Source: an uncultured Pseudomonadota bacterium (lineage in GTDB: Bacteria > Oederibacteriota > Muellerivitia > Muellerivitales > Muellerivitaceae). From it: 64,000 nt of DNA. Shown one piece after another: positions 1-64,000 of the stretch (positions are counted from its first letter, which is position 1; each line of letters begins with the position of its first letter). Location of the stretch: positions 224,001-288,000 of the forward strand of contig CAWJKT010000009.1 in the NCBI GenBank assembly GCA_963843375.1, read 5' to 3'. The notes under the pieces were generated by a model, which saw only the letters and a list, made by a program, of their open reading frames with translations, was not told the origin of the DNA and did not search any database. A program made the position numbers and the translations under genes.

Positions 1-726
1 AAGGAGCCCTGCGGGACGGCGGAAGAGATTATCGGCACCGCGAAACCGCTCAGCCGCAGGTGGTTTGAAAAGGTGGAGGAATACCGTTACCAGGTTGAGC
101 CCTTTATTCCCGATCTGGTGGGTTTTAATCAATACAAGGGGAAAAAGGTGCTGGAAATTGGGGTGGGGACGGGGACCGACCATCTGCAATGGGCCAAGGC
201 TGGCGCCCAATGTTATGGGGTGGATTTGACGGAAGCGGCTATTCGGACCACGAGAAAACACCTGGCTTATTACGGATTAAAGTCCAATTTAAGGCGGATT
301 GACGCCCAGAAACTGCCTTTCAAGGATAAAACTTTTGACGTGGTTTATTCCTGGGGCGTCATCCACCACGCGGAAAAGCCGGAATCCATCATCCGTGAAA
401 TCCAAAGGGTCTTGAAACCTGGCGGCGTTTTTATCGGGATGTTTTACGGGCGCTATTCGGTTTTGACTTTCAAGCGCTGGGTGAAATACGCCCTTTTGAA
501 GGGAAAACCTTGGCGGACATTTTCAGACGTGATTTGGCACCACATGGAAAGCGTGGGGACTAAGGCCTATACGGTTGGGGAACTTCGGGGACTTTTTTCA
601 GGCTTTGGAAATTTCGAGGGAAAACAAATTTTGACCTGGCATGACGTTAAAAAGTTGCCGGGGTTTGCTCGAATTTTTCTACCGGACAAATGGGGTTGGT
701 TCATCGTGGTGAGGGCGGTCAAATAA
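1..726 (+). CDS. Class I SAM-dependent methyltransferase (5' end outside window)
   Basis: VLEIGVGTG motif I, FDVVYSWGVIHH, RVLKPGG; frame is open back to base 1. Confidence 0.85.
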   Translation, partial: KEPCGTAEEIIGTAKPLSRRWFEKVEEYRYQVEPFIPDLVGFNQYKGKKVLEIGVGTGTDHLQWAKAGAQCYGVDLTEAAIRTTRKHLAYYGLKSNLRRIDAQKLPFKDKTFDVVYSWGVIHHAEKPESIIREIQRVLKPGGVFIGMFYGRYSVLTFKRWVKYALLKGKPWRTFSDVIWHHMESVGTKAYTVGELRGLFSGFGNFEGKQILTWHDVKKLPGFARIFLPDKWGWFIVVRAVK

Positions 727-1082
727 AATTGGTTTAGATTTCCATGTGGGCGGGAAAAAATTCTTTATTTGTGAAAGGGATAATTTAGCCCCCAAAGCTG
801 ACCATGCAGGAATTATCGGCTTTTTTGGCTTCTGGATCATCGAAACTCATTTCGACAAAATAACAAAATAGCCGTCTTCGCTTTTCCCCTGGAAATCCCA
901 CATGGATGATCAAAGCTTGAATTCTTTACCGCGAAAAACGTAATATTTCGGCGGTGATGGGTGTAAAATGGATTTGTAATCTTTCAACCGCCTATGGCTT
1001 GCCTGCCCGGGTTCTTTCGTCCAAACAAAACAATCAAACATCTTTTTCTTATCATTGATCTCAGACTCAGGAGGAAATCAAC

Positions 1083-2168
1083 ATGATTGATTTCGCGCGT
1101 GATAACAACATAAACCCTGTCAAACCCGTAAATGCCGGCGTCCACGAAACGCTGGCCAAGACCGCCTATTTCTTTCACCGTAAGGGGGACGCCCTTTTTA
1201 TTTCCAGCCGGTTCCAGGAAGCTGTGGCCGCCTTCCAAAAGAGTCTGGAGGCCTACCAAGCGGAAGGGGATTCCCAAGGCGCGGGGCTTTGCCTGACGCG
1301 GCTGGGGCGGTCGCTTGAAATCCTTGGTGAGTATGAACAGGCCCGCCAACGCTACGTGGAAAGTTTGAAAATTTTCCAGGAAACCAGAGACTCGCAGGGC
1401 ATAGCGCGAAGCAAGGCCCACCTGGGTAACGTGGGTTGGGCCACGGGCGATTACCAGGAGGCGTCCAACTTTTTACAGGAGGCTTTGGCGTTTTATAAAG
1501 AGGGGGAGGATAGGGCGGGGGAGGCTTGGGTCCATGATTTGATGGGCAACTTGAGGCTAGCCATGCGCGAGGACGGGAAGGCTGAAAGCCATTACCAGAC
1601 GGCCTACGCCCTGGCTCAAGAACTGGGCGACAACCTGCAGTTGGAGGCTTGGAATCATTACCACTTGGGGGCCGTGGCCCTTTTCCGGGGTCAAATTGTT
1701 GGAGCCCGGGAACGCTTCTCCAAAGCTCTCGAATATTTCGTGCGGCTGAACGACGACCTGGGGCAAGTGGCCACCTTGATCCATCTAGGTGAGATCGCTT
1801 GCGCGCAGAAAAACATGGAGGAAGCGGAGGAACATCTACTCAAGGCCGTTCAGATGGTTCTTCCCACCGAGTGCAAACCACTTTTGGCGGACGCCCTAAC
1901 CGGGTTGGCCCAAAACCTGAAGGCAAAGGGGGAGGGCCGCAAGGCCATCAGCCTTCTCATGGTGGCTCTTTCCCATCCCACTTGCCGGCGACAGACCAAG
2001 GACCGGATGGTCGACTTGGTCTTGCAATTGGAATCCAATTTTGTTCGCGAGGAAGTGAAGGACGGCTTCAAGTGGGCCAAAGCCGTGAGCCTTGAGGAAA
2101 TGGCTGCCGCTTGGATGTCCGCCGCGTTGAAAGAAAAGCCCAAAACCAAGAGGAAGAAGACCACCTAA
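1083..2168 (+). CDS. Tetratricopeptide-repeat protein
   Basis: Tandem TPR-like helices (LG...G.Y..A...Y..SL); AGGAGG RBS upstream. Confidence 0.8.
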   Translation: MIDFARDNNINPVKPVNAGVHETLAKTAYFFHRKGDALFISSRFQEAVAAFQKSLEAYQAEGDSQGAGLCLTRLGRSLEILGEYEQARQRYVESLKIFQETRDSQGIARSKAHLGNVGWATGDYQEASNFLQEALAFYKEGEDRAGEAWVHDLMGNLRLAMREDGKAESHYQTAYALAQELGDNLQLEAWNHYHLGAVALFRGQIVGARERFSKALEYFVRLNDDLGQVATLIHLGEIACAQKNMEEAEEHLLKAVQMVLPTECKPLLADALTGLAQNLKAKGEGRKAISLLMVALSHPTCRRQTKDRMVDLVLQLESNFVREEVKDGFKWAKAVSLEEMAAAWMSAALKEKPKTKRKKTT

Positions 2169-2402
2169 AAGGGACTTATCTAATTAAATCCCCCAAGCTT
2201 CTGTATGAAAAATTCCCCCCGTTTTTCAAACGGGGAGGTTTATTTCGACAACTTCAAATTTCACTTAGGTTCTTAACTTTATAATCGCAAAAAAGGCGTC
2301 TGACCAGCCTCCGCCCTTCGTTTTTGCCTGGCCCAAAAATCCCTGACTTATGCCCGGTTATGGCTATAATTGGCTTTTCCATTTTGACCCAAAGGAACGG
2401 CC

Positions 2403-4301
2403 ATGTGCGGGATTGTCGGGGCTTTCGGTTTTAAAAATTGCTCTTTCCCCATCACCGAACCTTATATCGCCAAGATGCGCGATACCATGGCGCACCGGGG
2501 GCCGGACGGGGTGGGAGCTTGGATTTCCAAGGACCAAAAGGTCGGGATGGGGCACCGGCGGCTTTCCATCATCGATCTTTCCACCATCGCCAACCAGCCC
2601 ATGGCCAACTCGGACGGAAGCCTGCAGGTGGTCTTCAACGGGGAAATTTACAACCACGCCGATATCCGCAAAGAACTCAACCAGATCGGGAAGTTCCAAT
2701 GGAAAACCGACCATTCGGACACCGAGGTCATTCTTCACGCCTTCGAACAATGGGGGATTGAGTGCCTCCACAAGTTTCGAGGGATGTTCGCCATCGGGCT
2801 TTGGGACGAAAAGAAACGGGAACTTTGGCTGGTCCGGGACCGGTTGGGCATTAAACCCCTTTACTATAGTCTTCATGATAACCGCATCACCTTCGCCTCT
2901 GAAATCAAGGCGCTTCTGCAGGACCCCGACCAAAAGCGGGCTGTGCATGAGGAAGCCCTATTCCATTATCTTTCTTTTCTCACGACGCCCGCTCCCCAAA
3001 CTCTTTTCGACGGCATTCTCAAGCTTCCGCCGGGAACTTGGCTGCGAATCCGTGAGGACGGCACGACCGAGGAAAAGCGCTATTGGGACATTTGGGACAA
3101 CGCCCATTCCCTGGAGGGGGTTTCAGAGGATGAGATTGCCAAGCGGCTTTTGGATGAATTGAAAACCGCGGTCAAGCTTCGCAAAGTCAGCGATGTTCCC
3201 GTGGGCGTGTTTTTATCCGGAGGAATCGATTCCTCCACCAATGCCGCCCTTTTCTCCCAAGGGGACAACCAGAAAGTCAAAACCTTCAGTATCGGGTACA
3301 AGGGGTCCTATCAGTCCTACCAGAATGAGCTTCACTACGCCAAACAAGTGGCCGATTATGTGGGGGCCGAATACCACGAACTGCTCCTGGATATCGACGA
3401 CTTGATGAATTTCCTGCCCAAAATGGTTCATTTGCAGGATGAACCCATCGCCGATCCGGTTTGCGTGCCGGTTTATTACGTTTCCAAACTGGCCCGGGAA
3501 AACGGGGTCATGGTCTGCCAGGTGGGTGAAGGGGCGGATGAACTCTTCTGGGGTTATAACGGCTGGAAAAAGGAACTGAAATACCAGCGCATCATGGACA
3601 AACCCATTCCCGCTTTCCTCAAAAAACTTGGGCTTCTTCCCCTGAAGCTGTTGGGCCGCCGTTATTCGGCCCATTATGAAAGATTGCGGCGCAGTTCTTT
3701 GGGCCAACCCATTTTCTGGGGCGGGGCCGAAGCCTTTACCCAAACGCAAAAGATGAAACTTTTATCGCCCCGCTTGAGGAAAAAATTCAAGAACTTCACT
3801 TCCTGGGAGGCTTTGAAGCCCATCCGGGAACGGTTCGAAAAAAATGCTTGGGAAAAAACGCCGCTTCAATGGATGAGCTACCTGGACCTGAACCTGAGGC
3901 TTCCCGAACTTTTGCTGATGCGGGTGGACAAGATGAGTATGGGCGTTTCGTTGGAAGGCAGGGTGCCTTTCCTGGACCACAAGTTCGTGGAACTTTCCAT
4001 GAGCATTCCCGAATCGATGAAGACCAAGAACGGGACCCTGAAATACATCCTTAAAAAAGCGGTGCGGGGGGTTATTCCCGACGAGATCATCGATCGGCCC
4101 AAGCAGGGTTTTGGGGTGCCGATTTACGAGTGGTTCTTCGACAAATTGGGGGAGAAAACCCGGCAGGAACTGGAGGAATTTTGCGCTAAGACCGACTTCC
4201 TCGATCGGGACGAGGTTTTCCGATATATTGAGAAAGGCGAGGGCCCCCAAGTCTGGTACCTGCTGAACTTCGCGCTTTGGTGGAAGGAATATGTCGCCTG
4301 A
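2403..4301 (+). CDS. asnB: Asparagine synthase (glutamine-hydrolysing) family amidotransferase, probably polysaccharide-modifying
   Basis: MCGIVG N-terminal Cys, HRGPDG, RLSIIDL, FNGEIYN, LSGGIDSS, GEGADE, RVPFLDH. Confidence 0.93.
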   Translation: MCGIVGAFGFKNCSFPITEPYIAKMRDTMAHRGPDGVGAWISKDQKVGMGHRRLSIIDLSTIANQPMANSDGSLQVVFNGEIYNHADIRKELNQIGKFQWKTDHSDTEVILHAFEQWGIECLHKFRGMFAIGLWDEKKRELWLVRDRLGIKPLYYSLHDNRITFASEIKALLQDPDQKRAVHEEALFHYLSFLTTPAPQTLFDGILKLPPGTWLRIREDGTTEEKRYWDIWDNAHSLEGVSEDEIAKRLLDELKTAVKLRKVSDVPVGVFLSGGIDSSTNAALFSQGDNQKVKTFSIGYKGSYQSYQNELHYAKQVADYVGAEYHELLLDIDDLMNFLPKMVHLQDEPIADPVCVPVYYVSKLARENGVMVCQVGEGADELFWGYNGWKKELKYQRIMDKPIPAFLKKLGLLPLKLLGRRYSAHYERLRRSSLGQPIFWGGAEAFTQTQKMKLLSPRLRKKFKNFTSWEALKPIRERFEKNAWEKTPLQWMSYLDLNLRLPELLLMRVDKMSMGVSLEGRVPFLDHKFVELSMSIPESMKTKNGTLKYILKKAVRGVIPDEIIDRPKQGFGVPIYEWFFDKLGEKTRQELEEFCAKTDFLDRDEVFRYIEKGEGPQVWYLLNFALWWKEYVA

Positions 4302-4306
4302 TCCAA

Positions 4307-5617
4307 ATGATTCGTCAATATATCGCTGACCACGGGGGAACCCCCGCCTCGGCCCTTCATTATTTTGGGAATCATTTATTCCATTCCAATTTCGTCCGGA
4401 AGGTCTTTCAAACCTACAGCAACCGGCTTTTGATGATTGCCTTTGGACTGGTCGGAAGCGTTCTGACGGCCCGGCTTTTAGGACCGGAAGGCCGCGGCTA
4501 TTTAGGGGTCTTTTGGGCTGTGGCGGGCGTGGGCGTGCAATTCATCAACCTAGGCCTCCAATCCTCCAATACTTTTTACATCTCCAAGGATAAATCCATC
4601 CTTCCCCAGACCATGGGCAATAGCCTGGCGGTCGGCTTGGGGTTGGGTGCCTCTACTGCACTCCTCGCGGGCCTCTTTTTTTGGATCTGGCCTCAGTTTT
4701 CACCACTTCCTTCCACCCTCCTGGTCCTGTCCTTGGCGACCATTCCCATTGGGTTGACCGGCATGTTCCTTCAAAACATTCTTTTGGGGCTGGGGGATGT
4801 GCGGTATTTCAACCTGATCGAACTTTGCGGGAAAATCCTGACCGTGATTGTTTTGGGGATCCTTTTATTGGGGCACTGGGTGGATGTCATTTCGGTTTCG
4901 GTTTTAAGCCTGGGCATATCCCTTTTTACTTTGGGATGGTATTGGGCGAAGTCGGCGGGGTATCTCAAGGGCCCCTTGAAGGTTTCGTGGGATATTTTCC
5001 GTGATCATTTGAGATACGGGTTTAAAGCTTATGTCGCCGCTTTTTTTGGTTTCCTGCTTTTGAGAGTGGACATCCTGATGGTGCAATATATTTCGGGGCC
5101 GAAAGACACGGGCTATTACTCCATGTCCTCGACCATGGCGGATTACTTGTATTTGCTTCCGATGACGGTAGGAACCATTTTGTTTCCCAACCTTTCCTCC
5201 CTGCCTTCCAAACTGGAGATGTGGCGAAGGACCCAAAAGGTTTGCGGGATATTGACCCTGGTTTTTATTCCGGTCGTTTTGCTTTCCATCCTCCTGGCCA
5301 AACCGATCGTCGTGTTGCTCTATGGAAAGGCTTTTGAGCCCGCCGTTTTCCCGTACCAAATCCTGGCTTGCGCCATGATCTTTTACGGCATCAACACCGT
5401 TCTTTCCAATTTCCTGGCGGCAACGGGTTTTCCCTGGTTCTCGGTTTACGTCTGGATCGCGGCCCTCATCGTGAATGTGGGGTTGAACTTGTTTCTCATA
5501 CCCAAATACGGGCCGGCAGGGGCGGCTTGGGCCTCGCTGGCGGGATACTTTTTGGTGTTTGTCCTTCAATACCAATTTATCATCGGCAAAGAAATGAAAG
5601 GGCAAGCCAAGGTATGA
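4307..5617 (+). CDS. Wzx-type polysaccharide flippase
   Basis: Many TM helices, ARLLGPEGRG, LIPKYGPAGAAWAS. Confidence 0.85.
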   Translation: MIRQYIADHGGTPASALHYFGNHLFHSNFVRKVFQTYSNRLLMIAFGLVGSVLTARLLGPEGRGYLGVFWAVAGVGVQFINLGLQSSNTFYISKDKSILPQTMGNSLAVGLGLGASTALLAGLFFWIWPQFSPLPSTLLVLSLATIPIGLTGMFLQNILLGLGDVRYFNLIELCGKILTVIVLGILLLGHWVDVISVSVLSLGISLFTLGWYWAKSAGYLKGPLKVSWDIFRDHLRYGFKAYVAAFFGFLLLRVDILMVQYISGPKDTGYYSMSSTMADYLYLLPMTVGTILFPNLSSLPSKLEMWRRTQKVCGILTLVFIPVVLLSILLAKPIVVLLYGKAFEPAVFPYQILACAMIFYGINTVLSNFLAATGFPWFSVYVWIAALIVNVGLNLFLIPKYGPAGAAWASLAGYFLVFVLQYQFIIGKEMKGQAKV

Positions 5618-7227
5618 CGACTTCCAAAATCATCATTTACCGTTCTTCGCCCTATGTGGTGGAACCCGGCGCGCCGGCAGATGACGGGCAAAGGGTGGTT
5701 TCATTTGAGGAACTAAAGGAATGGCTGAAGAGCGGAAAGATATTACTGCATTTTTTCGGTTATGACGAAGCCATCCTGGTGACGGCGGATTTGAAACTGA
5801 TCGCTAAACCTTTCGTGACCGCCCTTTTGCTTTGGTCGTTGGCCAGGAAAAGAAGCGTGATGCGCGACGACCATGGCGCGGTCCAGGAGGTGCGGATCTC
5901 CTTTCTCGTGTCCCTTTTCCAAAAGTTCCTGAAGGATTTCATGGAGAAGAGGAGGTTCTTCAGGGATTTGGAACTTCAAGTGAAGGCCTTGTACGGGGAG
6001 GGAAAGGCCGGGGCGAATCACCCATTGGATTTGTCACTCCCGCCCGTTTACCTGCGCACGGACCTGGTTTTTGGTTTGAAATCCGGCGGGTCGGTAGGGC
6101 ATATCGCTGGAGTTTTGAACCATCTGGACCAATTCACGGGAAAGCCGATTTTCCTCACCACCGATACCATTCCCACCGTCCGGACTGATTTGGAAACCCA
6201 CCCGATTCTCCCCGGGGAGCAGTTCTGGGATTTCAGTGAAATGCCGGCGTTTCATTACAACCACGTGTTTTATGCCCAGGCCCTCAGGCAGTTGGGGGAC
6301 AGGAAAATTTCGTTCATTTACCAGCGTTACAGCCTGAATAACTTTTCCGGGCTTCAACTGGCCCGGCACTACCGGGTTCCCTTCGTGTTGGAATACAACG
6401 GATCGGAAATTTGGGTGGGGCGAAATTGGGGAAGCGTTTTGAAGTATGAGGCCATGTCCGAAAAAATCGAGGACCTTAATTTAAGAGAATGCGACATGGC
6501 GGTGGTGGTCAGCCGGCCCCTGAAAGATGAATTGGTCAAGAGGGGCGTTACTGAGGATAAAATCCTGGTCAACCCCAACGGGGTGGACGTTGATAAATAT
6601 TCACCCCAAGTGGACGGGTCGAAAGTCCGGCAGAAATACGGCCTGGAGGGCAAAAAGGTGCTGGGTTTCATCGGAACTTTTGGCCGCTGGCACGGGGCGG
6701 AAGTCTTGGCCCAGGCTTTCGGGGAATTGGTCAAATGTAATCCCGAGTACCGTGAACAGGCGAGGCTTTTGATGGTTGGGGATGGAATCACCCTGCCCCT
6801 GGTGAAGGACATTCTCGGGAAATTCGAGGTACTGGACCTTTGCGTGCTGACCGGAACTCTGCCCCAGGCCGAAGGCCCCGCCCATCTGGCTGCCTGCGAT
6901 ATATTGGCGGCGCCCACGGTGCCTAACCCCGATGGCACGCCTTTCTTCGGTTCCCCCACAAAGCTTTTTGAATATATGGCTATGGGAAAGGGAATCGTGG
7001 CCTCGGACTTGGATCAGATCGGCGAAATATTGAAGCATCAAGTAACAGCTTGGATGGTTAAGCCCGGGGATAAGGATTCCTTAAAAGAAGGCTTGAAAGT
7101 TTTGATCGAGGATAAAGCGCTGCGGGAAAGGCTGGGACGGGCAGCCCGGGAAGAGTGCTCGGCCAAGTACACCTGGAAAGAACACACCCGCAAGATCATC
7201 GAAAAGCTAAAAGCGAGACTCGGGTGA
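5614..7227 (+). CDS. GT4 family glycosyltransferase
   Basis: VNPNGVD, GFIGTFGRWHG, SPTKLFEYMAMG; ATG overlaps flippase stop. Confidence 0.85.
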   Translation: MTTSKIIIYRSSPYVVEPGAPADDGQRVVSFEELKEWLKSGKILLHFFGYDEAILVTADLKLIAKPFVTALLLWSLARKRSVMRDDHGAVQEVRISFLVSLFQKFLKDFMEKRRFFRDLELQVKALYGEGKAGANHPLDLSLPPVYLRTDLVFGLKSGGSVGHIAGVLNHLDQFTGKPIFLTTDTIPTVRTDLETHPILPGEQFWDFSEMPAFHYNHVFYAQALRQLGDRKISFIYQRYSLNNFSGLQLARHYRVPFVLEYNGSEIWVGRNWGSVLKYEAMSEKIEDLNLRECDMAVVVSRPLKDELVKRGVTEDKILVNPNGVDVDKYSPQVDGSKVRQKYGLEGKKVLGFIGTFGRWHGAEVLAQAFGELVKCNPEYREQARLLMVGDGITLPLVKDILGKFEVLDLCVLTGTLPQAEGPAHLAACDILAAPTVPNPDGTPFFGSPTKLFEYMAMGKGIVASDLDQIGEILKHQVTAWMVKPGDKDSLKEGLKVLIEDKALRERLGRAAREECSAKYTWKEHTRKIIEKLKARLG

Positions 7228-9350
7228 AGAATTTTTTTTACTATCTCAAACGCGCGATTTCCATGCCGCCGCATATCGCGGTAGGGAAAGCCCTTGCGAA
7301 AGTTTCTAATCGATATAGGGATGCCCGGGAAAGAAAAATGGATACAACCTTTTCCACTTACAAGCCTATTGGTTTCACCAAGGGTTGGAAATTGGCTCCC
7401 CGCGAAATGGACCTGGCGAAAGCCCTGACGTTGGTACCGGTCAGTTCCGTTCATGAAAGAACCAACCGGATTTTAGCCCATGAGTTCAACCTTTTGGGTT
7501 CGGGCTGGGTCAAGGTCCGCCATGGCGTGGAATGCGCCGGTTTGGAGGGAAGTTCCTTCAAGGCGGGGGAAAAGGCGTCGGCGGATTCGGAAGGTCGCTG
7601 GCTTATCCCCCGCATCAACGAAAAGAATATCCCGGAGTCCCGGCGGATTTGGGGGCTGATTGAGCAAAACTACGAACCCATCGACTGGCAGTTGGATTTC
7701 AAGTCAGGGTACCGGTGGCGCGAAAATGCCCTGAGCCGCGATATCACCTATGGGGAATTGCGGGGTCAGGACGTGAAGGTACCCTGGGAATTGGCCCGCA
7801 TGCAGCACCTGCCAACCCTGGCCTGGGCCTTTGGGTTCGCGGTTCAAAAAACGAAAGTATTTGAGGCGCCCGAAATTTATTTAAATGAATTTCGGAATCA
7901 AATTCTTGATTTTATTGCAACCAACCCGCCCCGTTACGGGGTGAATTGGTCCTGCACCATGGACGTGGGCATCCGTGTGGCCAATTGGGTGTTGGCTTAT
8001 GACTTGTTCCGTTCACTGGGAGCGAAATTTGATTCGGAATTCGAGGAAACTTTTTCCAAAAGCATTTTTGAACATGCCGACCATATTTACCATCATCTCG
8101 AATGGGACCCCCTGCTGAGGTCGAACCATTATCTTGCCGATATCGCGGGGCTTCTTTGGGCCGTTTGGCCTATGGCGGGGTTTGGCCGCTCCGTCCAGGC
8201 CCGTTGTTGGGGGAAGTTTGCTGGAAAAGAATTTGATAAGGAGATTTTTTCCCAATTCCATGCGGAGGGGAGCAATTTTGAGGGCTCCACCAGCTATCAC
8301 CGCTTGAGCGCAGAAATGATCGCCTATACCACGGCCCTCAGGCTTGGAGGCGGGGAAGGTAAAGTTCAACCCCGAATGAAATTATCCCGGGATTATCTTA
8401 AAAGGCTGGAAGGTATGGCCCTATTCACTTTGAACCTGACGAAACCCGATGGGAATGTGGTTCAAATGGGTGACAACGACAGCGGGCGTTTCTTCAAACT
8501 TCTTCCTGTTGAAGACAATACCCTGGACCACCGGCACTTACTGGGGGCTTTTAATGGCTTATTCCATCGGAAGGAATGGGCGGAGGCGGCCCAGGGTTTT
8601 GAGGCTGAAACGGAATTGATCCGCCAGTTAACCGGCGGGGCGGAAATCAAACTGAACGAACCCGAATCCAAAGATTCCCCTAGGATATCCTATCCCGACT
8701 TCGGCCTTTACCGTATGACCCAAGGGCCCTGGTGGCTTTGCGTGCGCTGCGGACCGGTGGGCCAAAAAGGAAACGGCGGCCATGCCCATAACGACCAGCT
8801 TTCCTTCGAGCTTTGCGTGGACGGTCGTTCCTGCCTGGTGGACCCGGGGACCTTTGTTTACACCCCCTTGCCGGAAGAAAGAAACAAGTTCCGCTCCAGC
8901 GCCATGCACAATACCCTGTCCCTGAATGGTCAAGAACAAAACCCCTTTGGGCCCGAGTTGTTTAGGCTCAAAGACAAGGCCCAGGCTAAAGTGATGGATT
9001 TCCGGGAGGGGCACTTTGTGGGGGAACACAAAGGTTTTGGCGCGGCCCACCGTCGAACATTGAAGCTGGATGAAAGCGGTTTGAAAGGTCTGGACGAATG
9101 CGCGGGTGAAGGGACCAAGTTTATTTATTTTCATGCCGCCCCGGGTTGGGAAGCGGGCGTGGAAGATCCTCATCACGCTCATTTGACGGGAGGGACGAAG
9201 AAAATCAAACTTGAATCGGCGGACGGGGAATGGCTGGCGCAGGAAAGCAATTATTCCGGTGAATATGGCAAGAAGGAAACTTCTCGTGTTTTGATCTTGA
9301 AGTCCAACGCTGACAAAATCGCCTGGAAAATCTGGGCGGGGGAAAAATAA
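7224..9350 (+). CDS. Heparinase II/III-family protein
   Basis: DVKVPWELARMQH, SNHYLAD, EGSTSYH, GGHAHNDQLSF, VDPGTFVY. Confidence 0.85.
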   Translation: MKNFFYYLKRAISMPPHIAVGKALAKVSNRYRDARERKMDTTFSTYKPIGFTKGWKLAPREMDLAKALTLVPVSSVHERTNRILAHEFNLLGSGWVKVRHGVECAGLEGSSFKAGEKASADSEGRWLIPRINEKNIPESRRIWGLIEQNYEPIDWQLDFKSGYRWRENALSRDITYGELRGQDVKVPWELARMQHLPTLAWAFGFAVQKTKVFEAPEIYLNEFRNQILDFIATNPPRYGVNWSCTMDVGIRVANWVLAYDLFRSLGAKFDSEFEETFSKSIFEHADHIYHHLEWDPLLRSNHYLADIAGLLWAVWPMAGFGRSVQARCWGKFAGKEFDKEIFSQFHAEGSNFEGSTSYHRLSAEMIAYTTALRLGGGEGKVQPRMKLSRDYLKRLEGMALFTLNLTKPDGNVVQMGDNDSGRFFKLLPVEDNTLDHRHLLGAFNGLFHRKEWAEAAQGFEAETELIRQLTGGAEIKLNEPESKDSPRISYPDFGLYRMTQGPWWLCVRCGPVGQKGNGGHAHNDQLSFELCVDGRSCLVDPGTFVYTPLPEERNKFRSSAMHNTLSLNGQEQNPFGPELFRLKDKAQAKVMDFREGHFVGEHKGFGAAHRRTLKLDESGLKGLDECAGEGTKFIYFHAAPGWEAGVEDPHHAHLTGGTKKIKLESADGEWLAQESNYSGEYGKKETSRVLILKSNADKIAWKIWAGEK

Positions 9351-10513
9351 TGCCTCCCAAAAAAATTCTTATGGCCTGCGCCAATTTCTGGACATCACCC
9401 TTCCAGGTGGGAAGCCATCACTTGGCCCGGGAGTTCGTCCGCCGGGGCTGGCAGGTCGCCTTTATTTCCGACCCCATTTCCCCTTTCCATCTGCTGGGTG
9501 GCAAGGGCGGGGAATTGCGGGAGAGGTTCCGGATTTACCGGCAGGGTGGGATGCAGGACCTGAACGGAAAACTTTGGGCATATGTTCCTTTCACCCTAGC
9601 CAGCCCCCACAACAAACCCTTCCTTCGGTCCGGATGGGTCCAGAATCATTGGCCCCAACTCTCAATACCCCATCTCGTATTCAAAATTGTCCAACAAGGA
9701 TTTGGTGAAGTTGACCTTCTCTATTTGGACAGCGTGGCTCAGGCTTTTTGGCTGAAATATATCAAGTCGAATAGGGCCTTCTTTCGGATAGCGGACAATA
9801 ACCAGGGGTTTGAAAGGTTCACCCAAGCGTCTCGGGAGGCCGAAAGGAAGTTGGCGCAAGGAGTTGATGCCGTCGTCTATTCCGCCGATAACTTGAAAAA
9901 AGTAATCGAGGTTTTAAAACCCCGGAAAATGTTCCATTTGCCCAATGGCGTGAACTTCACCCATTTTGATGGCCCCGAATCCCCTCAGCCGAAGGAATAC
10001 AAGAGGTTTCCAAAACCTATCGTGGTTTATGTGGGGGCGATCGAAGAATGGTTTAATTTCAAATGGCTTCGACGGGCGGCGGAAAGGTTAAACAAGGTTT
10101 CTTTTGTCCTGATCGGTTCCACCCGGGCCGCGGGGGAGTTCGCCGCGTTGAGTAATGTCCATTTCCTGGGACCCCGCCCTTATTCGGAAATTCCGGCCTA
10201 CTTAAAACATGCCCAAGTCGGGATCATTCCATTCGACTTGGAGGGACACTCTGATTTGGTGAACAGTATCCATCCCCTGAAACTTTATGAATACATGGCT
10301 TGCGGGTTGCCGGTGGTGGCCACCGCCTGGGGAGAGTTGGAGCACCTGAAAAGTCCCGCTATCTTGGCTCGCACCGAAGGTCAGTTTATCCAGGGACTCC
10401 AGAAAGCCATTGATCGCCCGGGAAGCAAAGCCTTTTACCGCCAATATGCCCGCAAACAGGATTGGTCCGGAAGGGTGGACAGTCTTTTGAAGTTTTTGGG
10501 GAAATTGAAATGA
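9350..10513 (+). CDS. Glycosyltransferase (GT-B fold)
   Basis: LPNGVNF, YVGAI, PLKLYEYMACGLPVV. Confidence 0.85.
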   Translation: MPPKKILMACANFWTSPFQVGSHHLAREFVRRGWQVAFISDPISPFHLLGGKGGELRERFRIYRQGGMQDLNGKLWAYVPFTLASPHNKPFLRSGWVQNHWPQLSIPHLVFKIVQQGFGEVDLLYLDSVAQAFWLKYIKSNRAFFRIADNNQGFERFTQASREAERKLAQGVDAVVYSADNLKKVIEVLKPRKMFHLPNGVNFTHFDGPESPQPKEYKRFPKPIVVYVGAIEEWFNFKWLRRAAERLNKVSFVLIGSTRAAGEFAALSNVHFLGPRPYSEIPAYLKHAQVGIIPFDLEGHSDLVNSIHPLKLYEYMACGLPVVATAWGELEHLKSPAILARTEGQFIQGLQKAIDRPGSKAFYRQYARKQDWSGRVDSLLKFLGKLK

Positions 10514-11601
10514 AACCCACCATCACCGTGGATGCCCGGATGATCCAGTCGGCGGGGATCGGAACTTACCTGCAAAGCCTTCTCCCCCTGATCATTCGCC
10601 GCCGGCCGCAGTTTGGGTTTTGCCTTTTGGGAAAGGCTTCTGATCTTGAGGTTTTTACCTGGGCGAGACTGAAAAATACACGGATCATCCCCTGTGAATC
10701 GCCCATTTATGGGCTTCGGGAACAGGTCGAAATTCCGCGGAAGACGCCCCCTGAAACCGTCTTGTTCTGGTCGCCCCATTACAACATCCCGTTTGGCTGC
10801 TCCGCCAAACTCCTGGTAACGGTTCATGACGTGTTCCACTTGGCTATGCCTCAATTCACGGGGGGAATCCATAAGAGGATTTACGCCAGATATATGTTTT
10901 CATCCTTACGGAAAAAAGCGGCGGCCATACTGTCCGTTTCTCAATTCTCCAAAGATGAACTTTTAAAATACACCGGTCCGGCAGGGTGCCTGCCCCAAGT
11001 GGTTTATAACGGCGTAGACGAAAGCTGGATCCAGTTGAAAAAGAGAAAAAATCCTCATCCGGGTCCCTACATTTTGTTCGTCGGCAGTGTAAAACCGCAT
11101 AAAAACCTAATGAGGCTACTGGAAGCCTTTGAGAAGGTGAAGGACCAAATTCCTCAAGACCTGGTAATTGTGGGCAAAAAAGAAGGCTTTATCACGGGGG
11201 ATAGGAAGGTGATCCAAAGAGCTGAAAAACTGGGGAATCGGGTCTGCTTTACAGGGGACTTTCACTATGACGACCCTTTGTTCCGACAATATTACGCTTG
11301 GGCTGATTTTTTGGTTTTGCCTTCTTTATATGAGAGCTTCGGGCTTCCGGTCCTGGAGGCTATGGCCTGTGGCTGCCCGGCTTTGGTTTCTAACTTGGCG
11401 GCTTTCCCAGAAGTTTATGGGAATGCGGCGTTCTATTGCGATCCTTACAACGCGGAAGATATCTCGCTCAAACTCATGAAATTATCCAAGAATCGGAAGC
11501 TCCGCCAAGGGTTGATTCAAAGGGGTAGGGCGCGGGTAAAAAGATATAGTTGGGAAAAAAGCGCGGACAAAATCACGGGAATAATAGATGAGCTTCTTTA
11601 A
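10510..11601 (+). CDS. GT4 family glycosyltransferase
   Basis: VTVHD, KPHKN, PSLYESFGLPVLEAMACG. Confidence 0.9.
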   Translation: MKPTITVDARMIQSAGIGTYLQSLLPLIIRRRPQFGFCLLGKASDLEVFTWARLKNTRIIPCESPIYGLREQVEIPRKTPPETVLFWSPHYNIPFGCSAKLLVTVHDVFHLAMPQFTGGIHKRIYARYMFSSLRKKAAAILSVSQFSKDELLKYTGPAGCLPQVVYNGVDESWIQLKKRKNPHPGPYILFVGSVKPHKNLMRLLEAFEKVKDQIPQDLVIVGKKEGFITGDRKVIQRAEKLGNRVCFTGDFHYDDPLFRQYYAWADFLVLPSLYESFGLPVLEAMACGCPALVSNLAAFPEVYGNAAFYCDPYNAEDISLKLMKLSKNRKLRQGLIQRGRARVKRYSWEKSADKITGIIDELL

Positions 11602-11611
11602 AAAGGTGCGG

Positions 11612-12976
11612 TTAAGATCCCTGGTTTTGATTCCCCTCAGGTTCAACCGGTTTAAATACCAATAAGCTTATGGAAAAGAAAAACAACAGCCAGTAATCCA
11701 GGCGAGGGAAAGTCGCCGTCAGGTTCAAGTTGACAATGAAGTGGATGGCCCAGCCCAGCCCCATGAACACGATAGCCCCGCTTTCGGCAGGGTAGAGGAT
11801 CGAAAATCGAATAATGGCAAGCATGGCGAACAAAAAGGCCAACAAGCCCAACAACCCCGATTCCATTGCGATCTCAAGCCAAGTATTCATGACGTCTGTT
11901 GTCAACCCGCCGTAATCCTTGACGGGCCGATAGCCTCTTCCCAGCCAAAAGTTTTCCATCCATTGTTTTAGCCCGCGATTAAAGCTGTCCACCCGATCCC
12001 CTTCGCTGGTATGCGAGACCGCGACTCGGGTTGTGATTCCCTTCAAACCCATGGTTCCCGAAAGGCGGCTTAAATAGTTTTTCCCATCCGGGGAAAGAAA
12101 CAAAAGGCCGACGCCCACGGCCATGATGAGAAGGCTTTGGACCACGGCCTTTCGGATGTTTCCTAAATCCTTGAAGAAGGAAAGGGCTAAAAGGAAACCT
12201 AGTGTTATGCCGCAACCCAGGATGGCGGTGCGTGAAGTGGTTAGAAAGGAAGCGGCCACCACTAATCCGGGGATAATACCAGGGAAGCGCACCCGCCCTT
12301 TTTCCATGAAGAAGACCAGGGGAAGGGCGAAGATGAAAGCGGACCCGGCGTATCCGGGTTCGTAATAGAAGGCACACGGCCTATAAAGGAAGATTCCGTA
12401 AAAACTGTATCCCACCTGGGCGATCCCCAGGGGAATATGCAAACCGAAAAGGGGGAGAATCAGGAGGATTTTGTCTTGATAGGGCTCAACTTTCGCAATC
12501 TTGAAAAAGTAAAGACAGAAGACCTGAACAATGATGAAGGCGGCGAGGGCCAAGATGCCCCACCGGAAACCCCGTCGCAGGGAGGGCGCCCAACGGCTGT
12601 TTAAAAGGACTAAAGCGGCTCCGCCGATATTGAAAGCGGCCCAACCCAGTTTGATAAACCCCAATGCCGGAAAAGCGGATATGGAAACCGCCAGACCGTA
12701 AACCAAGGCAAAGGGTACCCAGGCCAAGGCCGAGGTTTTAACCCTGTTCCAATCCTCGGGGAAAGAATTTCGGTTTTTGAGAAGATCAAGGAGGGAATAG
12801 GATGCCATCCCCAAGAGCAAAAGTTGGCCCCAGCGGAAATTAAAACCATGGATTCTGAAGGCGAATACCAGGTCCGCGCTTCCCAGAAAAAAGAAACAGG
12901 CCCAGAATAAAGCTGGAAGCAAACCTTTCCCTTGGGGATTGCGGTTTAAAGGATCGATCGACGGATGTGTGGACAA
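11612..12976 (-). CDS. O-antigen ligase / Wzy polymerase-like membrane protein
   Basis: Polytopic membrane protein with TTSRTA, LGRG and NTWLEIAMESGLLG motifs inside a polysaccharide locus. Confidence 0.7.
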   Translation of the reverse strand: MSTHPSIDPLNRNPQGKGLLPALFWACFFFLGSADLVFAFRIHGFNFRWGQLLLLGMASYSLLDLLKNRNSFPEDWNRVKTSALAWVPFALVYGLAVSISAFPALGFIKLGWAAFNIGGAALVLLNSRWAPSLRRGFRWGILALAAFIIVQVFCLYFFKIAKVEPYQDKILLILPLFGLHIPLGIAQVGYSFYGIFLYRPCAFYYEPGYAGSAFIFALPLVFFMEKGRVRFPGIIPGLVVAASFLTTSRTAILGCGITLGFLLALSFFKDLGNIRKAVVQSLLIMAVGVGLLFLSPDGKNYLSRLSGTMGLKGITTRVAVSHTSEGDRVDSFNRGLKQWMENFWLGRGYRPVKDYGGLTTDVMNTWLEIAMESGLLGLLAFLFAMLAIIRFSILYPAESGAIVFMGLGWAIHFIVNLNLTATFPRLDYWLLFFFSISLLVFKPVEPEGNQNQGS

Positions 12977-13088
12977 AAAAGATAACCCCGATTTTGAATG
13001 TGTTTTATTATCAGTTCAAAACTCCGAAACCATCTGTATACTACAAAATGTTTCCCGGCCCAGTAAAAGATTTTTCGGAGCGAGCAAG

Positions 13089-14234
13089 GTGATCATTGGC
13101 ATTGACGGAACCTGCCTTCAAGGTGTTCGAACTGGAGTGGGATGGTACTTGACCCACCTTTTGGAAGCCCTGTCCCATGTGCTGGAGGAGGACAAGGTTT
13201 ACGTTTGGATGAACAGTCCCACCGCCGAGGAAAAGGCGAGGGTCTCCGAAAACCGTTTCATTGTTGTTAGCGTCACCCATTATCCCCTGGCGGCTTTGAA
13301 GTTGACCTGGAACACCCTGGGAACCCCCGCTATGGACAGCCTGATCGGCCGCCCCGCGGATGTTTATTTTTATCCCAACTACCTTGCCTTGCCTCAAAAA
13401 CAGGGTAAAAAAGTGATTTTTGTCCATGACCTGACCTTCCTGACAAACCCCGAATTGGCATCACCGGAATCCCTCAAGGTGCTGGGGTCTCAATTGGAAA
13501 AGCAGGAGGAGAAAGCCGACCTGATCCTAACCTGCTCGGAATATAACCGTCAGGAGATTCTCAAACATTTTCGCCACCTTTCTGAAACCAAGATCAGGGT
13601 GATTCCCCATGGTTTGGGGGAGTCCTTCCGGAAGCCCGCTGCCTCCGACAGGGTGAAGACGGTCAGGGAAAAACACCGGCTCTCCAAACCCTATTTTCTT
13701 TTCGTGGGGGAACTGGAACCGCGTAAAAATCTCCTACGGCTGGTCCACGCCTTTCTTCTTTTTAAGCAAAAGTCCAACCCTCCCCACGAACTGATCCTGG
13801 CCGGGCCCAAGGGCTGGATCGGTGAGGAGTTCATGAAATTTATCCTCTCTCCCCAACTGGCCGATAAGGTGCGCTGGCTGGATTACGTACCGGACGAGGA
13901 CATGCCTGGTCTTTATACCGGGGCGGACGCCTTTGTTTTCCCCTCGTTAAAGGAGGGTTTCGGGATACCGCTATTGGAGGCGATGGGTTGTGGGGTGCCG
14001 GTGCTTTGTTCCAACTCCGCCGCGATACCGGAGGTGGTGGGGGATGCGGCTTGGATGATGGACCCTTCCAACGTTAATGATTGGGCCTTGGCCATGCAAC
14101 GGATCGCGACCGAACCCCAGTTTAGTCAACTTTTGCGGGAAAAGGGAAAGACCCGAGTGAGCCTATTCCAGGTAGAAAACACAGCCAAACAGACCCTGGC
14201 CGCCTTGAAGATGGCCGTTCAAGCCCATGGCTAA
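13089..14234 (+). CDS. GT4 family glycosyltransferase
   Basis: EPRKN, FPSLKEGFGIPLLEAMGCG; GTG start inferred. Confidence 0.88.
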   Translation: MIIGIDGTCLQGVRTGVGWYLTHLLEALSHVLEEDKVYVWMNSPTAEEKARVSENRFIVVSVTHYPLAALKLTWNTLGTPAMDSLIGRPADVYFYPNYLALPQKQGKKVIFVHDLTFLTNPELASPESLKVLGSQLEKQEEKADLILTCSEYNRQEILKHFRHLSETKIRVIPHGLGESFRKPAASDRVKTVREKHRLSKPYFLFVGELEPRKNLLRLVHAFLLFKQKSNPPHELILAGPKGWIGEEFMKFILSPQLADKVRWLDYVPDEDMPGLYTGADAFVFPSLKEGFGIPLLEAMGCGVPVLCSNSAAIPEVVGDAAWMMDPSNVNDWALAMQRIATEPQFSQLLREKGKTRVSLFQVENTAKQTLAALKMAVQAHG

Positions 14235-15468
14235 GAAACGAAAAAAAGGCCGGCGAAAATCCCTTCACCCCATCCCGCGGATCAGATCCGCCAAGCGAGT
14301 CCGGGCCGCAAAGCCCCTGCGGATACGAAAAGCCAGCCGGATCTATCGGGCTTTTCCAATTGAAGTTCCTCCTAAACAAATCTTTGATCCTCCCCGCATT
14401 TCCGCCCTTCGCAAGATGGAAGAACAGTTTGAGATGGCTCTTACCCGGCCCAAGGTCTCGGTGGTCCTCGCCAACCGCAACGGAGTGGATTTTCTTTGGC
14501 ACTGCCTTTTCGCTCTCAAAACGCAAAACTATCCGCCCTTTGAGATCATTCTCGTGGACAACGCTTCCGAGGACGCCAGCGTTTCCTTCGTTAAAACCAA
14601 TTATCCCCAGGTTAAAATCCTGGAATGCCAGGAAAACTTCGGCTTGACCATGGGAGTGAACCTGGGCGCGAAAACGGCGGTGGGGGATTTAGTTGCGGTG
14701 GTTGGCACGGGGGTGGTGGTTCCCCCGAATTGGCTAAGCCATTTGGTGAAGGATTTTCAGAAAAGCTGGCCACGCGTCGGCGTGATGTCCTCTCCGCTCG
14801 ATGAAAAACAATCTGAGGGAAGCAAAGGAAAAAACTCGAACCAAACGCTTAATTTCATGGGCCTTCCAATCGAGGGCTTTTGGGCGGAACCCCAGGAGAC
14901 TTTTTATCCCGAAAGCGGAGGACTCATTTATCCGCGATTCCTCGCCCCTGATGGCCCCTTCGATTCGGATTATTCCCAATTTCAGGAGGATGTTTATTTG
15001 GGCTGGAAATTCAGGTTGGGCCGCCACCAGGCGGGAAAATCACTAGAGGCTAAAATTTTCCGCAAGTCCGACGAGGAGTTACCCGAGAGCCCAGGGTGGA
15101 AACCGTTCTTTTACCAAACTCGCAACCGGTGGCTGAATCTTCTTCTTTTTTACGAGTCAAGTACCTTAGTTAAAATCGCCCCTTGGATTTTGACGGAGGC
15201 CTTGATTCGATTGCTGATCAGTTTGGGGATCGGATTTGATTCTTTTTGGGGGAATCTTTCCGCCCTCTTTTGGGTTTGCTTCCATCCCTCACTGATCCTC
15301 AAAAAACGGGGGGAGATCCAGGCAAAACGCCGGGCGGGGGATGGGGAAATCCTCAAATATATCAGCGGGCGCGTGGTTCCCGACCGGGTGTTATTTTCCA
15401 GGGTCCTCAACTTTTTTTCGTTGCTGTATTGTCGTATAACCGGCTTGAGAGTGTTGGAATGGCAATAA
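14227..15468 (+). CDS. GT2 family glycosyltransferase
   Basis: VSVVLAN, EIILVDNASED; later motifs divergent. Confidence 0.75.
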   Translation: MAKKRKKGRRKSLHPIPRIRSAKRVRAAKPLRIRKASRIYRAFPIEVPPKQIFDPPRISALRKMEEQFEMALTRPKVSVVLANRNGVDFLWHCLFALKTQNYPPFEIILVDNASEDASVSFVKTNYPQVKILECQENFGLTMGVNLGAKTAVGDLVAVVGTGVVVPPNWLSHLVKDFQKSWPRVGVMSSPLDEKQSEGSKGKNSNQTLNFMGLPIEGFWAEPQETFYPESGGLIYPRFLAPDGPFDSDYSQFQEDVYLGWKFRLGRHQAGKSLEAKIFRKSDEELPESPGWKPFFYQTRNRWLNLLLFYESSTLVKIAPWILTEALIRLLISLGIGFDSFWGNLSALFWVCFHPSLILKKRGEIQAKRRAGDGEILKYISGRVVPDRVLFSRVLNFFSLLYCRITGLRVLEWQ

Positions 15469-15513
15469 AGACAATTTAAAACTTAAAATTGCTGTCCATT
15501 CAGGGTACACTCG

Positions 15514-15912
15514 GTGCTCCCCGGGGGCTTTAACAGGGCCCCGAATCCAGGGAAATCTTGGAGGCGCGGTTCCTTGTTGAAACTCAATAAAAAAGAATCC
15601 ACTTTAATCGATGATCCCCAGCGTTGCGAGGTTTGCAATACCACACTGACCCTTTATCCAAAGGATTTCAATCCTTGCCCCCATTGCCAACGGAAAATCT
15701 GCCGCCAGTGCTGGGGAGTTTCGTGGAGTACTAAAGCCTTCGCGGCGGAGAACTGCTCCCACGCCTCGGAGAATGATGGCCTTACATTGAATCCAGTGGA
15801 AGAGTCCAACCGGGGTTTTCGGATGGATTGGCCCCGTGTGATTTTCGCGCTGATTTTGGGCGTCTTGGCTATTGGGATTCTTTTATTCCTTTTAAACCTT
15901 TTCGTTTTTTAG
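15514..15912 (+). CDS. Small Cys-rich (zinc-finger-like) membrane-anchored hypothetical protein
   Basis: CxxC, CPHC, CxxC and a C-terminal TM helix; true start probably downstream of 15514. Confidence 0.55.
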   Translation: MLPGGFNRAPNPGKSWRRGSLLKLNKKESTLIDDPQRCEVCNTTLTLYPKDFNPCPHCQRKICRQCWGVSWSTKAFAAENCSHASENDGLTLNPVEESNRGFRMDWPRVIFALILGVLAIGILLFLLNLFVF

Positions 15913-15924
15913 TCCGGAAGACTC

Positions 15925-17037
15925 TTGCGCATCGCCCTGGTTCACGATTGGTTATCCGGCATGCGGGGCGGGGAAAAAGTCCTCTTGTCCCTGATGGAGT
16001 TGTTCCCGGGCGCTGATATTTTTACCCTGGTTTACCAGCCTGAAAAGTTCGGGGACCTTTTTGAGGGCCGGAAGGTCACCACCTCTTTTTTGCAGCGCCT
16101 GCCCTTTGGAAAAACCCGTTATCCCTATTACCTGCCCCTTTATTGGGAACTCATGAAAGGGTTCGACCTTTCCGAGTACGATTTGATTGTTTCCTCCAGT
16201 TCGGCCTGCGCCAAGTGGGTCCGCAACCCGAAGAAAGTCCTGCATGTCTGTTACTGCCATACCCCCATGCGTTACATTTGGGACCTTTTCGAGGATTATT
16301 TCGGGCCTCACGCCTCCGCCCCCGTGCGCTGGTCGGCCAAAGCATTCCGATCCTATCTTCAAAAATGCGACTTGAAGTCCAATGACGGTGTCACTCACTT
16401 TCTAGCCAATTCCACCGAGGTTCAGGGGCGGATCAAACGCATTTATGGAAGGGAATCCCAAGTTCTGCATCCGCCGGTAGAAGTGGACCGGTTCAAGTTG
16501 AAAAAGGGGAAGGGCGATTATTTTCTGGTAATCTCCGCGCTGGTACCCTACAAACGGGTCGATTTGGCGGTGAAGGTTTGTACTGAACACAACTGGCCTT
16601 TGGTGGTAGTAGGGAAGGGAAGCGAGGAAAAGTATCTGAAGGCGATGGCGGGACCATCGGTTTCGTTCAAAGGCTGGGCTTCCGACGAGCAGATGCCCTC
16701 ATATTATGAGAACGCCAAGGCGCTGCTTTTTCCAGGCAAAGAGGATTTCGGGATTGTCCCCGTTGAATCAATGGCTTCCGGGTGCCCGGTGATTGCTTTC
16801 GGGGAGGGCGGGGTATTGGATTCGGTGACCGACGGGGAGACCGGAGTTTTTATTGAGCAACAAACCCAGTCGTCCCTGGAAGAGGCTATCGAGCGGTTTG
16901 AGAAGATGAGTTTTGACCCCGAGTTGTTAAGGGCGAAGGCCAATCAATTCTCCAAAGCTCGCTTTTTGTTCCGGGCCCAAGTCTATTTCCGCCGTCTTTA
17001 CGGCATCAATGTCCAAGAAGAGAACCTTAAGCTCTGA
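15925..17037 (+). CDS. GT4 family glycosyltransferase
   Basis: ALVHDWL..MRGGEKV, CHTPMRY, EDFGIVPVE. Confidence 0.9.
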   Translation: MRIALVHDWLSGMRGGEKVLLSLMELFPGADIFTLVYQPEKFGDLFEGRKVTTSFLQRLPFGKTRYPYYLPLYWELMKGFDLSEYDLIVSSSSACAKWVRNPKKVLHVCYCHTPMRYIWDLFEDYFGPHASAPVRWSAKAFRSYLQKCDLKSNDGVTHFLANSTEVQGRIKRIYGRESQVLHPPVEVDRFKLKKGKGDYFLVISALVPYKRVDLAVKVCTEHNWPLVVVGKGSEEKYLKAMAGPSVSFKGWASDEQMPSYYENAKALLFPGKEDFGIVPVESMASGCPVIAFGEGGVLDSVTDGETGVFIEQQTQSSLEEAIERFEKMSFDPELLRAKANQFSKARFLFRAQVYFRRLYGINVQEENLKL

Positions 17038-17113
17038 TGCTCCCATTCCCATTTGCCCCACCAGCGTCCAATGGTTAAACTATATTCGTTTTTCAATCCC
17101 CGGATCGGAACCT

Positions 17114-18502
17114 ATGAAAATCAGAATTCCTTCCATTTTTTCAGTTCTTAGTTTTGGGTTGGATGGTTTGTTGGTTGCCGTTTCTTTCGTATTTGCCAAT
17201 TGGATAAGGTTTTATTCGGGCTGGGTTCCGGAAGGGCCCGTTACTCATTACACCCATTACCGGTCTTTTGTTTTCTTTTTTGTTTCCGTGCATTGGATTG
17301 TTTTCAAGTACTTGGGGCTTTACCGGAAAAGGAGGGGAATTTCCGGGGTGGACGAATTGTCCAAGGTCATCCAAGGCGAATTGCTCGCAGCAATTCTTAT
17401 CTCCGCTTCGACTTTCCTGATTAAGTTTTTCGCTTTTTCACGCCTCGTTATCGGAATTTCGGCCGGATTGGTGATTGTTACCGTTTGGCTTGGCCGGACG
17501 ATTTTACGGAGAATCCAGATTATCCTTCGAAGAAAAGGAATAGGAGTCACCCGCATTTTGGTTGTCGGAACGGGGGAAACAGCCCGAGTATTGCTCCAGA
17601 GGCTTAAAAATAACCCCGGCTTGGGTTACCGGGTGGCAGGCATCGTTTCCGAAGGCAAGGGCTCAGGGGATGTGGAAGGTTTTAAGATTGTCGGAACCCT
17701 TCCCAAATTCACCATGCTTCTCCAAAAATATGCGCCCCATGAGGTTATTTTCGCACTGCCTGCGTCATCTCATGGGAAATTGCTTCCTATGCTGGTGACT
17801 CTTCAAGACACCCTGGTAAAATATAAGATAGTTTCGGACCTTTTTGGCCTCATCACCAATCCTCTTGAGAGCGATGTTTTGCTGGACCTGCCGGTTTTTG
17901 AGATGAAAGAAGCCCCCTTAAGCGCTTGGCACAATCAGACCATCAAAAGAGTCTTCGATTTCACTCTGGCCTTATTGGGAATCATTCTATTGAGTCCCGT
18001 TTGGATTTTGGTGGCAATCGGGATTAAGTTTTCTTCACCTGGTCCGGTTCTTTTCCACCAAAAGCGGGTGGGCCGGGACGGAAGAGTATTCCATATGCGG
18101 AAATTTCGTTCGATGACCGTAGGTTCGGAAACGGTTGCATTTACGAAAAAAGACGATCCCCGAGTAACGCCTTTTGGGGCATTCCTCCGCAAAACAAGCT
18201 TGGACGAATTGCCCCAGTTATTAAACGTGATAACGGGCCGCATGAGCCTAGTGGGGCCCAGGCCTGAGGTGCCAGGGTTGGTAGAGAAATTCGAGAAGGA
18301 AATCCCACGTTATTTCGAACGGCACCAGGTTAAGTCGGGCATCACCGGCTGGGCCCAGGTGAACGGATTCCGGGGAAATACGTCCCTTCATGAGAGAGTT
18401 AAATACGACATTTATTACATCGAAAACTGGAGTTTGCTTCTGGATATCAAGATCATTCTCAGGACTGTTTTGGACATTTTGGAACATGAGAATGCTTATT
18501 AA
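17114..18502 (+). CDS. Undecaprenyl-phosphate sugar phosphotransferase (WcaJ-like priming glycosyltransferase)
   Basis: KRVFD, KFRSM, SLDELPQL, MSLVGPRPE, GITGWAQVNG. Confidence 0.92.
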   Translation: MKIRIPSIFSVLSFGLDGLLVAVSFVFANWIRFYSGWVPEGPVTHYTHYRSFVFFFVSVHWIVFKYLGLYRKRRGISGVDELSKVIQGELLAAILISASTFLIKFFAFSRLVIGISAGLVIVTVWLGRTILRRIQIILRRKGIGVTRILVVGTGETARVLLQRLKNNPGLGYRVAGIVSEGKGSGDVEGFKIVGTLPKFTMLLQKYAPHEVIFALPASSHGKLLPMLVTLQDTLVKYKIVSDLFGLITNPLESDVLLDLPVFEMKEAPLSAWHNQTIKRVFDFTLALLGIILLSPVWILVAIGIKFSSPGPVLFHQKRVGRDGRVFHMRKFRSMTVGSETVAFTKKDDPRVTPFGAFLRKTSLDELPQLLNVITGRMSLVGPRPEVPGLVEKFEKEIPRYFERHQVKSGITGWAQVNGFRGNTSLHERVKYDIYYIENWSLLLDIKIILRTVLDILEHENAY

Positions 18503-18535
18503 AAATGGTGATATTAAATTTGGTTCTTCAGTTCG

Positions 18536-18563
18536 AATCCAACAAGAGGACCCTTAGTGGACA
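18536..18563 (+). repeat. 28-bp site 1 (divergent left arm; left boundary)
   Basis: AATCCAACAAGAG-GA-CCCTTAGTGGACA. Confidence 0.65.
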
Positions 18564-18584
18564 GCAATTTTAAAGGGATTTGCC

Positions 18585-19142
18585 ATGAAAAAACGTATCG
18601 TGTTCAGCTTGATGTTTATTTTCTTCTCAAGCCGGATTTGTCTTTCCGAATCTTCCTTGGATTCCGTAACATACCAAAAGGGTAAAAAAGCCGAGGACTC
18701 AAAGGATTTTATCCAAGCTTTAAAGTGGTATCAAAAAGCCGCATCAAATGGAAACGCAAGCGCGGAAAACGCCTTGGGTCATCTTTACTTACGAGGTGAG
18801 GGAGTTCCACAGGATTTACAAAAATCAATGGAATGGTATCGGAAAGCAGCCAAGCAGGGAGACCCTGAGGGGGAAACTAATGTTGGACACGGTTATGCCA
18901 TGGGATATGGGGTGACCCGGGATTACCATAAGGCACTGGAGTGGTACTTAAAAGCTGCCGCCCTTCAGAACGGCCGGGCCGAATTTTTTATCGGGGTAAT
19001 CTATACCAATGGTCTTAGAGTACCAAAGGATTACAAAAAAGCCATGGATTGGTTTCAAAAATCCGTCGCACATGGAAATAAAGAAGCCCCCTCTTGGTTG
19101 CCGATCCTTAAAAAACGTATAGCAAGTGGAGAAGTTAATTAA
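18585..19142 (+). CDS. Sel1-repeat (SLR) secreted protein
   Basis: Repeats of A..WY.KAA..G...A...LG..Y..G.GV..D. Confidence 0.9.
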   Translation: MKKRIVFSLMFIFFSSRICLSESSLDSVTYQKGKKAEDSKDFIQALKWYQKAASNGNASAENALGHLYLRGEGVPQDLQKSMEWYRKAAKQGDPEGETNVGHGYAMGYGVTRDYHKALEWYLKAAALQNGRAEFFIGVIYTNGLRVPKDYKKAMDWFQKSVAHGNKEAPSWLPILKKRIASGEVN

Positions 19143-19187
19143 TTTCAAAATTATAAAGGCCCCCTCTGGAAATGAGTATCAAAAGGT

Positions 19188-19215
19188 TGTCCACGGCGGG
19201 GACCCAGCATGGACA
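19188..19215 (+). repeat. 28-bp site 2
   Basis: TGTCCACGGCGGG-GA-CCCAGCATGGACA. Confidence 0.9.
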
Positions 19216-19277
19216 GGGAAATGTGTGGACATCATCCGTACGTTCATGTATGCTTCTTTTGAGGGTAAGGGGGGGTT

Positions 19278-19553
19278 ATGGCTACAGTCACACAATCAAG
19301 GGAACAACGAATCGAAATTCGTATCCGACCGAAAGACAAGGCTATGCTGGAAAAGGCCGCCTCGATCTTTGGGCTGAGCCTCAGTGCCTTCATGCTATTC
19401 AATTCTTTGAAAGCGGCCCAAGAAGGGCTGACGGCTCAGAGCCGTATCACCCTTTCGGAAAACGAGTGGAATTCCTTCATGAAAGTCGTGGAGCACCCGC
19501 CCCGCCCTAATAAGGCCCTTCTGGCTCTCGCTAAGAAGCATAGCCGCGCTTGA
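19278..19553 (+). CDS. DUF1778 (TacA-like) antitoxin
   Basis: RIEIRI...K..LEKAA...G.SLSAF, ITLS..EW..F...E.PP.PN.AL; paired with GNAT. Confidence 0.88.
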   Translation: MATVTQSREQRIEIRIRPKDKAMLEKAASIFGLSLSAFMLFNSLKAAQEGLTAQSRITLSENEWNSFMKVVEHPPRPNKALLALAKKHSRA

Positions 19554-20080
19554 GCCATTCTGAAAAACCTTTGGATATCGACGTTCTGCCAATCTCCCGC
19601 CATTTGGACTTGGGGTCTTTCGATAGCGGCGCACAGGCACTGAATGACTATCTCCAAAAATATGCCCGGCAAAATCACGATAGGAATATTAGCAAGACCT
19701 TTGTGGTCACGGAAAAAGAGGGAAATCGGAAGGTTTTGGGCTTTTACACGTTAGTTGCCTCCGAAATTGACGCCAAAACAATTCCTACAACCCATTCTAA
19801 ACACCTTCCCCGTTACCCAGTCCCTGCCGTAAGAATTGGAAGGCTTGCGGTAGACAAGCATCACCAGGGCCTAGGGATCGGTGAAGAACTTTTATGGGAT
19901 GCCCTTGGTAAAGCCAATCATTTATCCAACGAGGTCGGCATTTATGCCGTCGTGGTTGACGCTAAAGATGAAAAAGCTGCTCGCTTTTACCATAAATACG
20001 GGTTCGTTCCATTATCCAATAATCCTAAAACACTTTTTTTGCCTGTCGAAACGATAAAAGCTCTATTTACCAAAAAATAA
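19550..20080 (+). CDS. GNAT acetyltransferase toxin (TacT/AtaT-like)
   Basis: FDSG...LNDYL, PVPAVRIGRLAVD..QG.G.G, VDAKDE.A..FY..YGF. Confidence 0.9.
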   Translation: MSHSEKPLDIDVLPISRHLDLGSFDSGAQALNDYLQKYARQNHDRNISKTFVVTEKEGNRKVLGFYTLVASEIDAKTIPTTHSKHLPRYPVPAVRIGRLAVDKHHQGLGIGEELLWDALGKANHLSNEVGIYAVVVDAKDEKAARFYHKYGFVPLSNNPKTLFLPVETIKALFTKK

Positions 20081-20104
20081 AAGGATTATTGTCCTCGCAG
20101 AGGT

Positions 20105-20132
20105 TGTCCGCCACGGGGAGGTGTAATGGACA
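20105..20132 (+). repeat. 28-bp site 3
   Basis: TGTCCGCCACGGG-GA-GGTGTAATGGACA. Confidence 0.8.
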
Positions 20133-20207
20133 AGCAAATTGGAAAATTTGTTCCTTTTTAACCTAGAAAGTATATACTATTCGTATATACCATCAAAGGA
20201 GCACTAA

Positions 20208-20447
20208 GTGACTAAAGTCCTGTCCCTAAAAATTAAAGGTGAAATCTTCGAGGATGTGGAAGTCCTAACCAAACGGCTTCATATGCCCCGCAACACCTAC
20301 ATCAACGAGGCGCTGGATTTTTACAACGCTTTCAACAGGCGCAAAGGGCTTCGCCAAAAACTAAAAAAAGAATCCCTGCTCACGCGAAAGAATTCCATGG
20401 ACATTCTGAGCGAGATGGAAAAACTCGAAGAATCAACCGCTGAATGA
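20208..20447 (+). CDS. Putative ribbon-helix-helix antitoxin
   Basis: 79 aa, SLKI...RNTYINEAL; overlaps start of the MazF toxin. Confidence 0.75.
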   Translation: MTKVLSLKIKGEIFEDVEVLTKRLHMPRNTYINEALDFYNAFNRRKGLRQKLKKESLLTRKNSMDILSEMEKLEESTAE

Positions 20448-20788
20448 AAATCAGGAAATTTAATATTTACCTGGCCGATCTAAGCCCGCGTTTCGGCACC
20501 GAGCCTGGAAAAACGAGGCCTGTCGTCGTTCTTCAAACAAACCTTTTGAACGATAGCCTGCATCCCAGCACGATCATCTGTCCCATCAGTACCAACGTCG
20601 TTCACGGGGCAGAGATACTTCGTGTCCGCCTTCCGAAGAAGGAAACGGGCCTTCGAAAAGATTCCGATATTTTGGTCGATCAAATACGGTCCATTGATAA
20701 CCGCCGATTCGTCAAGCATTTGGGGGAATTGGGCCCGATCGATAAGGCGAAGTTGATTGAAAACCTTAAAATTCTTTTATTTGAATAA
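20444..20788 (+). CDS. MazF/PemK family toxin
   Basis: YLADL.P..GTEPGKTRPVVV, DQIRSID..R. Confidence 0.9.
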   Translation: MKIRKFNIYLADLSPRFGTEPGKTRPVVVLQTNLLNDSLHPSTIICPISTNVVHGAEILRVRLPKKETGLRKDSDILVDQIRSIDNRRFVKHLGELGPIDKAKLIENLKILLFE

Positions 20789-20800
20789 ACCAATCAGGGT

Positions 20801-20828
20801 TGTCCACGGCGGGGACCCGGATTGGACG
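20801..20828 (+). repeat. 28-bp site 4
   Basis: TGTCCACGGCGGG-GA-CCCGGATTGGACG. Confidence 0.9.
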
Positions 20829-20846
20829 ATGGGGAGGACAAATATC

Positions 20847-21110
20847 ATGGGCAAGACCACGGTCATCAGTTTTGTGACCCTCGATGGGGTCATTCCGGCG
20901 CCAGCTAGACCGGATGAAGATATACGCGGGGGGATCACGCGAGGTGATCGCGGGCTATTGACTGACACCAATATTCAAACTCGAGCTAAGACTTTGTCTG
21001 AAATAATTGAACATTTGTCACTTCATCGGGAGGCTGGCCACAATATTCCCGATGATACCGTTGATGACTTCACCGGGGAAGCGGGAGTGGGCCGTGAAAC
21101 TTCCCGCTAA
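20847..21110 (+). pseudogene. Truncated DHFR/RibD-C-like N-terminus joined to a possible HicB-like remnant
   Basis: GGAGG RBS then MGKTTVISFVTLDGVIPAPARPDEDIRGG, after which the similarity stops; later IEHLSLHREAGHNIP resembles a HicB C-terminus. Confidence 0.5.
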
Positions 21111-22008
21111 AGGCCAGGCGAAGCCCGGCCTAAAAATCCTCGTGACGGGGATCACCATCGATCCACCGGGAGCGACCTATGGGCCGCGTCTACAAAACCA
21201 CAATGAGTTCATCTGGCTGATGGAAGGAGAGGCGACCGCCACCTTCGATAAGCGGGTTATCCGGGCCGAGACTGGGACCGTTCTCCTTCGGCGCGCGGGC
21301 GTGAGGGATTACTATGAATGGTCCTCGAAGCGCCGCACCGTCCATGCCTATATCCAATTCGACCTGGACCCCGAATGGCGGGAAGCATTGAAGCCGTCGA
21401 TCCCTTCCTTCCGTGTTCTTCCCCCCAACGACATTATCCGCCCGCTTTTCGGTTACCTTTTGAACCTGGAACGACTGAAGGAGCCCCTTCGGAGCAAGTT
21501 GATGATCCCGTCACTGGAATTAATGCTTCAAAGTTATGTCACGGGTGAATGGGCGGTGAAGGCCCAGCCCGCCACCCATTTGCCGGTGGCGGTCGCGAGG
21601 GCAGTGGAGGCCATAAGGGAGAACACGATCCGAACCCCGCCGGGGCCGCTCCGCTTGAAAGACCTGGCCCTGGCTTCGCGCACGACGCCCGAAACCCTCT
21701 GCCGCCTCTTCAAGAAATCACTTAAACTGGGGCCGCTGGAATACGCCAAGCTTTCCCGCCTTGACCGCGCCACCAACCAACTGCGCCGAACATCCTTAAG
21801 CCTCAAAGAGATCGCCACAGCTACGGGCTTCTACGACGCCTACCACCTTTCCCGCAGTTTCAAACAGGTTTATGGTATATCCCCAAAAATATTCCGGGAA
21901 TCAGGCAATATCGAATGGATCTCCCAGAAAAACCCCATCATCCGGCTGCTCTACATGGGCAAGGCGGCGGATTCCAGGAAAGGCCCGCCGATTCCGCGAG
22001 GAAATTAG
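21094..22008 (+). CDS. AraC family transcriptional regulator
   Basis: N-terminal cupin-like region; C-terminal double HTH LKEIA..TGFYDAYHLSRSFKQVYGISP. Confidence 0.9.
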   Translation: MKLPAKGQAKPGLKILVTGITIDPPGATYGPRLQNHNEFIWLMEGEATATFDKRVIRAETGTVLLRRAGVRDYYEWSSKRRTVHAYIQFDLDPEWREALKPSIPSFRVLPPNDIIRPLFGYLLNLERLKEPLRSKLMIPSLELMLQSYVTGEWAVKAQPATHLPVAVARAVEAIRENTIRTPPGPLRLKDLALASRTTPETLCRLFKKSLKLGPLEYAKLSRLDRATNQLRRTSLSLKEIATATGFYDAYHLSRSFKQVYGISPKIFRESGNIEWISQKNPIIRLLYMGKAADSRKGPPIPRGN

Positions 22009-22361
22009 AAAAAATTAATTTTCCCGGGATGGCCCTTCCCTGATCAAGCGGTCAATTCCATCCATCCTTTTGTCAATCCTGTCTATCCCGCTTTGAGGCT
22101 CCCCGGGGGTTTAATAGTTACAACGGGTATTGAAGTACCGTTGTTGGAAAACTCATTCGAGGGGAGACACCGTGCGTTTATTCCTCCTGAAATCGTTCCT
22201 GCCTTTTCCCCTGTTTTTTTCCCCTTCTTCCGCCTGGGCCTTTTCCGCCGGTTTGAACATTTTCCGATCCGACGAATTCAACCAGTCCGGCAACCGCACG
22301 CCGACTCCGCCGGCAGGTTTTATGAAAAGGAGTCGAATTGAAAAAAAGGGATGGAAGATTC

Positions 22362-25300
22362 ATGAAGCATAGGGCCGGTTGGATCCTTTTTTTAAAAAGG
22401 GCAGTAAAATCGTTTTGGGTTTTGCTCTTCATCGCCAACGCCCCAAAGGTTTTTGCTGATTACACCTGGGAAGGAGTGCCTTCCGGTTATGGGCTGGCCT
22501 GGAGCGACGAGTTCAATGGTTCGGTCGGAAGCGCCCCCAATTCCGCCAATTGGAGCTATGTCACAGGTACTGACTGTTGTGGAAATAACGAGTTGGAAAA
22601 TTATACGACCAGTACGGCCAATTCCCAGATCGTGGCCGATCCCAACGCGATAGGCGGCCAAGCCCTGGCCATCATCGCCTTGGATCCGGGCGGCAATAAC
22701 GATGCGGCCGGCGATTACACTTCCGCCCGGCTGGTCTCTTCCGTGGGTTCAACCCCGAACAATAATTGGCAATATGGTTACATGGAAGCCAGGGTCAAGA
22801 TGCCCTATGGGGACGGCATCTGGCCGGCCTTTTGGATGATGGGCAATAATATCAATTCGGGCACGGCCTGGCCCACCTGCGGCGAGATCGATATCATGGA
22901 AAACATCGGGAACGCCGCAACCTATAACGGCAACCCACCTGACCAGGCCAACAACCACGGGTCCCTTCACGAAGGGCCTTCTTCCTCCGACGTGGTTTCG
23001 GCCACCGATATTTTTACCCTGGCCGGGCCCCAGCTCTTTCACAACGCCTACCATACCTTCGCCGTCAATTGGCAGGCCAACGAGATCCAGTTCTACGTGG
23101 ATGGGAACCTTTATGAAACGGATACTTCCTCGTCCCTAACCGGCGCCACTTGGGCGTTCAACAACAGTTTTTTTTACCTGTTGAATTTGGCGGTTGGCGG
23201 CACTTGTCCGGGCAATCCGGATGTCTCGACTTCTTTCCCGCAAACCATGTTCGTCAATTATGTGCGGACCTACCAGACAGGCAAACCCACCCCCACACCG
23301 GTGGTCCAGTCCACCTGGCGGGTGCATTGCGGTGGGGACAATTACACCGACGGCGACGGCAACCTCTGGGTGGCGGACACGAATTTCACGGGGGGCTGGC
23401 CTTCCTACGGCAGTACGGCCGCCTCGGGTACGGTGCTTCCCACCTCCAGGCGACTCGTTGCTTTACCAGTACCAAAGGTATGGGAACACGACGGGCGGGG
23501 AAACGGTCACCTATACCTTCAACGTGCACGCCGGCTCCACTTACCAGGTGGACCTGAAATTCGACGAGACCAATTCGACCGGGCCCAATCAGCGGCAGTT
23601 CAACTACTCGATCAACGGCGCGACAGAGGCCACGAACTTCGACATTTATGCCACGGCCGGAGGCGCCAACAAGGCTTTGGATGAGGTTTACAATAATATC
23701 TCGCCGAACTCCAGCGGCCAAATCGTCATCCAGTTCACCCAAGGGGCCTATGGCAACCCGACAGTGGGAGCCATTCAAGTCATTCAGACTTCATCGACCT
23801 CTACGCCTACCCTAACATCCACGGCAACGTTCACTACGACCTCCACTCCTTCCAGGACAAGCACGCCCACCCTCACTTTTACCGGGACCTATACACACAC
23901 CTTCACCCCCACCAATACTCCCACGGACAGCCCCACTTTTACCGCCACAGTTACAAGAATGAATACGGCCACCAATACTGTGACCAATAGCCCCACCGCA
24001 ACGGCCACCTCAACCCCCACGGCCATCCCGACCAAAACGCCGACGAGCACGGCCACTTCTAGCGTCACCAGCACGGCCTCCGCCACACCCACGAACACTT
24101 TTGGCAATACGGCCACGAATACCCCTGCTTCAACCCCCTCGAGTACCGACACCGGTACTTCTACAGCTACCGACTCAAACACCGCCACCAAGACGACCAC
24201 TTCCACACCGACGAGCACGGCCACTTCCAGCCCCACAATTACCTCATCCTCAACGCCCACCAAAACGACGACGGCGACCCTCACGGATACCCTAGCCAAC
24301 ACGGTCACTCAAACCGCCACGGCAACCGATACTCCCACTTCCACCATCTCAAACACCCCGATCAAAACCACGACTTTGACTCCCACGCTCACTCCCACAG
24401 CCTCCACCACTGCCACGGCTACCAACAGCTCGACGGTTACCCCGATCTTCACGGCCACAAATACCCAGCCCCCCACAGCCTCTAATACTTCGTCCCTGAC
24501 GGCATCGAGCACCCCCACGGAAACCTCCACCTTCTCAGTCACCCTCAGCCCCACTACAACACCCACCAATACCGGGACCATTCCTCCCGCCAATTCGGCC
24601 ACCCCCACCCCCACCCTTACGCCCACCAGTAGCCCTACCACTATCCCCACCAACAGCCCGACCAATTCACCCACGTTCACGCCGACTTTCACGCCCACGG
24701 CCTCCAGCAGCCCCACCGGGACTCCCACAGGCACCTCCACCAACAGTCCCACTTCCACCACCACCCATTCCCCGTCCGTCACGCCCACCAATAGCTCATC
24801 GCCGACGCCTATGAATACACTCACTCCAACGCCAATTCTTACTGCCACTCTGACTCCGACGTTAAGCCCAACGAATACGGCTTTCACGGCGACTTTCTCG
24901 CCTACTGGAACGCAAACCAACAATGCAACGGGAACCCCCACGGCGACTCAGCTCACGAACACGCCCACCCCAACCCCCACGGTCACCTTCACCCCAACCT
25001 CCACCAATAGGAGTACCATGACATTTACGGTGTCAAATACTCCCACGAGCGCGACCACTTACAGCCCCACATACCCTTTAACGAATACCCTCACTCCAAC
25101 ACAAACTCTTACCGTCACCATGACTCCGACATTAAGCCTAACGATTGCGCCGACGTTCACTCCGACCCCCGCCATGACAGGAGTCGTGATTGGCCTCCCC
25201 TTTCCAAACCCCGTTTTCGGCGAAGGGCCCGTGTTTGTTCGGGTGCAGGCCGCTTCCGGCTCAAAGGTGGAATTAAGCATCTTTACGTCGGCCTTTCGCA

Positions 25301-25467
25301 AGGTCCTGGACATTCCCAGTCCCGTTCAGGGTGATAAAATGACACTTAATTGGGATCTGGATGATGCTTGGGGAAATCCCGTGGCAAATGGCCTTTACTA
25401 CCTGAGGGTTCAGGTTTCCGATCCGGTCATTACCTCCAAAATCCTGAAGGTCCTTGTCATTCGGTAA
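22362..25467 (+). CDS. Secreted GH16 glycoside hydrolase + malectin-like domain + long Thr/Pro linker + C-terminal Ig-like domain; one-base frameshift near 23445
   Basis: WSDEF, WPAFWM, GEIDIME (GH16); WRVHCGG..YTD..GN.W.AD continues in the next frame as LYQYQRYG...V.LKF.E...RQF (malectin). Confidence 0.82.
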
Positions 25468-25526
25468 GACAAGTTTCACTGAAACCAAAAATATTTTTCT
25501 AATAAAATAAAATTAAATCGAATTCT

Positions 25527-25554
25527 TGTCCACGGCGGGGAGGTATAGTAAACA
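25527..25554 (+). repeat. 28-bp site 5
   Basis: TGTCCACGGCGGG-GA-GGTATAGTAAACA. Confidence 0.8.
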
Positions 25555-25719
25555 ATAATTTTTTCAATACCTTGGCTGCTTCTTCATCCTCATCCTGAAC
25601 AAAAAGCGCTATTTATTATCAATTTTATTGTTGCCTCCCCTCCCCCCCACTACTAAACTTCCTCATGCTAAATTCTTTTCAACACCTTTAACCGCCCAAT
25701 TCGAGTCAAAGATATTTCA

Positions 25720-26982
25720 ATGAAGATTCAAATCGTAGGGCTTTTTTCGCTTCTCGTTGGAGTCGGCTTTTTAACCCTCGGTTGTCCATCCAAAAGTAAC
25801 AGCCCTTCTAGCCCAGCTGCGCCGACTAATATTTCCACTCCAATCATTACCAATACGCCGACCAACACTAGCACCAACACCGCCACGGGAACGGCAACGG
25901 GGACACCAACCAAAACCGCCACACCTACCAGCAGCGGCACGCCTACCAATTCGCCAACGTCCACTCCCTCGGGCACCCCGACCAACAGCGCTACGAATAC
26001 CGCGACCGCGACGATCACTAACACGCCGACGATTACCCCCACATCCACCCAAACGGGTACACCAACGAACAGCGCTACTGTTACGCCGACCTTTACGATA
26101 ACGAGCACAGCGACCGTTACCGCCACCAGCACACCCACCAACTCGCTTAGCGCTTTCGCGACTATTGGCAGCGATGGTAAAACTTTATTTAACTATCCCA
26201 TGGGTATTCAATACCTAGGAGGTTATTTATGGATGGCGGATACAAATGGCCTTGGGTCCCCGAATTTTCAAGAATGGGTCACGAATGGAACCAGTCCCGT
26301 GACGAACATGACAATTTATAATGGATCGGCATCGTTTCAGGCTCCCTGGGGTGTGGGCATTGATTCCGCCACTGGAAATGTCTATGTGACGGATGAAGTT
26401 GCGGGTCAAATTGATGTTTTCAACTCCGCCGGGACTTACCTTACCAATTTTGGAAGCACCTATTTAGACAAGGGCTTCTTGGGCGTGGCCTTAAACTCGG
26501 CGGGGACGACGGTTTATGCTCTCACGTCAGATTCTATTATTTATATTGTTTCCGTTACCCCCGGTTCGATCCCCACTTATACCCTTCAAACAGGCTTTGG
26601 CCAATCGGGGTCTGTAGCATCGTATAAGCTTCTTTCCCCTCAAAATTTGAGAGTAGACGGAAATGGATATGTTTGGGTGGCGGATCAAGGAAACCATCGA
26701 GTGGCGGAATACACCGGAGCGGGGATTTATAACCTCACATCCTTTATTACGGTAACCAGCCTTGCCAATCCTTTTATGCCCTCGGATGTATTGGTGGACA
26801 GCTCTGGTAACGTCTACGCTACGGATAATGAAAATAATTATGTCGTGGAATTTAATTCATCCGGCACGCAAATAGGCCAATTTGGGGAGGGGATTTTATA
26901 TGGACCCAATGGCATTACCACGGATGGGGCTGGTAATTTTTACGTAACAGATTCAAGTCCTCAAATAGTGGGGTTTCATTAA
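25720..26982 (+). CDS. Lipoprotein with Thr/Pro-rich stalk and NHL-repeat beta-propeller
   Basis: Lipobox [39 protein letters not shown]. Confidence 0.8.
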
Positions 26983-27007
26983 GAATTAACTCAGAAGAAA
27001 GTTGGTC

Positions 27008-28336
27008 ATGAAGTTATACCTCATAGGGCTTGTTTCGCTTCTCCTTGGGATAGGCTTTTTAACCCTCGGCTGTCCTGGCAAAAATAATCCCTCCAGCCCC
27101 TCTGCACCTGCTCCTGTGCAAGCTACGCCCACTTTTACACAAGCTTGCTGGGTGGGTACTTCCCCTACTTGTACTCCGTACGTTACTCCGATTGGTATAA
27201 CAACCCCAACCGGTTATTACGTGACCGGCACTGTTAACTATACCGGCTCTCGAGGATCGGTTAATTCAACGAATTATTTGTACGTGGCATTAGCGAATTC
27301 CAGTTTTAATTTCGTCTCGGGCGAAGATATTGCCATGAATGGCGGGACCTATCAAATTTACGCTTCTTCAGCAGGAACTTATTATCTAGGGGCATTTTAT
27401 ATTAACGTTAGTGAACCGCATATTTATTATCCCTCTACTTGTATAGAACCTGGGGCGGGAATCACCATAAATGGGGGGGTTGCAGGAATCGATTTGTCAT
27501 TTGGGGATAGTTGCACCTTTAGTACGCCATCTCCTACTCTTGGGTCGTCGACTTTGACCGCCACTCCTACCAACCAAACACCTGTCGCCACGCTGACCTT
27601 TACTCCGACGATCACGCCTACCTTCAACTACACTTGGACGGCATCCAACACGCCGACGAATACCTACCCGCCGGGAACGAATACTCCCACCCGTGTGCCC
27701 ACCAACACACCCACTCCAACACCTACCGGCACTTTAATCATTATTTATCCGACCGCTACACCGACGGAAACGGACACCCCCACCGAAACCGAAACTTCGA
27801 CCGTCACTGATACGCCGACGGATACCTGGCCGCCAGGAACGGACACGCCCACGGCCCAAGCCACGGATACTCCCACCGAAACGCCCACGGACACGGAATT
27901 TGAAGTCGACATACCGACCGGCACCCCTACAGATACTGAAACCGATACGGCTACCCACACGCCCACTGAAACTGTTACCCCTACTCCCACGGTCACCGAC
28001 ACATCCACGATTACCGATACCCCCACCAATACGCCGACTCCTGGCGCCACCTATAGTGTTTATTTCACGGCATCGGGAACTGCCGGTGTCGAATATGAAA
28101 TTGTTTACAGTTCTGTTATTTCCGGAGCGGTTACCGCCGTTGTTTATACAGGCACTTTAAACGGTGGGAATTGGACCTCCCCGACAGTCGATTTTCCTGG
28201 AGATACCGAAGTTGGTATTTCCGCCGGGGGTGTTACCAGCACAAATTCAATTACGGTAAACCTTTATGTCGACGATGTTTTGGAAGGGACAGGTACTAGC
28301 TCCAGCGGCGCACCCGTTTCCTATCTATTGCCTTAA
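27008..28336 (+). CDS. Thr/Pro-rich lipoprotein, unknown function
   Basis: Lipobox LTLGC; same leader family as 25720 and 36276; TPT(D/E) repeats. Confidence 0.75.
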
Positions 28337-28485
28337 AATTAAACCAAAACCCCAACTAGCTAAGCGGGGGAAGTTCGGCAAACTTCTGCCAAGGTAGGTG
28401 GGGAATACCCCCCCCCTTATGTCTGCTTTATTATGTAGGCTCAAGATTTTAAAATCTCTATCAACTAAAATATCTTGAATTTTAT

Positions 28486-28513
28486 TGTTCCATACGGGGA
28501 CCCGGATTGGACA
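28486..28513 (+). repeat. 28-bp site 6 (carries the intron-binding site)
   Basis: TGTTCCATACGGG-GA-CCCGGATTGGACA. Confidence 0.85.
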
Positions 28514-29296
28514 GCGTGCCAGGATCAAGGATGCAGCAGCCAGCAGGTGCGGTTCGATATGAACCAAGTCCTGACGGGGTAACCGCCCGAGGGCCCCGAA
28601 GTCAACCTCCGTGGCAAAGTCGAGAGGCCTTGTCCGAAACGAGGTCATAAACCTTCGAAAGGAAGGGAACAATACTACAGTCCGTAACATGAAGTGAATC
28701 CTGCCGCGTCGTGACGAGTCCGCCGAAAGGCTATAGGGGAGGCCGAGCCGCGTGTCCAACGGCGAAGGCAACAATCTCATCCTGAAACGGGATTGGGTGG
28801 GGTAAATCCTCCGGCGTATTGGGAGCGGAATGTTGGAAAGGCTGGTGCATCAACCTGGGAGATCCTACCCGTTAAAAGAGCGGCTCCTATAAGGGCGACC
28901 GAAAGGGAGACGTGACGGGAGGAAGTCGGAGGGGGAAATAGTACCGCTTAGAGGGGGAGGACAACAAAACCTCACCTGAGGGAAGGTCCCCTGCTTCAAC
29001 CATGTGCCTTCAAGAAGGGTGGCGCTGGAGAATGCCGGAAACGGCTAATAACTCTGAAGGTCAAAAGCGCGTAATCTTCAACAAGCACTATGCCGAACGG
29101 CCAAGGGAAGTAGAACCTGTAAAGCCGTCGGAGAAAAGGTTGTCGGAAAGCCGTATGATCGAAAAGGTCACGTACGGTTTGATGAGGGGGCGTTGGAAAC
29201 GAAGTGATGAGGGAACCTAGTTGGGGCACGGAACCGGAAACGGGGAAACAGATCAAGGGGCCCTCTGCACACAACCGCGCCAGCGCTCTACTCTAC
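28514..29296 (+). mobile_element. ORF-less group II intron (IEP deleted)
   Basis: 5' GCGTG; EBS1 stem-loop GCCG-cgTGTCCAA-CGGC at 28747-28763; domain V AAAGCCGTATGATCGAAAAGGTCACGTACGGTTT at 29147-29180; domain VI ending CTCTACTCTAC; no RT ORF. Confidence 0.88.
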
Positions 29297-29415
29297 AACA
29301 AATAATGGGCCGAATCCTTTGGTGATCCTCATGGGCAATAGGGGGTTGATTCGATTACTCCCGCAGTTAAAAATAACCGCGAAAACGAAAACGTTTTTTT
29401 CCTAAGGAGAAAACC

Positions 29416-30186
29416 ATGAAACAACCCGTCGTTATTGTTACCGGAGCCAGTCAGGGCATTGGTCGTGCCACAGCCATAAGACTAGCCGCTGATTTTAAGG
29501 CCGTGGTTCTCGGGGCCCGGAACGAGGAGGGCCTCAACGAGACGGCCAAGTCGGTCCAATCCGCCGGAGCGGAGCCCCTGGTCCTGCCGCTGGATTTACG
29601 CCAGGGCGAAGCAGCCAAGACCCTCGTGGACAAAACTCTGGAAAATTTCGGCCGGATCGACGCTCTGGTAAACATAGCGGGGGCCGTGCCCCAAATCGAC
29701 CTTTTGGAAATGACGGACGCCCAATGGGACGATGGAATGGCGCTCAAACTTCACGGCGCCCGGCGAGTGACAATTCATGCGTGGGAAGCACTGAAAAAAT
29801 CCAAGGGTTCGGTGGTATTCACCTCGGGCAACTCGGCCCTGGCGCCCAAGTCGGCCTTTGCCGCCGTAGCCGTCACCAATGCGGCCATTGTGGCCTTGGC
29901 CAAAGCCTTCGCGGAACGGGGGATCAAGGATGGCGTTCAGGTAAATAGTGTCCTGCCCGGGCCTGTGTTCACCAATCGCCGAAAAACCTACATGGAAAAA
30001 TACGCCCCCCTGCACAACATGACAGTGGAAGAGGCGCTTGAAAAATTTCCCGCCGAGGCGGGCATTACCCGATACGGTCAGCCAGAGGACATCGCTAACT
30101 TGATGGCGTTTTTGGTTTCCGCGGAAGGGAAGTGGATGACCGGCTCGGCAGTTCGAATGGACGGCGGCGAGATCAAGGCGGTCTAG
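29416..30186 (+). CDS. SDR family oxidoreductase
   Basis: TGASQGIG, GRIDALVN.AG, VNSVLPG, TGSAVRMDGG. Confidence 0.92.
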   Translation: MKQPVVIVTGASQGIGRATAIRLAADFKAVVLGARNEEGLNETAKSVQSAGAEPLVLPLDLRQGEAAKTLVDKTLENFGRIDALVNIAGAVPQIDLLEMTDAQWDDGMALKLHGARRVTIHAWEALKKSKGSVVFTSGNSALAPKSAFAAVAVTNAAIVALAKAFAERGIKDGVQVNSVLPGPVFTNRRKTYMEKYAPLHNMTVEEALEKFPAEAGITRYGQPEDIANLMAFLVSAEGKWMTGSAVRMDGGEIKAV

Positions 30187-30232
30187 GGTAATCGCTTCAT
30201 TGAAGTATCGCTGTTAATAGCGGTTTTCGCAT

Positions 30233-30260
30233 TGTCCACAATGGGGACCCGTCGTGGACA
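30233..30260 (+). repeat. 28-bp site 7
   Basis: TGTCCACAATGGG-GA-CCCGTCGTGGACA. Confidence 0.9.
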
Positions 30261-30316
30261 AAGAAAAAGTATCGATTTGGATTTTTAAATGGGGGCAATT
30301 ATTGAAGTTGCAAATA

Positions 30317-32425
30317 ATGAAAAGTAATAAAAGAACGATTATCAAAATTATTTCGGGTTTAGTTTTAGCAGTTGGAATTTCTTGGGCTGCTGCTACCCCC
30401 ACTCCAAGTGGCCAAAACCAGGCCGAAATCCTTTGGGATAGTTGGGGCGTTCCCCACATCTATGCCACCAATGACACCAGCCTCTTCAAGGCTTTCGGGT
30501 GGGCTCAAATGCATAATCATTCAAAACTATTGCTCCATGACTATGCCTTGGCCCGGGGCAAGGGGGCCGAATTTTTCGGCCAAGATGATTTGGTTTCCGA
30601 TCGGTCCGTTCGATTGATGGGTCTATATCCAATCGCCCGTCAGTGGTACGCGCAACAAACCCCAAGGTTCCGCGCCGACTTGGATGCCTTTGCCGAAGGT
30701 ATCAACCTCTATGGGCGGAACCCCAAAAACGGTTTGGATGCTGCGTCCCTAAAAGTTTTGCCGGTTGATGGAGTGGATGTCATGGCTCATGCCATTCGGA
30801 TTATTTGGCATTTTCAGAGGGATCTGTCTCACATTAAATCAGGTTTGTCGAACGGAGAGTGGCTGGGCTCCAACGGTTGGGCCATCGCGCCCTCTCATTC
30901 TGCGGATGGTCACGCTATGTTATTAGCCAACCCCCATCTTCCCTGGAATGGGGAAAGAACCCTATTCGAGGCCGAGCTCAATTCCCCGGATTATCAGTGT
31001 TATGGCTCTGCCATAGTCGGAATCCCGATTCTTTCCATTGCGTTCAACGAGTCAATAGGATGGACCCATACGGTTAACACGATCAATCCCTGCTCCTTAT
31101 ACCAGCTTACTCCCGATGGAAAGGGCTATCGTTTTGACGGAAGCCACTTCAATTTTTCAGCCCATGTGGAAAAAATAAAGGTTCTCCAGGCGGATGGTTC
31201 CCTTAAGTCGGAGGATTTACTAGTCCGTAACGCAATCCAGGGCCCAGTGATCGAGGACAAAGGCCAACTCAAGGCCATTCGGGTAGCTGGCCTCCAATGC
31301 GGTTCTTACTCTGGAGCCATGGAACAATGGTGGAAAATGGGACAAGCCCGAAATCTAAGCGAGTTCCAATCCGCTTTGCGTTTAATGCAATTACCCATGT
31401 TCAATACAATTTACGCTGATTCCGATGGAAACATTTTTCTTTTCGACGGGGGATTGGTTCCTAAAAAGGGAAATGGAGATTTCTCCTTTTGGACTCGGCC
31501 TGTTTCGGGGGACACGAAAGAAACGGTTTGGGCGGATTTCATGGATTACGATTCACTGCCAATGGCTTTGAATCCAAAGGCGGGTTGGGTCCAAAACTCC
31601 AACAGCGACCCCTGGTACATGACCCAGCCAATCCTCGACGGCCATCTATATCCGCCCGATATGTCCGACATCCATGGATCTCCAAGTTTTCGTGAACAAA
31701 GGGGTATCCGGATGCTGACGGAAAGCGAAAAAATTTCTTACGATCAACTAATCGCCGATAAGTTCTCCACCCGAAGCGAAATGGCGGACCATCTGGTTGA
31801 CGATTTGGTGACCGCCGCTAAATCCCGTGGCGGGGAAACACTTCTTCGAGCCGCCGATGTTTTACGGAAATGGGACCGGTGTTTTGAAGATGATAGCCGG
31901 GGGGCGGTATTGTTTGAAGCCTGGAAAAATAGGGATTTTGTAAGCGGATGGCCCCTTTCGGTTCCTTTCGATTCAGCCCACTTTTTAGAGACACCACGAG
32001 GCTTCGCTAATCCAGGAAGGGATGCCCAAATCCTTGAGGACGCCGCAAAGGAAACAGAGTCGAAATACGCGCGGATGGATATCACTTGGGGTGAGGTTCA
32101 TCGATTCCGACGTGGCAAATTTGACTTTCCAGCAAACGGCGGATCGCCTAATTTGGGAATCTTTCGTTCTGTTTGGTATGACATGGATAAGGACGGTAAA
32201 TACCTCGCTAATGGAGGCGATAGTTACATTGAGGCCATTGATTTTTCAAAACCATTGAAGGCTAGTGTTTTGTTGGCCTATGGGAATTCAAGCGATCCTG
32301 TTTCTCCCCATTATGGGGACCAATTGGAATTAGATTCAAAAAAAGAACTTCGACCCGTCTGGTTTTATCGCCAGGATGCTGAAGCTCACACAGTCGAGAA
32401 GTCAGTGATTCCGGGAGTTGAATGA
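30317..32425 (+). CDS. Penicillin/AHL acylase family Ntn-hydrolase, secreted
   Basis: WDSWGVPHIYA, GSNGWAI (nucleophile Ser), LLANPHLPW, FN.IYAD..GNI. Confidence 0.9.
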   Translation: MKSNKRTIIKIISGLVLAVGISWAAATPTPSGQNQAEILWDSWGVPHIYATNDTSLFKAFGWAQMHNHSKLLLHDYALARGKGAEFFGQDDLVSDRSVRLMGLYPIARQWYAQQTPRFRADLDAFAEGINLYGRNPKNGLDAASLKVLPVDGVDVMAHAIRIIWHFQRDLSHIKSGLSNGEWLGSNGWAIAPSHSADGHAMLLANPHLPWNGERTLFEAELNSPDYQCYGSAIVGIPILSIAFNESIGWTHTVNTINPCSLYQLTPDGKGYRFDGSHFNFSAHVEKIKVLQADGSLKSEDLLVRNAIQGPVIEDKGQLKAIRVAGLQCGSYSGAMEQWWKMGQARNLSEFQSALRLMQLPMFNTIYADSDGNIFLFDGGLVPKKGNGDFSFWTRPVSGDTKETVWADFMDYDSLPMALNPKAGWVQNSNSDPWYMTQPILDGHLYPPDMSDIHGSPSFREQRGIRMLTESEKISYDQLIADKFSTRSEMADHLVDDLVTAAKSRGGETLLRAADVLRKWDRCFEDDSRGAVLFEAWKNRDFVSGWPLSVPFDSAHFLETPRGFANPGRDAQILEDAAKETESKYARMDITWGEVHRFRRGKFDFPANGGSPNLGIFRSVWYDMDKDGKYLANGGDSYIEAIDFSKPLKASVLLAYGNSSDPVSPHYGDQLELDSKKELRPVWFYRQDAEAHTVEKSVIPGVE

Positions 32426-32444
32426 GAAAATAGGGGGCATGGCT

Positions 32445-32563
32445 TGTCCACGACGGGGACCCCTAAACCCTGAGTGGTTCGAGGGCCTCACCATCCGCGC
32501 TCAAAGGGTCGATGAACTCAGGGCAAATTATAGGTCGTCCAATCTGGGAACCCGTCGTGGACA
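32445..32563 (+). repeat. Composite junction: half site + REP-like hairpin mini-module + 28-bp site 8 (32536-32563)
   Basis: TGTCCACGACGGGGACCC...CCCTGAGT...ACTCAGGGCAAATTATAGGT then CGTCCAATCTGGG-AA-CCCGTCGTGGACA. Confidence 0.8.
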
Positions 32564-32648
32564 AACCATTTGGGGCCTATCAACTGATTTTAGACGGGTT
32601 TTCGTTTTGAGGTTTTATGAAATTTATAGAGAGTGTATAATGATTCCC

Positions 32649-32855
32649 ATGAAGACCAAGAAAAACGTCTTAACACTTATCAAAAAAATCGAGGCCCTTC
32701 CGGCCGACAAGATCAACGAGGTTGAGGATTTCGTAGAGTTCTTGGGTCACAAGGGCTCCGACAGGCAATTGACAAGGGCCGCCTCCAAACTTTCCGAAAG
32801 GTCGTTTGCCAAGGTCTGGGATAATCCCGAAGATGCCATCTACGACAAGCTATGA
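32649..32855 (+). CDS. DUF2281-like antitoxin
   Basis: KIEALP....EVEDFVEFL, SE.SFAKVWDNPEDAIYD; overlaps the toxin. Confidence 0.8.
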   Translation: MKTKKNVLTLIKKIEALPADKINEVEDFVEFLGHKGSDRQLTRAASKLSERSFAKVWDNPEDAIYDKL

Positions 32856-33183
32856 TTTCGGGGATGTTCTCCTAGTCCCTTTCCCATTCTCCAACCAAAC
32901 TGCCGTTAAGAAACGCCCTGCTGTTGTCGTCAGTTCAAGCACCTACAACCTTTCTCGTCCTGACCTGATTATCCTGGCCCTTAGCAGCCAACCAGCAACT
33001 TCAAATGTGTTTGGGGGAACCAGCCTTTCCCACTGGAAAGGGGCAGGACTTTTGAAGCCTTCAGTTTTCAAGCCCATATTGGCCACGATTGAAAAGAGTT
33101 TGGTCATTCAAAAGCTGGGACGTCTTCATGCTAGCGATCAAAAGACCCTCCAACAGATATTAAAAACAGTTATTCAGGTTTAA
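32833..33183 (+). CDS. PemK/MazF family toxin
   Basis: GDVLLVPFPFS....KKRPAVVVS, GLLKPS. Confidence 0.9.
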   Translation: MPSTTSYDFGDVLLVPFPFSNQTAVKKRPAVVVSSSTYNLSRPDLIILALSSQPATSNVFGGTSLSHWKGAGLLKPSVFKPILATIEKSLVIQKLGRLHASDQKTLQQILKTVIQV

Positions 33184-33200
33184 CTTATTGCCTCTAAACC

Positions 33201-33228
33201 TGTCCAACCTGGGGACCCGGATTGGACG
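33201..33228 (+). repeat. 28-bp site 9
   Basis: TGTCCAACCTGGG-GA-CCCGGATTGGACG. Confidence 0.88.
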
Positions 33229-33323
33229 GTGTTTTGAGGCCGCCGATTCAACCTTTGGTGTTTGAAGGATTCTTCTTTAGTGATATCATAATGTCATAAG
33301 TGTTATCACTTTGGAGGTCCCCT

Positions 33324-33569
33324 ATGGTTCGTACTCAAATTCAATTGACCAAAAAGCAAACCACCTCGTTGAAAAGAATCGCCCAGGAGAGGCATATCTC
33401 CATGGCCGAAGCCATCCGCCAAGGCGTTGATTTATTCCTAAAGAATGGGATCATCAGTCCTGAGGAGCGCCGGAAACGGGCCATTGCCATTTCAGGGAAA
33501 TTTCATTCCAAGCACACCGACCTTTCCATCCATCACGACAAGTATTTGACTGAAGACTACGCCAAGTGA
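33324..33569 (+). CDS. CopG/RHH antitoxin (VapB-like)
   Basis: MVRTQIQLT...L...A....SMAE.IR, DLS..HD.YL. Confidence 0.85.
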   Translation: MVRTQIQLTKKQTTSLKRIAQERHISMAEAIRQGVDLFLKNGIISPEERRKRAIAISGKFHSKHTDLSIHHDKYLTEDYAK

Positions 33570-33964
33570 CCACTTTCATTGACACGTCTTTTTTCATCGC
33601 TCTTTTAACGAAAGAAGACCGCTTCCACGCGAAAGCTGATCAAGCTTGGCGATCTTTACTTGAATCGGACGACAACCTGGTTTCCACCAATTACACGCTT
33701 TTAGAGACGTTCTCCCTGATCCAAAACCGCTTGGGTTTGGAAGCTGTTACCGATTTTCAAAGGGATGTTGTGCCGCTTCTATCTTTGGAATGGGTTGATG
33801 AAAACTGTCATGAAGCGGGACTTGCCGCCGTGTTGACCGCCAAGCGAAGGAATTTGAGCCTCGTGGACTGCGTCAGCTTCGAAGTTATGCGGAGGAACGG
33901 AGTTAAGAATGTCCTTACCTTTGACAAGCATTTTGGAGAACATGGATTTCATTGTTTGCCATAA
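33566..33964 (+). CDS. VapC PIN-domain toxin
   Basis: FIDTS, LSLVDCVSF..M, TFD.HF. Confidence 0.9.
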   Translation: MTTFIDTSFFIALLTKEDRFHAKADQAWRSLLESDDNLVSTNYTLLETFSLIQNRLGLEAVTDFQRDVVPLLSLEWVDENCHEAGLAAVLTAKRRNLSLVDCVSFEVMRRNGVKNVLTFDKHFGEHGFHCLP

Positions 33965-33990
33965 AAGTTAAATGAATTGTTGGTATCTGC

Positions 33991-34018
33991 TGTCCACGAC
34001 GGGGAGGTGTAGTGGACA
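33991..34018 (+). repeat. 28-bp site 10
   Basis: TGTCCACGACGGG-GA-GGTGTAGTGGACA. Confidence 0.88.
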
Positions 34019-34048
34019 AGGGGTTTCCCCGGCCGACAAGCCATTTAC

Positions 34049-34100
34049 TTGACGGTCCCTTTTCCAATGCATATAATTAATGCATATAGTTAATATGCAT
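34049..34100 (+). promoter_or_regulatory. Sigma70-type promoter with overlapping ATGCAT operator-like repeats for the VapBC module
   Basis: TTGACG-17 bp-TATAAT (34049-34077); three ATGCAT palindromes across the -10 and downstream. Confidence 0.7.
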
Positions 34101-34108
34101 CCCAGGAG

Positions 34109-34321
34109 ATGAAAATGCGGACCACCCTTGAACTTTCCAACCATTTGATCAAAGAACTCATGTCAGTGGAGAAATGGGCCTCCAAAACCCAGGCCATTGA
34201 GGCGGCCATCGACGATTTCGTCCGCCGGAAGAGACTGGATAAACTTATTTCCGCCAGGGGACGCTTGAAGGTGAAAGACGTTTCCTCCGAATTGCGGAAG
34301 ATGGAACTTCATGGCCGCTGA
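34109..34321 (+). CDS. VapB-family antitoxin
   Basis: MRTTL.L...L, SKT.AI..A...F.RR; overlaps PIN gene. Confidence 0.82.
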   Translation: MKMRTTLELSNHLIKELMSVEKWASKTQAIEAAIDDFVRRKRLDKLISARGRLKVKDVSSELRKMELHGR

Positions 34322-34700
34322 GATCCTGATTGACACATCGGTTTGGATCGACTATTTCCGCAAGCCGGACAGTGAAACCGGGGACAAGATCGTCAAACAT
34401 TTGAAACGCGGTTCCATATCTACTTGCGGAGTCGTCGTTTTTGAGGTCTTGCAGGGGGCGGCGGACCAAGAAGAGTTTTCTTTCCTGGAAGAGAACCTAA
34501 AAGGCCTGCATTTTCTCGAGGCAAACGCAGAGGCGTTTTTTGAGGCGGGGAAGGTTTCCTACGATTTGCGCAAGCATGGTATTACGCTCCCGTTAAGTGA
34601 CATTCTTATAGGCACTTTAGCCATGTCAAACCATCAAACGATTTGGACCAAGGACCAACATTTCAAAAAAATGAAAGGACTCCATCATCAGTTTTTTTAA
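34311..34700 (+). CDS. VapC PIN-domain toxin
   Basis: LIDTSVWIDYF, EVLQG, D.LI...A, T.D.HF. Confidence 0.9.
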   Translation: MAAEILIDTSVWIDYFRKPDSETGDKIVKHLKRGSISTCGVVVFEVLQGAADQEEFSFLEENLKGLHFLEANAEAFFEAGKVSYDLRKHGITLPLSDILIGTLAMSNHQTIWTKDQHFKKMKGLHHQFF

Positions 34701-34709
34701 TTAGGCCTT

Positions 34710-34737
34710 TGTCCACGGCGGGGACCCGTCGTGGACA
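34710..34737 (+). repeat. 28-bp site 11
   Basis: TGTCCACGGCGGG-GA-CCCGTCGTGGACA. Confidence 0.92.
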
Positions 34738-34809
34738 GCCAGTTCCACAATATTCACATTCTTGCGAGACCAAATCATTGATGGTATAACAGTTATATAT
34801 GGAGCCTAG

Positions 34810-35088
34810 ATGCGGTTTAAGTTCAATAGCAAAAAGAGTAATAGCCTCCGCCGGAACCGGGCACGCGGTATTGGTTTCGAGGAAGCTCAAAGGCTATGGG
34901 AAAGCCCTTACTATCTTGATCAACGTTCGGATTTACCCGAACAATGGCGGGCCATCGGTTGGGTTGTTGAAAGGCTCTATACCGTGATCTACGAAGAAAG
35001 ATCAGATCGCGATGGAGAGTATCTGCATCTTGTTACGCTGTGGAAGTCCACGAAGGAGGAGAGGAAGTTATATGAAAAGCACACATAA
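34810..35088 (+). CDS. BrnT family toxin
   Basis: F...KS....RGIGFEEAQ.LW, EQWRAIG, ST.EERK.YE. Confidence 0.8.
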   Translation: MRFKFNSKKSNSLRRNRARGIGFEEAQRLWESPYYLDQRSDLPEQWRAIGWVVERLYTVIYEERSDRDGEYLHLVTLWKSTKEERKLYEKHT

Positions 35089-35356
35089 GGCAAAAACGGT
35101 TCCAACGGCGGAGCAAATAGCCCAAATGGTCGATAAGGGGGAGGACATCTCCAAACATTTCACGAACCACGGAAAAATGATGCCGGCCATCCGACGGGTC
35201 AATGTGGATTTCGCGGAAAACATGCTGCGGGAATTGGACAGTTTAGTCCGTGAGATGAACGTGAGCCGCCAGGCGGTCATTAAATCAATCCTTCGCCAGG
35301 GATTGGATCAGCATTATTTGGCTAAGAAGAAACGTCCCCACCTGACGGCTCGTTAA
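35072..35356 (+). CDS. CopG-like (BrnA-type) antitoxin
   Basis: DKGEDISKHF, RRVNVDF...ML.ELD......VSRQAVIK. Confidence 0.8.
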   Translation: MKSTHKAKTVPTAEQIAQMVDKGEDISKHFTNHGKMMPAIRRVNVDFAENMLRELDSLVREMNVSRQAVIKSILRQGLDQHYLAKKKRPHLTAR

Positions 35357-35370
35357 TCATTTAAACCAGC

Positions 35371-35398
35371 TGTCCACGACTGGGACCCGTCGTGGACA
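35371..35398 (+). repeat. 28-bp site 12
   Basis: TGTCCACGACTGG-GA-CCCGTCGTGGACA. Confidence 0.92.
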
Positions 35399-35444
35399 GG
35401 GCAAACCATTGCGTTGTAACTATACTGTAGGGTATACTAAAAAC

Positions 35445-35716
35445 ATGCTCGTCATTTGGGATCCCCAGAAAGCCATTTCCAATCAAAAAATCACGGGGTC
35501 TCATTTGAAGAGGCTCAATCCGTATTGGAATCCGACGTTCAATTGGTGTTGGAGGATAGTGAACACCACGAACAAAGATTCATCGTGCTTGGGTATTCAA
35601 AGAAACTAAACCTATTGGTGGTGGTTTACGCTTACCGGGAAATGGATGTCATCCGGATCATCTCGGCCAGAAAAGCCACACGAAAGGAACGGGAAAACTA
35701 TGAAAAAAGAATATGA
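35445..35716 (+). pseudogene. BrnT toxin with a one-base frameshift in an A6 run (35485-35490)
   Basis: MLVIWDPQKAISNQK then, in another frame, HGVSFEEA...RIISARKAT.KER..YE. Confidence 0.8.
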
Positions 35717-35957
35717 TTTTTCTAAAGCGAAGGTCCATAAAGGCCCTCTTTTAGCTTCCAAAGGTTCTAAGATTCAGAAAACCTTCCGGTTGGATGAGTC
35801 TGTTTACCATTGGCTTATCGAGGAAGGAAAAAAACAAGGAATCCCTTACCAAACTCTCATGAACTCCATTTTAAAGCGTTCAATGTCCGATAATTCAACC
35901 CTCGAAGAACGCGTTCGTAAAATCGAGCATAAATTAGGCCTGAAAAAAACTGGCTGA
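35700..35957 (+). CDS. BrnA antitoxin
   Basis: MKKEYDFSKA, T.RLD, GIPYQTLMNSIL. Confidence 0.88.
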   Translation: MKKEYDFSKAKVHKGPLLASKGSKIQKTFRLDESVYHWLIEEGKKQGIPYQTLMNSILKRSMSDNSTLEERVRKIEHKLGLKKTG

Positions 35958-35995
35958 TTTCCCTGGACGAATTAGTTTTTGTAAATCGAAGGCCT

Positions 35996-36023
35996 CGTCC
36001 ACGACGGAGACCCGTCGTGGACA
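35996..36023 (+). repeat. 28-bp site 13
   Basis: CGTCCACGACGGA-GA-CCCGTCGTGGACA. Confidence 0.9.
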
Positions 36024-36275
36024 ATAAATGCTTCAATAATTTAAATAAGTTTAAATTGCATGGTTTGTTTTAAAGGGCTGGGGGGGATTAACCGGAGCGG
36101 ATTGGTCGCGGGCCCAAAATGGAAAATGGAGACTGGGCCCGTTTTTATTGAATAAAATCACCTTTTAATTTGTTGGCTAATTTCCTTGACTGTCACCTTT
36201 TTTGCTAATAAGATTCCCCCCAGTTAAATGGTTTCCCATGCTTTTCCCCTCCCCATATCATGCCAAGGTGGTCCC

Positions 36276-37541
36276 ATGAGATTTCGAATCTTAGGATTAT
36301 TTTCCCTTTTGGTGGGAATGACTTTTTTAACCCTCGGTTGCCCATCCAAGTCCAACAGCCCCTCCGGCCCTACCGCTCCCGCGCCGACTAATACGCCCGC
36401 CGTAACATCCACGCCTACCAACACCGCGACCATTACGTCTTCTTCCACCCCTACTGGAACACCCACCAAAACCGGCACCCCAACCCTTACTGGAACACCC
36501 ACCAACACAGCCACTGCCAGCCCCACCGCCACGATCACCCCGACACCCACGATCACCGCGACCGCCACGATCACCAATACACCGACTGATTCCGCTACTT
36601 CCACCCAAACCGGAACGTCCACTGACACGGCCACAGTCTCACCCACCGCCACGGTCACCAGTACCCCAACCAACAGCCTAAGCCCCACCCCGACGGGTAC
36701 GCCGACCGATAGCCCCAGTCCCACTCCGACCGGCACACCGACCAATACCTTCCAATTCACGCCCACGGCCACGCCTAGCGCCACCACTACCGAAACCCCC
36801 AGTTTGACTCCGACCAGCAGCCCCACACCAACTCCCAACTGCACGGGTTCCTATTCCATATCCGGAAACGTGGATTACACGGGCTCGACGGTTTCGGGCA
36901 ACAGCGTGGCGGTGCTTATCATTTCACAACCCGACCTTGGCGGCGGCAGCGGTGATGGTTGTAACCCATTCTCCTCCGTCCTCGGAACCACGCCTGGGAG
37001 CTATTCCTACAACATCTCCACTATTCCCTCGGGCAGTTTTTACGTTGTTGGGGTTTACGGAACATTCGGAAGCAACGGACCCAACCTGGGGGATTACGTT
37101 GGGGACTACGGCAACGATTGTCCCCTCACGGGTTCCACCTTGGTGGCCCTCTCCAGCGGCAATCCCAGCGCGAGCAATGTCGGCGTGACCTTCGGCAACA
37201 CTTGGACGCTTTGGGGCATCAACGCGACCGTCAACTACAGCGGATCACAAACCAACGGTGAAATCTATGTCGGGCTCTTTTCCGCGGTCAATGTTGGCGC
37301 CGGAACTTACACCCAAATTACGAATACCGGCGTCAATTCTTCGGGCCAGACAAAAACCCTCATCGATCAAATCAATAGCTGTGGCTCGACGGGCGCGTCC
37401 GTTTACGTGATTGGATGGTACGGCAGCAATCCCAACGGGCCGAACGCGGGGGACAATTACGTTGAGTTCTCCACCACCGAGGTGAACAACCCAACGACGA
37501 CGACAACCGTTAATATCAGCAGCTCCGCGACTTGGCCATAA
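36276..37541 (+). CDS. Thr/Pro-rich lipoprotein with Cys-containing beta-rich C-terminal domains
   Basis: Lipobox LTLGC, long TPT stalk; same leader family as 25720 and 27008. Confidence 0.78.
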
Positions 37542-37580
37542 GATTGGCCAAGTTTTTTGGGGACTAACGCCTATGCCGAC

Positions 37581-37608
37581 AAAGCCCCGCCTCTGGCGGG
37601 GCTTTTTT
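37581..37608 (+). terminator. Rho-independent terminator
   Basis: AAAGCCCCGCC-TCT-GGCGGGGC-TTTTTT. Confidence 0.85.
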
Positions 37609-37805
37609 GTCTTCATGGAAGAAGGACCGGCAAGGGTGGGGAATAATATTTGAACACCAAATCCGGAATCATCACCGAATAGAAAACCCTCAAAAGCACT
37701 TCCAAAAGATCGAATTTTGGCCGTCTATCCCGCTTTTATCGAAAGGGCTAATTTGCCCCAGGTTCTTTACGCCTCATTCGCTGAATAGTGAGGTGAAGAA
37801 AGGAC

Positions 37806-37833
37806 TGTCCACGACGGGTCCCCGTCGTGGACA
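37806..37833 (-). repeat. 28-bp site 14, inverted orientation
   Basis: TGTCCACGACGGG-TC-CCCGTCGTGGACA, the exact reverse complement of the GA-core form. Confidence 0.9.
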
Positions 37834-37882
37834 GGGGAAATTTTGTTTAGTGAAGTCTGATTTTATTTTTTGGAGAAGAAAA

Positions 37883-38485
37883 TTGTCTTATCGAATAATA
37901 CAGCCACCATTTACGCTAAAATTCAAGGAAATGCCAAAAACTGAATTGAAAGCCTATTTTGATTGGTTTGTGTCTCAAATCCCTGAAAGATTATCTGTAT
38001 TGGAATCTTCGGTGAATGAAACAAAAGGATTTGAAGATTGGTCGGCTAATTATTCTATATCTTCATTATCTTCATTAAAAAAATTAGGAAAATGGTTTGA
38101 AACTAAAGCCAATACACGGACAAGAACCAAACAAGAAATGGAGAAAATTAGAGGTAATTTCAATTTTCCTACTGAGATTTCAGATCAAGAACTGACGAAT
38201 GAAACTTTTTCAATAGCAATTGATATTGGGATGTATTTTGCAGAGGTCTTGAGGAAAAAGCATAAAAATTTGCAATGGAACTTTATAACGAAAGGGCGAA
38301 AAGACTGGATTGATTATGGCCAACCTATTTTGATTGGGTTTGACATTATTGGTCTGAATCCAGTTCATATTATGGTTACATTGGCATATGGATTTGTAAA
38401 AAAGAGTAAGTCGGGGGAAAGATTAAGTGAACTCTTTTCAATTTGGTCCGGGAAAGCCAAGAAAAGAGCGAAGGGTCCAAATTAA
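37883..38485 (+). CDS. Hypothetical protein (AT-rich module)
   Basis: GGAG RBS and TTG start; fills the space between sites 14 and 15. Confidence 0.7.
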   Translation: MSYRIIQPPFTLKFKEMPKTELKAYFDWFVSQIPERLSVLESSVNETKGFEDWSANYSISSLSSLKKLGKWFETKANTRTRTKQEMEKIRGNFNFPTEISDQELTNETFSIAIDIGMYFAEVLRKKHKNLQWNFITKGRKDWIDYGQPILIGFDIIGLNPVHIMVTLAYGFVKKSKSGERLSELFSIWSGKAKKRAKGPN

Positions 38486-38505
38486 CCTTTTTGTGATGAA
38501 TCGGT

Positions 38506-38533
38506 TGTCCACGGCGGGGACCCGTCGTGGACA
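38506..38533 (+). repeat. 28-bp site 15
   Basis: TGTCCACGGCGGG-GA-CCCGTCGTGGACA. Confidence 0.92.
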
Positions 38534-38564
38534 ATGGAAACCTGGATTTGATTTCTATATCAAC

Positions 38565-38972
38565 TTACATCCAACCTGTCCGCCATTGTTGGCGCGATAG
38601 CCACACAAAGATCAGGATGATCAGCGGCGCCACCACATGCATTACGGGTTCGCCGCCGTGAAGAAGGTATGAAGCCGATGCGCCCAACAGGTCAAAGGTA
38701 AAACCCGCATAAGCCCATTCTTTGAGGGTGCGGAATTTTTTACTGCCGAAAAGAACCGCAATACAGCCGAGAATCTTGGCCACTCCCAAAATAGTACAAA
38801 GGTAAGCGGGGTAACCCAAGGCGGTAATCCCTTGAACATTCTCCGGTGCAGCCATCAGCATCATCACTCCACCCGATCCCATGGCTGAAACCACCAAGAG
38901 CGTCTCGATCCAATAGAATATCTTCGCCATCGTCATGTATTTCGCTTTCATTTCCGCTACGTTCTTCGCCAT
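38565..38972 (-). CDS. DoxX-like family membrane protein
   Basis: LGYPAY...ILGVAKILG, LKEWAYAGF.F.L.GA. Confidence 0.85.
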   Translation of the reverse strand: MAKNVAEMKAKYMTMAKIFYWIETLLVVSAMGSGGVMMLMAAPENVQGITALGYPAYLCTILGVAKILGCIAVLFGSKKFRTLKEWAYAGFTFDLLGASASYLLHGGEPVMHVVAPLIILIFVWLSRQQWRTGWM

Positions 38973-39000
38973 TTCACTTCTCCTTTGTTTTGATTCCTGC

Positions 39001-39474
39001 TTAAACTTTATTCACAAACGACTCGAACTTTTTAAGCTGATGATTCCAGGCCAGGTCCGAATCCAGCTGTTTGCGGAAGGTCTTGGCGTTCTCCCCAAAC
39101 TTTTCCAAATTCCGATGCTCCAGCTTGACCCAGGTTTTATCTTTCCCCTCGGATACAAAAGTGATTTCCACCTCGGTCGCGAAAGAAGGATCCAATTGAA
39201 AAGAGGCGGTGAGGTGCCACGCTAAAAGAATTCGATTCGGCTGCTCCCAGGCCAGCACCGTGGCCCAGTCACCCCGGGTGCCGTCTTCGGCTATTCCATA
39301 AAAACGGCCGTTCACCCTTGTCTCCAGAACCGCTTGTTTCAGTTGGGATTTGCCAACGCGGTATTCCCGGGGATACCAAGCGTCGATATTCTCCGTAAAG
39401 GCCGTGAAAGCCTCCAACAGGGGAATATTCACAAAAACCTGCTTCCGAATCGGTTCGATCATTGAGTCGGTCAT
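39001..39474 (-). CDS. SRPBCC/AHSA1 family protein
   Basis: AF.AFT..I..W, VLAWE.P.R..L.W, TEVEI.F, V.LEHR. Confidence 0.85.
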   Translation of the reverse strand: MTDSMIEPIRKQVFVNIPLLEAFTAFTENIDAWYPREYRVGKSQLKQAVLETRVNGRFYGIAEDGTRGDWATVLAWEQPNRILLAWHLTASFQLDPSFATEVEITFVSEGKDKTWVKLEHRNLEKFGENAKTFRKQLDSDLAWNHQLKKFESFVNKV

Positions 39475-39800
39475 GGTTTTTCTTTCATTTTTTTATTTTT
39501 CTCCACGTATTCCTTGAACGCTCCCAAAGACTTGTCCCAAAAACCGTCCAAATAGTCCCTCATGGTTTGAACTCCCTTGGGGTCCACCTGATACAGTCTT
39601 CGGGTGCCCCGCTGTTCTACCAACACCAACCCCGCTTCTTTCAACACCTTCAGATGTTGTGAAACCGCAGGTCTGGAAACATGCAAGCCTTCGCTTAGCT
39701 CCACCACGGCTAACGGACGCTTAGCTAGGCGCTCAAATAACTCTCGCCGGGTGGGATCACCTAAGGCCTGAAATGCTTTCGCTATAGTTGGGTTAGCCAT
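39471..39800 (-). CDS. ArsR/SmtB family regulator
   Basis: FQALGDPTRR, SRPAVSQHLKVLKEAGLV, GTRRLY. Confidence 0.9.
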   Translation of the reverse strand: MANPTIAKAFQALGDPTRRELFERLAKRPLAVVELSEGLHVSRPAVSQHLKVLKEAGLVLVEQRGTRRLYQVDPKGVQTMRDYLDGFWDKSLGAFKEYVEKNKKMKEKP

Positions 39801-39938
39801 ATCAACCGTAAGTATATACTTACCGATATGTCGATTGTCAAGATTCAATTATTGGAAGGGAAAGGTTGGAAATTAGACGGGAGTAAATAACATTTAAACG
39901 TGAGCTGGCCGTTACAATTGTAACGAAATGTAACTGGA

Positions 39939-39966
39939 TGTCCACGACGGGGACCCATCGTGGACA
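39939..39966 (+). repeat. 28-bp site 16
   Basis: TGTCCACGACGGG-GA-CCCATCGTGGACA. Confidence 0.92.
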
Positions 39967-40076
39967 GAGAATAGTTTTGCAAAGAGCATGGACAAGTGGG
40001 ATTGGGGCAGGAAGTTTCGAAAGGAATCGTAGAATTAAAACGGAAAAATATACCGAGGATGGTCGATTTGGACGTT

Positions 40077-40664
40077 CTAAAGCCCTAAGCCTTGAAGAAA
40101 GGCTTCTGATTCACGCTCGAACTGTTCTCGTATGTATGAAATGAGGGCCATACGCCAAACACCCTGCAAGTAAGTAATGATGACCTTGGTAATTGTGCCG
40201 GTGTCATAACTTTTAGGAAGACGCCCTGCTTTCTTATCTTCATTGATCTTGTCTTCGATCAGTTTTTGAGTTTGATTTATCCTGGTAATAATAGCTTTTC
40301 TTAATTCGTTATCAGCCATAACGTCTTCGGAAAGCATCCCAGCGAACATGCAAATATTAGAAGGGCATTTGGGATCATCGAGACTGTCAAACATGGCGCT
40401 TAGCATGGCCCGCATCCCAAGACTTGTACTCGGGGCTGATGTCAGGGCAAGGCTTCTTTTTTTGCCTTCGATCTCCCCATACCTCTTCAAACATTCGATA
40501 TAGAGGCGCTTTTTGCTTTTGATGGTATTGTAAAAGGAACCTTCCCCGATCTTCATCGCCTTCAGAAGGTCTCTTAGCGATGCACCAGAGTATCCGTCAC
40601 GCCAAAAGACGCGCATCGCTTGATCCACTGCCTTATCGTAATCAAACTCCACTTTTCTAGCCAT
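40077..40664 (-). CDS. TetR/AcrR family regulator
   Basis: MAR..EFD......AM.VFW..GY...S..DL..AM.I..GSFYN. Confidence 0.9.
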   Translation of the reverse strand: MARKVEFDYDKAVDQAMRVFWRDGYSGASLRDLLKAMKIGEGSFYNTIKSKKRLYIECLKRYGEIEGKKRSLALTSAPSTSLGMRAMLSAMFDSLDDPKCPSNICMFAGMLSEDVMADNELRKAIITRINQTQKLIEDKINEDKKAGRLPKSYDTGTITKVIITYLQGVWRMALISYIREQFERESEAFLQGLGL

Positions 40665-40812
40665 GTCTCATTTTACCTCTGCGAAATATCTGAAGCAATC
40701 TATTTGTAGCAAATGTGACAATATCATTTGACTGCCGTGCCATTATTCTGTAGCATGTGCTATAGAATTTAAGCGGAGATATTTCCCACGATGTTGTGGT
40801 TAGGAGACGAAA

Positions 40813-41706
40813 ATGAACGAAAGTATATTGATAACAGGAGCAAATATTGGGCTTGGGAAAGAAACCGCCCGACAGTTAGCCCTGAAAAAAGAAACAAAAA
40901 AGGTAATTCTTTTTTGCAGAAATCAAGAAAAAGCCGAGGCAGCAAAAAAGGACCTTGAGGAGAAAACGGGAAAAAAGATTTTTGAAATTATTATTGGGGA
41001 TGTTTCGGATGCGAATTCTGTAAGAAAAGCAGTAGAAAAAATAAAGGACCCTATTGATGCCGTCATTTTAAACGCAGGTGGAATGGTTGGGAAAACTGCT
41101 GCGCAAATCACACCCTCTGGCATGAATAATTTGGCCGCGACTAATATTTTAGGTCATGTGGTTCTAGTGGATGAGCTTCTAAAACAAGATAAGTTAAAAA
41201 AAGTAGTACTATTTGTAAGTGCGGAAGCTGTACCGGGAGTAAAGCCTCTCGGAATGAAACCAGTTTCAATGAAGACTTCCTCTGTGGATGAGTTTGCTGC
41301 GGTTCTTGATGGTTCATTTTTTGGTAAAAAGTTCGATGTAACCCAAGCATACGGATACGTTAAATATGTAGGAACGATGTGGACGTTATCAATGGCAAGA
41401 AAATATCCTGATCTCAAATTTGTTGTTATGAGTCCCGGCAACACAAAGGGAACTCTGGCACCGGATAACTTGCCCCAGCCTATGAGATTTATGTTGAAGT
41501 ACGTAATGATGCCTATTGTGTTTCCATTGATGGGTGGAATGGTGCACGAGATAGAGGTAGGTGTAAAACGCCTCGTCGATGGCATTTCGGATGAGCGATA
41601 TAAAAGTGGCGTTTTTTATGCGAGTAAAGAGGGTAAGCTATCGGGGGACGTGGTTGACCAGAGCACGTTTTTTCACTGCTTTGAAAAATACTACATTTCA
41701 AGATAA
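40813..41706 (+). CDS. SDR family oxidoreductase (a possible frameshift in the T6 run at 41668 would extend it to 41743)
   Basis: ITGANIGLG, LNAG, Y...K; divergent from TetR. Confidence 0.85.
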   Translation: MNESILITGANIGLGKETARQLALKKETKKVILFCRNQEKAEAAKKDLEEKTGKKIFEIIIGDVSDANSVRKAVEKIKDPIDAVILNAGGMVGKTAAQITPSGMNNLAATNILGHVVLVDELLKQDKLKKVVLFVSAEAVPGVKPLGMKPVSMKTSSVDEFAAVLDGSFFGKKFDVTQAYGYVKYVGTMWTLSMARKYPDLKFVVMSPGNTKGTLAPDNLPQPMRFMLKYVMMPIVFPLMGGMVHEIEVGVKRLVDGISDERYKSGVFYASKEGKLSGDVVDQSTFFHCFEKYYISR

Positions 41707-41745
41707 CGCTGATAAAGCAATTCACCGGAATATTGTGGCCTAGCG

Positions 41746-42384
41746 ATGAAAAAAGTGTTGGGTGAGCTAACTTGGGCCGCTTCTTATGTTTTTCTTGTCC
41801 TGGGATTCCGGGCTTGTCTTCATGCAGAAACGTCAACAAGTGAGGAATTGCTGGCTACCTATCCCCCCGCACAGTTTAAATTGGATTTCAAGGATGATGG
41901 GGAGCAGGATACGCTGACATTGACCTGCAAAAAGGTCAAAGATTATTCGGTGGATCCTGATACGAAAGAGAAAATCTCGGAGAAAAAGTTTGTTTGGTAT
42001 CAATTTCACATGACCATTGTTTCGCCAAACCATGAAACCCTCTGGGATGATACCTATTCAATTAAAGACGAGGATTACAGCGGGCTTTTTGAAAACTTCG
42101 ATACCCCCTTCCTAACGCCAGCGGTTTATATAAAAAAATATTTTTCAGTGAAATTCAACCACATTGTAAATTGGAAAATAAGTAAAGATGAAATCGATGA
42201 AGATTTAATTAAACAAAAAATCAAAGACACGAAAGTGAAGGTTCGGGTGGAAGATGTTGAAAAAGAGATTCTTACTGGCAAGCATACTGTCGTATTTTAC
42301 CGAGGTGACTGGGCGGTGGACTTGAGGCAGGCGGTGTATTCAAAAAAGCTTCGTAGTGCGGTTGGCTTAGCATGCCCTTATTAA
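41746..42384 (+). CDS. Hypothetical exported protein
   Basis: N-terminal hydrophobic segment; stop 9 bp before site 17. Confidence 0.65.
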   Translation: MKKVLGELTWAASYVFLVLGFRACLHAETSTSEELLATYPPAQFKLDFKDDGEQDTLTLTCKKVKDYSVDPDTKEKISEKKFVWYQFHMTIVSPNHETLWDDTYSIKDEDYSGLFENFDTPFLTPAVYIKKYFSVKFNHIVNWKISKDEIDEDLIKQKIKDTKVKVRVEDVEKEILTGKHTVVFYRGDWAVDLRQAVYSKKLRSAVGLACPY

Positions 42385-42393
42385 GGCTACCCT

Positions 42394-42421
42394 TGTCCAC
42401 GGCGGGGAGCCTTCGTGGACA
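42394..42421 (+). repeat. 28-bp site 17
   Basis: TGTCCACGGCGGG-GA-GCCTTCGTGGACA. Confidence 0.9.
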
Positions 42422-42535
42422 AGGAAATAAGGCAATAAACGGATAAATGAATATCACCCTTTTAATAGTGAATTGGATAATTGGCCCGTTTGGAATACAA
42501 TCTGAATAAGCTAATGTAAGCAAAGGGGAACGGTC

Positions 42536-42769
42536 ATGAGTCTCGCCGTCAAAGTACCTGTGGACCTTGAAAATCTTATCCAACAGCTTTCCGTGAAAGA
42601 CAAAATCAAGCTGGCCCACGAGCTCGAAAGGCAGACCCGGCGCGAACGTTGGACCCCCCTTCTCAACCGCATCCAAAAACGGACGGCCAAAAATCCGGTC
42701 ACTGATAAAGAAATAACTGCGATTGTCAAAGAAGCCAACCGGGAATTACATGGCAAAGGCCGTCGTTGA
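42536..42769 (+). CDS. Putative antitoxin
   Basis: 77 aa, overlaps the downstream PIN toxin; EI.A.VKE.R-like C-terminus. Confidence 0.7.
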   Translation: MSLAVKVPVDLENLIQQLSVKDKIKLAHELERQTRRERWTPLLNRIQKRTAKNPVTDKEITAIVKEANRELHGKGRR

Positions 42770-43163
42770 TACCAATGTATTGATTGGTATTCTTCTCGGA
42801 AGCCATAATTGCCTGGCGGTGCGCGAGGCTTTCCTGGATGGCCTTTTTGACATCCTCATTTCACCTGAACTCGCCGCCGAGTTCATCATCACCTGCCAAA
42901 AACCAAAACTTTCCAAACTCATTCATCCTGGTGATGTCGCGGACACGATGGAGCTTTTAAAAAGCGATGCGGATTGGGTTGCTCCAAAAGTTAAAATCTT
43001 CGCAATCCGTGACCCCAAGGACAATCCCGTATTGGAATGCGTTGTCGCAGGGAAGGCCGATTTCATCATTTCGGGCGACAAAGACCTACTCGATCTCAAA
43101 TCTTTCCGGAAAATTAAAATTATTAATCCTCGGCAATTTTTAATGCTTTTGAAAAGGGCTTAA
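42750..43163 (+). CDS. PIN-family putative toxin
   Basis: AVVDTNVLI, RDPKDN.VLECV..G.ADFIISGDKDLL. Confidence 0.9.
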   Translation: MAKAVVDTNVLIGILLGSHNCLAVREAFLDGLFDILISPELAAEFIITCQKPKLSKLIHPGDVADTMELLKSDADWVAPKVKIFAIRDPKDNPVLECVVAGKADFIISGDKDLLDLKSFRKIKIINPRQFLMLLKRA

Positions 43164-43171
43164 CTCCGAGC

Positions 43172-43199
43172 TGTCCACGACGGGGACCCCAAAGGAACA
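43172..43199 (+). repeat. 28-bp site 18 (divergent right arm)
   Basis: TGTCCACGACGGG-GA-CCCCAAAGGAACA. Confidence 0.82.
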
Positions 43200-43265
43200 A
43201 TAGTTTAAAGGCAAAAGGGATAGTAATTTGTTTGATGCAAATTTGGTATCATGTATAATACCAAT

Positions 43266-43694
43266 ATGAAACCATTGAGAATTGTACTGGACACCAACAT
43301 TCTCGTCTCCGCTTTAAGGTCGCGCCTAGGCGCTTCGCACCAGTTATTATTGGCGGTGGGCGACAAACGGCTTCAACTTCAACTATCAGTGGCGTTGTTA
43401 TTGGAATATGAGGCTGCCATTAAAAATCCCAATAGCGGCATCAACCTTTCGGCGGATGAAAAAGACGATATCCTGGATTATCTCTGCGGTGAAGCGAAGC
43501 ACTGTAAAGTGCATTACCTTTGGAGACCTTGCTTGAAAGACCCGGGAGATGACATGGTCCTGGAAGTGGCAGTTGCTTCGGAAGCAAGTGGGATTGTCAC
43601 TTTTAACAGGCGGGATTTTAAAGGGATTGAGGCTTGGGGCCTAAAGATTTATACACCCCAGGAAATTTTGAAGATTTTAGGAGGCCATAAATGA
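43266..43694 (+). CDS. PIN-family putative toxin
   Basis: VLDTNILVSALRS..GAS, WRP.L.DP.DDMVLE.AVA, IVTFN.RDF. Confidence 0.9.
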   Translation: MKPLRIVLDTNILVSALRSRLGASHQLLLAVGDKRLQLQLSVALLLEYEAAIKNPNSGINLSADEKDDILDYLCGEAKHCKVHYLWRPCLKDPGDDMVLEVAVASEASGIVTFNRRDFKGIEAWGLKIYTPQEILKILGGHK

Positions 43695-43930
43695 GTGCCA
43701 TTAGCTTGAGATTACCGAATAACCTTCACCGTTCCGTCCGGGAATTGGCGGGAAAGGAACATGTTTCGATCAATCAAATGATCACCTTGGCCCTTGCGGA
43801 AAAAGTCTCAGCCTTGATGGCGGATGAATATTTGGGCCGCCGGGCCAAGCGTGGAAGCAAGGCGAAATTCCTCAAGGCGATGGGGCATGTTGAAAAAATC
43901 GAGCCAGAGGCCAAAGACAAGTTACGGTGA
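43691..43930 (+). CDS. HicB-like RHH antitoxin
   Basis: SLRLP..LH..VRELA..E.VSINQ.I.LALAEK. Confidence 0.85.
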   Translation: MSAISLRLPNNLHRSVRELAGKEHVSINQMITLALAEKVSALMADEYLGRRAKRGSKAKFLKAMGHVEKIEPEAKDKLR

Positions 43931-43986
43931 CCTTCTGAGGTTTCCTTGAATTGGTTAGGCGACAACTAAAGAATGATCTGGAAGGT

Positions 43987-44014
43987 TGTCCACGACGGGG
44001 ACCCGGGGTGGACA
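43987..44014 (+). repeat. 28-bp site 19
   Basis: TGTCCACGACGGG-GA-CCCGGGGTGGACA. Confidence 0.9.
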
Positions 44015-44085
44015 ATATCAATTTGGGAAACGTTGTAAACATTTTGGTTCAAATCATTAATCCAAAAACAGGGAGGTATAAGAGC

Positions 44086-44763
44086 ATGAAAAATTATTTG
44101 AAAAACCTGGTGCTTTTGTTCTTGTTGTTGGTCCGCGTTGCGGGGGCCCAATCCGGCAACCTGCAACCAAATGATTTTGAAAATTCCGCAAAAGAACAAC
44201 TAGTGTCCCTAAAGGAAACCGTTTCAAGTTTGACCAATGAAAAAGGAGATCTCAGCGACAGGCGCGGTGATTTGACTCTACGGATATTAAAGGAATATTT
44301 GAATGACAAGGCGGATGAAGCGACATCCCAAAAGAACACACAAGGAGCCGCTTATTACCAAAAAGAGAGCTTGGACCTTCAATCATTGCATGACGATATT
44401 TATGCCCATAGCATTAAAATTAGGGACCTCAACCATCAGATGGAAAACTTGCGTGTCGGTTTATACACCGAAGTCATTGATAGATTTACCCAGAGTTTTG
44501 AAAATGATAAAAACTCCAAAGCCGTCTCAATCCTCAAGGAATGCAAAGGTTTCCTTGAAAAGGCTCAATCCATTGTGGAAAAGAAATTTGAGCTGGCCCA
44601 AAATGCCACCGAGGTTAAGAAGAATGGTAATTTCCAAACCGTACCCGATATCCGCAAGCAGATCGATGAACTTCAAAAACAATACGATAAGCTCATTTCG
44701 GACACCCAGGTGAAAATGAAACAAATTGGGTTGGATAAAAACAATCCTCTACTCAATATCTAA
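44086..44763 (+). CDS. Secreted coiled-coil hypothetical protein
   Basis: GGAGG RBS, signal peptide, heptad-like helical composition. Confidence 0.7.
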   Translation: MKNYLKNLVLLFLLLVRVAGAQSGNLQPNDFENSAKEQLVSLKETVSSLTNEKGDLSDRRGDLTLRILKEYLNDKADEATSQKNTQGAAYYQKESLDLQSLHDDIYAHSIKIRDLNHQMENLRVGLYTEVIDRFTQSFENDKNSKAVSILKECKGFLEKAQSIVEKKFELAQNATEVKKNGNFQTVPDIRKQIDELQKQYDKLISDTQVKMKQIGLDKNNPLLNI

Positions 44764-44906
44764 TCTCAATGTCGGTCGGTGATCGGGGAGGACATTTTTT
44801 GATTCTCATCCCAGGCTTCGGTCCGTTTCTCTCTTTTCCCCGTCCCCCAAAATCCCTAGTCAGAATCGCAAGTAGCGCCTTTTGAAATGTTGCAATGCAA
44901 GTATCT

Positions 44907-44991
44907 TGTCCACGGCGGGGACCCCGTTCGGCTCCCTTTGGTCGCTCAGGGCAAATTATAAGTCGTCCAATCTGGGGACCCTGATTGGACA
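44907..44991 (+). repeat. Composite junction: half site + REP-like mini-module + 28-bp site 20 (44964-44991)
   Basis: TGTCCACGGCGGGGACCC-CGTTCGGCTCCCTTTGGTCGCTCAGGGCAAATTATAAGT-CGTCCAATCTGGG-GA-CCCTGATTGGACA. Confidence 0.85.
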
Positions 44992-45056
44992 GATGAGAAG
45001 TAAGAAATATCTCGCTTGGATTGAATTTAAAGGGATGAATCTAAAAGAGGCCTCCT

Positions 45057-45971
45057 GTGTTTAAGTTATCAATGATATCAATTTTTATTTTTGCCGCACA
45101 AATCACGTTCGGCGGAGAACTTCAAGCAATAGTTTATTGTAGTGGTACTAATGAGGATGATTTGGGGTTGTGTAGTATCTCGCCCGAAGGTACAAAGCAC
45201 TCCTGCTTAAATGATCGAGATCATTCACTTTTAAATAATCATTATTCCTCTCCAGCTTGGAAACCCAAAAGCAAAGAACTTGTGGTCGAATACGCAAAAC
45301 CTGATGGGGATCGAATACTGGAATTAATTGATGGCCTTGGGAATAAGATTCGCGAAGTTAACAAATCCTTTAATTTTATGAGACCCGTTTGGAGCCCCGA
45401 TGGGAGCCACATTTATGCGTTGAAGTATGGGATAGGGCCACAAATAGGACAATGGGATTCAAATGGGATGAACTTTAAATTTGTACCCATTGTGGGCGCG
45501 CCTAACAACACGAACGCCCCTAATAGCCAAGGTGATTTTCAAATGATTTCTTTCAGCCCTTCAGGGAAAAGCGTCGCTTTGCTCAACTACGGGTTCAAAC
45601 AGATCATTGTAGCTAGTGTGAAAGAACAACAATTTGTCGCTCAAAAAGAACTTCCGACGAATTTTAATTACGTGGCCCAGTCGGCATGGCTTGATGAGAG
45701 TCATTTGCTATTTGTCGGGAGGTTAAATCCGGGGGCTGCCAATCTTTGGGAACTGAACATTGGGGATGGTTCTACGCGTTTAGTGGAAATTCCTAACCTT
45801 TCGCTTCAGGATTACTTTGCCCTCTCGCCGGATCGAAAATCAGTTGTTGTTTGCGCGACAGAAAAAAATCAAAATTTGTGTTGGAGTCTTTGGGAGTATT
45901 TGTTGGGTTCTCCCGCGGCCAAGAGACTTACAACAAGAAATCTGGATTCCGGCCCTACCTGGGGGGACTGA
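45057..45971 (+). CDS. Secreted TolB/PD40-like beta-propeller protein
   Basis: SPAW.P, PVWSPDG, SFSPSG, LSPD, PTW repeats. Confidence 0.72.
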   Translation: MFKLSMISIFIFAAQITFGGELQAIVYCSGTNEDDLGLCSISPEGTKHSCLNDRDHSLLNNHYSSPAWKPKSKELVVEYAKPDGDRILELIDGLGNKIREVNKSFNFMRPVWSPDGSHIYALKYGIGPQIGQWDSNGMNFKFVPIVGAPNNTNAPNSQGDFQMISFSPSGKSVALLNYGFKQIIVASVKEQQFVAQKELPTNFNYVAQSAWLDESHLLFVGRLNPGAANLWELNIGDGSTRLVEIPNLSLQDYFALSPDRKSVVVCATEKNQNLCWSLWEYLLGSPAAKRLTTRNLDSGPTWGD

Positions 45972-45991
45972 GTATTAACGGTTGCAAAGCT

Positions 45992-46076
45992 TGTCCACGA
46001 CGGCGACCCCGTTCGACTCGCTAAGCTCGCTCAGGGCAAATGATAGGTCGTCCAATCTGGGGACCCGGAGTGGACA
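45992..46076 (+). repeat. Composite junction: half site + REP-like mini-module + 28-bp site 21 (46049-46076)
   Basis: TGTCCACGACGGCGACCC-CGTTCGACTCGCTAAGCTCGCTCAGGGCAAATGATAGGT-CGTCCAATCTGGG-GA-CCCGGAGTGGACA. Confidence 0.85.
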
Positions 46077-46115
46077 GAAGAAAAAAGGATTGAATTTCTT
46101 GTTTAATGTCGCGAG

Positions 46116-47045
46116 GTGTTGATGCAATTCTTCAGAATAGATAAAAAAATCATCCTTTTAGTGGTTTATGCACTTCTGCAAGCCATTGGGATGAACCATG
46201 GTGTTTGGGCAGATCCGGCAGGCGTGTCCACTTCAAAAATTCAAAATGACGATCCCTGCGAAGACTTTATTCGCCAATGGATTGACGGGAAAAATAAAAC
46301 CATTCCAATCAAATTACGTGAGAGGATTCAAAAATATTTAGGGAAGGAAGTTCTCTATCCTCCGCCCATTTCCACAAAAGAGGCTCCCTTTTTTCTTCCG
46401 AAACCTAATGAAATACGGGCTAGTTTTAAAATGGTGCCCTATGCTGATGCAGAATACCAATATAAGATCGATTCTGAATTTATAGCCGCGGGGGACATGG
46501 TTGAAACGAGATATGGGAAATCACCCGTCACCTTCATGCTACATAACGTCTTTTCTTCATTCATCCAAAACCATACTTACTTCCTGGTGAATTATGAGAA
46601 AGACGATTCGGAAACGGACTCAACCGAATATTACAACCTCTATTTGCAAACATCCCCAAAAGCAGTAAGTGAATTAGTTCACGGCGCTTCCCATATTGAC
46701 TTTTTCACTCTTGGAAAAAATTCACCCATATTTGTGGTGGAGGAAAGCCAAACATTTGATGCACATTTCAAAGGTGGATTTTATCAGGTAAGGGGAGATG
46801 GAACCTTAAAAGAGTTGCAAAACTTGGAAGCCTTTAAAGTAAGTTGGGATATCGCTGATTTTGAGGGAAATGGTAATTCGGAACTCATGGTAAGTGAGGA
46901 GATGGACGTCCCCAAACGACCGACTGATTGTAAGGGACATGGAACCTGTTTTTTTCGCGAAATGAAGATCAAAAAATGGGACGGCGTCCAATACGATACG
47001 ATCGCAGATTATTTCTACATTGAACCCTGTGATGTTGTTAGATAG
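46116..47045 (+). CDS. Hypothetical exported protein
   Basis: Signal-like N-terminus; one FG-GAP-like DFEGNGNSEL motif. Confidence 0.68.
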   Translation: MLMQFFRIDKKIILLVVYALLQAIGMNHGVWADPAGVSTSKIQNDDPCEDFIRQWIDGKNKTIPIKLRERIQKYLGKEVLYPPPISTKEAPFFLPKPNEIRASFKMVPYADAEYQYKIDSEFIAAGDMVETRYGKSPVTFMLHNVFSSFIQNHTYFLVNYEKDDSETDSTEYYNLYLQTSPKAVSELVHGASHIDFFTLGKNSPIFVVEESQTFDAHFKGGFYQVRGDGTLKELQNLEAFKVSWDIADFEGNGNSELMVSEEMDVPKRPTDCKGHGTCFFREMKIKKWDGVQYDTIADYFYIEPCDVVR

Positions 47046-47059
47046 AAATAAATTAAAGT

Positions 47060-47087
47060 TGTCCACGGCGGGGACCTGTCGTGGACA
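47060..47087 (+). repeat. 28-bp site 22
   Basis: TGTCCACGGCGGG-GA-CCTGTCGTGGACA. Confidence 0.92.
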
Positions 47088-47185
47088 TGCAAAATGGGGC
47101 TAGACCTGACATTTCACCGGATTGCCACGGGGCCCCGGGTTTGATATAAGTATGGTAAGTAGTGCCATACTATTGGGGAGGCGAA

Positions 47186-47383
47186 ATGAAAATTACAACC
47201 CATATTGACGAAGCTCTCTTACGGCAGGCGAAACGCAAAACGGGTATCGTTTCTCAACGGGAAATCCTGGAAACCGGCTTACGTAACTTATTGGCGGATA
47301 TCCAAAGAAAAAGTTTCGTGAAGGATTTTGATAAGTTCCGCCTTGATCTCACACTCAATTCACTCAAAGGATCCAGGGGTTGA
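47186..47383 (+). CDS. VapB-family antitoxin
   Basis: T..IDEALL..A...TG..S.RE.LE.GLR.L. Confidence 0.82.
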   Translation: MKITTHIDEALLRQAKRKTGIVSQREILETGLRNLLADIQRKSFVKDFDKFRLDLTLNSLKGSRG

Positions 47384-47814
47384 ATCAGCTTTATCTGATT
47401 GACAGTTCGGCCTGGATTTTTGCGTTGGGTTCCAGGCCCCTGGAGGCCATACGAACGCGGGTGAAAGAATTGGTGGAAAACAATCTTGCAGCCATTACCT
47501 CACCTATCTTCTTCGAGCTTGTTTCTTCCGAAAAATCTCAGGCCCATTCGACACTATTGGCGGCGCATTTATCGGCCCTTCACCCTTTCCCCTTATTGCC
47601 AAATGAGTGGGCGGAGGCGGCCGAGTGGACTAGAGAACATCGCCAAAAAGGGCGTAAATTAAAAACGGTTGATGCTTTGATTGCCTTTAAAGCGTATAAA
47701 CACAATCTGACCCTGGTTCACGCTGATGCGGACATGGACAGGATTGCAAGCCATTCCAAATTGGAAGTGGAAAGCTATGTCCGGCAGGTTCGCTCTGTCC
47801 ATCGGAGCAGTTAA
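47380..47814 (+). CDS. VapC PIN-domain toxin
   Basis: LIDSSAWI, DALIA..A..H.L.LVH.D.D. Confidence 0.88.
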   Translation: MNQLYLIDSSAWIFALGSRPLEAIRTRVKELVENNLAAITSPIFFELVSSEKSQAHSTLLAAHLSALHPFPLLPNEWAEAAEWTREHRQKGRKLKTVDALIAFKAYKHNLTLVHADADMDRIASHSKLEVESYVRQVRSVHRSS

Positions 47815-47817
47815 AGT

Positions 47818-47845
47818 TGTCCATGGCGGGGAGGCGAAATGAAAC
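47818..47845 (+). repeat. 28-bp site 23 (divergent right arm; right boundary)
   Basis: TGTCCATGGCGGG-GA-GGCGAAATGAAAC, 3 bp after the VapC stop. Confidence 0.7.
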
Positions 47846-47920
47846 ACTTTTGTTCTAGAGGTGTCTACCACCGGAAGCCTTCGAGTGAATTGCTGATCGA
47901 ACAAAAGGATTCGAAAAAAA

Positions 47921-48163
47921 GTGAAACCTGATCAAAATAAAAAACCATCTCCTGTTTTGAGGACGGTCGTCGAGATGGGGTTCATTATTTTTCTGTTTTA
48001 TTCTAATCTTTTGATGGGGGAATTTACCCAATCCAATAGCACGCAAGGAAAGAGTTTGTATTTGGCCATTAAAGATATATTTACGGTGACTAATTTTACG
48101 ATTGCCATTGTTTCTGCGCTGATTGGTCATTTGATTTTTGAACATTTCAGAAAGAAACTTTAA
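47921..48163 (+). CDS. Small two-TM membrane protein
   Basis: Two hydrophobic helices; TAATG coupling to the next gene. Confidence 0.65.
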   Translation: MKPDQNKKPSPVLRTVVEMGFIIFLFYSNLLMGEFTQSNSTQGKSLYLAIKDIFTVTNFTIAIVSALIGHLIFEHFRKKL

Positions 48164-49080
48164 TGAATATCCTTGTAACGGGTGGGGCGGGATTTATAGG
48201 AAGCCACGTGGTGGATGCTTATATTGAGGCGGGACAACGGGTAGTGGTGGTCGATGATCTGTCTACGGGAAAAAAAGAAAATCTAAACCCCAAGGCAAAA
48301 TTCTACCAAATGGACATCTTGGACGACAAACTCCAACATTTGATGCAGGATGAAGGTATAGAACTGGTCAACCATCACGCGGCCCAGATCAAGGTGAAAG
48401 CTTCTTTGGAAGATCCCTATTTCGACGTTAAGGTGAATGTCCTGGGTTCGGTACTGCTTTTGGACCTTTGCAGGCGTGCGGGAGTGAAAAAGTTTATCTA
48501 TGCCTCCTCGGGCGGTGCCCAATACGGTGAAATGGACAAGGTTCCATTTCCGGAAACGCACCTATCACGGCCTTTTTCGGTTTATGGTGCCAGTAAGTAT
48601 TCGGTGGAAATCTACGCAGATGTCTTCGCCCAGAATTTTGGTCTGGAATATGTCATCTTGCGCTATGCCAACGTCTACGGCCCCCGCCAGGATGCTTTGG
48701 GGGAAGGTGGCGTAGTAGCCATTTTTACCCACAGCATGCTCCATGGCGGGGAATTCGTGATCTTTGGCGACGGTTATAATGTGAGGGATTATGTGTATGT
48801 GGGGGATTTGGCTAGGGCCAACCTAATGGCCATCGACTATCCACACAATGATGTTTTTAATATTGGAACGGGTGTTGGAACCACAACGAACGAGTTATTT
48901 AAATTCTTAGCCAAGGCGACGGGCCATAAGCCGCCACCCAAAAGAACAGTGGCTAGGCTGGGTGATTTGAAAAAGAGTGTTTTAGATGTGTCTAAAGCCA
49001 AGAAGCTTTTAAAATGGGAACCCAGATTTGATCTTGCAGCTGGGTTAAAAGAAACGGTTGAATACTTCGAGAAGTTTTGA
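48163..49080 (+). CDS. NAD-dependent epimerase/dehydratase (GalE-like)
   Basis: VTGGAGFIGSH, ASSGG..YG, YGASK, RYANVYGPRQ, RDYVYV.D. Confidence 0.92.
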   Translation: MNILVTGGAGFIGSHVVDAYIEAGQRVVVVDDLSTGKKENLNPKAKFYQMDILDDKLQHLMQDEGIELVNHHAAQIKVKASLEDPYFDVKVNVLGSVLLLDLCRRAGVKKFIYASSGGAQYGEMDKVPFPETHLSRPFSVYGASKYSVEIYADVFAQNFGLEYVILRYANVYGPRQDALGEGGVVAIFTHSMLHGGEFVIFGDGYNVRDYVYVGDLARANLMAIDYPHNDVFNIGTGVGTTTNELFKFLAKATGHKPPPKRTVARLGDLKKSVLDVSKAKKLLKWEPRFDLAAGLKETVEYFEKF

Positions 49081-49116
49081 ATTTTAAAAAATAAAATTAA
49101 GAATTGAAAATTAATC

Positions 49117-50157
49117 ATGAAAGCTATCATTCTCGTCGGCGGCCAGGGAACCCGCATGCGTCCATTGACCGATCATCTGCCCAAGAATATCGTGCCTCTT
49201 TGTGGTACTCCTTTCCTTACCTATCAGATTGAATATTTGAAAAAAGTCGGGATTAAAGAGATTGTCTTTTCGTTGGGCTATCGGCCCACGGATATTCGAA
49301 AAGTTTACGGAGATGGCAGGCGTCTAAAGGTGAAAATCCATTACGTTGTCGAAAAAGAACCTCTAGGGACGGCGGGCGCAATCAAGAACGCGGAAAAGTT
49401 GGTGGCGGGCCATCAAGTTGTGGTGCTGAACGGGGATATATTGACCGATATTCCGTTGAAAAAGATGATCGCCACTCATCGCAAAAACAATAATATTGCT
49501 ACCTTGGGATTGTTCCGTGTGGAAGACCCGACCGCTTATGGTTTGGTTTTATTGGATTCGAAAGGCCAAATCACCCGCTTTCTTGAAAAACCGACGGCGG
49601 AGGAAGCCGTGACGGACACCATAAACGCTGGTGTTTATGTGTTTGAACCGGCTGTTTTCCGATATATCCCTGAAGGACAAAATTATTCCGCAGAGAGGGG
49701 ATTGTTCCCGGGACTTTTAGCCGCGAAGGAACGTTTCGGAGGTTTCGTTTGGAAGGGTTATTGGCAAGACATAGGTACTCCCCGAAAATACCTGACTACC
49801 CAGTGGGATGTTTTAAATGGTTCTTTTAAGGTTATGGCCCCCTTTCAAACCAAGCGAAACAAAGTTTATTTAGGAAAGGGCGTAAAGATCGGGAAGGGTG
49901 TCCTTTTAAAAGGCCCCGCCTTGTTGGAAGAGGGTTGCGTGATAGGGGATGGGGCTGAAATTCTTCCTTACGCGGTTCTGGGGAAAAAATGTGTTATCGG
50001 CAAAAACAGCGTTGTTTCCAAAAGCGTACTTTGGGATAGGACACAAGTAGGAAATGGAATCCGTTTGGAGGAAGTGGTTTTGGGACGCCATTGCCGGGTA
50101 TCTGATCATTCCCGTTTGGGTCCTGGAAGCGTATTGGGCGATGAAGCGTATCTATAA
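49117..50157 (+). CDS. NDP-sugar pyrophosphorylase (mannose-1-phosphate guanylyltransferase-like)
   Basis: LVGGQGTRMRPLT...PK, EPLGTAG, NGD, W.DIGTP, hexapeptide C-terminus. Confidence 0.9.
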   Translation: MKAIILVGGQGTRMRPLTDHLPKNIVPLCGTPFLTYQIEYLKKVGIKEIVFSLGYRPTDIRKVYGDGRRLKVKIHYVVEKEPLGTAGAIKNAEKLVAGHQVVVLNGDILTDIPLKKMIATHRKNNNIATLGLFRVEDPTAYGLVLLDSKGQITRFLEKPTAEEAVTDTINAGVYVFEPAVFRYIPEGQNYSAERGLFPGLLAAKERFGGFVWKGYWQDIGTPRKYLTTQWDVLNGSFKVMAPFQTKRNKVYLGKGVKIGKGVLLKGPALLEEGCVIGDGAEILPYAVLGKKCVIGKNSVVSKSVLWDRTQVGNGIRLEEVVLGRHCRVSDHSRLGPGSVLGDEAYL

Positions 50158-50180
50158 TTTCAGATTCTGGACTTGAATCG

Positions 50181-50495
50181 ATGCCTCCAACAGGTTATCA
50201 AAAAGCTGCGGATTTGAAAAACCTTGAGGACGGCAAATCCATCGAGGTGGAATTAGGTCCCTTACCCCTTCTTCTGCATCGCCGGGGTGATCAAGTGTTT
50301 GCTACCGGGGTTTATTGCGCCCATCAGGATGTGCGCTTAAACCCAGCCAATTGCGCGGGTGATACCATCCTTTGCACGGCCCATGGATATCGTATGAATA
50401 TCCGAACAGGGGCCTGCCTTAATGAAGACGACCTCTTTCTACCCACTTATCCAACCTCTATCGAGAATAACGATGTCTGGGTGAAGTTGAGATAA
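50181..50495 (+). CDS. Rieske [2Fe-2S] ferredoxin
   Basis: CAH and CTAHG ligand motifs. Confidence 0.85.
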   Translation: MPPTGYQKAADLKNLEDGKSIEVELGPLPLLLHRRGDQVFATGVYCAHQDVRLNPANCAGDTILCTAHGYRMNIRTGACLNEDDLFLPTYPTSIENNDVWVKLR

Positions 50496-50541
50496 AAGGG
50501 TGATAGAATCTCGCCCACTTGTCCTTAGAAAGGAATTCCGT

Positions 50542-52186
50542 GTGCTATTCTTCAAACCCTTTGAAAGTTTTTTAAATATCCGTAAGTTATTTTTTGTTTT
50601 CTGTTTCATTTTGGCATCCACCGCCTTGGCGAAGCCAAAGGCTTTTGAATTATATCCGGCAACCAATGATGCCACACCTTCTGCTTATACAAAGGCGGCG
50701 CCTGAATATCCAACCAACGGTAAAAAATGGAAATTTTCCAAGGGCGCACTGGTCAACGTCAAGGTGGATGCTTCCCAGGTATCCAAAGCCATCACACCCT
50801 ATCAGTTGGGCGGGAACATCGATTGGTGGGACGGCAAGGATTGGGCTCTTGATAAAGATCGGATCGAAAAGGTAAAGCAGGCGGGCATCAAGTTTTGGCG
50901 CTTCCCGGGGGGGAGCAGTTCAGACAGCTACCATTGGGACGGAAATTACGGCAAACATCTGAAGGAAAGCAGCGGTGGTGACGCAACCCGCATGACCGGA
51001 CCAGGCATGATTTTGACGGATGACTTCATCGAATTCTGCCGCCAAACCGGTTCGGAAGCCATTGTGACGGTCAATTATGCTGCCGCCCGCTACGCCAGTC
51101 CCCAATACGCGGCGGATATGGCCGCCCGTTGGGTGAAATATTTCAACGTCGACAAGAAATTCAAGGTCCGTTATTGGGAAGTTGGGAACGAAGTTTATGG
51201 CCCATGGGAAGAGGGTAACAAGATGCAGGGTGTTTCCCAACTGACGGGGGAGGTTTATGGCAAGGATTTCAAGGTGATCGCCGCGGCAATGAAAAAAATT
51301 GATCCGGATATTTATATCGGCGCAGTCGCAGTGGACACGGATGATGGCGCCGATTGGACAGGATTTCACTGGTGGATGAAGGGCCTCCTGCCTCAGCTTC
51401 AGGGCAAGGCCGATTACTTAATCCTTCATCAGTATTTTATGTGGCCGTTCAACGGCGATGCCTATACCAACCCGAAGAACGAAGTTCTTTTTGGAGACCT
51501 TCAAAAGTTGGAAAGCGCGAAGGAGGCCGAGGAAAAAATGGTCTACAATTACGCTCCCGGGGAAATGGACATTCCAGTAGCCTTGACCGAGTTCAATTTG
51601 GTCAACGCCTCTCCCCCCCAAAGCATTCAACTCATTAATGGTCTTTTCACGGCGGAAGTTTTAGGTGAAGCTGCTAAGACGGGATATGTAGCCACCAACT
51701 ACTGGGACCTAAAAAACGGGCTGGATGGAAAACTTAAGGGCGATATGGCTCTTTTGGCGTCGGGCGATTCTTCGGTGCCGGACAGCGACTCCCCGGCCTT
51801 CTTATTATTCTTTCGCCCTTTGTTCCCGTGCTTTTGGCGACCATTTGGTCGCATCAGAAAGTTCCGATTCACAAGTCAAAGTCTATGCCAGTAAGTTCGC
51901 GGGCGGGGAAATCGGCTTGGTCATCGTCAATGAAGACTCCAAGGCCCGAACCCTCGCTTTGGACCTAAAGGGATTCAGCCCCCAAGGCAAACTGATGGGG
52001 TGGATTTTGACGGGCAAAGACCTTAATGGCAATCAAGTTTCCTGGAACGGTGTGAATGGTCCCCAAGGCGGCGGCGGGCCATTTCCCATCGATTCAATAC
52101 CGGCCTACCAATTGAAATTTAATCCCCAAAAACCGGTTCGATTAAATATTCCGTCCGCATCAGCCTCTGGCGTTATTCTTTATTGA
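50542..52186 (+). CDS. Secreted clan-A glycoside hydrolase (GH51/GH44-like); one-base frameshift near 51785
   Basis: RFPGGS.SD.Y.W, YWEVGNE, ALTEFN; C-terminus continues in ORF 51725-52186, collinear with the downstream paralogue. Confidence 0.8.
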
Positions 52187-52250
52187 TTTCCGAGCTTTCT
52201 TCTGAAGGCCTTGGCGTTTCTGTTATTTTTTCCGTTCGAAAGGGATTGTA

Positions 52251-53870
52251 ATGTTATTGCCACTGATTATTTTGTTCCTGCTGTTGAGCCCATTGGTCCA
52301 GGCTGCCGGTCCCAAGCCTTTTGAGCTTTGGCCGGTCACCAATGATGCCGCCCCGACTACTTTTTCCAAAGTTGCGCCTTCTTTTCAGCCGATCGGAAAA
52401 CAATGGAAGTTTGCCTATGGCCCCAAGGGTTCCGAAATAGAAGTGAAAATCGACGCAACCCAAGTTCTTCACCCAATCACGCCCTATCAATTTGGAAACA
52501 ACCTGGCTTGGTGGGACGGCAAAGGCTGGCTATTGGATCCGGATCGCATTGAAAAAGCGAAAGAAGCCGGAATCCGGTTCTGGCGATGGCCGGGTGGAAG
52601 CTCTTCGGATGTATATCATTGGGACAACAAATATGACCGGCCCCCCCAGAAGGAAACAAACCCCGCGCACATGAACGAACCTTGGGCTGTTTCTACGGAC
52701 GATTTCATCGAGTTCTGTCGTCAGACGGGTTCGGAAGCCATTGTGACGGCCAATTACGCCTCGGCGCGCTACGCCGACGTGCAATATGCGGCGGACATGG
52801 CTGCCCGCTGGGTTAAATATTTCAATATCGATAAGAAATTCAAAGTCCGTTATTGGGAAATCGGAAATGAGCTTTACGGAAATTGGGAGCAGGGAAACAC
52901 AACGGATGGAAAACCCCAACTGACGGGGGATGCTTATGGAAAAGACTTTCAAGTCATCGCGGCGGCGATGAAAAAAGTCGATCCGGATATTTATATCGGG
53001 GCTGTAGCGTACGAGAAGGATGGAACAGGGGAGTGGGATGGACACCATTCTTGGACAAGGACCCTGATGCCTCAATTGCAGGGAAAGGCCGATTTTCTGA
53101 TTTTGCACCAATATTTCCTGTGGCCCTTTGATTCCTCGGGTCAAAACTTTACCAGCCCGACCAACGATGTCCTTTTGGGCAATCTGCATGGGCTGGATGA
53201 CGATAAGGCCTCTTTGGCCAAAATGGTTGAGGCCTCGGCTCCTTCGGAAAGCGGACTGCCTGTGGCTTTGACGGAGTTTAATTTGATGAACGCCAACGGC
53301 CCCCAGGATATCGAGCTGATAAATGGTATTTATGATGCGGAAGTATTGGGGGAGCATATCAAGGCGGGCTATGTAGCTTCCAATTATTGGGACTGGAAAA
53401 ACGGTTTGGACAAAAAACTTGGTGGTGACATGGCCATGTTGGCTTCGGACGATCCCTCGGAAGCTGATGGCACCCCGCATCCCTCCTATTACACTTACGC
53501 CCTTTATTCCCGGGCCTTCGGCGACAAGATGATCGCCGCGGACAGTTCCGATCCTAGCGTGAAGGTCTATGCCAGCCGATTTGCGGGCGGGGAAGTGGGA
53601 CTCGTCATTGTGAATGAGAATGAGAAAAACCAAACCCTGGTTTTTAACTTCAATGGATTTACACCCCAGGGAAAACTCATGGGTTGGGTCCTGACCGGTC
53701 AAGATTTGAATGAAAAACAGGTTTCATGGAACGGGGAAGCGGGGCCTTTGGGCGGGGGCGGACCCTTTCCCATCAACACGATTCCTCCTTATCGGGGCGC
53801 CTTCAAAACCGATAAGCCTCTTCAACTTCCAATTCAGGCCCGTTCAGTCACAGGAATTATTTTTTACTAA
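52251..53870 (+). CDS. Secreted clan-A glycoside hydrolase (GH51/GH44-like), paralogue of the previous gene
   Basis: RWPGGS.SD.Y.W, YWEIGNE, ALTEFN. Confidence 0.83.
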   Translation: MLLPLIILFLLLSPLVQAAGPKPFELWPVTNDAAPTTFSKVAPSFQPIGKQWKFAYGPKGSEIEVKIDATQVLHPITPYQFGNNLAWWDGKGWLLDPDRIEKAKEAGIRFWRWPGGSSSDVYHWDNKYDRPPQKETNPAHMNEPWAVSTDDFIEFCRQTGSEAIVTANYASARYADVQYAADMAARWVKYFNIDKKFKVRYWEIGNELYGNWEQGNTTDGKPQLTGDAYGKDFQVIAAAMKKVDPDIYIGAVAYEKDGTGEWDGHHSWTRTLMPQLQGKADFLILHQYFLWPFDSSGQNFTSPTNDVLLGNLHGLDDDKASLAKMVEASAPSESGLPVALTEFNLMNANGPQDIELINGIYDAEVLGEHIKAGYVASNYWDWKNGLDKKLGGDMAMLASDDPSEADGTPHPSYYTYALYSRAFGDKMIAADSSDPSVKVYASRFAGGEVGLVIVNENEKNQTLVFNFNGFTPQGKLMGWVLTGQDLNEKQVSWNGEAGPLGGGGPFPINTIPPYRGAFKTDKPLQLPIQARSVTGIIFY

Positions 53871-53885
53871 TTGAGGGAGGGTATT

Positions 53886-55277
53886 GTGGATTCAATTCGT
53901 TTTGGAACCGACGGTTGGCGCGCCAAGATGTCCGAAACCTTTACTTTTCCCAATATCCGCAGGGTGGCTTGCGGTTTGGGCATCACCCTTCGTAAGAAAA
54001 AAAAGGCTTCGAGCGTTTTCATTGGTTATGACACGCGGTTAAATTCGGAGCGTTTTGCCAAGGCGGTTGCGGGTGTTTTGGCTTCCATGGGACACCGGGT
54101 CACCCTGGCCTCCCGCCTTTTGCCGACTCCCGCCCTTTCTTTGGCCGTGAAAGAGAAGAAAGCCGATGCCGGGATCATGATTACGGCCAGCCACAATTCA
54201 GGGGCCTATAATGGTTTCAAGATCAAACTGCCGCCGGGAGTTTCGGCCCCCTCGGAGTTCACTAAACGAGTCGAAAAAAACATTCCTGCCCAAGCACCCG
54301 AAGAGGGCCGCCAAAAGAAAATTAAAAGATCCGATTGGCTTTCCCTTTATTTAAAAGCCCTGAAATCCAAGGTTGACCTTCCCGCCCTTCGTCGTTCGGG
54401 ACTCAAAGTAGTTGTGGATTCCATGCATGGAGTCGGGGAAAAACATTTCGAAAAGCTTGTTTCGGGAGAAAAGACCAAAGTTTTGACCCTTGCTGATCAG
54501 AGAGATGACGATTTTGGGGGACGCCAACCTGAACCAATCGGGCCGAATTTAACCCCTCTTTCCACAGCCATCCGGCAAAACAAGGCGGATATGGGATTCG
54601 CCACGGATGGCGACGGCGATCGGGTTGGAATGATGGATGAAAAAGGCGGGTTTGTGGATGTTCATAAGCTACACGCCATTCTCCTTTATCACCTTTGGGT
54701 CTGCCGGGGTCAGAGGGGAGCGGTGGTGAGGACAGTTTCCGGGACTCTCATGGTGGAAAAGATGGCAAAACGATGGAAGATCCCTCTTTACGAAACTCCT
54801 ATCGGTTTTAAAAATATCGGGGCGGTCATGTTGAAAAAAGACGTCCTTTTGGGCTTAGAGGAAAGCGGTGGCATCGCAGTCAAGGGTCATATTCCTGAGA
54901 GGGATGGGCTTCTTTCCGCGCTTTTGCTGATGGAAGCGCTGGTAACGATGAAAAAATCGGTTACCGAGGCGGTCGCCTTTTTACAAGAGGAATTTGGACC
55001 CTTTTATTACAACCGGGTTGACATGGAAAACATTTCGTTTGATCGCCAACAAAGAATCCTAACCCGTTTGAAAAAAAAGACTCCTGCCCATGTGGCAGGC
55101 CACAAAGTTACCGGACTTCTGACTCTGGATGGCGTGAAACTTAAATTTGAAAATGGCTGGCTTTTGTTCCGGCCCTCCGGCACCGAACCCCTTCTTCGCC
55201 TTTATGCCGAAGCCCCTTCTGAGGAAGAAGTTCAGTCGCTGCTTGAAGCGGCTAAAAAAGAGGCGCTTAAAAGCTAA
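53886..55277 (+). CDS. Phosphoglucomutase/phosphomannomutase
   Basis: FGTDGWR, ITASHN, DGDGDR, EESGG, RPSGTEP. Confidence 0.93.
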   Translation: MDSIRFGTDGWRAKMSETFTFPNIRRVACGLGITLRKKKKASSVFIGYDTRLNSERFAKAVAGVLASMGHRVTLASRLLPTPALSLAVKEKKADAGIMITASHNSGAYNGFKIKLPPGVSAPSEFTKRVEKNIPAQAPEEGRQKKIKRSDWLSLYLKALKSKVDLPALRRSGLKVVVDSMHGVGEKHFEKLVSGEKTKVLTLADQRDDDFGGRQPEPIGPNLTPLSTAIRQNKADMGFATDGDGDRVGMMDEKGGFVDVHKLHAILLYHLWVCRGQRGAVVRTVSGTLMVEKMAKRWKIPLYETPIGFKNIGAVMLKKDVLLGLEESGGIAVKGHIPERDGLLSALLLMEALVTMKKSVTEAVAFLQEEFGPFYYNRVDMENISFDRQQRILTRLKKKTPAHVAGHKVTGLLTLDGVKLKFENGWLLFRPSGTEPLLRLYAEAPSEEEVQSLLEAAKKEALKS

Positions 55278-55418
55278 AGACGTTTCGCGATTGCCAAAGA
55301 CCCTTTAAACAGCCGTAAAGACCAAACTATCAAATGTTTTTGCCCGTTGACGGGTCATACCCCCTCCCGTAAAATCGATTCTCGCCTGTTATTGTTCCAG
55401 CCTTTTGAAGGAGCCGGA

Positions 55419-56693
55419 ATGTTTTTTTCCAAAGAGGTTTTCTTAAGCGCAGCCCTCTTTTCGTTTTTTACCTTAAACGCTCTTTGGGCGGATCAGGAAC
55501 AAAGCCAGTATTTTTTTGATAAGGGCAATATTTATAAGAACGAAAAAAGGATGGAAACGGCCATCCAGTATTATAAAGAATCCCTCGAACAGAATCCCTA
55601 TAACGCCCAAGCGCATAACAATCTCGGGGAGCTTTATGCCCGGAAAAACATGATCGATGACGCCATGGTGCAATTCGACAAGGCGCTCGAACTCCAACCC
55701 GGGTATGTGGAGGCCCTTTCAAACATGTCCTTCGCTTATCTTCAAAAGAAGGGGTTTGTCCAGGCCGTCCTTTACGCCAAAAAAGCCTTGAAGATTGATC
55801 CTGAATTTGGCTCGGCCCATTACAACTTGGGAATGGCCTATTACTTTATGGGTCAATATTCCGCGGCTCTTCTCGAATTGAAACTAGCGGTTCGGTCTTT
55901 CCCGGATAACGCTGAAATTTATGAGAGGTTGGGGGATGCCTACCGGGCACAAAGCCGTAATGAAGAAGCGGTCGCCTATTACCATCAGGCGATCCGGGTC
56001 GATCCCTTGGATGCCAGCTGCCGGTCCAAATTGGGGGATATTTACCTGGACGAGGACGAGGAGAAAAAAGCGGTTGAACAGTACAAAGCTTCAGAGGATT
56101 TGGAGCCTAACAACATTGAATCACGTTACAAGATGGCGGACTATTATGAAAGTATTCGGGATTGGGACAACGCCCGCAGGGAATATTTATTGATTCTCGC
56201 TACCGATGATTTACAGGCCCGTGCCCACAAACAAGTGGCTTTGATTTTTGAGAGAAATGAACAAGTTGGCTTGGCGCTTTACCACTGGGACAAGTACCTG
56301 GAAATCGTACCGAATGATCCCGAGGCTAAACAGCATATTAGCGATATCCGAAAGCCCATGTTGACGAAAAAACAAGCTGAGGAAATGGCGAAATTCGATA
56401 ACAAACTCGCCCAATCCCATATGCTTCCAACCCCGACGCAAGTTCCCCCTTCTCAAAGCGCAAAACCATCTGCTCCGGTAGTTCAAAGCCAGGACACCAC
56501 CTCCACGAATACAAGTGCCACCGTTCCGGACGCGTCTTCGGCCCAAAACCAACAGGCTGGTGCGTCCGCGTCCAATTCGCCGGCGCCCCCGCCCGCTGGA
56601 ACAGCGCCGACACCCACCCCTTCCGCTCAATTAGTGCCGGTGCAAATTGTGATGCCCACTCCCACTTCCGAGATGGGCGTTCTTCCAAAATGA
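55419..56693 (+). CDS. Secreted TPR protein
   Basis: Signal peptide, many TPRs (AHNNLG, AHYNLG), Pro/Ser/Thr tail. Confidence 0.85.
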   Translation: MFFSKEVFLSAALFSFFTLNALWADQEQSQYFFDKGNIYKNEKRMETAIQYYKESLEQNPYNAQAHNNLGELYARKNMIDDAMVQFDKALELQPGYVEALSNMSFAYLQKKGFVQAVLYAKKALKIDPEFGSAHYNLGMAYYFMGQYSAALLELKLAVRSFPDNAEIYERLGDAYRAQSRNEEAVAYYHQAIRVDPLDASCRSKLGDIYLDEDEEKKAVEQYKASEDLEPNNIESRYKMADYYESIRDWDNARREYLLILATDDLQARAHKQVALIFERNEQVGLALYHWDKYLEIVPNDPEAKQHISDIRKPMLTKKQAEEMAKFDNKLAQSHMLPTPTQVPPSQSAKPSAPVVQSQDTTSTNTSATVPDASSAQNQQAGASASNSPAPPPAGTAPTPTPSAQLVPVQIVMPTPTSEMGVLPK

Positions 56694-56806
56694 CGATGGT
56701 TGGCGACACCCGACTATCCGTTTTCAACAAATAATCGAAATTCATGGCTTGAAAAATTGGTCCGGGATTATGAAGATTGCAGATAATAAATAAAATTGGA
56801 GAATCG

Positions 56807-57532
56807 ATGAAATTCGCCGTTTTGCTTCCGGTTTATAATGAGGCGCCCACCTTGGAAAGGGTTGTGAAAAAGTTAGATTCCTTTAAAGAGGCGGATATCG
56901 TCATTGTCGATGATGGTTCCACGGATGCGACTCCTTCCATTCTGGAACGCCTGGCGGTGAAGGCCATTATCCGGCACCCAGAAAACGTGGGTTATGGAAA
57001 GTCCCTGATGGATGGGTTCGATTTCGCCAAAACAAATGACTACCGCTATTGCGTAACCATGGATGCCGACGAACAACATGAGCCGGGCTTCATTCCCTGC
57101 TTACTTGAGCAGCTGGAAAAATTCGATATTGTTTCCGGGAGCCGTTACCTGAATCCGTTGCTTTCCTCGGATGCGCCGCCGCCCGAGCGTTTGGAAGTCA
57201 ACCGGGTGATCACCGAGAAACTGCGCAAGCTGACGGGTTATAACCTCACGGATAGTTTTTGCGGCTTCAAGGGTTATCGGGTTGATGGATTGAGGAAACT
57301 CCACTTGACCGAGACGAATTATGGATTTCCCATTCAATTTTGGCTCCAGGCGGCTAAAGCCGGATTGAGGGTGACCGAATGCGCTGTTCCCCTGATTTAC
57401 AAAGACCATAGCCGCAACTTTAACAATCAATTTGCCAATCGAGATGAACGTTTAAACCACTATTTACAGGTCATGGAAAGTGAAGCCGAAAAATTAGGCC
57501 TTTCTTCTTCTCTTTCCGCCGTAAAAAAATAG
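56807..57532 (+). CDS. GT2 (DPM1-like) glycosyltransferase
   Basis: LPVYNE, VDDGSTD, MDAD.QH, VSGSRY, D.FCGFK. Confidence 0.9.
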   Translation: MKFAVLLPVYNEAPTLERVVKKLDSFKEADIVIVDDGSTDATPSILERLAVKAIIRHPENVGYGKSLMDGFDFAKTNDYRYCVTMDADEQHEPGFIPCLLEQLEKFDIVSGSRYLNPLLSSDAPPPERLEVNRVITEKLRKLTGYNLTDSFCGFKGYRVDGLRKLHLTETNYGFPIQFWLQAAKAGLRVTECAVPLIYKDHSRNFNNQFANRDERLNHYLQVMESEAEKLGLSSSLSAVKK

Positions 57533-57579
57533 AATAAGTAAGCTTTCCATCAAATACCGCCTGTACTAAAGGGTCTCTC

Positions 57580-59169
57580 ATGACCGCACCAACCGATAGG
57601 ATCCCGAAAGGTCATGGAGAACTTTATTTTGACCCGCCCCTGGACCAGTGGAAGGAAGAAGCGCTTCGTAACCGGGAAAGATTGGTAAAGGAGTCGTTTT
57701 GGGGACAATCGCCTCTCAAGGTCCGGGCCGCCATGAAACTTCCCACCGACCATCCCTTGATCTTCTCGGGCCACCAGCCGGTTTTTTTCCATCCCGGTCT
57801 TTGGGTGAAATGTCTTGCCGCCAGCACCTTGGCCGAGGCCGTCCAGGGCACGGCCATCCACAAGGTAACGGATACGGCCCTGGTACCGGAACACCTTCAC
57901 TATATTCCGGAAGTGGAGGATAACGGCAAATCCCGGAAGAAAATTCTTGAGTTTTTCACCGGCAAGGACCTGAAACAACAGGAAAAAATAACCCCCTATT
58001 GTTTTCTTCCGGCTCCCGATCACACAGCTTTGGATAAGATTTTTTCGGACGCGCAGGTTTATTGTCCTTCCCCCGTCAAGGCCAACATCAAGGAATATGA
58101 GGAAAAAATATTAAAGGGCCTTCAAAAGAACGCCACCTGGAACACTTTCCATCTTTCGGCGTTGCGCATACTGGACCAGCTTTGCGGAACCCAGCGACTT
58201 TATTTGGAAGCGAGTAAAATCTGGACCTTTGAGCCTTTTTATTTTTTTGTGGCCCAATGGCTCAGAAATCTGCCCGAACTGAACGATTGTTACAACCAAT
58301 CCCTGGATGAATACCGGAAAAAATACGGCATCACCCATGATTTGGAACCTATGCCAAATCTTAAATTCGAGAATTGGTGGTTTGAGATACCCTTCTGGGG
58401 CGCTACGAAATACCATCAGCGTCATTCCCTCTGGGCCAAGAACGACGGAAAACATATCATCCTGAAGATCAAGGGCGGGGAGGGCACCTATTCTTTATCT
58501 CTTGACGATCCCCAAAAGGACTTGAGCACCCTGAATATCTCAATCTGGCCCAAAGCGATCCCGCAAACCCTTTTTTGCCGCATGTATCTTTGCGACTTTT
58601 TTATCCATGGGACCGGGGGGGCCGTATACGAGGAAGTAGGCGACATGATGTTTTCCAGGTATTTCAAACTGAAGCCGCTTTCTTTCGGCGTGGCGACCGG
58701 CACTTACCTGGTGGATCCGAAGGAAAGTCGCGGAGTGGATATGGTTCTTGCTTACGAGGAAAAAATACTGGCTTGGGAAAGGGCGCTGGAAAAAAATCCA
58801 GAATACTTATTTTCCAAACAAGAGGACTGGAAACGGGACTTGCCGGTTTTTATGCACCCGGCTTTTCAGGAATGCGCCAACAATCCCGCATTGCAGAAAC
58901 TGGCCCTTGAAAAAGACCGATTAATAGGATTGCTCAAAGACCCAGCCCACCGTGGTCAGGCTTCCGCTAAAATAAAGGATGTTAATTTTGCCCTGTATAA
59001 CAACTATACGGAAGTGCTAAAGGTCCTGGAAAAGGGTCTTTTGGATGTTGGCAAAGTCAGAGACACGAAAGAAGTTCTCGCTTTCCGGGAATATCCTTTT
59101 TTCTGTTATCCCCCAGAAATCTTTACTGACATGAAGGAAAAGGTAAGGCTCGCCGCCCATCCAGCGTAA
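57580..59169 (+). CDS. Conserved hypothetical protein, possibly BshC-like
   Basis: SGHQP..FHPG.W.K and FIHG.GG..Y motifs. Confidence 0.5.
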   Translation: MTAPTDRIPKGHGELYFDPPLDQWKEEALRNRERLVKESFWGQSPLKVRAAMKLPTDHPLIFSGHQPVFFHPGLWVKCLAASTLAEAVQGTAIHKVTDTALVPEHLHYIPEVEDNGKSRKKILEFFTGKDLKQQEKITPYCFLPAPDHTALDKIFSDAQVYCPSPVKANIKEYEEKILKGLQKNATWNTFHLSALRILDQLCGTQRLYLEASKIWTFEPFYFFVAQWLRNLPELNDCYNQSLDEYRKKYGITHDLEPMPNLKFENWWFEIPFWGATKYHQRHSLWAKNDGKHIILKIKGGEGTYSLSLDDPQKDLSTLNISIWPKAIPQTLFCRMYLCDFFIHGTGGAVYEEVGDMMFSRYFKLKPLSFGVATGTYLVDPKESRGVDMVLAYEEKILAWERALEKNPEYLFSKQEDWKRDLPVFMHPAFQECANNPALQKLALEKDRLIGLLKDPAHRGQASAKIKDVNFALYNNYTEVLKVLEKGLLDVGKVRDTKEVLAFREYPFFCYPPEIFTDMKEKVRLAAHPA

Positions 59170-59190
59170 TCCCTCTTCAGGAAAGATCCC

Positions 59191-59643
59191 ATGGAAAAAC
59201 CTGTTTTAAAAATCGAAGTATTGCCTGGCCAAGAAGATTTGGGCCTCCCCTCCTATGCCACCGAAGGCGCCGCGGGATTGGATTTAAAAGCGGCCTTGCC
59301 CGAACCGCTAACCTTGAAGCCGGGCGAAAGGGGAGTTGTTCCCACGGGACTTAAAATGGCCATACCCCAAGGGTTTGAAGGCTGTGTGCGGCCCCGCAGT
59401 GGACTGGCCATGAAGCAGGGATTGACCCTGACCAACGCGCCTGGAACCATTGATTCCGATTACCGGGGTGAGGTGAAAGTACTAGTCATCAATTTGGGCC
59501 AAGAGCCGGTGGTGTTGAAAAGGGGAGACCGAATCGCCCAGCTTCTCATTTCCCCCGTGGCCCAAGTCCAAGTGGTCAAGGTGGAACAGGTGAACGATAC
59601 GGTCCGTGGGACGGGCGGATTCGGTCATACGGGTATTCAATAA
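59191..59643 (+). CDS. dut: dUTP diphosphatase
   Basis: AGLDL, RPRSGLA, GTIDSDYRGE, RIAQL, RG.GGFG.TG. Confidence 0.96.
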   Translation: MEKPVLKIEVLPGQEDLGLPSYATEGAAGLDLKAALPEPLTLKPGERGVVPTGLKMAIPQGFEGCVRPRSGLAMKQGLTLTNAPGTIDSDYRGEVKVLVINLGQEPVVLKRGDRIAQLLISPVAQVQVVKVEQVNDTVRGTGGFGHTGIQ

Positions 59644-59676
59644 AAATATCTTTAGCTGCGAAAGCGCGTCAAGACT

Positions 59677-60735
59677 ATGAAAAGCATGAACGATATCCGT
59701 CCCGTGGGATTTAACCTGGGAGGCTGGCTTTCCCAATCGACCCTTGAGGACAAACACACCAAAAGCTTTATCAAAAAAGAAGATTTCAAAATCATGGCGG
59801 ACTGGGGTTTTAATTCCGTGCGCCTGCCGGTGGATGGCGCCTGGCTTTTTGAGGATGGGGGACTGGGGGCCCTTTCCAAAAAACGGCTCGCCGTGTTGAA
59901 AAAAATTTTAAATTGGTCCAAAGAAGCCGGATTACTCACCATTCTGGATCTGCACCAGATTCCTTGGCATTCCTTCGCGAAGCCCGAACTTGAAAATTTG
60001 TGGAAAAACGAGGAAGATTTAGACACTTTTTGCCAAGCCTGGGTGGAGTTGGCCCACGCGCTAAAGAGGGTGGATACCCCGATCTGGTTTGATGTCTTGA
60101 ACGAACCGACGGCCCGAAATTCCGATGATTGGAACCACGTAGCTTCCCGAATTTATCGTGCTCTTCGCATGGAAGACCCGAAAAGGGTTGTGATGATCGA
60201 GTCCGCTTTTTGGGGTTCCGCCCTCCGGTTGAAGGATTTAGCCGAATCGGTCCAGGGTCCGAACTTGGTTTATAGTTTTCATTTTTATTTGCCAATGCTG
60301 ATCACGCATCAAAAGGCCCCCTGGTGGATGGACGGGAAGCCGTACCAAGAGGAAGTGTCTTACCCCGGGCCTATTCCGAAAGCCCAGGAATATCTGGCTG
60401 GTGATTTACCGCCGGGTACTCGGGAGATTTTGGCTTTCGAGAGCGGTCAGCCCTGGAATAAGGAACGGCTGCGGGAAACGCTTAAGCAAGTGGCCCAGTT
60501 ATCCAAGGAAGGAAACCGCCTTTATTGCGGGGAGTTCGGGGTCTTTGAAAAGGTGGCCCGGAAAACCCGGTTGAACTGGGTGAGTGATGTGGTAAGCCTG
60601 TTTTCCGAGATGAAAGTGGGTTGGGCCTATTGGAATTATAAGTGGCTGGATTTCGGGATTTGGCCCCCGGCAGGTGAGGGAAAAACGGGACCCTTGGACG
60701 AGGAAATGTTAAACCTATTGAAAGCGGGCACCTAA
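59677..60735 (+). CDS. GH5 family glycoside hydrolase
   Basis: G.NLGGW, GFN.VRLP, LDLH, LNEP, FHFY, CGEFG, GWAYW. Confidence 0.9.
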   Translation: MKSMNDIRPVGFNLGGWLSQSTLEDKHTKSFIKKEDFKIMADWGFNSVRLPVDGAWLFEDGGLGALSKKRLAVLKKILNWSKEAGLLTILDLHQIPWHSFAKPELENLWKNEEDLDTFCQAWVELAHALKRVDTPIWFDVLNEPTARNSDDWNHVASRIYRALRMEDPKRVVMIESAFWGSALRLKDLAESVQGPNLVYSFHFYLPMLITHQKAPWWMDGKPYQEEVSYPGPIPKAQEYLAGDLPPGTREILAFESGQPWNKERLRETLKQVAQLSKEGNRLYCGEFGVFEKVARKTRLNWVSDVVSLFSEMKVGWAYWNYKWLDFGIWPPAGEGKTGPLDEEMLNLLKAGT

Positions 60736-63054
60736 ATGAAATTTCGATTGGCTTTATTGGCAGCGGCCTTTTTGTTCGCGGGCTGCGGTGGACGGGAAAT
60801 GGTAAAAACAGGGGGAAATCCCCCGGCGGTGGCCACTCCCATTAGTTCGGGGACTCCCTTGGCTTCCGGGCCAACGGTGCCAACCTTGGTGGATTTAAAA
60901 ACCCCCGTAACGGACGCCGATTACCAACAAGCGGTTGCCGCGGTCGGGGCTTCTGATGTCGACCGGCATAACATCAACCAATTTCTCACCATCGCCCAAT
61001 ACCAATACAATCACGGTAATTTGGCGGACGCATTGAAGATCTATCAAAAGACCCTTTTGGCTACTCAAGCCGCTACGCAAGGGGACAAAGCCCAATATAT
61101 GGTCGGCCAAATTTATTATGAAAAGCAGGATTTTTTGCCGGCCCTGGCTTCTTTTCAAAATGTATTGTCCAACTACCCCCAATCAACCTATGCCATCCAG
61201 AGCCGGCAAATGATGGACTTCATGCTCAGTTATTCACTTAACTTGGAAGATTTGAAGCGTTACGTGGACAATTATCCCGATTCACCCCTGCAATGCTCGG
61301 CTCTTTTCCAACTGGGCAGTCACGAGGCTCAGGCGGGAATTCAAAACGATGCTATCGAACATTTAAACAAGTTCGTCCAGCAATGCCCCCAGCACCCCTC
61401 GGTGTCCGCCGCCCAGCTTATGCTCCAATCCATCCAAAGCCAGACGCAAGGAAAGACCTGGAAGATCGGCGTTATGATTCCCCGGACCGGACGTTTTCAG
61501 GGTTTTGGTGATTCGGTCCTGAATGGCATTACCTTAGCGGTAGAACAGGCCAACCAGTCCGGTGGTTCTAATAAACATATGGCAATTGTGGTAAAGGATA
61601 CGGGAAGCGAAGGCATGAAGGCGGTGACCGAATTCCAGGATTTGGTCAAAGACGACAGTCTGGACGCCATCATCGGTCCGATTGCCCCATCGGATATCCA
61701 GGCGGTGGCAGCCTTGGCCAACGAGAGGAGGATCACCATGATATGTCCCGCGGCCAGCCGGGAAGGCTTGTCGACCTTGGGACCTTACATCTTCAGCAAC
61801 AGCATGACCAATGAAATGCAGGGAAAAGCCATTGCCCAATACGCGATACAACGCTTGGGTTTCAAGCGGTTCGCCATTCTGGCCCCCGACGATCTTTATG
61901 GGCAGACCCTTTCGGAAAGCTTTCAAAAAACGGTGGGTTCCATGGGTGCCACCGTGTTGGCCTCCGAGACCTACATCCCCGGTTCAACGGATTTCAAAAA
62001 GCAGTTAGTGGATATGGGGGGACAGGACCCCGAATCATCCAAAGAAAACGACCGGGAAAACGCGCGGCGTCTAGATGAATTGAAGTACAACATTTCCAAG
62101 GAAGTGGGAAAGATTTTCCTGAAGGTCAAGGATTTGTCCAATGCCTCCGGGGTCGCAGCTACTACTACGCCGGTGGCGGCTTTTGTTCCATTGGTGGAAA
62201 GCCTTTCCAATACGATTTGCCCCTCGATCGTTGGGGACATCAATGCCGCAGTGAAGGACTCCTTGAAAAGCCAGACAAGCTATATCTTCCGGACCGACGA
62301 TATCATCAAACAATCCTTGCAACGGCTGCCGATAGAGCTGAAAGGGACAACCGTAACCGCTTCGGCGGACCAATGGGCTGAAGTGGCGCAGGACATGCAA
62401 GCCTCGTTGATCATTACCGGCCATATTCTGGAACCCACGCCGGAAAACGACTGGGGTGCCTATCCCGCCTGGGACTACAACGTCCATTTTGAGGCTTTTT
62501 GGATGGATCCCAATAAGAACGCCATGGTGAAAATCTACCAGAGCAAAATCCCCTATAGCGTTTTCAAGCCGGCGTCCATGATTCGCGGCAACAACGGCTA
62601 CCAGGCTCTTTATCTTCCGGCGCATTCAGCGGAAGTGCCCCTATTGGTTTCTCAAGTGCATTATTATGACTTAAGCCCGGTATTTTTGGGCGGCCACCTT
62701 TGGGACAATGACACGATATTGCAGGAGGGGGCCAAGGACATGGAAGGCTCCTATTTCGTGACGGGATTTTTCGTGGATAGCCAGCAGGGAACGGTCAAGA
62801 AGTTCGTGGACGATTACATGAACAAATTCGCTAAACGACCGGATTTGCTCGCGGCCCAGGCTTATGACGCGACCCGGTTGTTATTCCAAGCTGCAAACCT
62901 TTCCATGAACCGGGATGACATCCACAATAATCTCTTGCAGATCAAGGACTTCGACGGGGTCAGTGGTAAGACCAACTTCGGAGGCCAGGGCGAAGCGGAT
63001 AAACTGGTGCCAATACTGCAGATCAAAGACGGGAAGTACCAACAGGTTCAATAA
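60736..63054 (+). CDS. LppC/LpoA-like lipoprotein (TPR region + periplasmic-binding-protein fold)
   Basis: Lipobox FAGC, TPR/YfiO-like repeats, IGV.IP.TG....G, AQAYDA, F.GVSG...F. Confidence 0.8.
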   Translation: MKFRLALLAAAFLFAGCGGREMVKTGGNPPAVATPISSGTPLASGPTVPTLVDLKTPVTDADYQQAVAAVGASDVDRHNINQFLTIAQYQYNHGNLADALKIYQKTLLATQAATQGDKAQYMVGQIYYEKQDFLPALASFQNVLSNYPQSTYAIQSRQMMDFMLSYSLNLEDLKRYVDNYPDSPLQCSALFQLGSHEAQAGIQNDAIEHLNKFVQQCPQHPSVSAAQLMLQSIQSQTQGKTWKIGVMIPRTGRFQGFGDSVLNGITLAVEQANQSGGSNKHMAIVVKDTGSEGMKAVTEFQDLVKDDSLDAIIGPIAPSDIQAVAALANERRITMICPAASREGLSTLGPYIFSNSMTNEMQGKAIAQYAIQRLGFKRFAILAPDDLYGQTLSESFQKTVGSMGATVLASETYIPGSTDFKKQLVDMGGQDPESSKENDRENARRLDELKYNISKEVGKIFLKVKDLSNASGVAATTTPVAAFVPLVESLSNTICPSIVGDINAAVKDSLKSQTSYIFRTDDIIKQSLQRLPIELKGTTVTASADQWAEVAQDMQASLIITGHILEPTPENDWGAYPAWDYNVHFEAFWMDPNKNAMVKIYQSKIPYSVFKPASMIRGNNGYQALYLPAHSAEVPLLVSQVHYYDLSPVFLGGHLWDNDTILQEGAKDMEGSYFVTGFFVDSQQGTVKKFVDDYMNKFAKRPDLLAAQAYDATRLLFQAANLSMNRDDIHNNLLQIKDFDGVSGKTNFGGQGEADKLVPILQIKDGKYQQVQ

Positions 63055-63209
63055 AATTTAATCGCTATTATTGCATGTGCCATTTTATGCGGAGAAACAA
63101 CCTCGGTTCATAGGTGGTTTTTTTAGTTTGGAATTGCTGTTGGTTGACGTTTTGATACGGTCTCTTATACTCAATTCAATAGAATGAGAAGCCAGATAAA
63201 GGTTTAGAA

Positions 63210-63380
63210 ATGCCAAAAATTTTAGTAGAAATACCAAGCAGGTATTTGAAACCCCTGGATAAAATAGCCCAGCAAAAAAAAACCACACGTCATGAATTGA
63301 TTCTAAATGCTATCCGAATCTGCTTTAGGCCCAAGAAGACTTCTGAGGGATTTTTAGGAAAACGAAAAGATGGCAGATAA
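63210..63380 (+). CDS. Small CopG/RHH-like protein (56 aa, below the ORF-track cutoff)
   Basis: MPKILVEIP...LKPLDKIA....TTRHELI.NAIR; overlaps the hisS start. Confidence 0.5.
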   Translation: MPKILVEIPSRYLKPLDKIAQQKKTTRHELILNAIRICFRPKKTSEGFLGKRKDGR

Positions 63381-64000
63381 CACCAAATTCGGCCCGCCCA
63401 AGGGCATGCGCGACTGGCTTCCACAGGAAACTCTCTTGCGCCAAAAGCTTATCCGACTAATCGAATCCCATTACCAGCTTTATGGATTCCAGCCGATTGA
63501 TACGCCCGTTATGGAAAACATTGAAGTTCTGCAGGGGAAGGGCGGGGGCGAGAATGAGAAGTTGATGTTTAAGATCGAAAAAAGGGGAGAAGAGCTTACT
63601 TCGGTTCTCCAAGCGTTCATGGAGAGTGCTGGAACCGAAAATGAAAAGCAAGCCGAAGCCCAGTTGAAATTGAAAAACGATATTACCGACATGGGTCTTC
63701 GCTTTGACCTCACGGTTCCCCTGGCCCGCTACTATGCCAACCACGCCAATGAGTTGCCCAAGCCGTTGCGTTGTTATCACATCGGCCCTGTCTGGCGGGC
63801 GGACAAACCCCAGAGGGGCAGGTATCGTGAGTTCTATCAGTGCGATATCGATATTATCGGGGGTTCCTCGGATGCCTATGAAGTGGAACTACTACTTGCT
63901 ACCGATCGAGTCTTAAAAGAATTAAATATTGGAAAGTTCCGAATTCGTATAAGTAGTAAAGAACTTATGCCGTTTTGGCTTTGGTTAAATGGAGTTTATC
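63370..64000 (+). CDS. hisS: Histidine--tRNA ligase (runs off window end)
   Basis: PKGMRDW, GF.PIDTP..E, LRFDLTVPLARY, WRADKPQRGRYREFYQCD.D. Confidence 0.93.
   Translation, partial: MADNTKFGPPKGMRDWLPQETLLRQKLIRLIESHYQLYGFQPIDTPVMENIEVLQGKGGGENEKLMFKIEKRGEELTSVLQAFMESAGTENEKQAEAQLKLKNDITDMGLRFDLTVPLARYYANHANELPKPLRCYHIGPVWRADKPQRGRYREFYQCDIDIIGGSSDAYEVELLLATDRVLKELNIGKFRIRISSKELMPFWLWLNGVY

Follow-up and report, generated by a model that had tools for sequence, protein, structure and literature searches.

A probable mobile gene cassette array joined by a short palindromic recombination site in an uncultured bacterium

Long co-oriented arrays of 1–3-gene cassettes, each followed by a recombination site, are characteristic of sedentary chromosomal integrons and CALINs, where toxin-antitoxin pairs and unknown proteins abound in the cargo, several genomes have cassettes in common but in differing order, and arrays may lack a neighbouring integrase. 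The attC sites of integrons are 57–141 bp long with RYYYAAC/GTTRRRY boxes. The array described here resembles these systems in each of those respects, but its site is a 28–30-bp near-perfect palindrome that is split at the centre and has arms behaving unlike those of a folded single strand; no IntI was found in 41 genomes, there is no attI or promoter platform, and a genome holds several arrays. The sites at the two ends of a pdif module point in opposite directions, and most such modules are plasmid-borne. The pdif modules and other Xer-dependent elements (IMEX) reported from Acinetobacter and Vibrio have at their borders a 28-bp site made of two inverted arms and a short centre; they encode no recombinase, and an enzyme of the host is believed to serve them in trans (PMC11705084, PMC12907356, PMC5357621). 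Our array shares with them the 28-bp two-arm site, cargo without its own recombinase and an apparent exchange in the site centre; unlike them, it has direct repeats in long chromosomal arrays and an unrelated site sequence, and the classical tandem XerC/XerD-like pair was not found in this genome (G000) or in the 99%-complete sister genome G001. Islets without an integrase can also accrete in tandem at tRNA genes, as CIMEs and tycheposon satellites do (bioRxiv 10.1101/2020.12.28.424599). As in those satellites and CIMEs, cargo stacks are split by a repeated attachment sequence, one arm class of which copies a tRNA 3′ end, and one array of this genome begins 540 bp behind tRNA-Thr; however, the repeat is a palindromic core site rather than a tRNA fragment, units are far smaller, the array end has no integrase and no tRNA gene is the location of the array in the window. 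Short GC-rich palindromes behind genes are also typical of REP/BIME elements, which have RAYT transposases, whereas the present motif is clustered rather than dispersed, has hybrid non-complementary arms, and is accompanied by no Y1 (RAYT/IS200-type) transposase in G000 (80% complete) or G018 (99% complete). We found no published description of a cassette array with such a 28-bp site.

The window, meaning the whole 64,000-nucleotide stretch analysed, comes from an uncultured peat/soil bacterium, and the array occupies 29 kb of it (Table 1). We consider it probable, at roughly 0.7, that this region is a mobile gene cassette array joined by a simple site-specific recombination site of about 28–30 bp. 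A preliminary description, made from the letters of the window, had listed 23 full and three half copies of the site, and all 26 were verified where it had placed them. Its consensus matches only 11 of the 23 full sites at ≤3 mismatches (16 matches over both strands; 0 expected from 100 dinucleotide-preserving shuffles). The other 12 have a variant arm; what they share with the consensus is either the outer hexamers or the core together with the left arm. A weight matrix built on the genome's own copies (threshold ≥14 bits) recovers 25 of the 26, the left boundary copy scoring lower, and neither it nor the consensus matches anywhere else in the window, in agreement with the reported absence of sites from the flanks. 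Co-orientation of 22 of the 23 full sites and the integrity of toxin-antitoxin pairs, none of which is split by a site, were also borne out. A position 3–60 bp past a stop codon, said to be usual, applies to 19 of 26 copies (median 29.5 bp from the nearest upstream + strand ORF); four longest-ORF calls run across a site, all requiring far-upstream TTG, ATG or GTG starts.

Table 1. Sites, cargo and flanking genes of the array, in window coordinates.
Feature	Position	Strand	Basis or remark
Left flank gene, sugar transferase (Bac_transf, wcaJ-like); final gene of conserved polysaccharide cluster ahead of array	17009..18502	+	Pfam PF02397, 5.8e-71
Left boundary hybrid site	18536..18563	+	Chromosomal left half resembling tRNA-Asn 3′ end; canonical right arm
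Cargo, ~22 modules	18564..47817	+	Pfam, NCBIfam, ORF/site map
Site	19188..19215	+	Consensus scan, weight matrix
Site, unusual left arm (TGTCCGCCAC), GG-type right arm	20105..20132	+	Weight matrix
Site, canonical left arm, GGATTGGAC-type right arm	20801..20828	+	Weight matrix
Site, GG-type right arm	25527..25554	+	Weight matrix
Site, degenerate left arm	28486..28513	+	Weight matrix
ORF-less group II intron, directly 3′ of site	28514..29297	+	Rfam RF02003 61.6 bits, RF00029 45.1 bits
Site	30233..30260	+	Consensus scan, weight matrix
Half site, left arm and core without right arm	32445..32472	+	Opens 91-bp ORF-less mini-unit
Site, tRNA-Asn-like left arm (CGTCCAATCT), canonical right arm	32536..32563	+	Weight matrix
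Site, both arms tRNA-Asn-like	33201..33228	+	Weight matrix
Site, GG-type right arm (GGTGTAGTGGACA), travels with downstream VapBC cassette	33991..34018	+	
Site, exact consensus	34710..34737	+	Consensus scan
Site	35371..35398	+	Consensus scan
Site	35996..36023	+	Consensus scan
Sole inverted site, centre TC on + strand	37806..37833	-	0 mismatches on - strand
Site, exact consensus	38506..38533	+	Consensus scan
Site	39939..39966	+	Consensus scan
Site	42394..42421	+	Consensus scan
Site, unusual right arm (CCCCAAAGGAACA), travels with downstream PIN/HicB cassette	43172..43199	+	
Site	43987..44014	+	Consensus scan
Half site	44907..44934	+	Opens 57-bp mini-unit
Site, tRNA-Asn-like left arm	44964..44991	+	Weight matrix
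Half site	45992..46019	+	Opens 57-bp mini-unit
Site, tRNA-Asn-like left arm	46049..46076	+	Weight matrix
Site	47060..47087	+	Consensus scan
Right boundary hybrid site	47818..47845	+	Canonical left arm and GGGGA, then G and non-canonical right half
Right flank gene, NAD-dependent epimerase (galE-like)	48163..49080	+	Pfam PF01370, 8.3e-60

The site has a 13+2+13 architecture, with two inverted 13-bp arms (outer hexamers TGTCCA/TGGACA, inner GGG/CCC) around the asymmetric centre GA, and is weakly 30 bp long since a flanking T and A are also enriched. Across 227 unique copies there is no information in the flanking DNA outside positions 0–29. Over the genome of 4.05 Mb the weight matrix gives 89 matches against one in the reversed control, and 70 of these form nine same-strand runs of at least three sites. 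An ordinary REP scattered between housekeeping genes, the contrary outcome raised in the preliminary description, is not what was found: the motif is clustered in about nine co-oriented runs, covering about 2.5% of the genome as estimated from site coordinates, and is absent behind housekeeping genes. Genes run in the direction of the sites in all mapped arrays, and the site follows a stop codon. The motif is conserved across the family, an 18-mer with ≤1 mismatch occurring in 21 of 24 other genomes (16 genera; 0–1 matches per genome in the reversed control), with 98 sites in G018; in public genome records it appears almost only in FCPU426 MAGs.

The locus is polymorphic for the insertion. Orthologues of the wcaJ-like and galE-like genes are present in 27 and 29 of 30 family genomes, respectively, and in 25 of the 30 they lie on one contig, 11–1267 bp apart versus 29,660 bp here; judged by this comparison the array is an insertion between the two genes. 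A second array (contig C6, 254–271 kb) is absent at the syntenic locus of the sister genome G001, and in G008, of another genus, the wcaJ-like gene has sites and cassettes after it and the galE-like gene has a site before it. Cassettes also recur independently. Single modules are found in other genera at 75–93% identity in differing order, and among cross-genome matches at ≥75% identity, a sample drawn from nine scored candidates per genome, 0 of 92 run across a site with over 40 bp matched on either side of it; when placement was random (1000 trials), 27.9 did so on average and never fewer than 16. By eye, 0 of 26 matches in the second half of the array cross a site, again among nine scored candidates per genome. 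Across the 14 homologues of the MazEF cassette the outer flanks are never alike, and cassettes that are neighbours in G005, G021 and G001 are separated in G000, by 14 kb or by their location on different contigs. Identical module order in relatives, which the preliminary description had set against its own reading, was thus not seen: the array is absent in 25 relatives, modules recur singly, homology stops at the sites, and the order between the wcaJ-like and galE-like genes is not common to relatives. Shuffling may be old, since the identity of cassettes is close to that of flanking core genes between genera (72–84%). Public runs, consisting of short contigs in which the joints at sites rest on fewer than 30 letters and hence on the repeat itself, showed neither an excised circle nor an empty junction, nor any polymorphism within a population.

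Variant arms map the point of exchange. The unusual right arm at the PIN/HicB cassette is kept with that downstream cassette in G000 and in G018, where a nearly identical arm (CCCTGAAGGAACA) has unrelated DNA on its left; that of the VapBC cassette is kept in G000, G018 and G008, the last having a site with a GG-type arm, as at 33991, ahead of the VapBC homologue; and the unusual left arm of 20105 is kept with the upstream GNAT cassette in G000 and G023. In each comparison the partner arm is different, as is the outer flank. Because variant arms stay with their cassettes, these comparisons show a cassette to comprise right arm, genes and left arm, with exchange apparently in the central GGGGA. 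Both ends of the array are hybrid in form, joining a chromosomal left half to a canonical right arm and a canonical left arm to a non-canonical right half. The left half of the 18536 site aligns with a conserved GGTTCGAGTCCAAnnnGGGGAG element 3′ of the wcaJ-like gene in relatives.

Arm linkage is also compatible with crossovers inside the repeat, as would be expected if the site were a REP- or terminator-like hairpin at the 3′ ends of accessory genes and arrays grew by homologous recombination, for example after DNA uptake, without a dedicated recombinase. Perfect copies do form a 12-bp stem (-12.7 kcal/mol, z = -4.1), sites lie directly past stop codons in gene orientation, arrays have no linked recombinase, and immediately 3′ of sites there is an ORF-less group II intron, a type of which some members target terminator-like stem-loops. 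We nevertheless judge this explanation unlikely. Arms do not covary, with 9.24 of 13 positions complementary within a site versus 9.15 in random left-right pairs, and hybrid sites, including the roughly half of window copies with a non-complementary right arm, fold no better than shuffles. Sites are followed by enriched A rather than a T run, the motif has the restricted distribution noted above, and GTCCA and GGGGA are all that the entry target has in common with the site, which is not enough to support homologous recombination. The lack of covariation together with the lack of conservation past about 30 bp would fit a simple site recognised by a recombinase as duplex DNA, as opposed to a hairpin or an attC.

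Right arm and left arm could instead be the 13-bp terminal inverted repeats of a non-autonomous transposon, moved by a transposase encoded elsewhere, making a 2-bp GA duplication and preferring the junctions of earlier copies, and GA is indeed present between adjacent units and at both array boundaries. This seems improbable given that the two ends of a cassette match like random pairs (9.30 vs 9.15 of 13), that isolated whole palindromes without cargo occur on contigs C14, C15, C19 and C26, that the wcaJ-side target resembles the whole left arm, beyond GA alone, and that a screen of G000 and G018 for Y1 transposases found none. Comparably doubtful is an origin from ordinary islets lacking an integrase (CIME or tycheposon-satellite type), stacked in tandem by an island integrase that targets tRNA genes, with the sites as attL/attR from the tRNA-Asn 3′ end. 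One left-arm class is that 3′ end (GTCCAACCCGGGGAG; one mismatch to the arm consensus), T-loop-to-discriminator fragments of tRNA-Asn follow the wcaJ-like gene in at least seven relatives, and the genome has six paralogous island integrases, four abutting a tRNA gene and two a tRNA 3′ fragment, while one in G003 abuts a tRNA-Asn 3′ half. Yet 4 of 15 positions differ between tRNA-Asn and the common arm, the site forms a palindrome complete in itself, without conserved arm-type flanks, the att repeats of these island integrases are not 28-bp palindromes but tRNA halves of about 45 nt starting at the anticodon loop, G003 has only two motif matches despite its tRNA-Asn integrase, and the units, of 0.06–4.7 kb, are shared piecemeal across genera. 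That the array is a CALIN, the remnant of a true integron whose attC sites are exceptionally short and were served by an IntI, is very improbable despite its co-oriented cassettes with a 3′ site, toxin-antitoxin-rich cargo and no adjacent integrase, since no integron integrase exceeds the model cut-off in 41 genomes (family best 47.5 bits vs 265) and sites of 28–30 bp end in TGGACA rather than GTTRRRY, lack conserved flanks and split at the centre instead of six bases from one end, so that the original view of a system distinct from integrons stands.

We return to a mobile cassette array with a simple recombination site. Clustering, insertion and site-bounded recurrence support the earlier proposal of a site-specific recombinase system that shuffles modules; recombination and its enzyme, a circular intermediate and present-day activity are what we infer from them. 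A cassette would consist of the preceding site's right arm, 1–3 genes and the following site's left arm, and a free circle would therefore hold one complete site. A recombinase encoded elsewhere in the genome would act in trans, binding both arms as duplex DNA and exchanging strands in or adjoining the central GGGGA; most likely it belongs to the simple tyrosine recombinases (Xer/Cre type). A cassette would be excised by recombination between the directly repeated sites on its two sides, and the circle could insert at any other site, with direction set by the asymmetric centre, or at a sequence resembling a site, for instance the tRNA-Asn-like fragment 3′ of the wcaJ-like gene. Through repeated insertion accessory genes, toxin-antitoxin pairs prominent among them, would accumulate in co-oriented stockpiles. 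No recombinase was found beside the arrays, and there were no tyrosine recombinase homologues, even at E=10, among 586 unique ORFs within 8 kb of a site at 141 metagenome loci. An order-restricted Xer-like gene is only a candidate for the enzyme; it is also present in three site-less family genomes (G017, G019 and G024).

The toxin-antitoxin cargo includes two MazEF-like pairs, RHH-PIN, two VapBC pairs, two BrnA-type antitoxin modules and two PIN_3 pairs. Other modules encode Sel1, GNAT, AraC with glycanase and malectin proteins, NHL, two SDRs, penicillin amidase, a DoxX/ArsR unit on the - strand, TetR and PD40, and several proteins have no family match in Pfam or NCBIfam. Both Rfam scores of the group II intron (RF02003 and RF00029) are above the gathering scores. 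Alignments with intron copies in relatives start inside the site and continue onward, and a 5′ fragment of the intron sits after the final site of the array on contig C18.

The preliminary description had placed 23 full and three half copies of a 28-bp palindrome in the window, and each was verified at its coordinate. The consensus, allowing up to three mismatches, matched 11 of the 23 full-site positions (none expected, from 100 shuffles), and the remaining 12 retained the outer hexamers and the core with a differing arm. The site is a 13+2+13 palindrome, TGTCCACGRCGGG then GA then CCCGTCGTGGACA, 28–30 bp long and ending in TGGACA. There were three recurrent arm classes among the window sites: the canonical arm, which was commonest, a second of the form (C/T)GTCCAAYCYGGG with CCCGGATTGGAC as its mirror, and a third of right arms starting GG in place of CC (for example GGTGTAGTGGACA and GGCGAAATG). 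One arm class is identical to the 3′ end of tRNA-Asn, and the common arm differs from tRNA-Asn at 4 of 15 positions. Across 227 unique copies, conserved information was confined to positions 0–29, with mild A-richness beyond it on the downstream side only, so that arm-type or accessory sites are absent. The single orientation described for the array holds for 22 of 23 sites (the sole inverted copy is at 37806), as does placement shortly after a stop codon, with 19 of 26 copies lying 3–60 bp past the stop of the nearest upstream plus-strand ORF. Intersite spacing runs from 57 to 4726 bp and the intervals hold protein-coding cargo, so the array lacks the regular repeats and spacers of a few tens of bases by which a CRISPR array is recognized.

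The source assembly (G000) comprises 4.05 Mb in 32 contigs and is 80% complete; the window corresponds to C9:224001-288000. A weight matrix built from its own copies recovered 25 of the 26 window copies and gave 89 matches across the genome, compared with one in reversed sequence. Dispersal through the genome in the manner of an ordinary REP was not found: 70 of the 89 matches fall in nine same-strand runs of at least three sites, located in three regions of contig C6, two of C9, and on C10 and C18; a few copies stand singly. In every mapped run the genes were co-directed with the sites and the site followed the stop codon. An 18-mer of the site, allowing one mismatch, occurred in 21 of 24 other family genomes, representing 16 genera and with up to 98 copies, where a reversed control pattern gave 0–1 matches per genome. 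There was one copy in the single sister-family genome and a single one-mismatch match in one of 15 genomes from eight further families of phylum FCPU426, which to our knowledge is without a cultured member. Among the 80 listed of 156 matching stretches in species-representative genomes, nearly all were titled candidate division FCPU426 MAGs, with a few labelled proteobacterium or uncultured bacterium and one Firestonebacteria. Metagenome contigs held an estimated 300 stretches with the motif, and a search of viral contigs returned none.

Comparison of the flanking genes in relatives suggests how the array came to its present position. Of 30 family genomes, 27 had an orthologue of the wcaJ-like gene and 29 one of the galE-like gene. 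The two genes share a contig in 25 genomes, at a distance of 11–1267 bp, versus 29,660 bp in the source genome; in G001, of the same genus and with core genes about 83% identical, the distance is 748 bp. On this comparative evidence the array is an insertion between the two genes. None of 18 relatives' gaps examined contained the canonical site. At least seven of the gaps carry a conserved GGTTCGAGTCCAAnnnGGGGAG directly past the wcaJ-like stop codon, which corresponds to the T-loop-to-discriminator part of tRNA-Asn (compare the source genome's own gene, C11:449989-450063), and ARAGORN identified no tRNA gene at this locus. These fragments, without CCA and without the 5′ half, stand behind the wcaJ-like gene in at least seven genera and number 2–11 per family genome; it is possible that they are attachment remnants, secondary targets or RNA elements. 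The left boundary copy of the array (18536) joins a chromosomal left half to a canonical right arm, and the right boundary copy (47818) joins a canonical left arm and GGGGA to a G and non-canonical sequence, hybrids that are as expected from reciprocal exchange at the site centre. A second array, at C6:254-271 kb directly behind tRNA-Thr, is missing from the syntenic, contiguous locus of G001. In G008, from another genus, the wcaJ-like gene is followed first by a degenerate site and a cassette, then by a further site with a VapBC cassette, before the contig ends, and a site lies about 150 nt upstream of the galE-like gene on another contig, indicating that this spot has been used at least twice.

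Patterns in relatives are also consistent with movement of cassettes as discrete units. The two array halves were used as DNA queries against 30 family genomes with nine candidates scored per genome, so that the match lists are samples. Single modules recur in other genera at 75–93% identity, lying there on different contigs and beside different neighbours. None of 92 matches from the first query set (at least 75% identity) reached further than 40 bp to both sides of a site, compared with a mean of 27.9 crossings and a minimum of 16 when the same lengths were placed at random in 1000 trials; 26 matches of a second search, judged by eye, likewise respect the sites. For the MazEF cassette (20105-20828) there were 14 homologues, in all of which homology stops at or inside both sites, with no match in the outer 300 bp. 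The shuffling proposed in the preliminary description is consistent with module order, which differs between relatives: the MazEF cassette adjoins a homologue of the 34710 cassette in G001, the two being 14 kb apart in the source genome, and the 34710 cassette in G005 and the MazEF cassette in G021 each stand beside a cassette that the source genome keeps on C6. Comparison of the source genome with its congener G001 gave no pair of adjacent modules kept together among the sampled matches to the array halves. Cassettes of different genera are about as similar as core genes are, so the shuffling may be old.

Arm variants identify the unit that moves. The odd right arm ahead of the PIN/HicB cassette (43172) also precedes its G018 homologue, which is 88% identical; leftward of this arm the two genomes share no related sequence, and their downstream sites have different right arms. 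The VapBC cassette (33991) has its GG-type right arm ahead of it in G018 and G008 as well, and the GNAT cassette (20105) is followed by an odd left arm, TGTCCGC(C/G)AC, that is seen again in G023, there joined to another right arm and flank. Variant arms thus travel with their cassettes, and a cassette therefore consists of right arm, genes and left arm; in circular form it would contain one whole site. Taken with the boundary hybrids, this linkage maps the point of exchange to roughly positions 10–16, within GGGGA or immediately behind it. A search for circles and excisions in short contigs of four public runs gave two joints exactly at sites, 38532>39942 and 39966>43987, resting on 26 and 29 letters that are the repeat itself.

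An alternative explanation for the palindrome could be a structural hairpin, such as a terminator, a REP or a folded attC, and perfect copies do fold well. Hybrid sites fold no better than shuffles, and arms within a site were complementary at 9.24 of 13 positions versus 9.15 for random left-right pairs (permutation 0.11), both of which argue against this. The two ends of one cassette, at 9.30 of 13, were also no more complementary than random pairs, arguing against the terminal inverted repeats of a transposon. The pattern fits a site recognized as duplex DNA through its two halves, the asymmetric centre setting direction; two half sites around a short centre are the core-site layout of the Xer/dif, Cre/lox and Flp/FRT types. 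When sites were selected symmetrically, the left inner tetranucleotide was CGAC or CGGC in 21 of 29 and the right one was far more variable, so that left and right arms form lineages that evolve separately, which is what exchange with all sites aligned in one direction would produce.

Among known systems, pdif/Xer modules share a 28-bp site with inverted arms and a central exchange region, and pdif/IMEX arrays likewise lack a recombinase of their own. Sites of pdif type are similar to the dif of the host chromosome and serve as binding sites of host Xer enzymes; the candidate of this kind here is a single-copy Xer-like gene. The flanking sites of pdif modules stand in opposite orientation; here there are direct repeats of unrelated sequence in long chromosomal arrays. 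Accretion of islands at tRNA genes, in which the repeats copy a tRNA 3′ segment and an integrase stands at one end of the stack, has common ground with this system in the tRNA-Asn-like arm and in arrays next to tRNA genes, but here the site is a self-contained palindrome and the units are small. Integrons are the textbook case of bacterial gene banking and reshuffling and are defined by one integrase family and a folded attC, a site of 57–141 bp with R″/L″…L′/R′ boxes and ends RYYYAAC/GTTRRRY. The array works like a sedentary integron or CALIN in its co-oriented cassettes with a site at the 3′ end, and the distinction from integrons drawn previously was upheld on integrase, attC anatomy and folded substrate. 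No integron integrase was detected with TIGR02249 (cut-off 265 bits) in 41 genomes, among them the source genome (80% complete) and G001 and G018 (99%); the best scores were 47.5 bits in the source genome and 92.5 bits overall, in another family. REP/BIME elements, which go with RAYT genes, are dispersed through intergenic DNA of the whole genome, where these sites are clustered in runs, and a RAYT gene (PF01797) had no match in the source genome or G018.

We give a probability of roughly 0.3 to the reading that this is a third, independently evolved type of gene-cassette stockpile beside integrons and pdif, in which a vertically inherited, order-specific Xer-type recombinase would act in trans on a 28-bp dif-like palindrome with an arm modelled on the tRNA-Asn 3′ end, the host would capture, orient and shuffle cassettes at many chromosomal sites across this FCPU426 family, and the sites would be homing targets of a dedicated ORF-less group II intron. 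No description of such a system was found in those parts of the literature available to us, with the motif as text included. The system reproduces integron architecture, with long co-oriented arrays, toxin-antitoxin-rich cargo and cassettes common to several genera, on a plain duplex-type 28-bp site without an integron integrase, and is kept across at least 16 genera of FCPU426. Cassette banking would then be commoner than integron-finding software detects, and the many arrays per genome make a good case for study of how soil bacteria store accessory genes, including defence and addiction modules. The very compact directional site with its enzyme could serve as a recombination tool.

The search for that enzyme covered the 64-kb window, which contains no recombinase, and the flanks of all arrays in the source genome, which have no gene in common. 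We also analyzed 141 loci from metagenomes, which extend as far as 8 kb from a site, total 543 kb counting overlaps and include 586 unique ORFs of at least 100 aa. These contained no homologue of the source genome's 14 tyrosine-recombinase matches even at E=10 and no gene family recurring beside arrays, yielding one weak resolvase match and one intron reverse transcriptase. With no recombinase beside the arrays, the enzyme must act in trans; its gene may be missing from the source assembly at 80% completeness, G001 and G018 being 99% complete. The best lead, to which we give about one chance in three, is a single Xer-like gene. Its protein scores 152.7 bits against XerC and 142 bits against XerD, under the cut-off in each case, and its nearest solved relatives are a XerC-like protein and XerD. 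Of the 24 other family genomes 23 have it, as does the sister family, whereas none of 15 genomes of other families does. This range equals that of the motif but amounts to one phylogenetic coincidence. It is also present in three site-less family genomes (G017, G019 and G024), and there are no sites within 6–9 kb of it in the source genome or G001. A site-like palindrome 3.7 kb from the fragment of this gene in G017 sits in a long ORF and was taken as chance.

Other candidates were rejected. Six paralogous integrases adjoin tRNA genes (Asp, Ser, Ser, Arg) in four cases and tRNA 3′ fragments (Thr and one other) in two, so that they are ordinary island integrases, and their copy number follows site number only loosely; a relative of theirs in G003 targets tRNA-Asn in a genome with only two motif matches. 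One of the six is 100% identical in protein to its G001 copy, though the DNA identity of core genes is about 83%. RAYT/Y1 transposases and serine resolvases showed no consistent co-occurrence with the motif. A tandem XerC/XerD-like pair occurs in G005, G018 and the motif-less G017 and was not found in the source genome (80% complete) or G001 (99%). Separately from these candidates, three consecutive tyrosine recombinase genes on C8 look like a recombinase-in-trio element. The C18 array may ride on an integrative element, as its end adjoins a DUF5906 protein, a tRNA-Ser and, 1.2 kb away, a 516-aa integrase with a C-terminal catalytic match only.

Features of the array and of related loci (window coordinates unless a contig or locus is named)
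Feature	Location	Size or number	Remarks
wcaJ-like gene	17009-18502, +		left flank
galE-like gene	48163-49080, +		right flank
MazEF-like pairs		two	array cargo
RHH-PIN pair		one	array cargo
VapBC pairs		two	array cargo
BrnA-type antitoxin modules		two	array cargo
PIN_3 pairs		two	array cargo
Sel1, GNAT, AraC, NHL, TetR, PD40 proteins			array cargo
Glycanase-like protein and malectin-domain protein	22338-25467	448 and 757 aa	array cargo; two long overlapping ORFs, different frames
SDRs		two	array cargo
Penicillin amidase			array cargo
DoxX/ArsR unit			array cargo, opposite strand
Several proteins without any family match			array cargo
ORF-less mini-units	32445-32563, 44907-44991, 45992-46076	three, 57-91 bp	each between a half site and a tRNA-Asn-type site
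ORF-less group II intron	28514-29297		Rfam D1-D4 and D5/D6 matches
Intron 5′ fragment	G000:C18:59734-59865		98% identical
tRNA-Asn-like fragments behind wcaJ-like stop	relatives' loci L025, L030-L033, L036, L039
Other tRNA-Asn-like fragments	G000:C7:68566, C11:19277, C8:126998
Candidate Xer-like gene	G000:C10:182366-183469	367 aa	single copy, conserved synteny
Paralogous tyrosine integrases	G000: C6:226038, C8:84965, C9:31181, C11:206672, C11:49933, C8:179354	six, 367-386 aa	58-66% identical
Consecutive tyrosine recombinase genes	G000:C8:95063-98359	three; 431, 340, 423 aa
C18 array end	G000:C18:59860-62591 (L019:15860-18591)

A search of Rfam (E<0.1) gave group II intron matches only. The ORF-less intron lies directly 3′ of site 28486, a fragment of its 5′ part comes after the final site of the C18 array, and 11 sampled matches in five relatives start inside the site. 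Given this repeated position the family seems to home to the palindromes, in the way that group IIC-attC introns do to attC. A group II intron bearing a reverse transcriptase at about 135 kb on C9 starts some 960 bp from the nearest site and was rejected as site-adjacent. In the relative G042 (contig C26, locus L375), the site upstream of a BrnT/A cassette homologue has a perfect hairpin of about 34 bp inserted inside its left arm, with a few core bases duplicated on either side.

The overlapping glycanase-like and malectin-domain ORFs could be because of a frameshift or assembly error in one exported glycan-binding protein. The three mini-units have a common inner sequence, CTCAGGGCAAAT(G/T)ATA(A/G)GT, which within the source genome is confined to the window. 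These long site forms were considered as attC-like and rejected, two of the three folding no better than shuffles. The same half-site form stands before a VapBC cassette in G005 (L381).

Follow-up and report, generated by a model that had tools for sequence, protein, structure and literature searches.

The window, a stretch of 64,000 nucleotides on contig C9 of the assembly (genome G000), carries an array of mostly plus-strand genes between 19.2 and 47.8 kb, which encode MazF, PIN/VapB, BrnA, GNAT, SDR and penicillin-amidase proteins and are flanked by polysaccharide genes on either side. No integrase gene was found beside the array (11.6-51.9 kb of the window), and of the 14 Phage_integrase matches in the genome none falls within the window. 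Between the genes at 27002-28336 and 29416-30186 lies a 28-bp palindromic site, TGTTCCATACGGGGACCCGGATTGGACA, directly followed by an ORF-less group II intron of 783 nt that begins with GCGUG and ends with CUCUAC. The site, the intron and both neighbouring genes are all on the plus strand. The individual features are compiled in Table 1.

Table 1 Features of the intron and its target site (positions in the window).
Feature	Position	Strand	Evidence or remark
Cassette-boundary site, 11+6+11, variant TGTTCCATACG GGGACC CGGATTGGACA	28486-28513	+	Last seven bases TTGGACA (28507-28513) are IBS1
ORF-less group II intron	28514-29296	+	Rfam matches; junctions of 23 relatives; 3′ ends common to relatives
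Domain I closing helix, 5′ strand CCAG	28519-28522 (intron positions 6-9)	+	Partner CUGG 28855-28858; RNAalifold consensus
Domain I core (subdomains IA-IC), Rfam group-II-D1D4-4 (RF02003)	28556-28692	+	61.6 bits, cut-off 49, E 4e-11
Segment GCCGCGUCGUGA, specific to lineage 1	28703-28714	+	Core CGUCGUG (28707-28713) is the complement of left arm CACGACG
EBS1 hairpin, stem GCCG/CGGC, CG, EBS1 UGUCCAA (28753-28759)	28747-28763	+	7/7 Watson-Crick pairs with IBS1; compensatory changes in relatives
Remnant of the IEP reading frame, domain IV	29032-29113	+	First ~27 codons; frameshift after ~codon 13
Domain V, AGC triad (29149-29151), 2-nt bulge, 5-bp distal stem	29148-29180	+	Rfam alignment, MFE fold
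Extended domain VI, bulged A29290 as candidate branch point, 3′ end UAC	29184-29296	+	MFE fold z -2.7; Rfam alignment
First 3′ exon base A, candidate IBS3	29297	+	3′ junctions of relatives

The intron starts with GCGTGCCAGG, and AACAAAT follows its 3′ end. Its start at the first base after the site, as originally predicted, holds in the sequence and at the junctions of its relatives. Two Rfam covariance models for group II introns (clan CL00102) match above their gathering scores, i.e., RF02003 for domains I-IV and RF00029 for domains V and VI (29146-29296; 45.1 bits against a cut-off of 40). Domain V and a domain VI ending in CTCTAC were expected to be intact, and both indeed fold as they should; the domain V sequence aligns to the general domain V consensus with one 1-nt gap. 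Nucleotide A29290, located 7 nt from the 3′ end of the intron, is bulged in the MFE as well as in the centroid fold, the basal helix of domain VI leaving it unpaired. The 3′ boundary AC fits AY, and the 5′ end GCGUG departs from GUGYG. At the same 5′ position, relatives read UCGUG or, in genome G024, the canonical GUGUG. A 5′ boundary two bases later (GUGCC) was ruled out, as GC never follows unoccupied sites and G024 has its GUGUG at the first position. The ribozyme scaffold is complete, comprising a domain I with EBS1, a domain V with the AGC triad and a domain VI with a bulged A. Domain IV is longer than first estimated (~220 nt instead of ~115 nt), and the degenerate IEP start assumed to lie within it is recognisable over ~82 nt.

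The target site is abundant in this genome. At up to 7 mismatches to TGTCCACGACGGGGACCCGTCGTGGACA, 71 sites were identified, with arrays on contigs C6, C9, C10 and C18; the right arm ends with GTGGACA in 36 of them and with TTGGACA in 10. Within the window, a 19-mer of the site has 10 matches at up to 3 mismatches, compared to 0.05 expected. The copy that precedes the window intron has a degenerate left arm, and as a whole shows 7 mismatches to the consensus. Across the order, the site was found in 26 of 32 genomes, covering 14 of 18 genera, while the reversed-pattern control returned none, in agreement with the earlier view that it is an abundant, long-lived element. Genomes such as G002, G005 and G011 carry the site and have no match to the intron at all; the site is therefore older and more widespread than the introns, which parasitise it. 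An 11+6+11 layout is the format of Xer/dif core sites. The 28-bp palindrome itself is not described in the literature searched.

The pairing between this site and the intron was analysed next to the fold. The hairpin GCCG-cgTGTCCAA-CGGC had been proposed to display the exact complement of TTGGACA, which it does in seven of seven Watson-Crick pairs. An RNAalifold consensus built from 15 introns of two lineages places it as the terminal stem-loop in the 3′ half of domain I, i.e., at the EBS1 position, a point on which the original prediction had staked itself. For covariation, 10 exon and 275 intron bases were aligned for 16 relatives (15 distinct rows), and pairs were scored over the IBS1-EBS1 helix and the hairpin stem. 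In the 16 aligned relatives, 98.1% of the IBS1-EBS1 cells are paired, compared to 27-42% when the partners are slid by 1-3 columns. Changes affect both partners in two of the seven pairs (-6 and -7) and a single partner in three of the seven. Position -7 is formed by G-C (10), U-A (3), A-U (1) and G-U (1), and position -6 by U-A (13) and A-U (2). The covariation score was reached by none of 500 shuffles, a control that ignores relatedness and hence does not yield a probability. Examples of EBS1:IBS1 combinations are UGUCCAA:UUGGACA in the window, UGUCCAC:GUGGACA in the relatives L009, L010 and L054, UGUCUAC:GUAGACA in L024 and L029, and UGUCUAU:AUGGGCA in L030. Position in the fold and covariation with the exon thus support the assignment of the loop UGUCCAA as EBS1.

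Further contacts with the exons are less evident. The first base of the 3′ exon is an A in ~17 of 18 3′ junctions of the window intron's lineage (lineage 1), and an A follows 43 of 69 unoccupied sites in this genome. This bias is consistent with an EBS3-IBS3 pair, albeit weakly because the copies are kin. No consistent EBS2 was found when a 6-nt complement to exon positions -8 to -15 was sought in 11 introns at three offsets. Two candidates were dismissed. The motif GACGGG, present in four introns, is part of a conserved Rfam helix, and neither in the window nor in the other subfamily does it track the exon; CCUCCGGCG (28809-28817) is invariant whatever the exon. Without an EBS2, 7 bp plus 1 bp provide little information for a IIB-like intron, which counts against the interpretation given below.

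To what extent the lineage is bound to the site is apparent from its relatives, which were matched in 12 of the order's 32 genomes, at most 17 times in one genome. For a census of junctions, we used all those in the fetched loci whose upstream flank measured 28 nt or more and whose EBS1 hairpin could be recognised within 330 nt. The resulting 23 distinct junctions stem from seven genomes, and 21 of them lie directly after the 28-bp site, at the same base (20 at up to 7 mismatches and one at 9), all with seven of seven standard EBS1 pairs. The proposed specialisation of the lineage on this site is well reflected by these numbers. The remaining two (L052 and L053) follow ...AATGACACGwATATGACA, where EBS1 UGUCUUA faces UAUGACA with six of seven pairs. 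Left out of the census were L002 (EBS1 unassembled), L003 (truncated), L032 (locus ends), L040 (26 nt of flank; also at a site) and L037/L014. The latter has a longer domain I and sits at ...CCGCATGGG|, its EBS1 UUCAUGC opposing GCAUGGG, which represents a third retargeting. Homologues at unrelated sequences ending in TGGACA would have spoken against such a specialisation; L052, L053 and L037 do not end in TGGACA, and their EBS1 has changed to match. L024 and L029 are inserted at sites in reverse orientation (central GGGTCCCC), so that it is the arm and not the asymmetric centre that the introns read. The RT-encoding relatives L021, L054 and L041-L055, whose 5′ exons had been suggested for inspection, have the same palindrome in front of them. 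G028:C42 was considered as an RT-bearing version of the window intron and rejected, as it is a twintron in which another intron (GUGUGCUGGG...) is inserted at query position 429/430, and its RT frame is split into 212 and 211 aa.

Hairpin-forming cassette sites are known as targets of group IIC-attC introns, and a relative of class IIC might recognise the palindrome as a DNA hairpin, by its structure, with a short IBS1. In line with this, the best-scoring solved structures for the IEPs of both lineages are those of IIC reverse transcriptases (7uim, 7e-66; 6ar1, 2e-65; versus 6me0, 4e-46), the IEPs lack an En domain, no EBS2 was found, and a hairpin takes the place of IBS2. The RNA tells otherwise. 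Class IIC is characterised by CGC in the basal stem of domain V, a domain V distal stem 2 bp shorter than in IIA and IIB, and an EBS1-IBS1 pairing of 3-4 bp (PMC1702495, PMC7923331). Here, domain V has AGC and a distal stem of 5 bp that is not shortened, the EBS1-IBS1 helix comprises 7 bp that covary out to -7, and IBS1 lies within the 3′ arm of the hairpin rather than 3-11 nt behind a stem-loop. Moreover, copies retargeted to non-palindromic sequences exist. IIC-attC introns insert into the bottom strand of attC and thus opposite to cassette transcription (PMC7923331), whereas the intron described here has the orientation of the cassette genes. In total, four of five IIC features tested are absent from the intron, and we consider membership in class IIC highly unlikely. 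The comparison with IIC-attC introns drawn earlier holds as an analogy and fails as a class assignment. Because its RNA lacks the IIC features, we file the intron as En-less and IIB-like. The Rfam type D1-D4-4 is common to relatives from Vicinamibacteria and Cryomorphaceae; the nearest outside relatives of the 432-aa IEP are found in Vicinamibacteria MAGs (51-62% identity), and those at 36-40% identity in Paracoccaceae, Sorangium and Labrys belong to D1-D4-6.

A second lineage uses the same site. On the same contig, outside the window (G000:C9:135166-137106), a 1.94-kb intron (GUGCG...CCCUAC) with a D1-D4-4 match of 119 bits encodes a 434-aa protein with RVT_1 and GIIM domains. It splits a site into TGTCCACGACG|intron|AGGAGCCATCGTGGACA, and the loop of its homologous hairpin, CGUCGUGG, is complementary to CCACGACG. 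Introns of this lineage 2 occupy 22 places in 8 of the 32 genomes. Fifteen follow GTCCACGA(C/T)G and two the variant GTCGTCGACG; one is at a site with an unclear boundary, one behind the 3′ end of another copy and one without flank. The two elsewhere include L127, which has a matching new loop (GAAGGG:CCCUUC). Judging from their junctions, the two related lineages read one site in two registers, i.e., after base 28 and after base 11.

In a bolder reading, recognition is bipartite and the intron invades the palindrome. Every lineage-1 copy has the segment GCCGCGUCGUGA, which lineage 2 lacks. EBS1 (UGUCCAC/A) would complement the right arm, and CGUCGUG, ~45 nt upstream, the left arm; both segments together might pry a hairpin or cruciform open and thereby stand in for EBS2. 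The sister lineage would reverse-splice at the arm/spacer boundary 11|12, the expected cut point of a tyrosine recombinase, and both lineages might compete with the site in its single-stranded or extruded state, which the recombinase would use, or report on it. The introns would then not be mere passengers and would offer a new way of reading a non-integron cassette recombination site. GCCGCGUCGUGA is unchanged in retargeted copies. We regard this two-armed recognition as an unlikely extension of targeting through EBS1.

With the target defined, we turn to the loss of the ORF. Full-length relatives (L052, L021, L041, L037 and L054) have ~1.2 kb between query positions ~592-597 and 608-622, whereas the ORF-less copies of five genomes (L009; L010/L020; L011, L022; L013; window) align across this point without a break. 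In the window, the deletion junction is located at ~29113-29121, where the remnant frame directly joins the last ~25 nt before domain V. What remains of domain IV is its upstream portion together with the ~27 initial codons of the IEP, whose translation MPETANNSEGQKR corresponds to MPEKANNSEDKVR of a full-length relative (MPETANNSE... versus MPEKANNSE...) before the frame is shifted; no Pfam domain is left in the remnant. By sequence comparison, the ORF loss goes back to one old ~1.2-kb deletion common to copies in five genera.

A protein acting on these copies would have to come from elsewhere. Lineage-1 IEPs are 428-432 aa long, contain RVT_1 and GIIM and lack an endonuclease domain. By tblastn, a lineage-1 IEP was matched over residues 1-431 or 8-432 at L038, L039, L048 and L052-L054, all of one MAG record. 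No gene for a lineage-1 RT or driver IEP was found in this assembly, which is 80% complete; the sole GIIM match in it is the lineage-2 IEP on C9, which shares 36% identity with a lineage-1 IEP. Elsewhere in the family, genomes do contain full-length ORF-bearing relatives beside ORF-less or related copies. In G025, ORF-less copies at different places make up 10 rows of equal or nearly equal score. In Thermosynechococcus, 17 TeI3 ORF-less introns share one deletion with the same break-points, retain ORF remnants and are mobilised by "driver" IEPs (PMC2882425). Because one deletion is shared by copies in five genera, with about ten copies in one genome, as for TeI3, the best reading is that the intron is likewise mobilised in trans.

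Other copies were found in this genome and in further samples. A second copy in the assembly (C18:59734) is 100% identical over the 104 nt assembled and then continues into poly-T and foreign high-GC sequence, probably through a chimeric join. It follows a different site, which also ends with GGATTGGACA. Both UGUCCAA introns of this genome (C9, C18) are thus located at TTGGACA sites, which account for 10 of the 71 sites, and the sub-lineage with EBS1 UGUCCAA appears to be tuned to the minority right-arm variant GGATTGGACA, as both known copies are at such sites. In contigs from three other soil samples, the C18-type 5′ flank is joined to the whole intron, which suggests that at least two nearly identical full copies exist in the population. 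Two of these samples contain a second 3′ flank that is not in the assembly, and one base of the intron is variable (28618). Contigs of this kind may themselves be chimeric across the repeat and do not tell which flanks belong together. An empty-site allele was not seen, as no contig of four runs joins across the intron.

The same observations can be read as those of a dead fossil, i.e., an intron that lost its ORF, is immobile and perhaps no longer splices, and whose position only records where an autonomous ancestor landed. The lack of a cognate RT in the assembly, the non-canonical 5′ end GCGUG and the frameshifted remnant ORF would all fit such a relic. On C6, a truncated ~150-nt 5′ fragment of a 77%-related intron decays after another, degenerate site ending with CGTCGTGGACA, and no RNA runs containing the stretch were found, so that neither splicing nor current mobility was observed. 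However, a fossil would hardly recur in the same deletion form at different sites in at least five genomes, about ten times in G025 alone. Domain V, domain VI and the EBS1 hairpin are intact, EBS1 perfectly matches a minority site variant at both copies, and the two copies of the population differ at no more than one seen position. We therefore judge a dead fossil to be quite improbable.

Instead, the element very probably derives, as an ORF-less and non-autonomous form, from an endonuclease-less, IIB-like group II lineage of the candidate phylum FCPU426, and is guided by EBS1 to the palindrome and excised and mobilised in trans. In such a mechanism, the intron RNA would be excised from read-through transcripts of the cassette array, in which it lies in sense orientation between two plus-strand genes. 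A reverse transcriptase/maturase from a full-length relative would bind it, the retained ORF start in domain IV being a candidate protein-binding region. The RNA would then reverse-splice into those DNA copies of the site that have a right arm matching EBS1 and an A behind it. As an endonuclease domain is lacking in the protein family, cDNA synthesis might be primed at replication forks. At the sequence and comparative level, the finding of an ORF-less intron lineage targeted to this palindrome is well supported.

Three target specificities of bacterial introns, i.e., homing sites, terminators and attC, are distinguished in the review PMC4424553, the last two being tied to class C. Like the IIC-attC introns (S.ma.I2 and relatives; PMC4424553, PMC7923331), the lineage described here has an En-less IEP, is specialised on repeated hairpin-forming cassette recombination sites and leaves coding regions untouched. 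Unlike them, it has an AGC triad, a normal domain V, a 7-bp covarying EBS1 (3-4 bp in IIC-attC introns) and sense orientation, and its target, a palindrome of 28 bp (11+6+11), lacks the attC R''/R' cores and has IBS1 as part of the hairpin arm. The terminator-type IIC intron B.h.I1 (Toor et al. 2006, PMC1702495) resembles it in lying beside an inverted repeat outside genes; B.h.I1 has no EBS2, and no consistent candidate for one was found here. It differs in the four of five IIC features that are missing here.

A further comparison is with UHB.I2, a IIB1/CL1 intron reported directly behind attC in sense orientation (PMC7923331). Both are non-IIC introns with an AGC triad that sit directly behind a cassette recombination site and in cassette orientation, and both arrays are rich in toxin-antitoxin genes. 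UHB.I2 occurs as one copy, with its ORF, at the attC of an integron, and the exons of its homologues are poorly conserved, whereas we find a whole clade of Rfam type D1-D4-4 with dozens of copies, EBS1/IBS1 covariation, another site family and an ORF-less branch. With TeI3 (Mohr, Ghanem & Lambowitz 2010, PMC2882425), the ORF-less branch shares one ancestral domain IV deletion with identical break-points, retained ORF remnants, proliferation to sites with good EBS/IBS pairing and a dependence, presumed for the introns described here, on the IEPs of full-length relatives. TeI3/TeI4 are of the CL/IIB type with En-containing IEPs and are confined to one genome, in contrast to the distribution over five genera at one repeated palindrome seen here; a cognate driver IEP in the same genome, as for TeI3, was not found in the 80% complete assembly. 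The literature searched yielded no report of group II introns inserted at cassette palindromes that are Xer/dif-like or lie outside integrons.

Homing into the recombination sites of cassette arrays thus appears to be confined neither to class IIC nor to integrons, as in an uncultured soil phylum it involves another ribozyme type with ordinary EBS1 pairing. The clade provides several natural retargetings, in which variants of EBS1 go with variants of the arm and one site is read in two registers, and its ORF-less, non-autonomous form crosses genera. The introns also testify independently to the age and abundance of the site and to its accessibility as a target, its age and abundance being apparent from direct counts as well. 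Lastly, cassette boundaries are marked by intron copies, at which assemblies can break, as observed on C18.

The 28-bp site hosts more than one lineage of group II introns. A full-length, reverse transcriptase-encoding intron of lineage 2, the sister of the window's intron lineage (lineage 1), lies elsewhere on the same contig, where it is inserted after base 11 of a 28-bp site and thereby splits it. The loop at its EBS1 position, CGUCGUGG, matches CCACGACG, and 15 of 22 copies among its relatives occupy the same insertion spot. Two lineage-2 introns form a tandem pair at L122/L126 (G009:C7), where the 3' end of one (CCCUAC) is directly followed by the 5' end of the next, GCGCGUCCAG.

Features of the introns and of the composite repeat, with their positions
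Feature	Location	Strand	Remarks
Lineage-specific segment of the window's intron, GCCGCGUCGUGA	window 28703-28714		complementary to left arm of 28-bp site
Full-length RT-encoding intron, sister lineage	L008 1167-3107 = G000:C9:135166-137106		outside window
Second copy of the window's intron	L002 1501-1650 = G000:C18:59762-
Truncated 5' fragment from a related intron (77%), ~150 nt long	L003 about 1487-1650 (G000:C6)	minus
Composite repeat D11 (95 nt)	window 44905-44999 and 45990-46084		two copies, 86% alike

Within the same genome (G000), the C18 copy of the window's intron breaks off after 104 nt in poly-T and foreign-looking high-GC sequence; most likely the assembly is chimeric here, misjoined at the repeat. 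The C6 fragment sits directly behind a degenerate site ending CGTCGTGGACA and scores 24.5 bits against RF02003 (group-II-D1D4-4), which is under the cut-off.

Among the relatives, G028:C42 contains a twintron (L012 about 777; L023), in which a second group II intron with the 5' end GUGUGCUGGG is nested in a 91%-identical ORF-less copy at position 429/430 of the window's intron; the RT frame of the nested intron is broken into 212 + 211 aa. At L052 (773-856 and 983), a tRNA gene is followed ~125 nt downstream by a full-length retargeted lineage-1 intron, whose non-palindromic insertion sequence is shared with L053.

The site itself, seen at window positions 19174-47844 and genome-wide, has an 11+6+11 layout, with a right arm of two types, CGTCGTGGACA and GGATTGGACA, and the cassettes between sites are rich in toxin-antitoxin genes. 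No integrase was found within the window. In the D11 repeat a truncated site lies 57 nt from a full one; the repeat may represent a cassette boundary that has fused or decayed. Several genes at window positions 23194-28336 and 36228-37541 carry long Thr/Pro-rich ACN-CCN repeats, and three of them have paralogous signal-like N-terminal starts (25720, 27008 and 36276; families D1, D2, D4 and D10).

Follow-up and report, generated by a model that had tools for sequence, protein, structure and literature searches.

Until now the capture of gene cassettes has been associated with integrons, in which a tyrosine integrase acts on folded single-stranded attC sites. Small serine recombinases cross over at 26–28-bp dyads (res site I of Tn3/γδ, hix/gix of Hin/Gin) whose 2-bp central overlap sets polarity. 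The composite islands of the staphylococcal cassette chromosome (SCC) are tandem stacks of elements that CcrAB/CcrC serine recombinases have inserted at a single chromosomal position, with repeated att sequences between them; these elements measure tens of kilobases and carry their own ccr genes encoding full-length enzymes. In the dif modules of Acinetobacter plasmids, 28-bp pdif sites acted on by XerC/XerD bound small modules, including toxin–antitoxin pairs, that recur in many contexts and have flanking sites in alternating orientation. A literature search, with thin coverage of subscription journals, found no published account of serine-recombinase cassette arrays or of the sites described here.

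The window analysed here, 64,000 nucleotides from the genome (G000) of an uncultured soil bacterium, contains a one-way array of small mobile cassettes at 18536..47845 (+ strand), flanked by polysaccharide-synthesis genes. Its 26 sites of the form 13 + GA + 13, of which 25 share one orientation, delimit about 25 cassettes, among which toxin–antitoxin pairs are frequent. The 28-base palindromes are the joints in this row of swappable gene cassettes. A 15-mer comprising left arm and GA, searched with up to three mismatches, matches the window 50 times, whereas 100 shuffled windows average 6.9 matches and peak at 14, none reaching 50. The sites are grouped in at least six arrays; cassettes measure 0.4–4 kb (median spacing 837 bp over 277 cassettes), number dozens per array and carry no recombinase. 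The array in the window itself has no recombinase gene.

The stretch of immediate interest, 33991–34737, runs from the start of one site to the end of the next and holds a single cassette, with a VapB-type antitoxin gene at 34109..34321 (+; PF09957, E = 6.1e-6) and a PIN-domain (VapC-type) toxin gene at 34311..34700 (+; PF01850, E = 3.1e-12). The sites at its ends read TGTCCACGACGGG GA GGTGTAGTGGACA (33991..34018, +) and TGTCCACGGCGGG GA CCCGTCGTGGACA (34710..34737, +), the latter being near-perfect. All other sites in the window are also on the + strand, with one exception. The first (18536..18563) has a degenerate left arm (AATCCAACAAGAG), GA and a good right arm, and the last (47818..47845) has a good left arm, GA and a degenerate right arm (GGCGAAATGAAAC). 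Before the VapB/VapC cassette stand sites at 19188..19215, 20105..20132 (right arm GGTGTAATGGACA), 20801..20828 (right arm CCCGGATTGGACG), 25527..25554 (right arm GGTATAGTAAACA), 28486..28513, 30233..30260 and 33201..33228; the right arm of 25527 and the bases that follow it form a run of about 20 bases in common with the site at C9:134162, in another array of G000. Behind the cassette lie 35371..35398 (left arm TGTCCACGACTGG), 35996..36023, 38506..38533, 39939..39966, 42394..42421, 43172..43199 (right arm CCCCAAAGGAACA), 43987..44014 and 47060..47087. The right arm of 43172 is common to a homologous cassette in locus L077 and is similar to the arm adjoining the recombinase gene elsewhere. The sole inverted site, 37806..37833 (− strand), has perfectly symmetric arms and reads TC at its centre on the + strand. 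Three mini-cassettes are also present: an ORF-less one starts at the right arm (CCCCTAAACCCTG) of 32445..32472 and ends at the left arm CGTCCAATCTGGG of 32536..32563, which has AA at its centre; the second is opened by 44907..44934 and closed by 44964..44991, again with left arm CGTCCAATCTGGG; and the third is opened by 45992..46019 and closed by 46049..46076. The site at 44964 was seemingly absent from the list of the initial annotation and has been added here; a match at 48738 was rejected as a chance occurrence within an epimerase gene.

The initial annotation had described a GA centre throughout, apart from AA at 32536 and inverted TC at 37806, together with three left-arm and three right-arm types in mixed combinations and a GGTRTA-type arm beginning at the first base after GA at 20105, 25527 and 33991; each of these descriptions is borne out in the window. 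When sites from this genome, its relatives and public contigs were detected by their arms alone, with the centre left free, GA/TC occupied the centre in 231 of 238 unique sites, and 279 of 284 arm pairs were separated by 2 bp. Positions 12–15 are invariant in the site alignment and position 16 is variable. Neighbouring sites are co-oriented in 271 of 273 pairs, both exceptions involving 37806, and this strictness holds despite the many sites with perfectly symmetric arms. The sites are thus dyads of half-sites around a 2-bp centre that is constant among partner sites, as in serine-recombinase sites.

The cassettes of the window recur singly in many genera of the family, at 76–93% identity and in other contexts and orders; the VapB/VapC cassette has eight further loci at 79–85% identity. 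Paralogous cassettes within G000 were too few and too diverged for junction mapping and were set aside, and junctions were therefore mapped in relatives. Looking for the same module in other genomes, a check that the initial annotation had proposed, showed that homology between cassette copies begins and ends within the 28 bp. In G001, a genome of the same genus, the 29.6-kb array is absent from the same locus and about 0.7 kb stands in its place; homology to the G001 flank fades within the left arm of the first window site. The G001 locus was rejected as a clean empty target, as it contains a left-arm-like half site with GA and one unrelated ORF. Of the 24 loose ends listed for contigs from four public runs, 12 depart from the window sequence at the edge of a site; window parts lacking contig cover are uninformative. 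One contig of run X1 matches the window from 35384, the G of GA, onwards and has a different left arm and different preceding DNA; an X1 contig also diverges immediately after the site at 44964. A joint of 38532 to 39942 in run X1 was rejected as evidence of excision because its short side is only 26 letters long and lies in repeated site sequence. The exact 15-mer is present in 20 of 24 sampled genomes of the family.

The linkage of arm variants to their neighbours indicates where in the site exchange occurs. Right-arm variants track the downstream cassette (identity 0.796 compared with 0.725 in shuffles, none of 3000 shuffles being as high; 47 families) and do not track the upstream cassette (0.655 compared with 0.678). 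In 18 independent pairs with near-identical upstream DNA (flanks at least 95% identical) and different downstream DNA, left arms differ by 0.28 per pair, against 1.33 in random pairs; there are no differences at positions 1–8 and 11–17 and many from position 19 onwards. Conversely, in nine downstream-matched near-identical pairs the right arms differ by 0.56 per pair, against 3.64 in random pairs. The odd left arm CGTCCAATCTGGG always has one and the same ORF-less mini-cassette upstream: the AATC left-arm variant stands at all five detected junctions behind this mini-cassette and at one of 688 others, and all eight copies of the mini-cassette carry it, with varying right arms beyond. Linkage breaks within the site, the right arm going with the downstream and the left arm with the upstream cassette; the initial annotation had proposed to look for such a break at positions 14–15. 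For the left arm, the test across cassette families is weak, with p = 0.045 in the initial set and p = 0.25 once the set was enlarged. In the enlarged set, outer left arms are slightly more alike than expected within downstream families (p = 0.025), probably as a by-product of the detection rule, which makes poor right arms require good left arms.

These linkage tests, which rest on sequence comparison, put the exchange point within the invariant centre GGG-GA-CCC, positions 11–18, and one contig variant points to exchange at 13–18. As positions 11–18 barely vary, linkage reads alike for a 2-bp and a 6–8-bp overlap. The earlier proposal that arms have been reassorted by exchange at GA thus stands as exchange at or next to GA, with a resolution of only about 6–8 bp. 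In five of the 18 upstream-matched pairs the first difference falls at position 9 or 10, within the left arm, which needs mutation or some conversion process. A rare G at positions 16–17 is common to sites that follow homologous cassettes and precede different ones (window site 33991 with L058, and L039 with L042), which a strict crossover at GA does not predict.

Palindromes that bound cassettes might instead act as single-stranded hairpins for an integron-integrase-like, an IS200/IS605-type (HUH) or an IS110/IS1111-type enzyme. Single strands of perfect copies do fold stably (−12.7 kcal/mol, z = −4.1), but variant sites, including that at 20801, show no advantage over shuffled sequences (z = −0.04 and +0.56). 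Compensatory co-variation, the outcome that the initial annotation held would speak against its proposal, was tested and none was seen, either within sites (0.817, with 0.816 in shuffles; p = 0.28) or from one end of a cassette to the other (0.821 compared with 0.819). The exchange point lies at the hairpin tip, whereas integron integrases cut at the base of the stem. In G000, which is 80% complete, the best match to the integron integrase model TIGR02249 scores 47.5 bits against a cut-off of 265, and no Y1 transposase (PF01797) was found. Group II introns lie 2 nt behind a site at 12 junctions, reminiscent of group IIC homing into attC; the account in PMC3001079 describes this homing as hairpin-guided. 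We regard a hairpin-based mechanism as very improbable. Least probable of all is a role as REP-like or terminator-like gene-end markers, with the islands assembled by other means. The sites do stand behind genes and can form hairpins; however, no T run follows the hairpin, and the sites are clustered in arrays and not dispersed over intergenic DNA with a Y1 transposase as in REP/RAYT systems. The homology limits inside the 28 bp and the presence or absence of the array as a block between conserved flanks also argue against such markers.

The initial annotation had further inferred a serine-type enzyme from site geometry. The sites alone do not settle this point; independent support comes from a recombinase gene at array ends. 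A short serine recombinase gene or its remnant lies 18–47 bp from the right arm of the terminal site at all 11 evaluable places (G000 contig C9 and L226, L227, L228, L047, L104, L118, L203, L381, L382 and L383). The genes are convergent with the cassettes and stand at the downstream end of the arrays. No sites were found on the far side of the gene in five distinct loci with at least 4 kb there (L226, L227, L381, L382 and L383); the gene therefore marks the array end and is not itself a cassette. Three other observations bear on the assignment of genes to sites. Two long relatives (510–515 aa) have no sites nearby. At metagenome locus L232 a 229-aa resolvase lies 61 bp beyond the last site, but it was not counted as associated because two 79%-identical relatives in genome G018 lack sites in the fetched stretches. 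Contig C9 ends with a 127-aa fragment of a serine recombinase, which shows no link to sites.

The short protein is a conserved serine recombinase of 275–283 aa with a catalytic domain and a 'recombinase domain' (Pfam Resolvase PF00239, E = 4.1e-21; Recombinase PF07508, E = 2.5e-15); the Pfam search found no zinc ribbon (PF13408) in it. It lacks both zinc ribbon and coiled coil, stopping where its 510–515-aa relatives start their Cys-rich ribbon. All members of its clade of 19 clusters (69–98% identity) have this length, and R18, S20, D89, R90 and R93 are invariant among 52 sequences. A structure model (pLDDT 81) matches serine integrase–DNA complexes, including 4kis_C over 131 columns at 2.6 Å; a first model built from seven sequences (pLDDT 54.8) was not used. 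Adjacency to the sites and the invariant catalytic residues mark this protein, with its intact active site, as the likely cognate serine recombinase, and from these sequence features we infer that it acts on the 28-bp sites and cuts with a 2-bp stagger at GA. The half-site scheme in PMC3783163 places recombinase-domain binding at positions 1–12 and the zinc-ribbon motif at positions 16–24. Intact short-form genes were found in only five of 31 family genomes (G000, G001, G022, G042 and G045). With the query used, no intact short form was found in G005, G010, G021 or G023, which have 19–33 exact sites each; in G018, which has 69 sites, the gene is present only as a fragment.

The absence of an intact serine recombinase from most array-bearing genomes speaks for a rival reading in which the sites are dif-like 11 + 6 + 11 targets of a tyrosine recombinase acting in trans, either a host Xer-like protein or a paralogous integrase of about 370 aa. 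Exchange would then span a 6–8-bp overlap, GGGACC or GGGGACCC, on the pattern of the Acinetobacter dif modules. The site length of 28 bp and an exchange point mapped only to positions 11–18 are compatible with this, and G000 encodes an Xer-like protein and at least eight other tyrosine recombinases. However, none of the 135 ORFs within 3 kb of array ends encodes a tyrosine recombinase (Phage_integrase) and there is none in the window; the ~370-aa paralogues, a trio on contig C8 and the Xer-like gene were likewise not found near arrays in G000 or the fetched loci. At position 16 random pairs agree at only about 0.69–0.83, which amounts to heterology inside the presumed overlap. The initial annotation had argued against Xer from the pairing of GGGACC with GGGAGG; the argument has merit but does not settle the matter, since sites of this kind could be inactive. 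The 15-mer is absent from all 12 sampled genomes of families f4–f10 of the same phylum, and in this respect it is unlike a conserved host dif, though dif could have diverged. As in dif modules, 28-bp sites bound small modules that include toxin–antitoxin pairs and recur in many contexts; in contrast to them, the sites are chromosomal, one-way (271 of 273 neighbours co-oriented, with no alternation) and symmetric as 13 + 2 + 13, and the associated gene encodes a serine recombinase and not Xer. A tyrosine recombinase gives no account of the serine recombinase gene at array ends, and we consider this explanation unlikely.

The reading that we favour, and hold to be probable, is an integron-like mobile-cassette array with 28-bp double-stranded sites, for which the 275–283-aa serine recombinase is the most likely enzyme, with a 2-bp stagger at GA. 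Each cassette brings its own right arm at the 5' end and its own left arm at the 3' end, which would meet to form one complete site when the cassette is a free circle. Insertion into or excision from the array would be DNA exchange within the invariant centre. The enzyme, consisting of catalytic domain, long helix and recombinase domain and ending just before the zinc-ribbon and coiled-coil part, may cover about 12–13 bp of each half-site. The asymmetry of GA, the expected place of its 2-bp staggered cut, would set the strict polarity of the arrays. A single intact copy probably supplies several arrays in trans.

In many respects the arrays resemble integrons, sedentary chromosomal integrons and CALINs: they are long, one-way and rich in toxin–antitoxin pairs, their cassettes are small, a recombinase gene stands at one end of some and is absent from others, and group II introns home beside the sites. 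They differ in that searches with TIGR02249 and Phage_integrase gave no IntI, and in that the recombinase is of the serine class and sits at the downstream array end, converging on the cassettes. An attC site spans 55–140 bp, with R''/L''–L'/R' boxes, a GTTRRRY core and a folded single strand, whereas these sites are 28 bp long, lack a GTTRRRY core and show no trace of having been selected to fold. The crossover lies in mid-site, each cassette having half a site at either end, and not at the 3' edge with nearly the whole site kept by the upstream gene. With the large serine recombinases (A118/LI, Bxb1, phiC31 and SPbeta integrases; PDB codes 4KIS, 9IU2, 4BQQ and 9DXD) the short protein shares the catalytic and recombinase domains, R18, S20, D89, R90 and R93, 49–57% identity to full-length proteins of 510–530 aa, and sites that are symmetric around a non-palindromic central dinucleotide. 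Its sites measure 28 bp and not 40–50 bp, however, and its sequence stops short of the zinc ribbon and coiled coil. As the sites are all alike, with no attP/attB distinction, coiled-coil control of direction should be absent. The 26–28-bp dyad with a 2-bp centre recalls res, hix and gix, and the TGTC at the outer end of the arms is reminiscent of a resolvase half-site, but the enzyme is no resolvase or invertase of 180–200 aa with a small helix–turn–helix domain, no accessory sites or enhancer were seen here, and the outcome would be cassette insertion and excision in place of resolution or inversion. Composite SCC islands likewise combine serine recombinases with tandem elements between repeated att sequences; here the units are cassettes of 0.4–4 kb without a recombinase, dozens to an array.

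A broader proposal, to which we give an even chance, is that the system is a 'serine integron' that arose by convergence. In this proposal a large serine recombinase lost its zinc ribbon and coiled coil, and with them attP/attB discrimination and direction control, and was domesticated as a direction-neutral enzyme, moving single-gene circles in and out of uniform 28-bp duplex sites by 2-bp exchange at GA. One intact copy would serve many arrays in a genome, and the system would have spread family-wide in the uncultured phylum FCPU426 and acquired its own site-homing group II introns, in parallel to integron attC sites. If so, it would be a second, unrelated cassette platform, implying that such platforms evolved more than once, and one that relies on a minimal serine recombinase acting at simple 28-bp duplexes. 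It would also be a natural serine integrase core that functions without its direction-imposing domains, of relevance to the engineering of small, reversible, site-specific integration tools, and would explain the dozens of toxin–antitoxin and accessory genes per genome in this soil phylum.

The window contains one of the introns, an ORF-less group II intron at 28516..29300 (+) homed beside the site at 28486..28513, 2 nt downstream of it, with Rfam matches to RF02003 at 28556–28692 (61.6 bits) and RF00029 at 29146–29296 (45.1 bits). This intron is a passenger and lies outside the recombination system. Elsewhere in G000 a group II intron interrupts the site adjoining the recombinase gene, and in a contig of run X3 a group II intron follows immediately after the site at 34710, at the end of the VapB/VapC cassette.

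The cassette at 33991–34737, which carries a VapB antitoxin gene and a PIN-domain toxin gene, is bounded at either end by a 28 bp site composed of a 13 bp left arm (positions 1–13), a central GA (14–15) and a 13 bp right arm (16–28). The window contains 26 sites of this type between 18536 and 47845, 25 of them in one orientation; at up to three mismatches, the 15-mer formed by the left arm and GA matched the window 50 times, whereas 100 shuffles averaged 6.9 matches and never exceeded 14. The approximately 25 units between these sites include toxin–antitoxin pairs (MazF, VapBC, BrnTA and PIN_3/HicB kinds), a GNAT acetyltransferase, short-chain dehydrogenases, a penicillin amidase, regulators and genes without a family, and polysaccharide-synthesis genes flank the array on both sides. 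Inspection of the sites confirmed every detail listed in the initial annotation: an AA centre at 32536, an inverted site with TC at 37806, the types of arm and the start of the GGTRTA arms directly behind GA. A TTGACG...TATAAT-like promoter 5' of the VapB gene overlaps the palindrome ATGCATATAATTAATGCATAT (34060–34105), which is probably an autoregulation operator, so that the VapB cassette would have a promoter of its own.

The window array is an insertion, and its cassettes move singly. Its flanks are 83% and 78–82% identical to those in a genome of the same genus (G001), where they lie ∼0.7 kb apart rather than the 29.6 kb of the window, and the gap is occupied by one unrelated ORF and by a half site resembling a left arm, with GA. 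Single window cassettes were found again in many genera (76–93% identity) with other neighbours and in other orders; in the related locus L044, a BrnT-type cassette lies 5' of a VapBC cassette, the opposite of the window order. Among 24 loose ends listed for contigs of four public sequencing runs, 12 part from the window at site edges, the others being adapter sequence (four), an intron end (one) or located elsewhere (seven). In the genome holding the window (G000), ∼85 sites are distributed over at least six arrays. The exact 15-mer is present in 20 of 24 family genomes sampled and is rare or absent elsewhere in the phylum (none of 12 genomes of families f4–f10), and multi-site loci are labelled as candidate division FCPU426 or just as 'uncultured' bacteria. 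Isolated matches in Actinomycetota and other groups seem to be due to chance.

Arm linkage was analysed at 693 unique junctions from this genome, its relatives, genome contigs and metagenome contigs, grouped into families according to whether the 250 bp on their upstream or downstream side were homologous. Right arms sharing a downstream cassette but differing in upstream DNA (47 families) were 0.796 identical versus 0.725 after shuffling, a value reached in none of 3000 shuffles, and those sharing an upstream cassette with different downstream DNA (57 families) were without linkage (0.655 versus 0.678). The left arm, which gave 0.907 versus 0.903 (p = 0.25) in the latter 57 families and p = 0.045 in a smaller first junction set, is too uniform for a family-level linkage test. 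Recent events were captured as independent pairs with flank identity of at least 95%. Pairs sharing the upstream flank (n = 18) differed by 0.28 positions per pair in the left arm and 2.39 in the right, pairs sharing the downstream flank (n = 9, intron junctions removed) by 0.78 and 0.56, and random pairs by 1.33 and 3.64. The 18 upstream pairs showed no differences at positions 1–8 and 11–17 and 11, 10, 7 and 5 differences at positions 19, 20, 21 and 22, respectively. A contig from public run X1 matches the window from 35384 (the G of GA) onwards and has other DNA before it, with another left arm that differs at positions 11–12.

These sequence comparisons place the exchange point within positions 11–18, perhaps at 13–18; finer mapping is blocked by the invariant centre GGG-GA-CCC. 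The sites had been read as serine-recombinase type with a 2 bp crossover at GA: exchange does map around GA, and the 2 bp overlap is beyond the resolution of the mapping. Two observations speak against a strict GA crossover, namely that five of the 18 upstream pairs begin to differ at position 9 or 10 and that a rare G at 16–17 is common to sites behind homologous cassettes but before different ones. Two cassettes of locus L050 (1167–1819 and 13133–13820) each have one unusual right arm, CCCACCGT... and GGCGTCGT..., at both their upstream and downstream sites, a repetition that simple central exchange does not predict.

An ORF-less mini-cassette of 57–91 bp with the conserved core CTCAGGGCAAATTATAGGT occurs in eight unique copies over all loci, three of them in the window (32473–32535, 44935–44963 and 46020–46048). 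Its 3' end is always the odd left arm xGTCxAATCxGGG, and the right arms and DNA beyond vary and are unrelated. This arm was present at all five detected junctions behind the mini-cassette versus one of the 688 other junctions; as a natural marker, the mini-cassette thus makes the same point on arm linkage as the pair comparison. Possible roles for the element itself are those of small RNA, promoter and binding site.

Compensatory co-variation of the arms as hairpins, which the initial annotation had named as evidence against its reading, was looked for and not seen: complementarity at mirrored positions within sites was 0.817 versus 0.816 after shuffling (p = 0.28), and that between the two ends of one cassette was 0.821 versus 0.819. 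Single-stranded folding is strong in perfect sites (z = −4.1) but not in variant ones (z = −0.04 and +0.56). When sites were identified from the arms without regard to the centre, 231 of 238 had GA/TC in the middle and 279 of 284 had a 2 bp spacer. Since many sites have perfectly symmetric arms, polarity can reside only in the centre. Neighbouring sites share an orientation in 271 of 273 pairs, both exceptions involving 37806–37833, the sole inverted site among these pairs, with centre TC. Contigs of public runs X1 and X2 depart from the window on either side of this site, and the genes beyond 38534, past it, are on the minus strand.

No recombinase gene was found within the 64 kb window. In G000, a 281-residue serine recombinase is encoded at C9:137163–138005, 40 bp past the right arm of the site that closes another array. 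Homologues, intact or remnant (52–78% identity), lie 18–47 bp from the right arm of a terminal site and converge on the cassettes. A recombinase or remnant adjoins the terminal site at all 11 evaluable places (G000 and loci L226, L227, L228, L047, L104, L118, L203, L381, L382 and L383), three further partial copies at contig ends being left out as their position could not be judged. No site lies beyond the gene in the five distinct loci where at least 4 kb is available on that side, so that the gene marks where an array ends rather than being a cassette. In genome G042, one copy is intact and three are without the N-terminal part, each of them at an array end. An intact copy was found in only five of 31 family genomes, though most carry arrays; possible reasons are arrays without an integrase, which integrons also have, gaps in the assemblies or the action of another enzyme. 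A different, 229-residue resolvase-type serine recombinase lies 61 bp behind the last site of metagenome contig L232 (11026–11712), converging on the array; it is not counted as associated with the arrays, its two relatives in genome G018 having no sites near them in the stretches retrieved.

Pfam assigns Resolvase and Recombinase domains, and none besides, to the 281-residue type, which stops exactly at the start of the Cys-rich zinc ribbon of its long relatives; two relatives of 510–515 residues have no sites nearby. Residues R18, S20, D89, R90 and R93 are invariant across 52 recombinase sequences. A protein search gave 19 clusters at 69–98% identity, all of 275–283 residues, and matches of less than 61% identity vary in length and include proteins with zinc ribbons. 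The structure model (pLDDT 81) matches serine integrase–DNA complexes (among them 4kis_C over 131 columns, 2.6 Å). PMC3783163 places the recombinase-domain binding region of such enzymes at half-site positions 1–12 and the zinc-ribbon motif at 16–24; an enzyme of catalytic and recombinase domains only would then be expected to use a site of ∼2 × 12–14 bp, as seen here.

The main rival is a tyrosine recombinase acting in trans on the sites. G000 has 14 tyrosine-recombinase family matches, none of them near arrays, and an unbiased scan of 135 ORFs (at least 170 residues, within 3 kb of array ends) gave no Phage_integrase, three short serine recombinases and one other resolvase. The best integron-integrase match in G000 scored 47.5 bits against a cut-off of 265, and no Y1 transposase was found there. 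Judged from sequence, the best reading would be an integron-like cassette platform built of other parts: duplex sites split mid-way and a shortened serine recombinase. A literature search, with most subscription journals outside its reach, found no description of such a system. The exchange-point mapping and the candidate enzyme are added by this analysis.

An ORF-less group II intron (28516–29300; Rfam RF02003 and RF00029) starts 2 nt behind site 28486, an offset repeated at 11 more junctions in other loci, and relatives hold up to ∼7 copies. A contig of public run X3 has the same intron directly behind site 34710–34737; its insertion therefore varies within the population. A parallel is the homing of group IIC introns into the attC sites of integrons. 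A reverse-transcriptase-bearing group II intron (G000 C9:135155–137123) has a different insertion point, between positions 11 and 12 of the site adjoining the recombinase gene. About 20 bases at 25544–25565, comprising the end of the right arm of site 25527 and bases beyond, match the same stretch at the C9:134162 site of another array, where the DNA runs on as a 14-residue remnant of the recombinase C-terminus; arrays that formerly had their end at 25544–25565 may have fused to give the window array. Elsewhere in G000 (C11:420744–422000), eight left-arm half-site matches at multiples of 66 bp look like a tandem repeat, probably coding, that is unrelated to the arrays.
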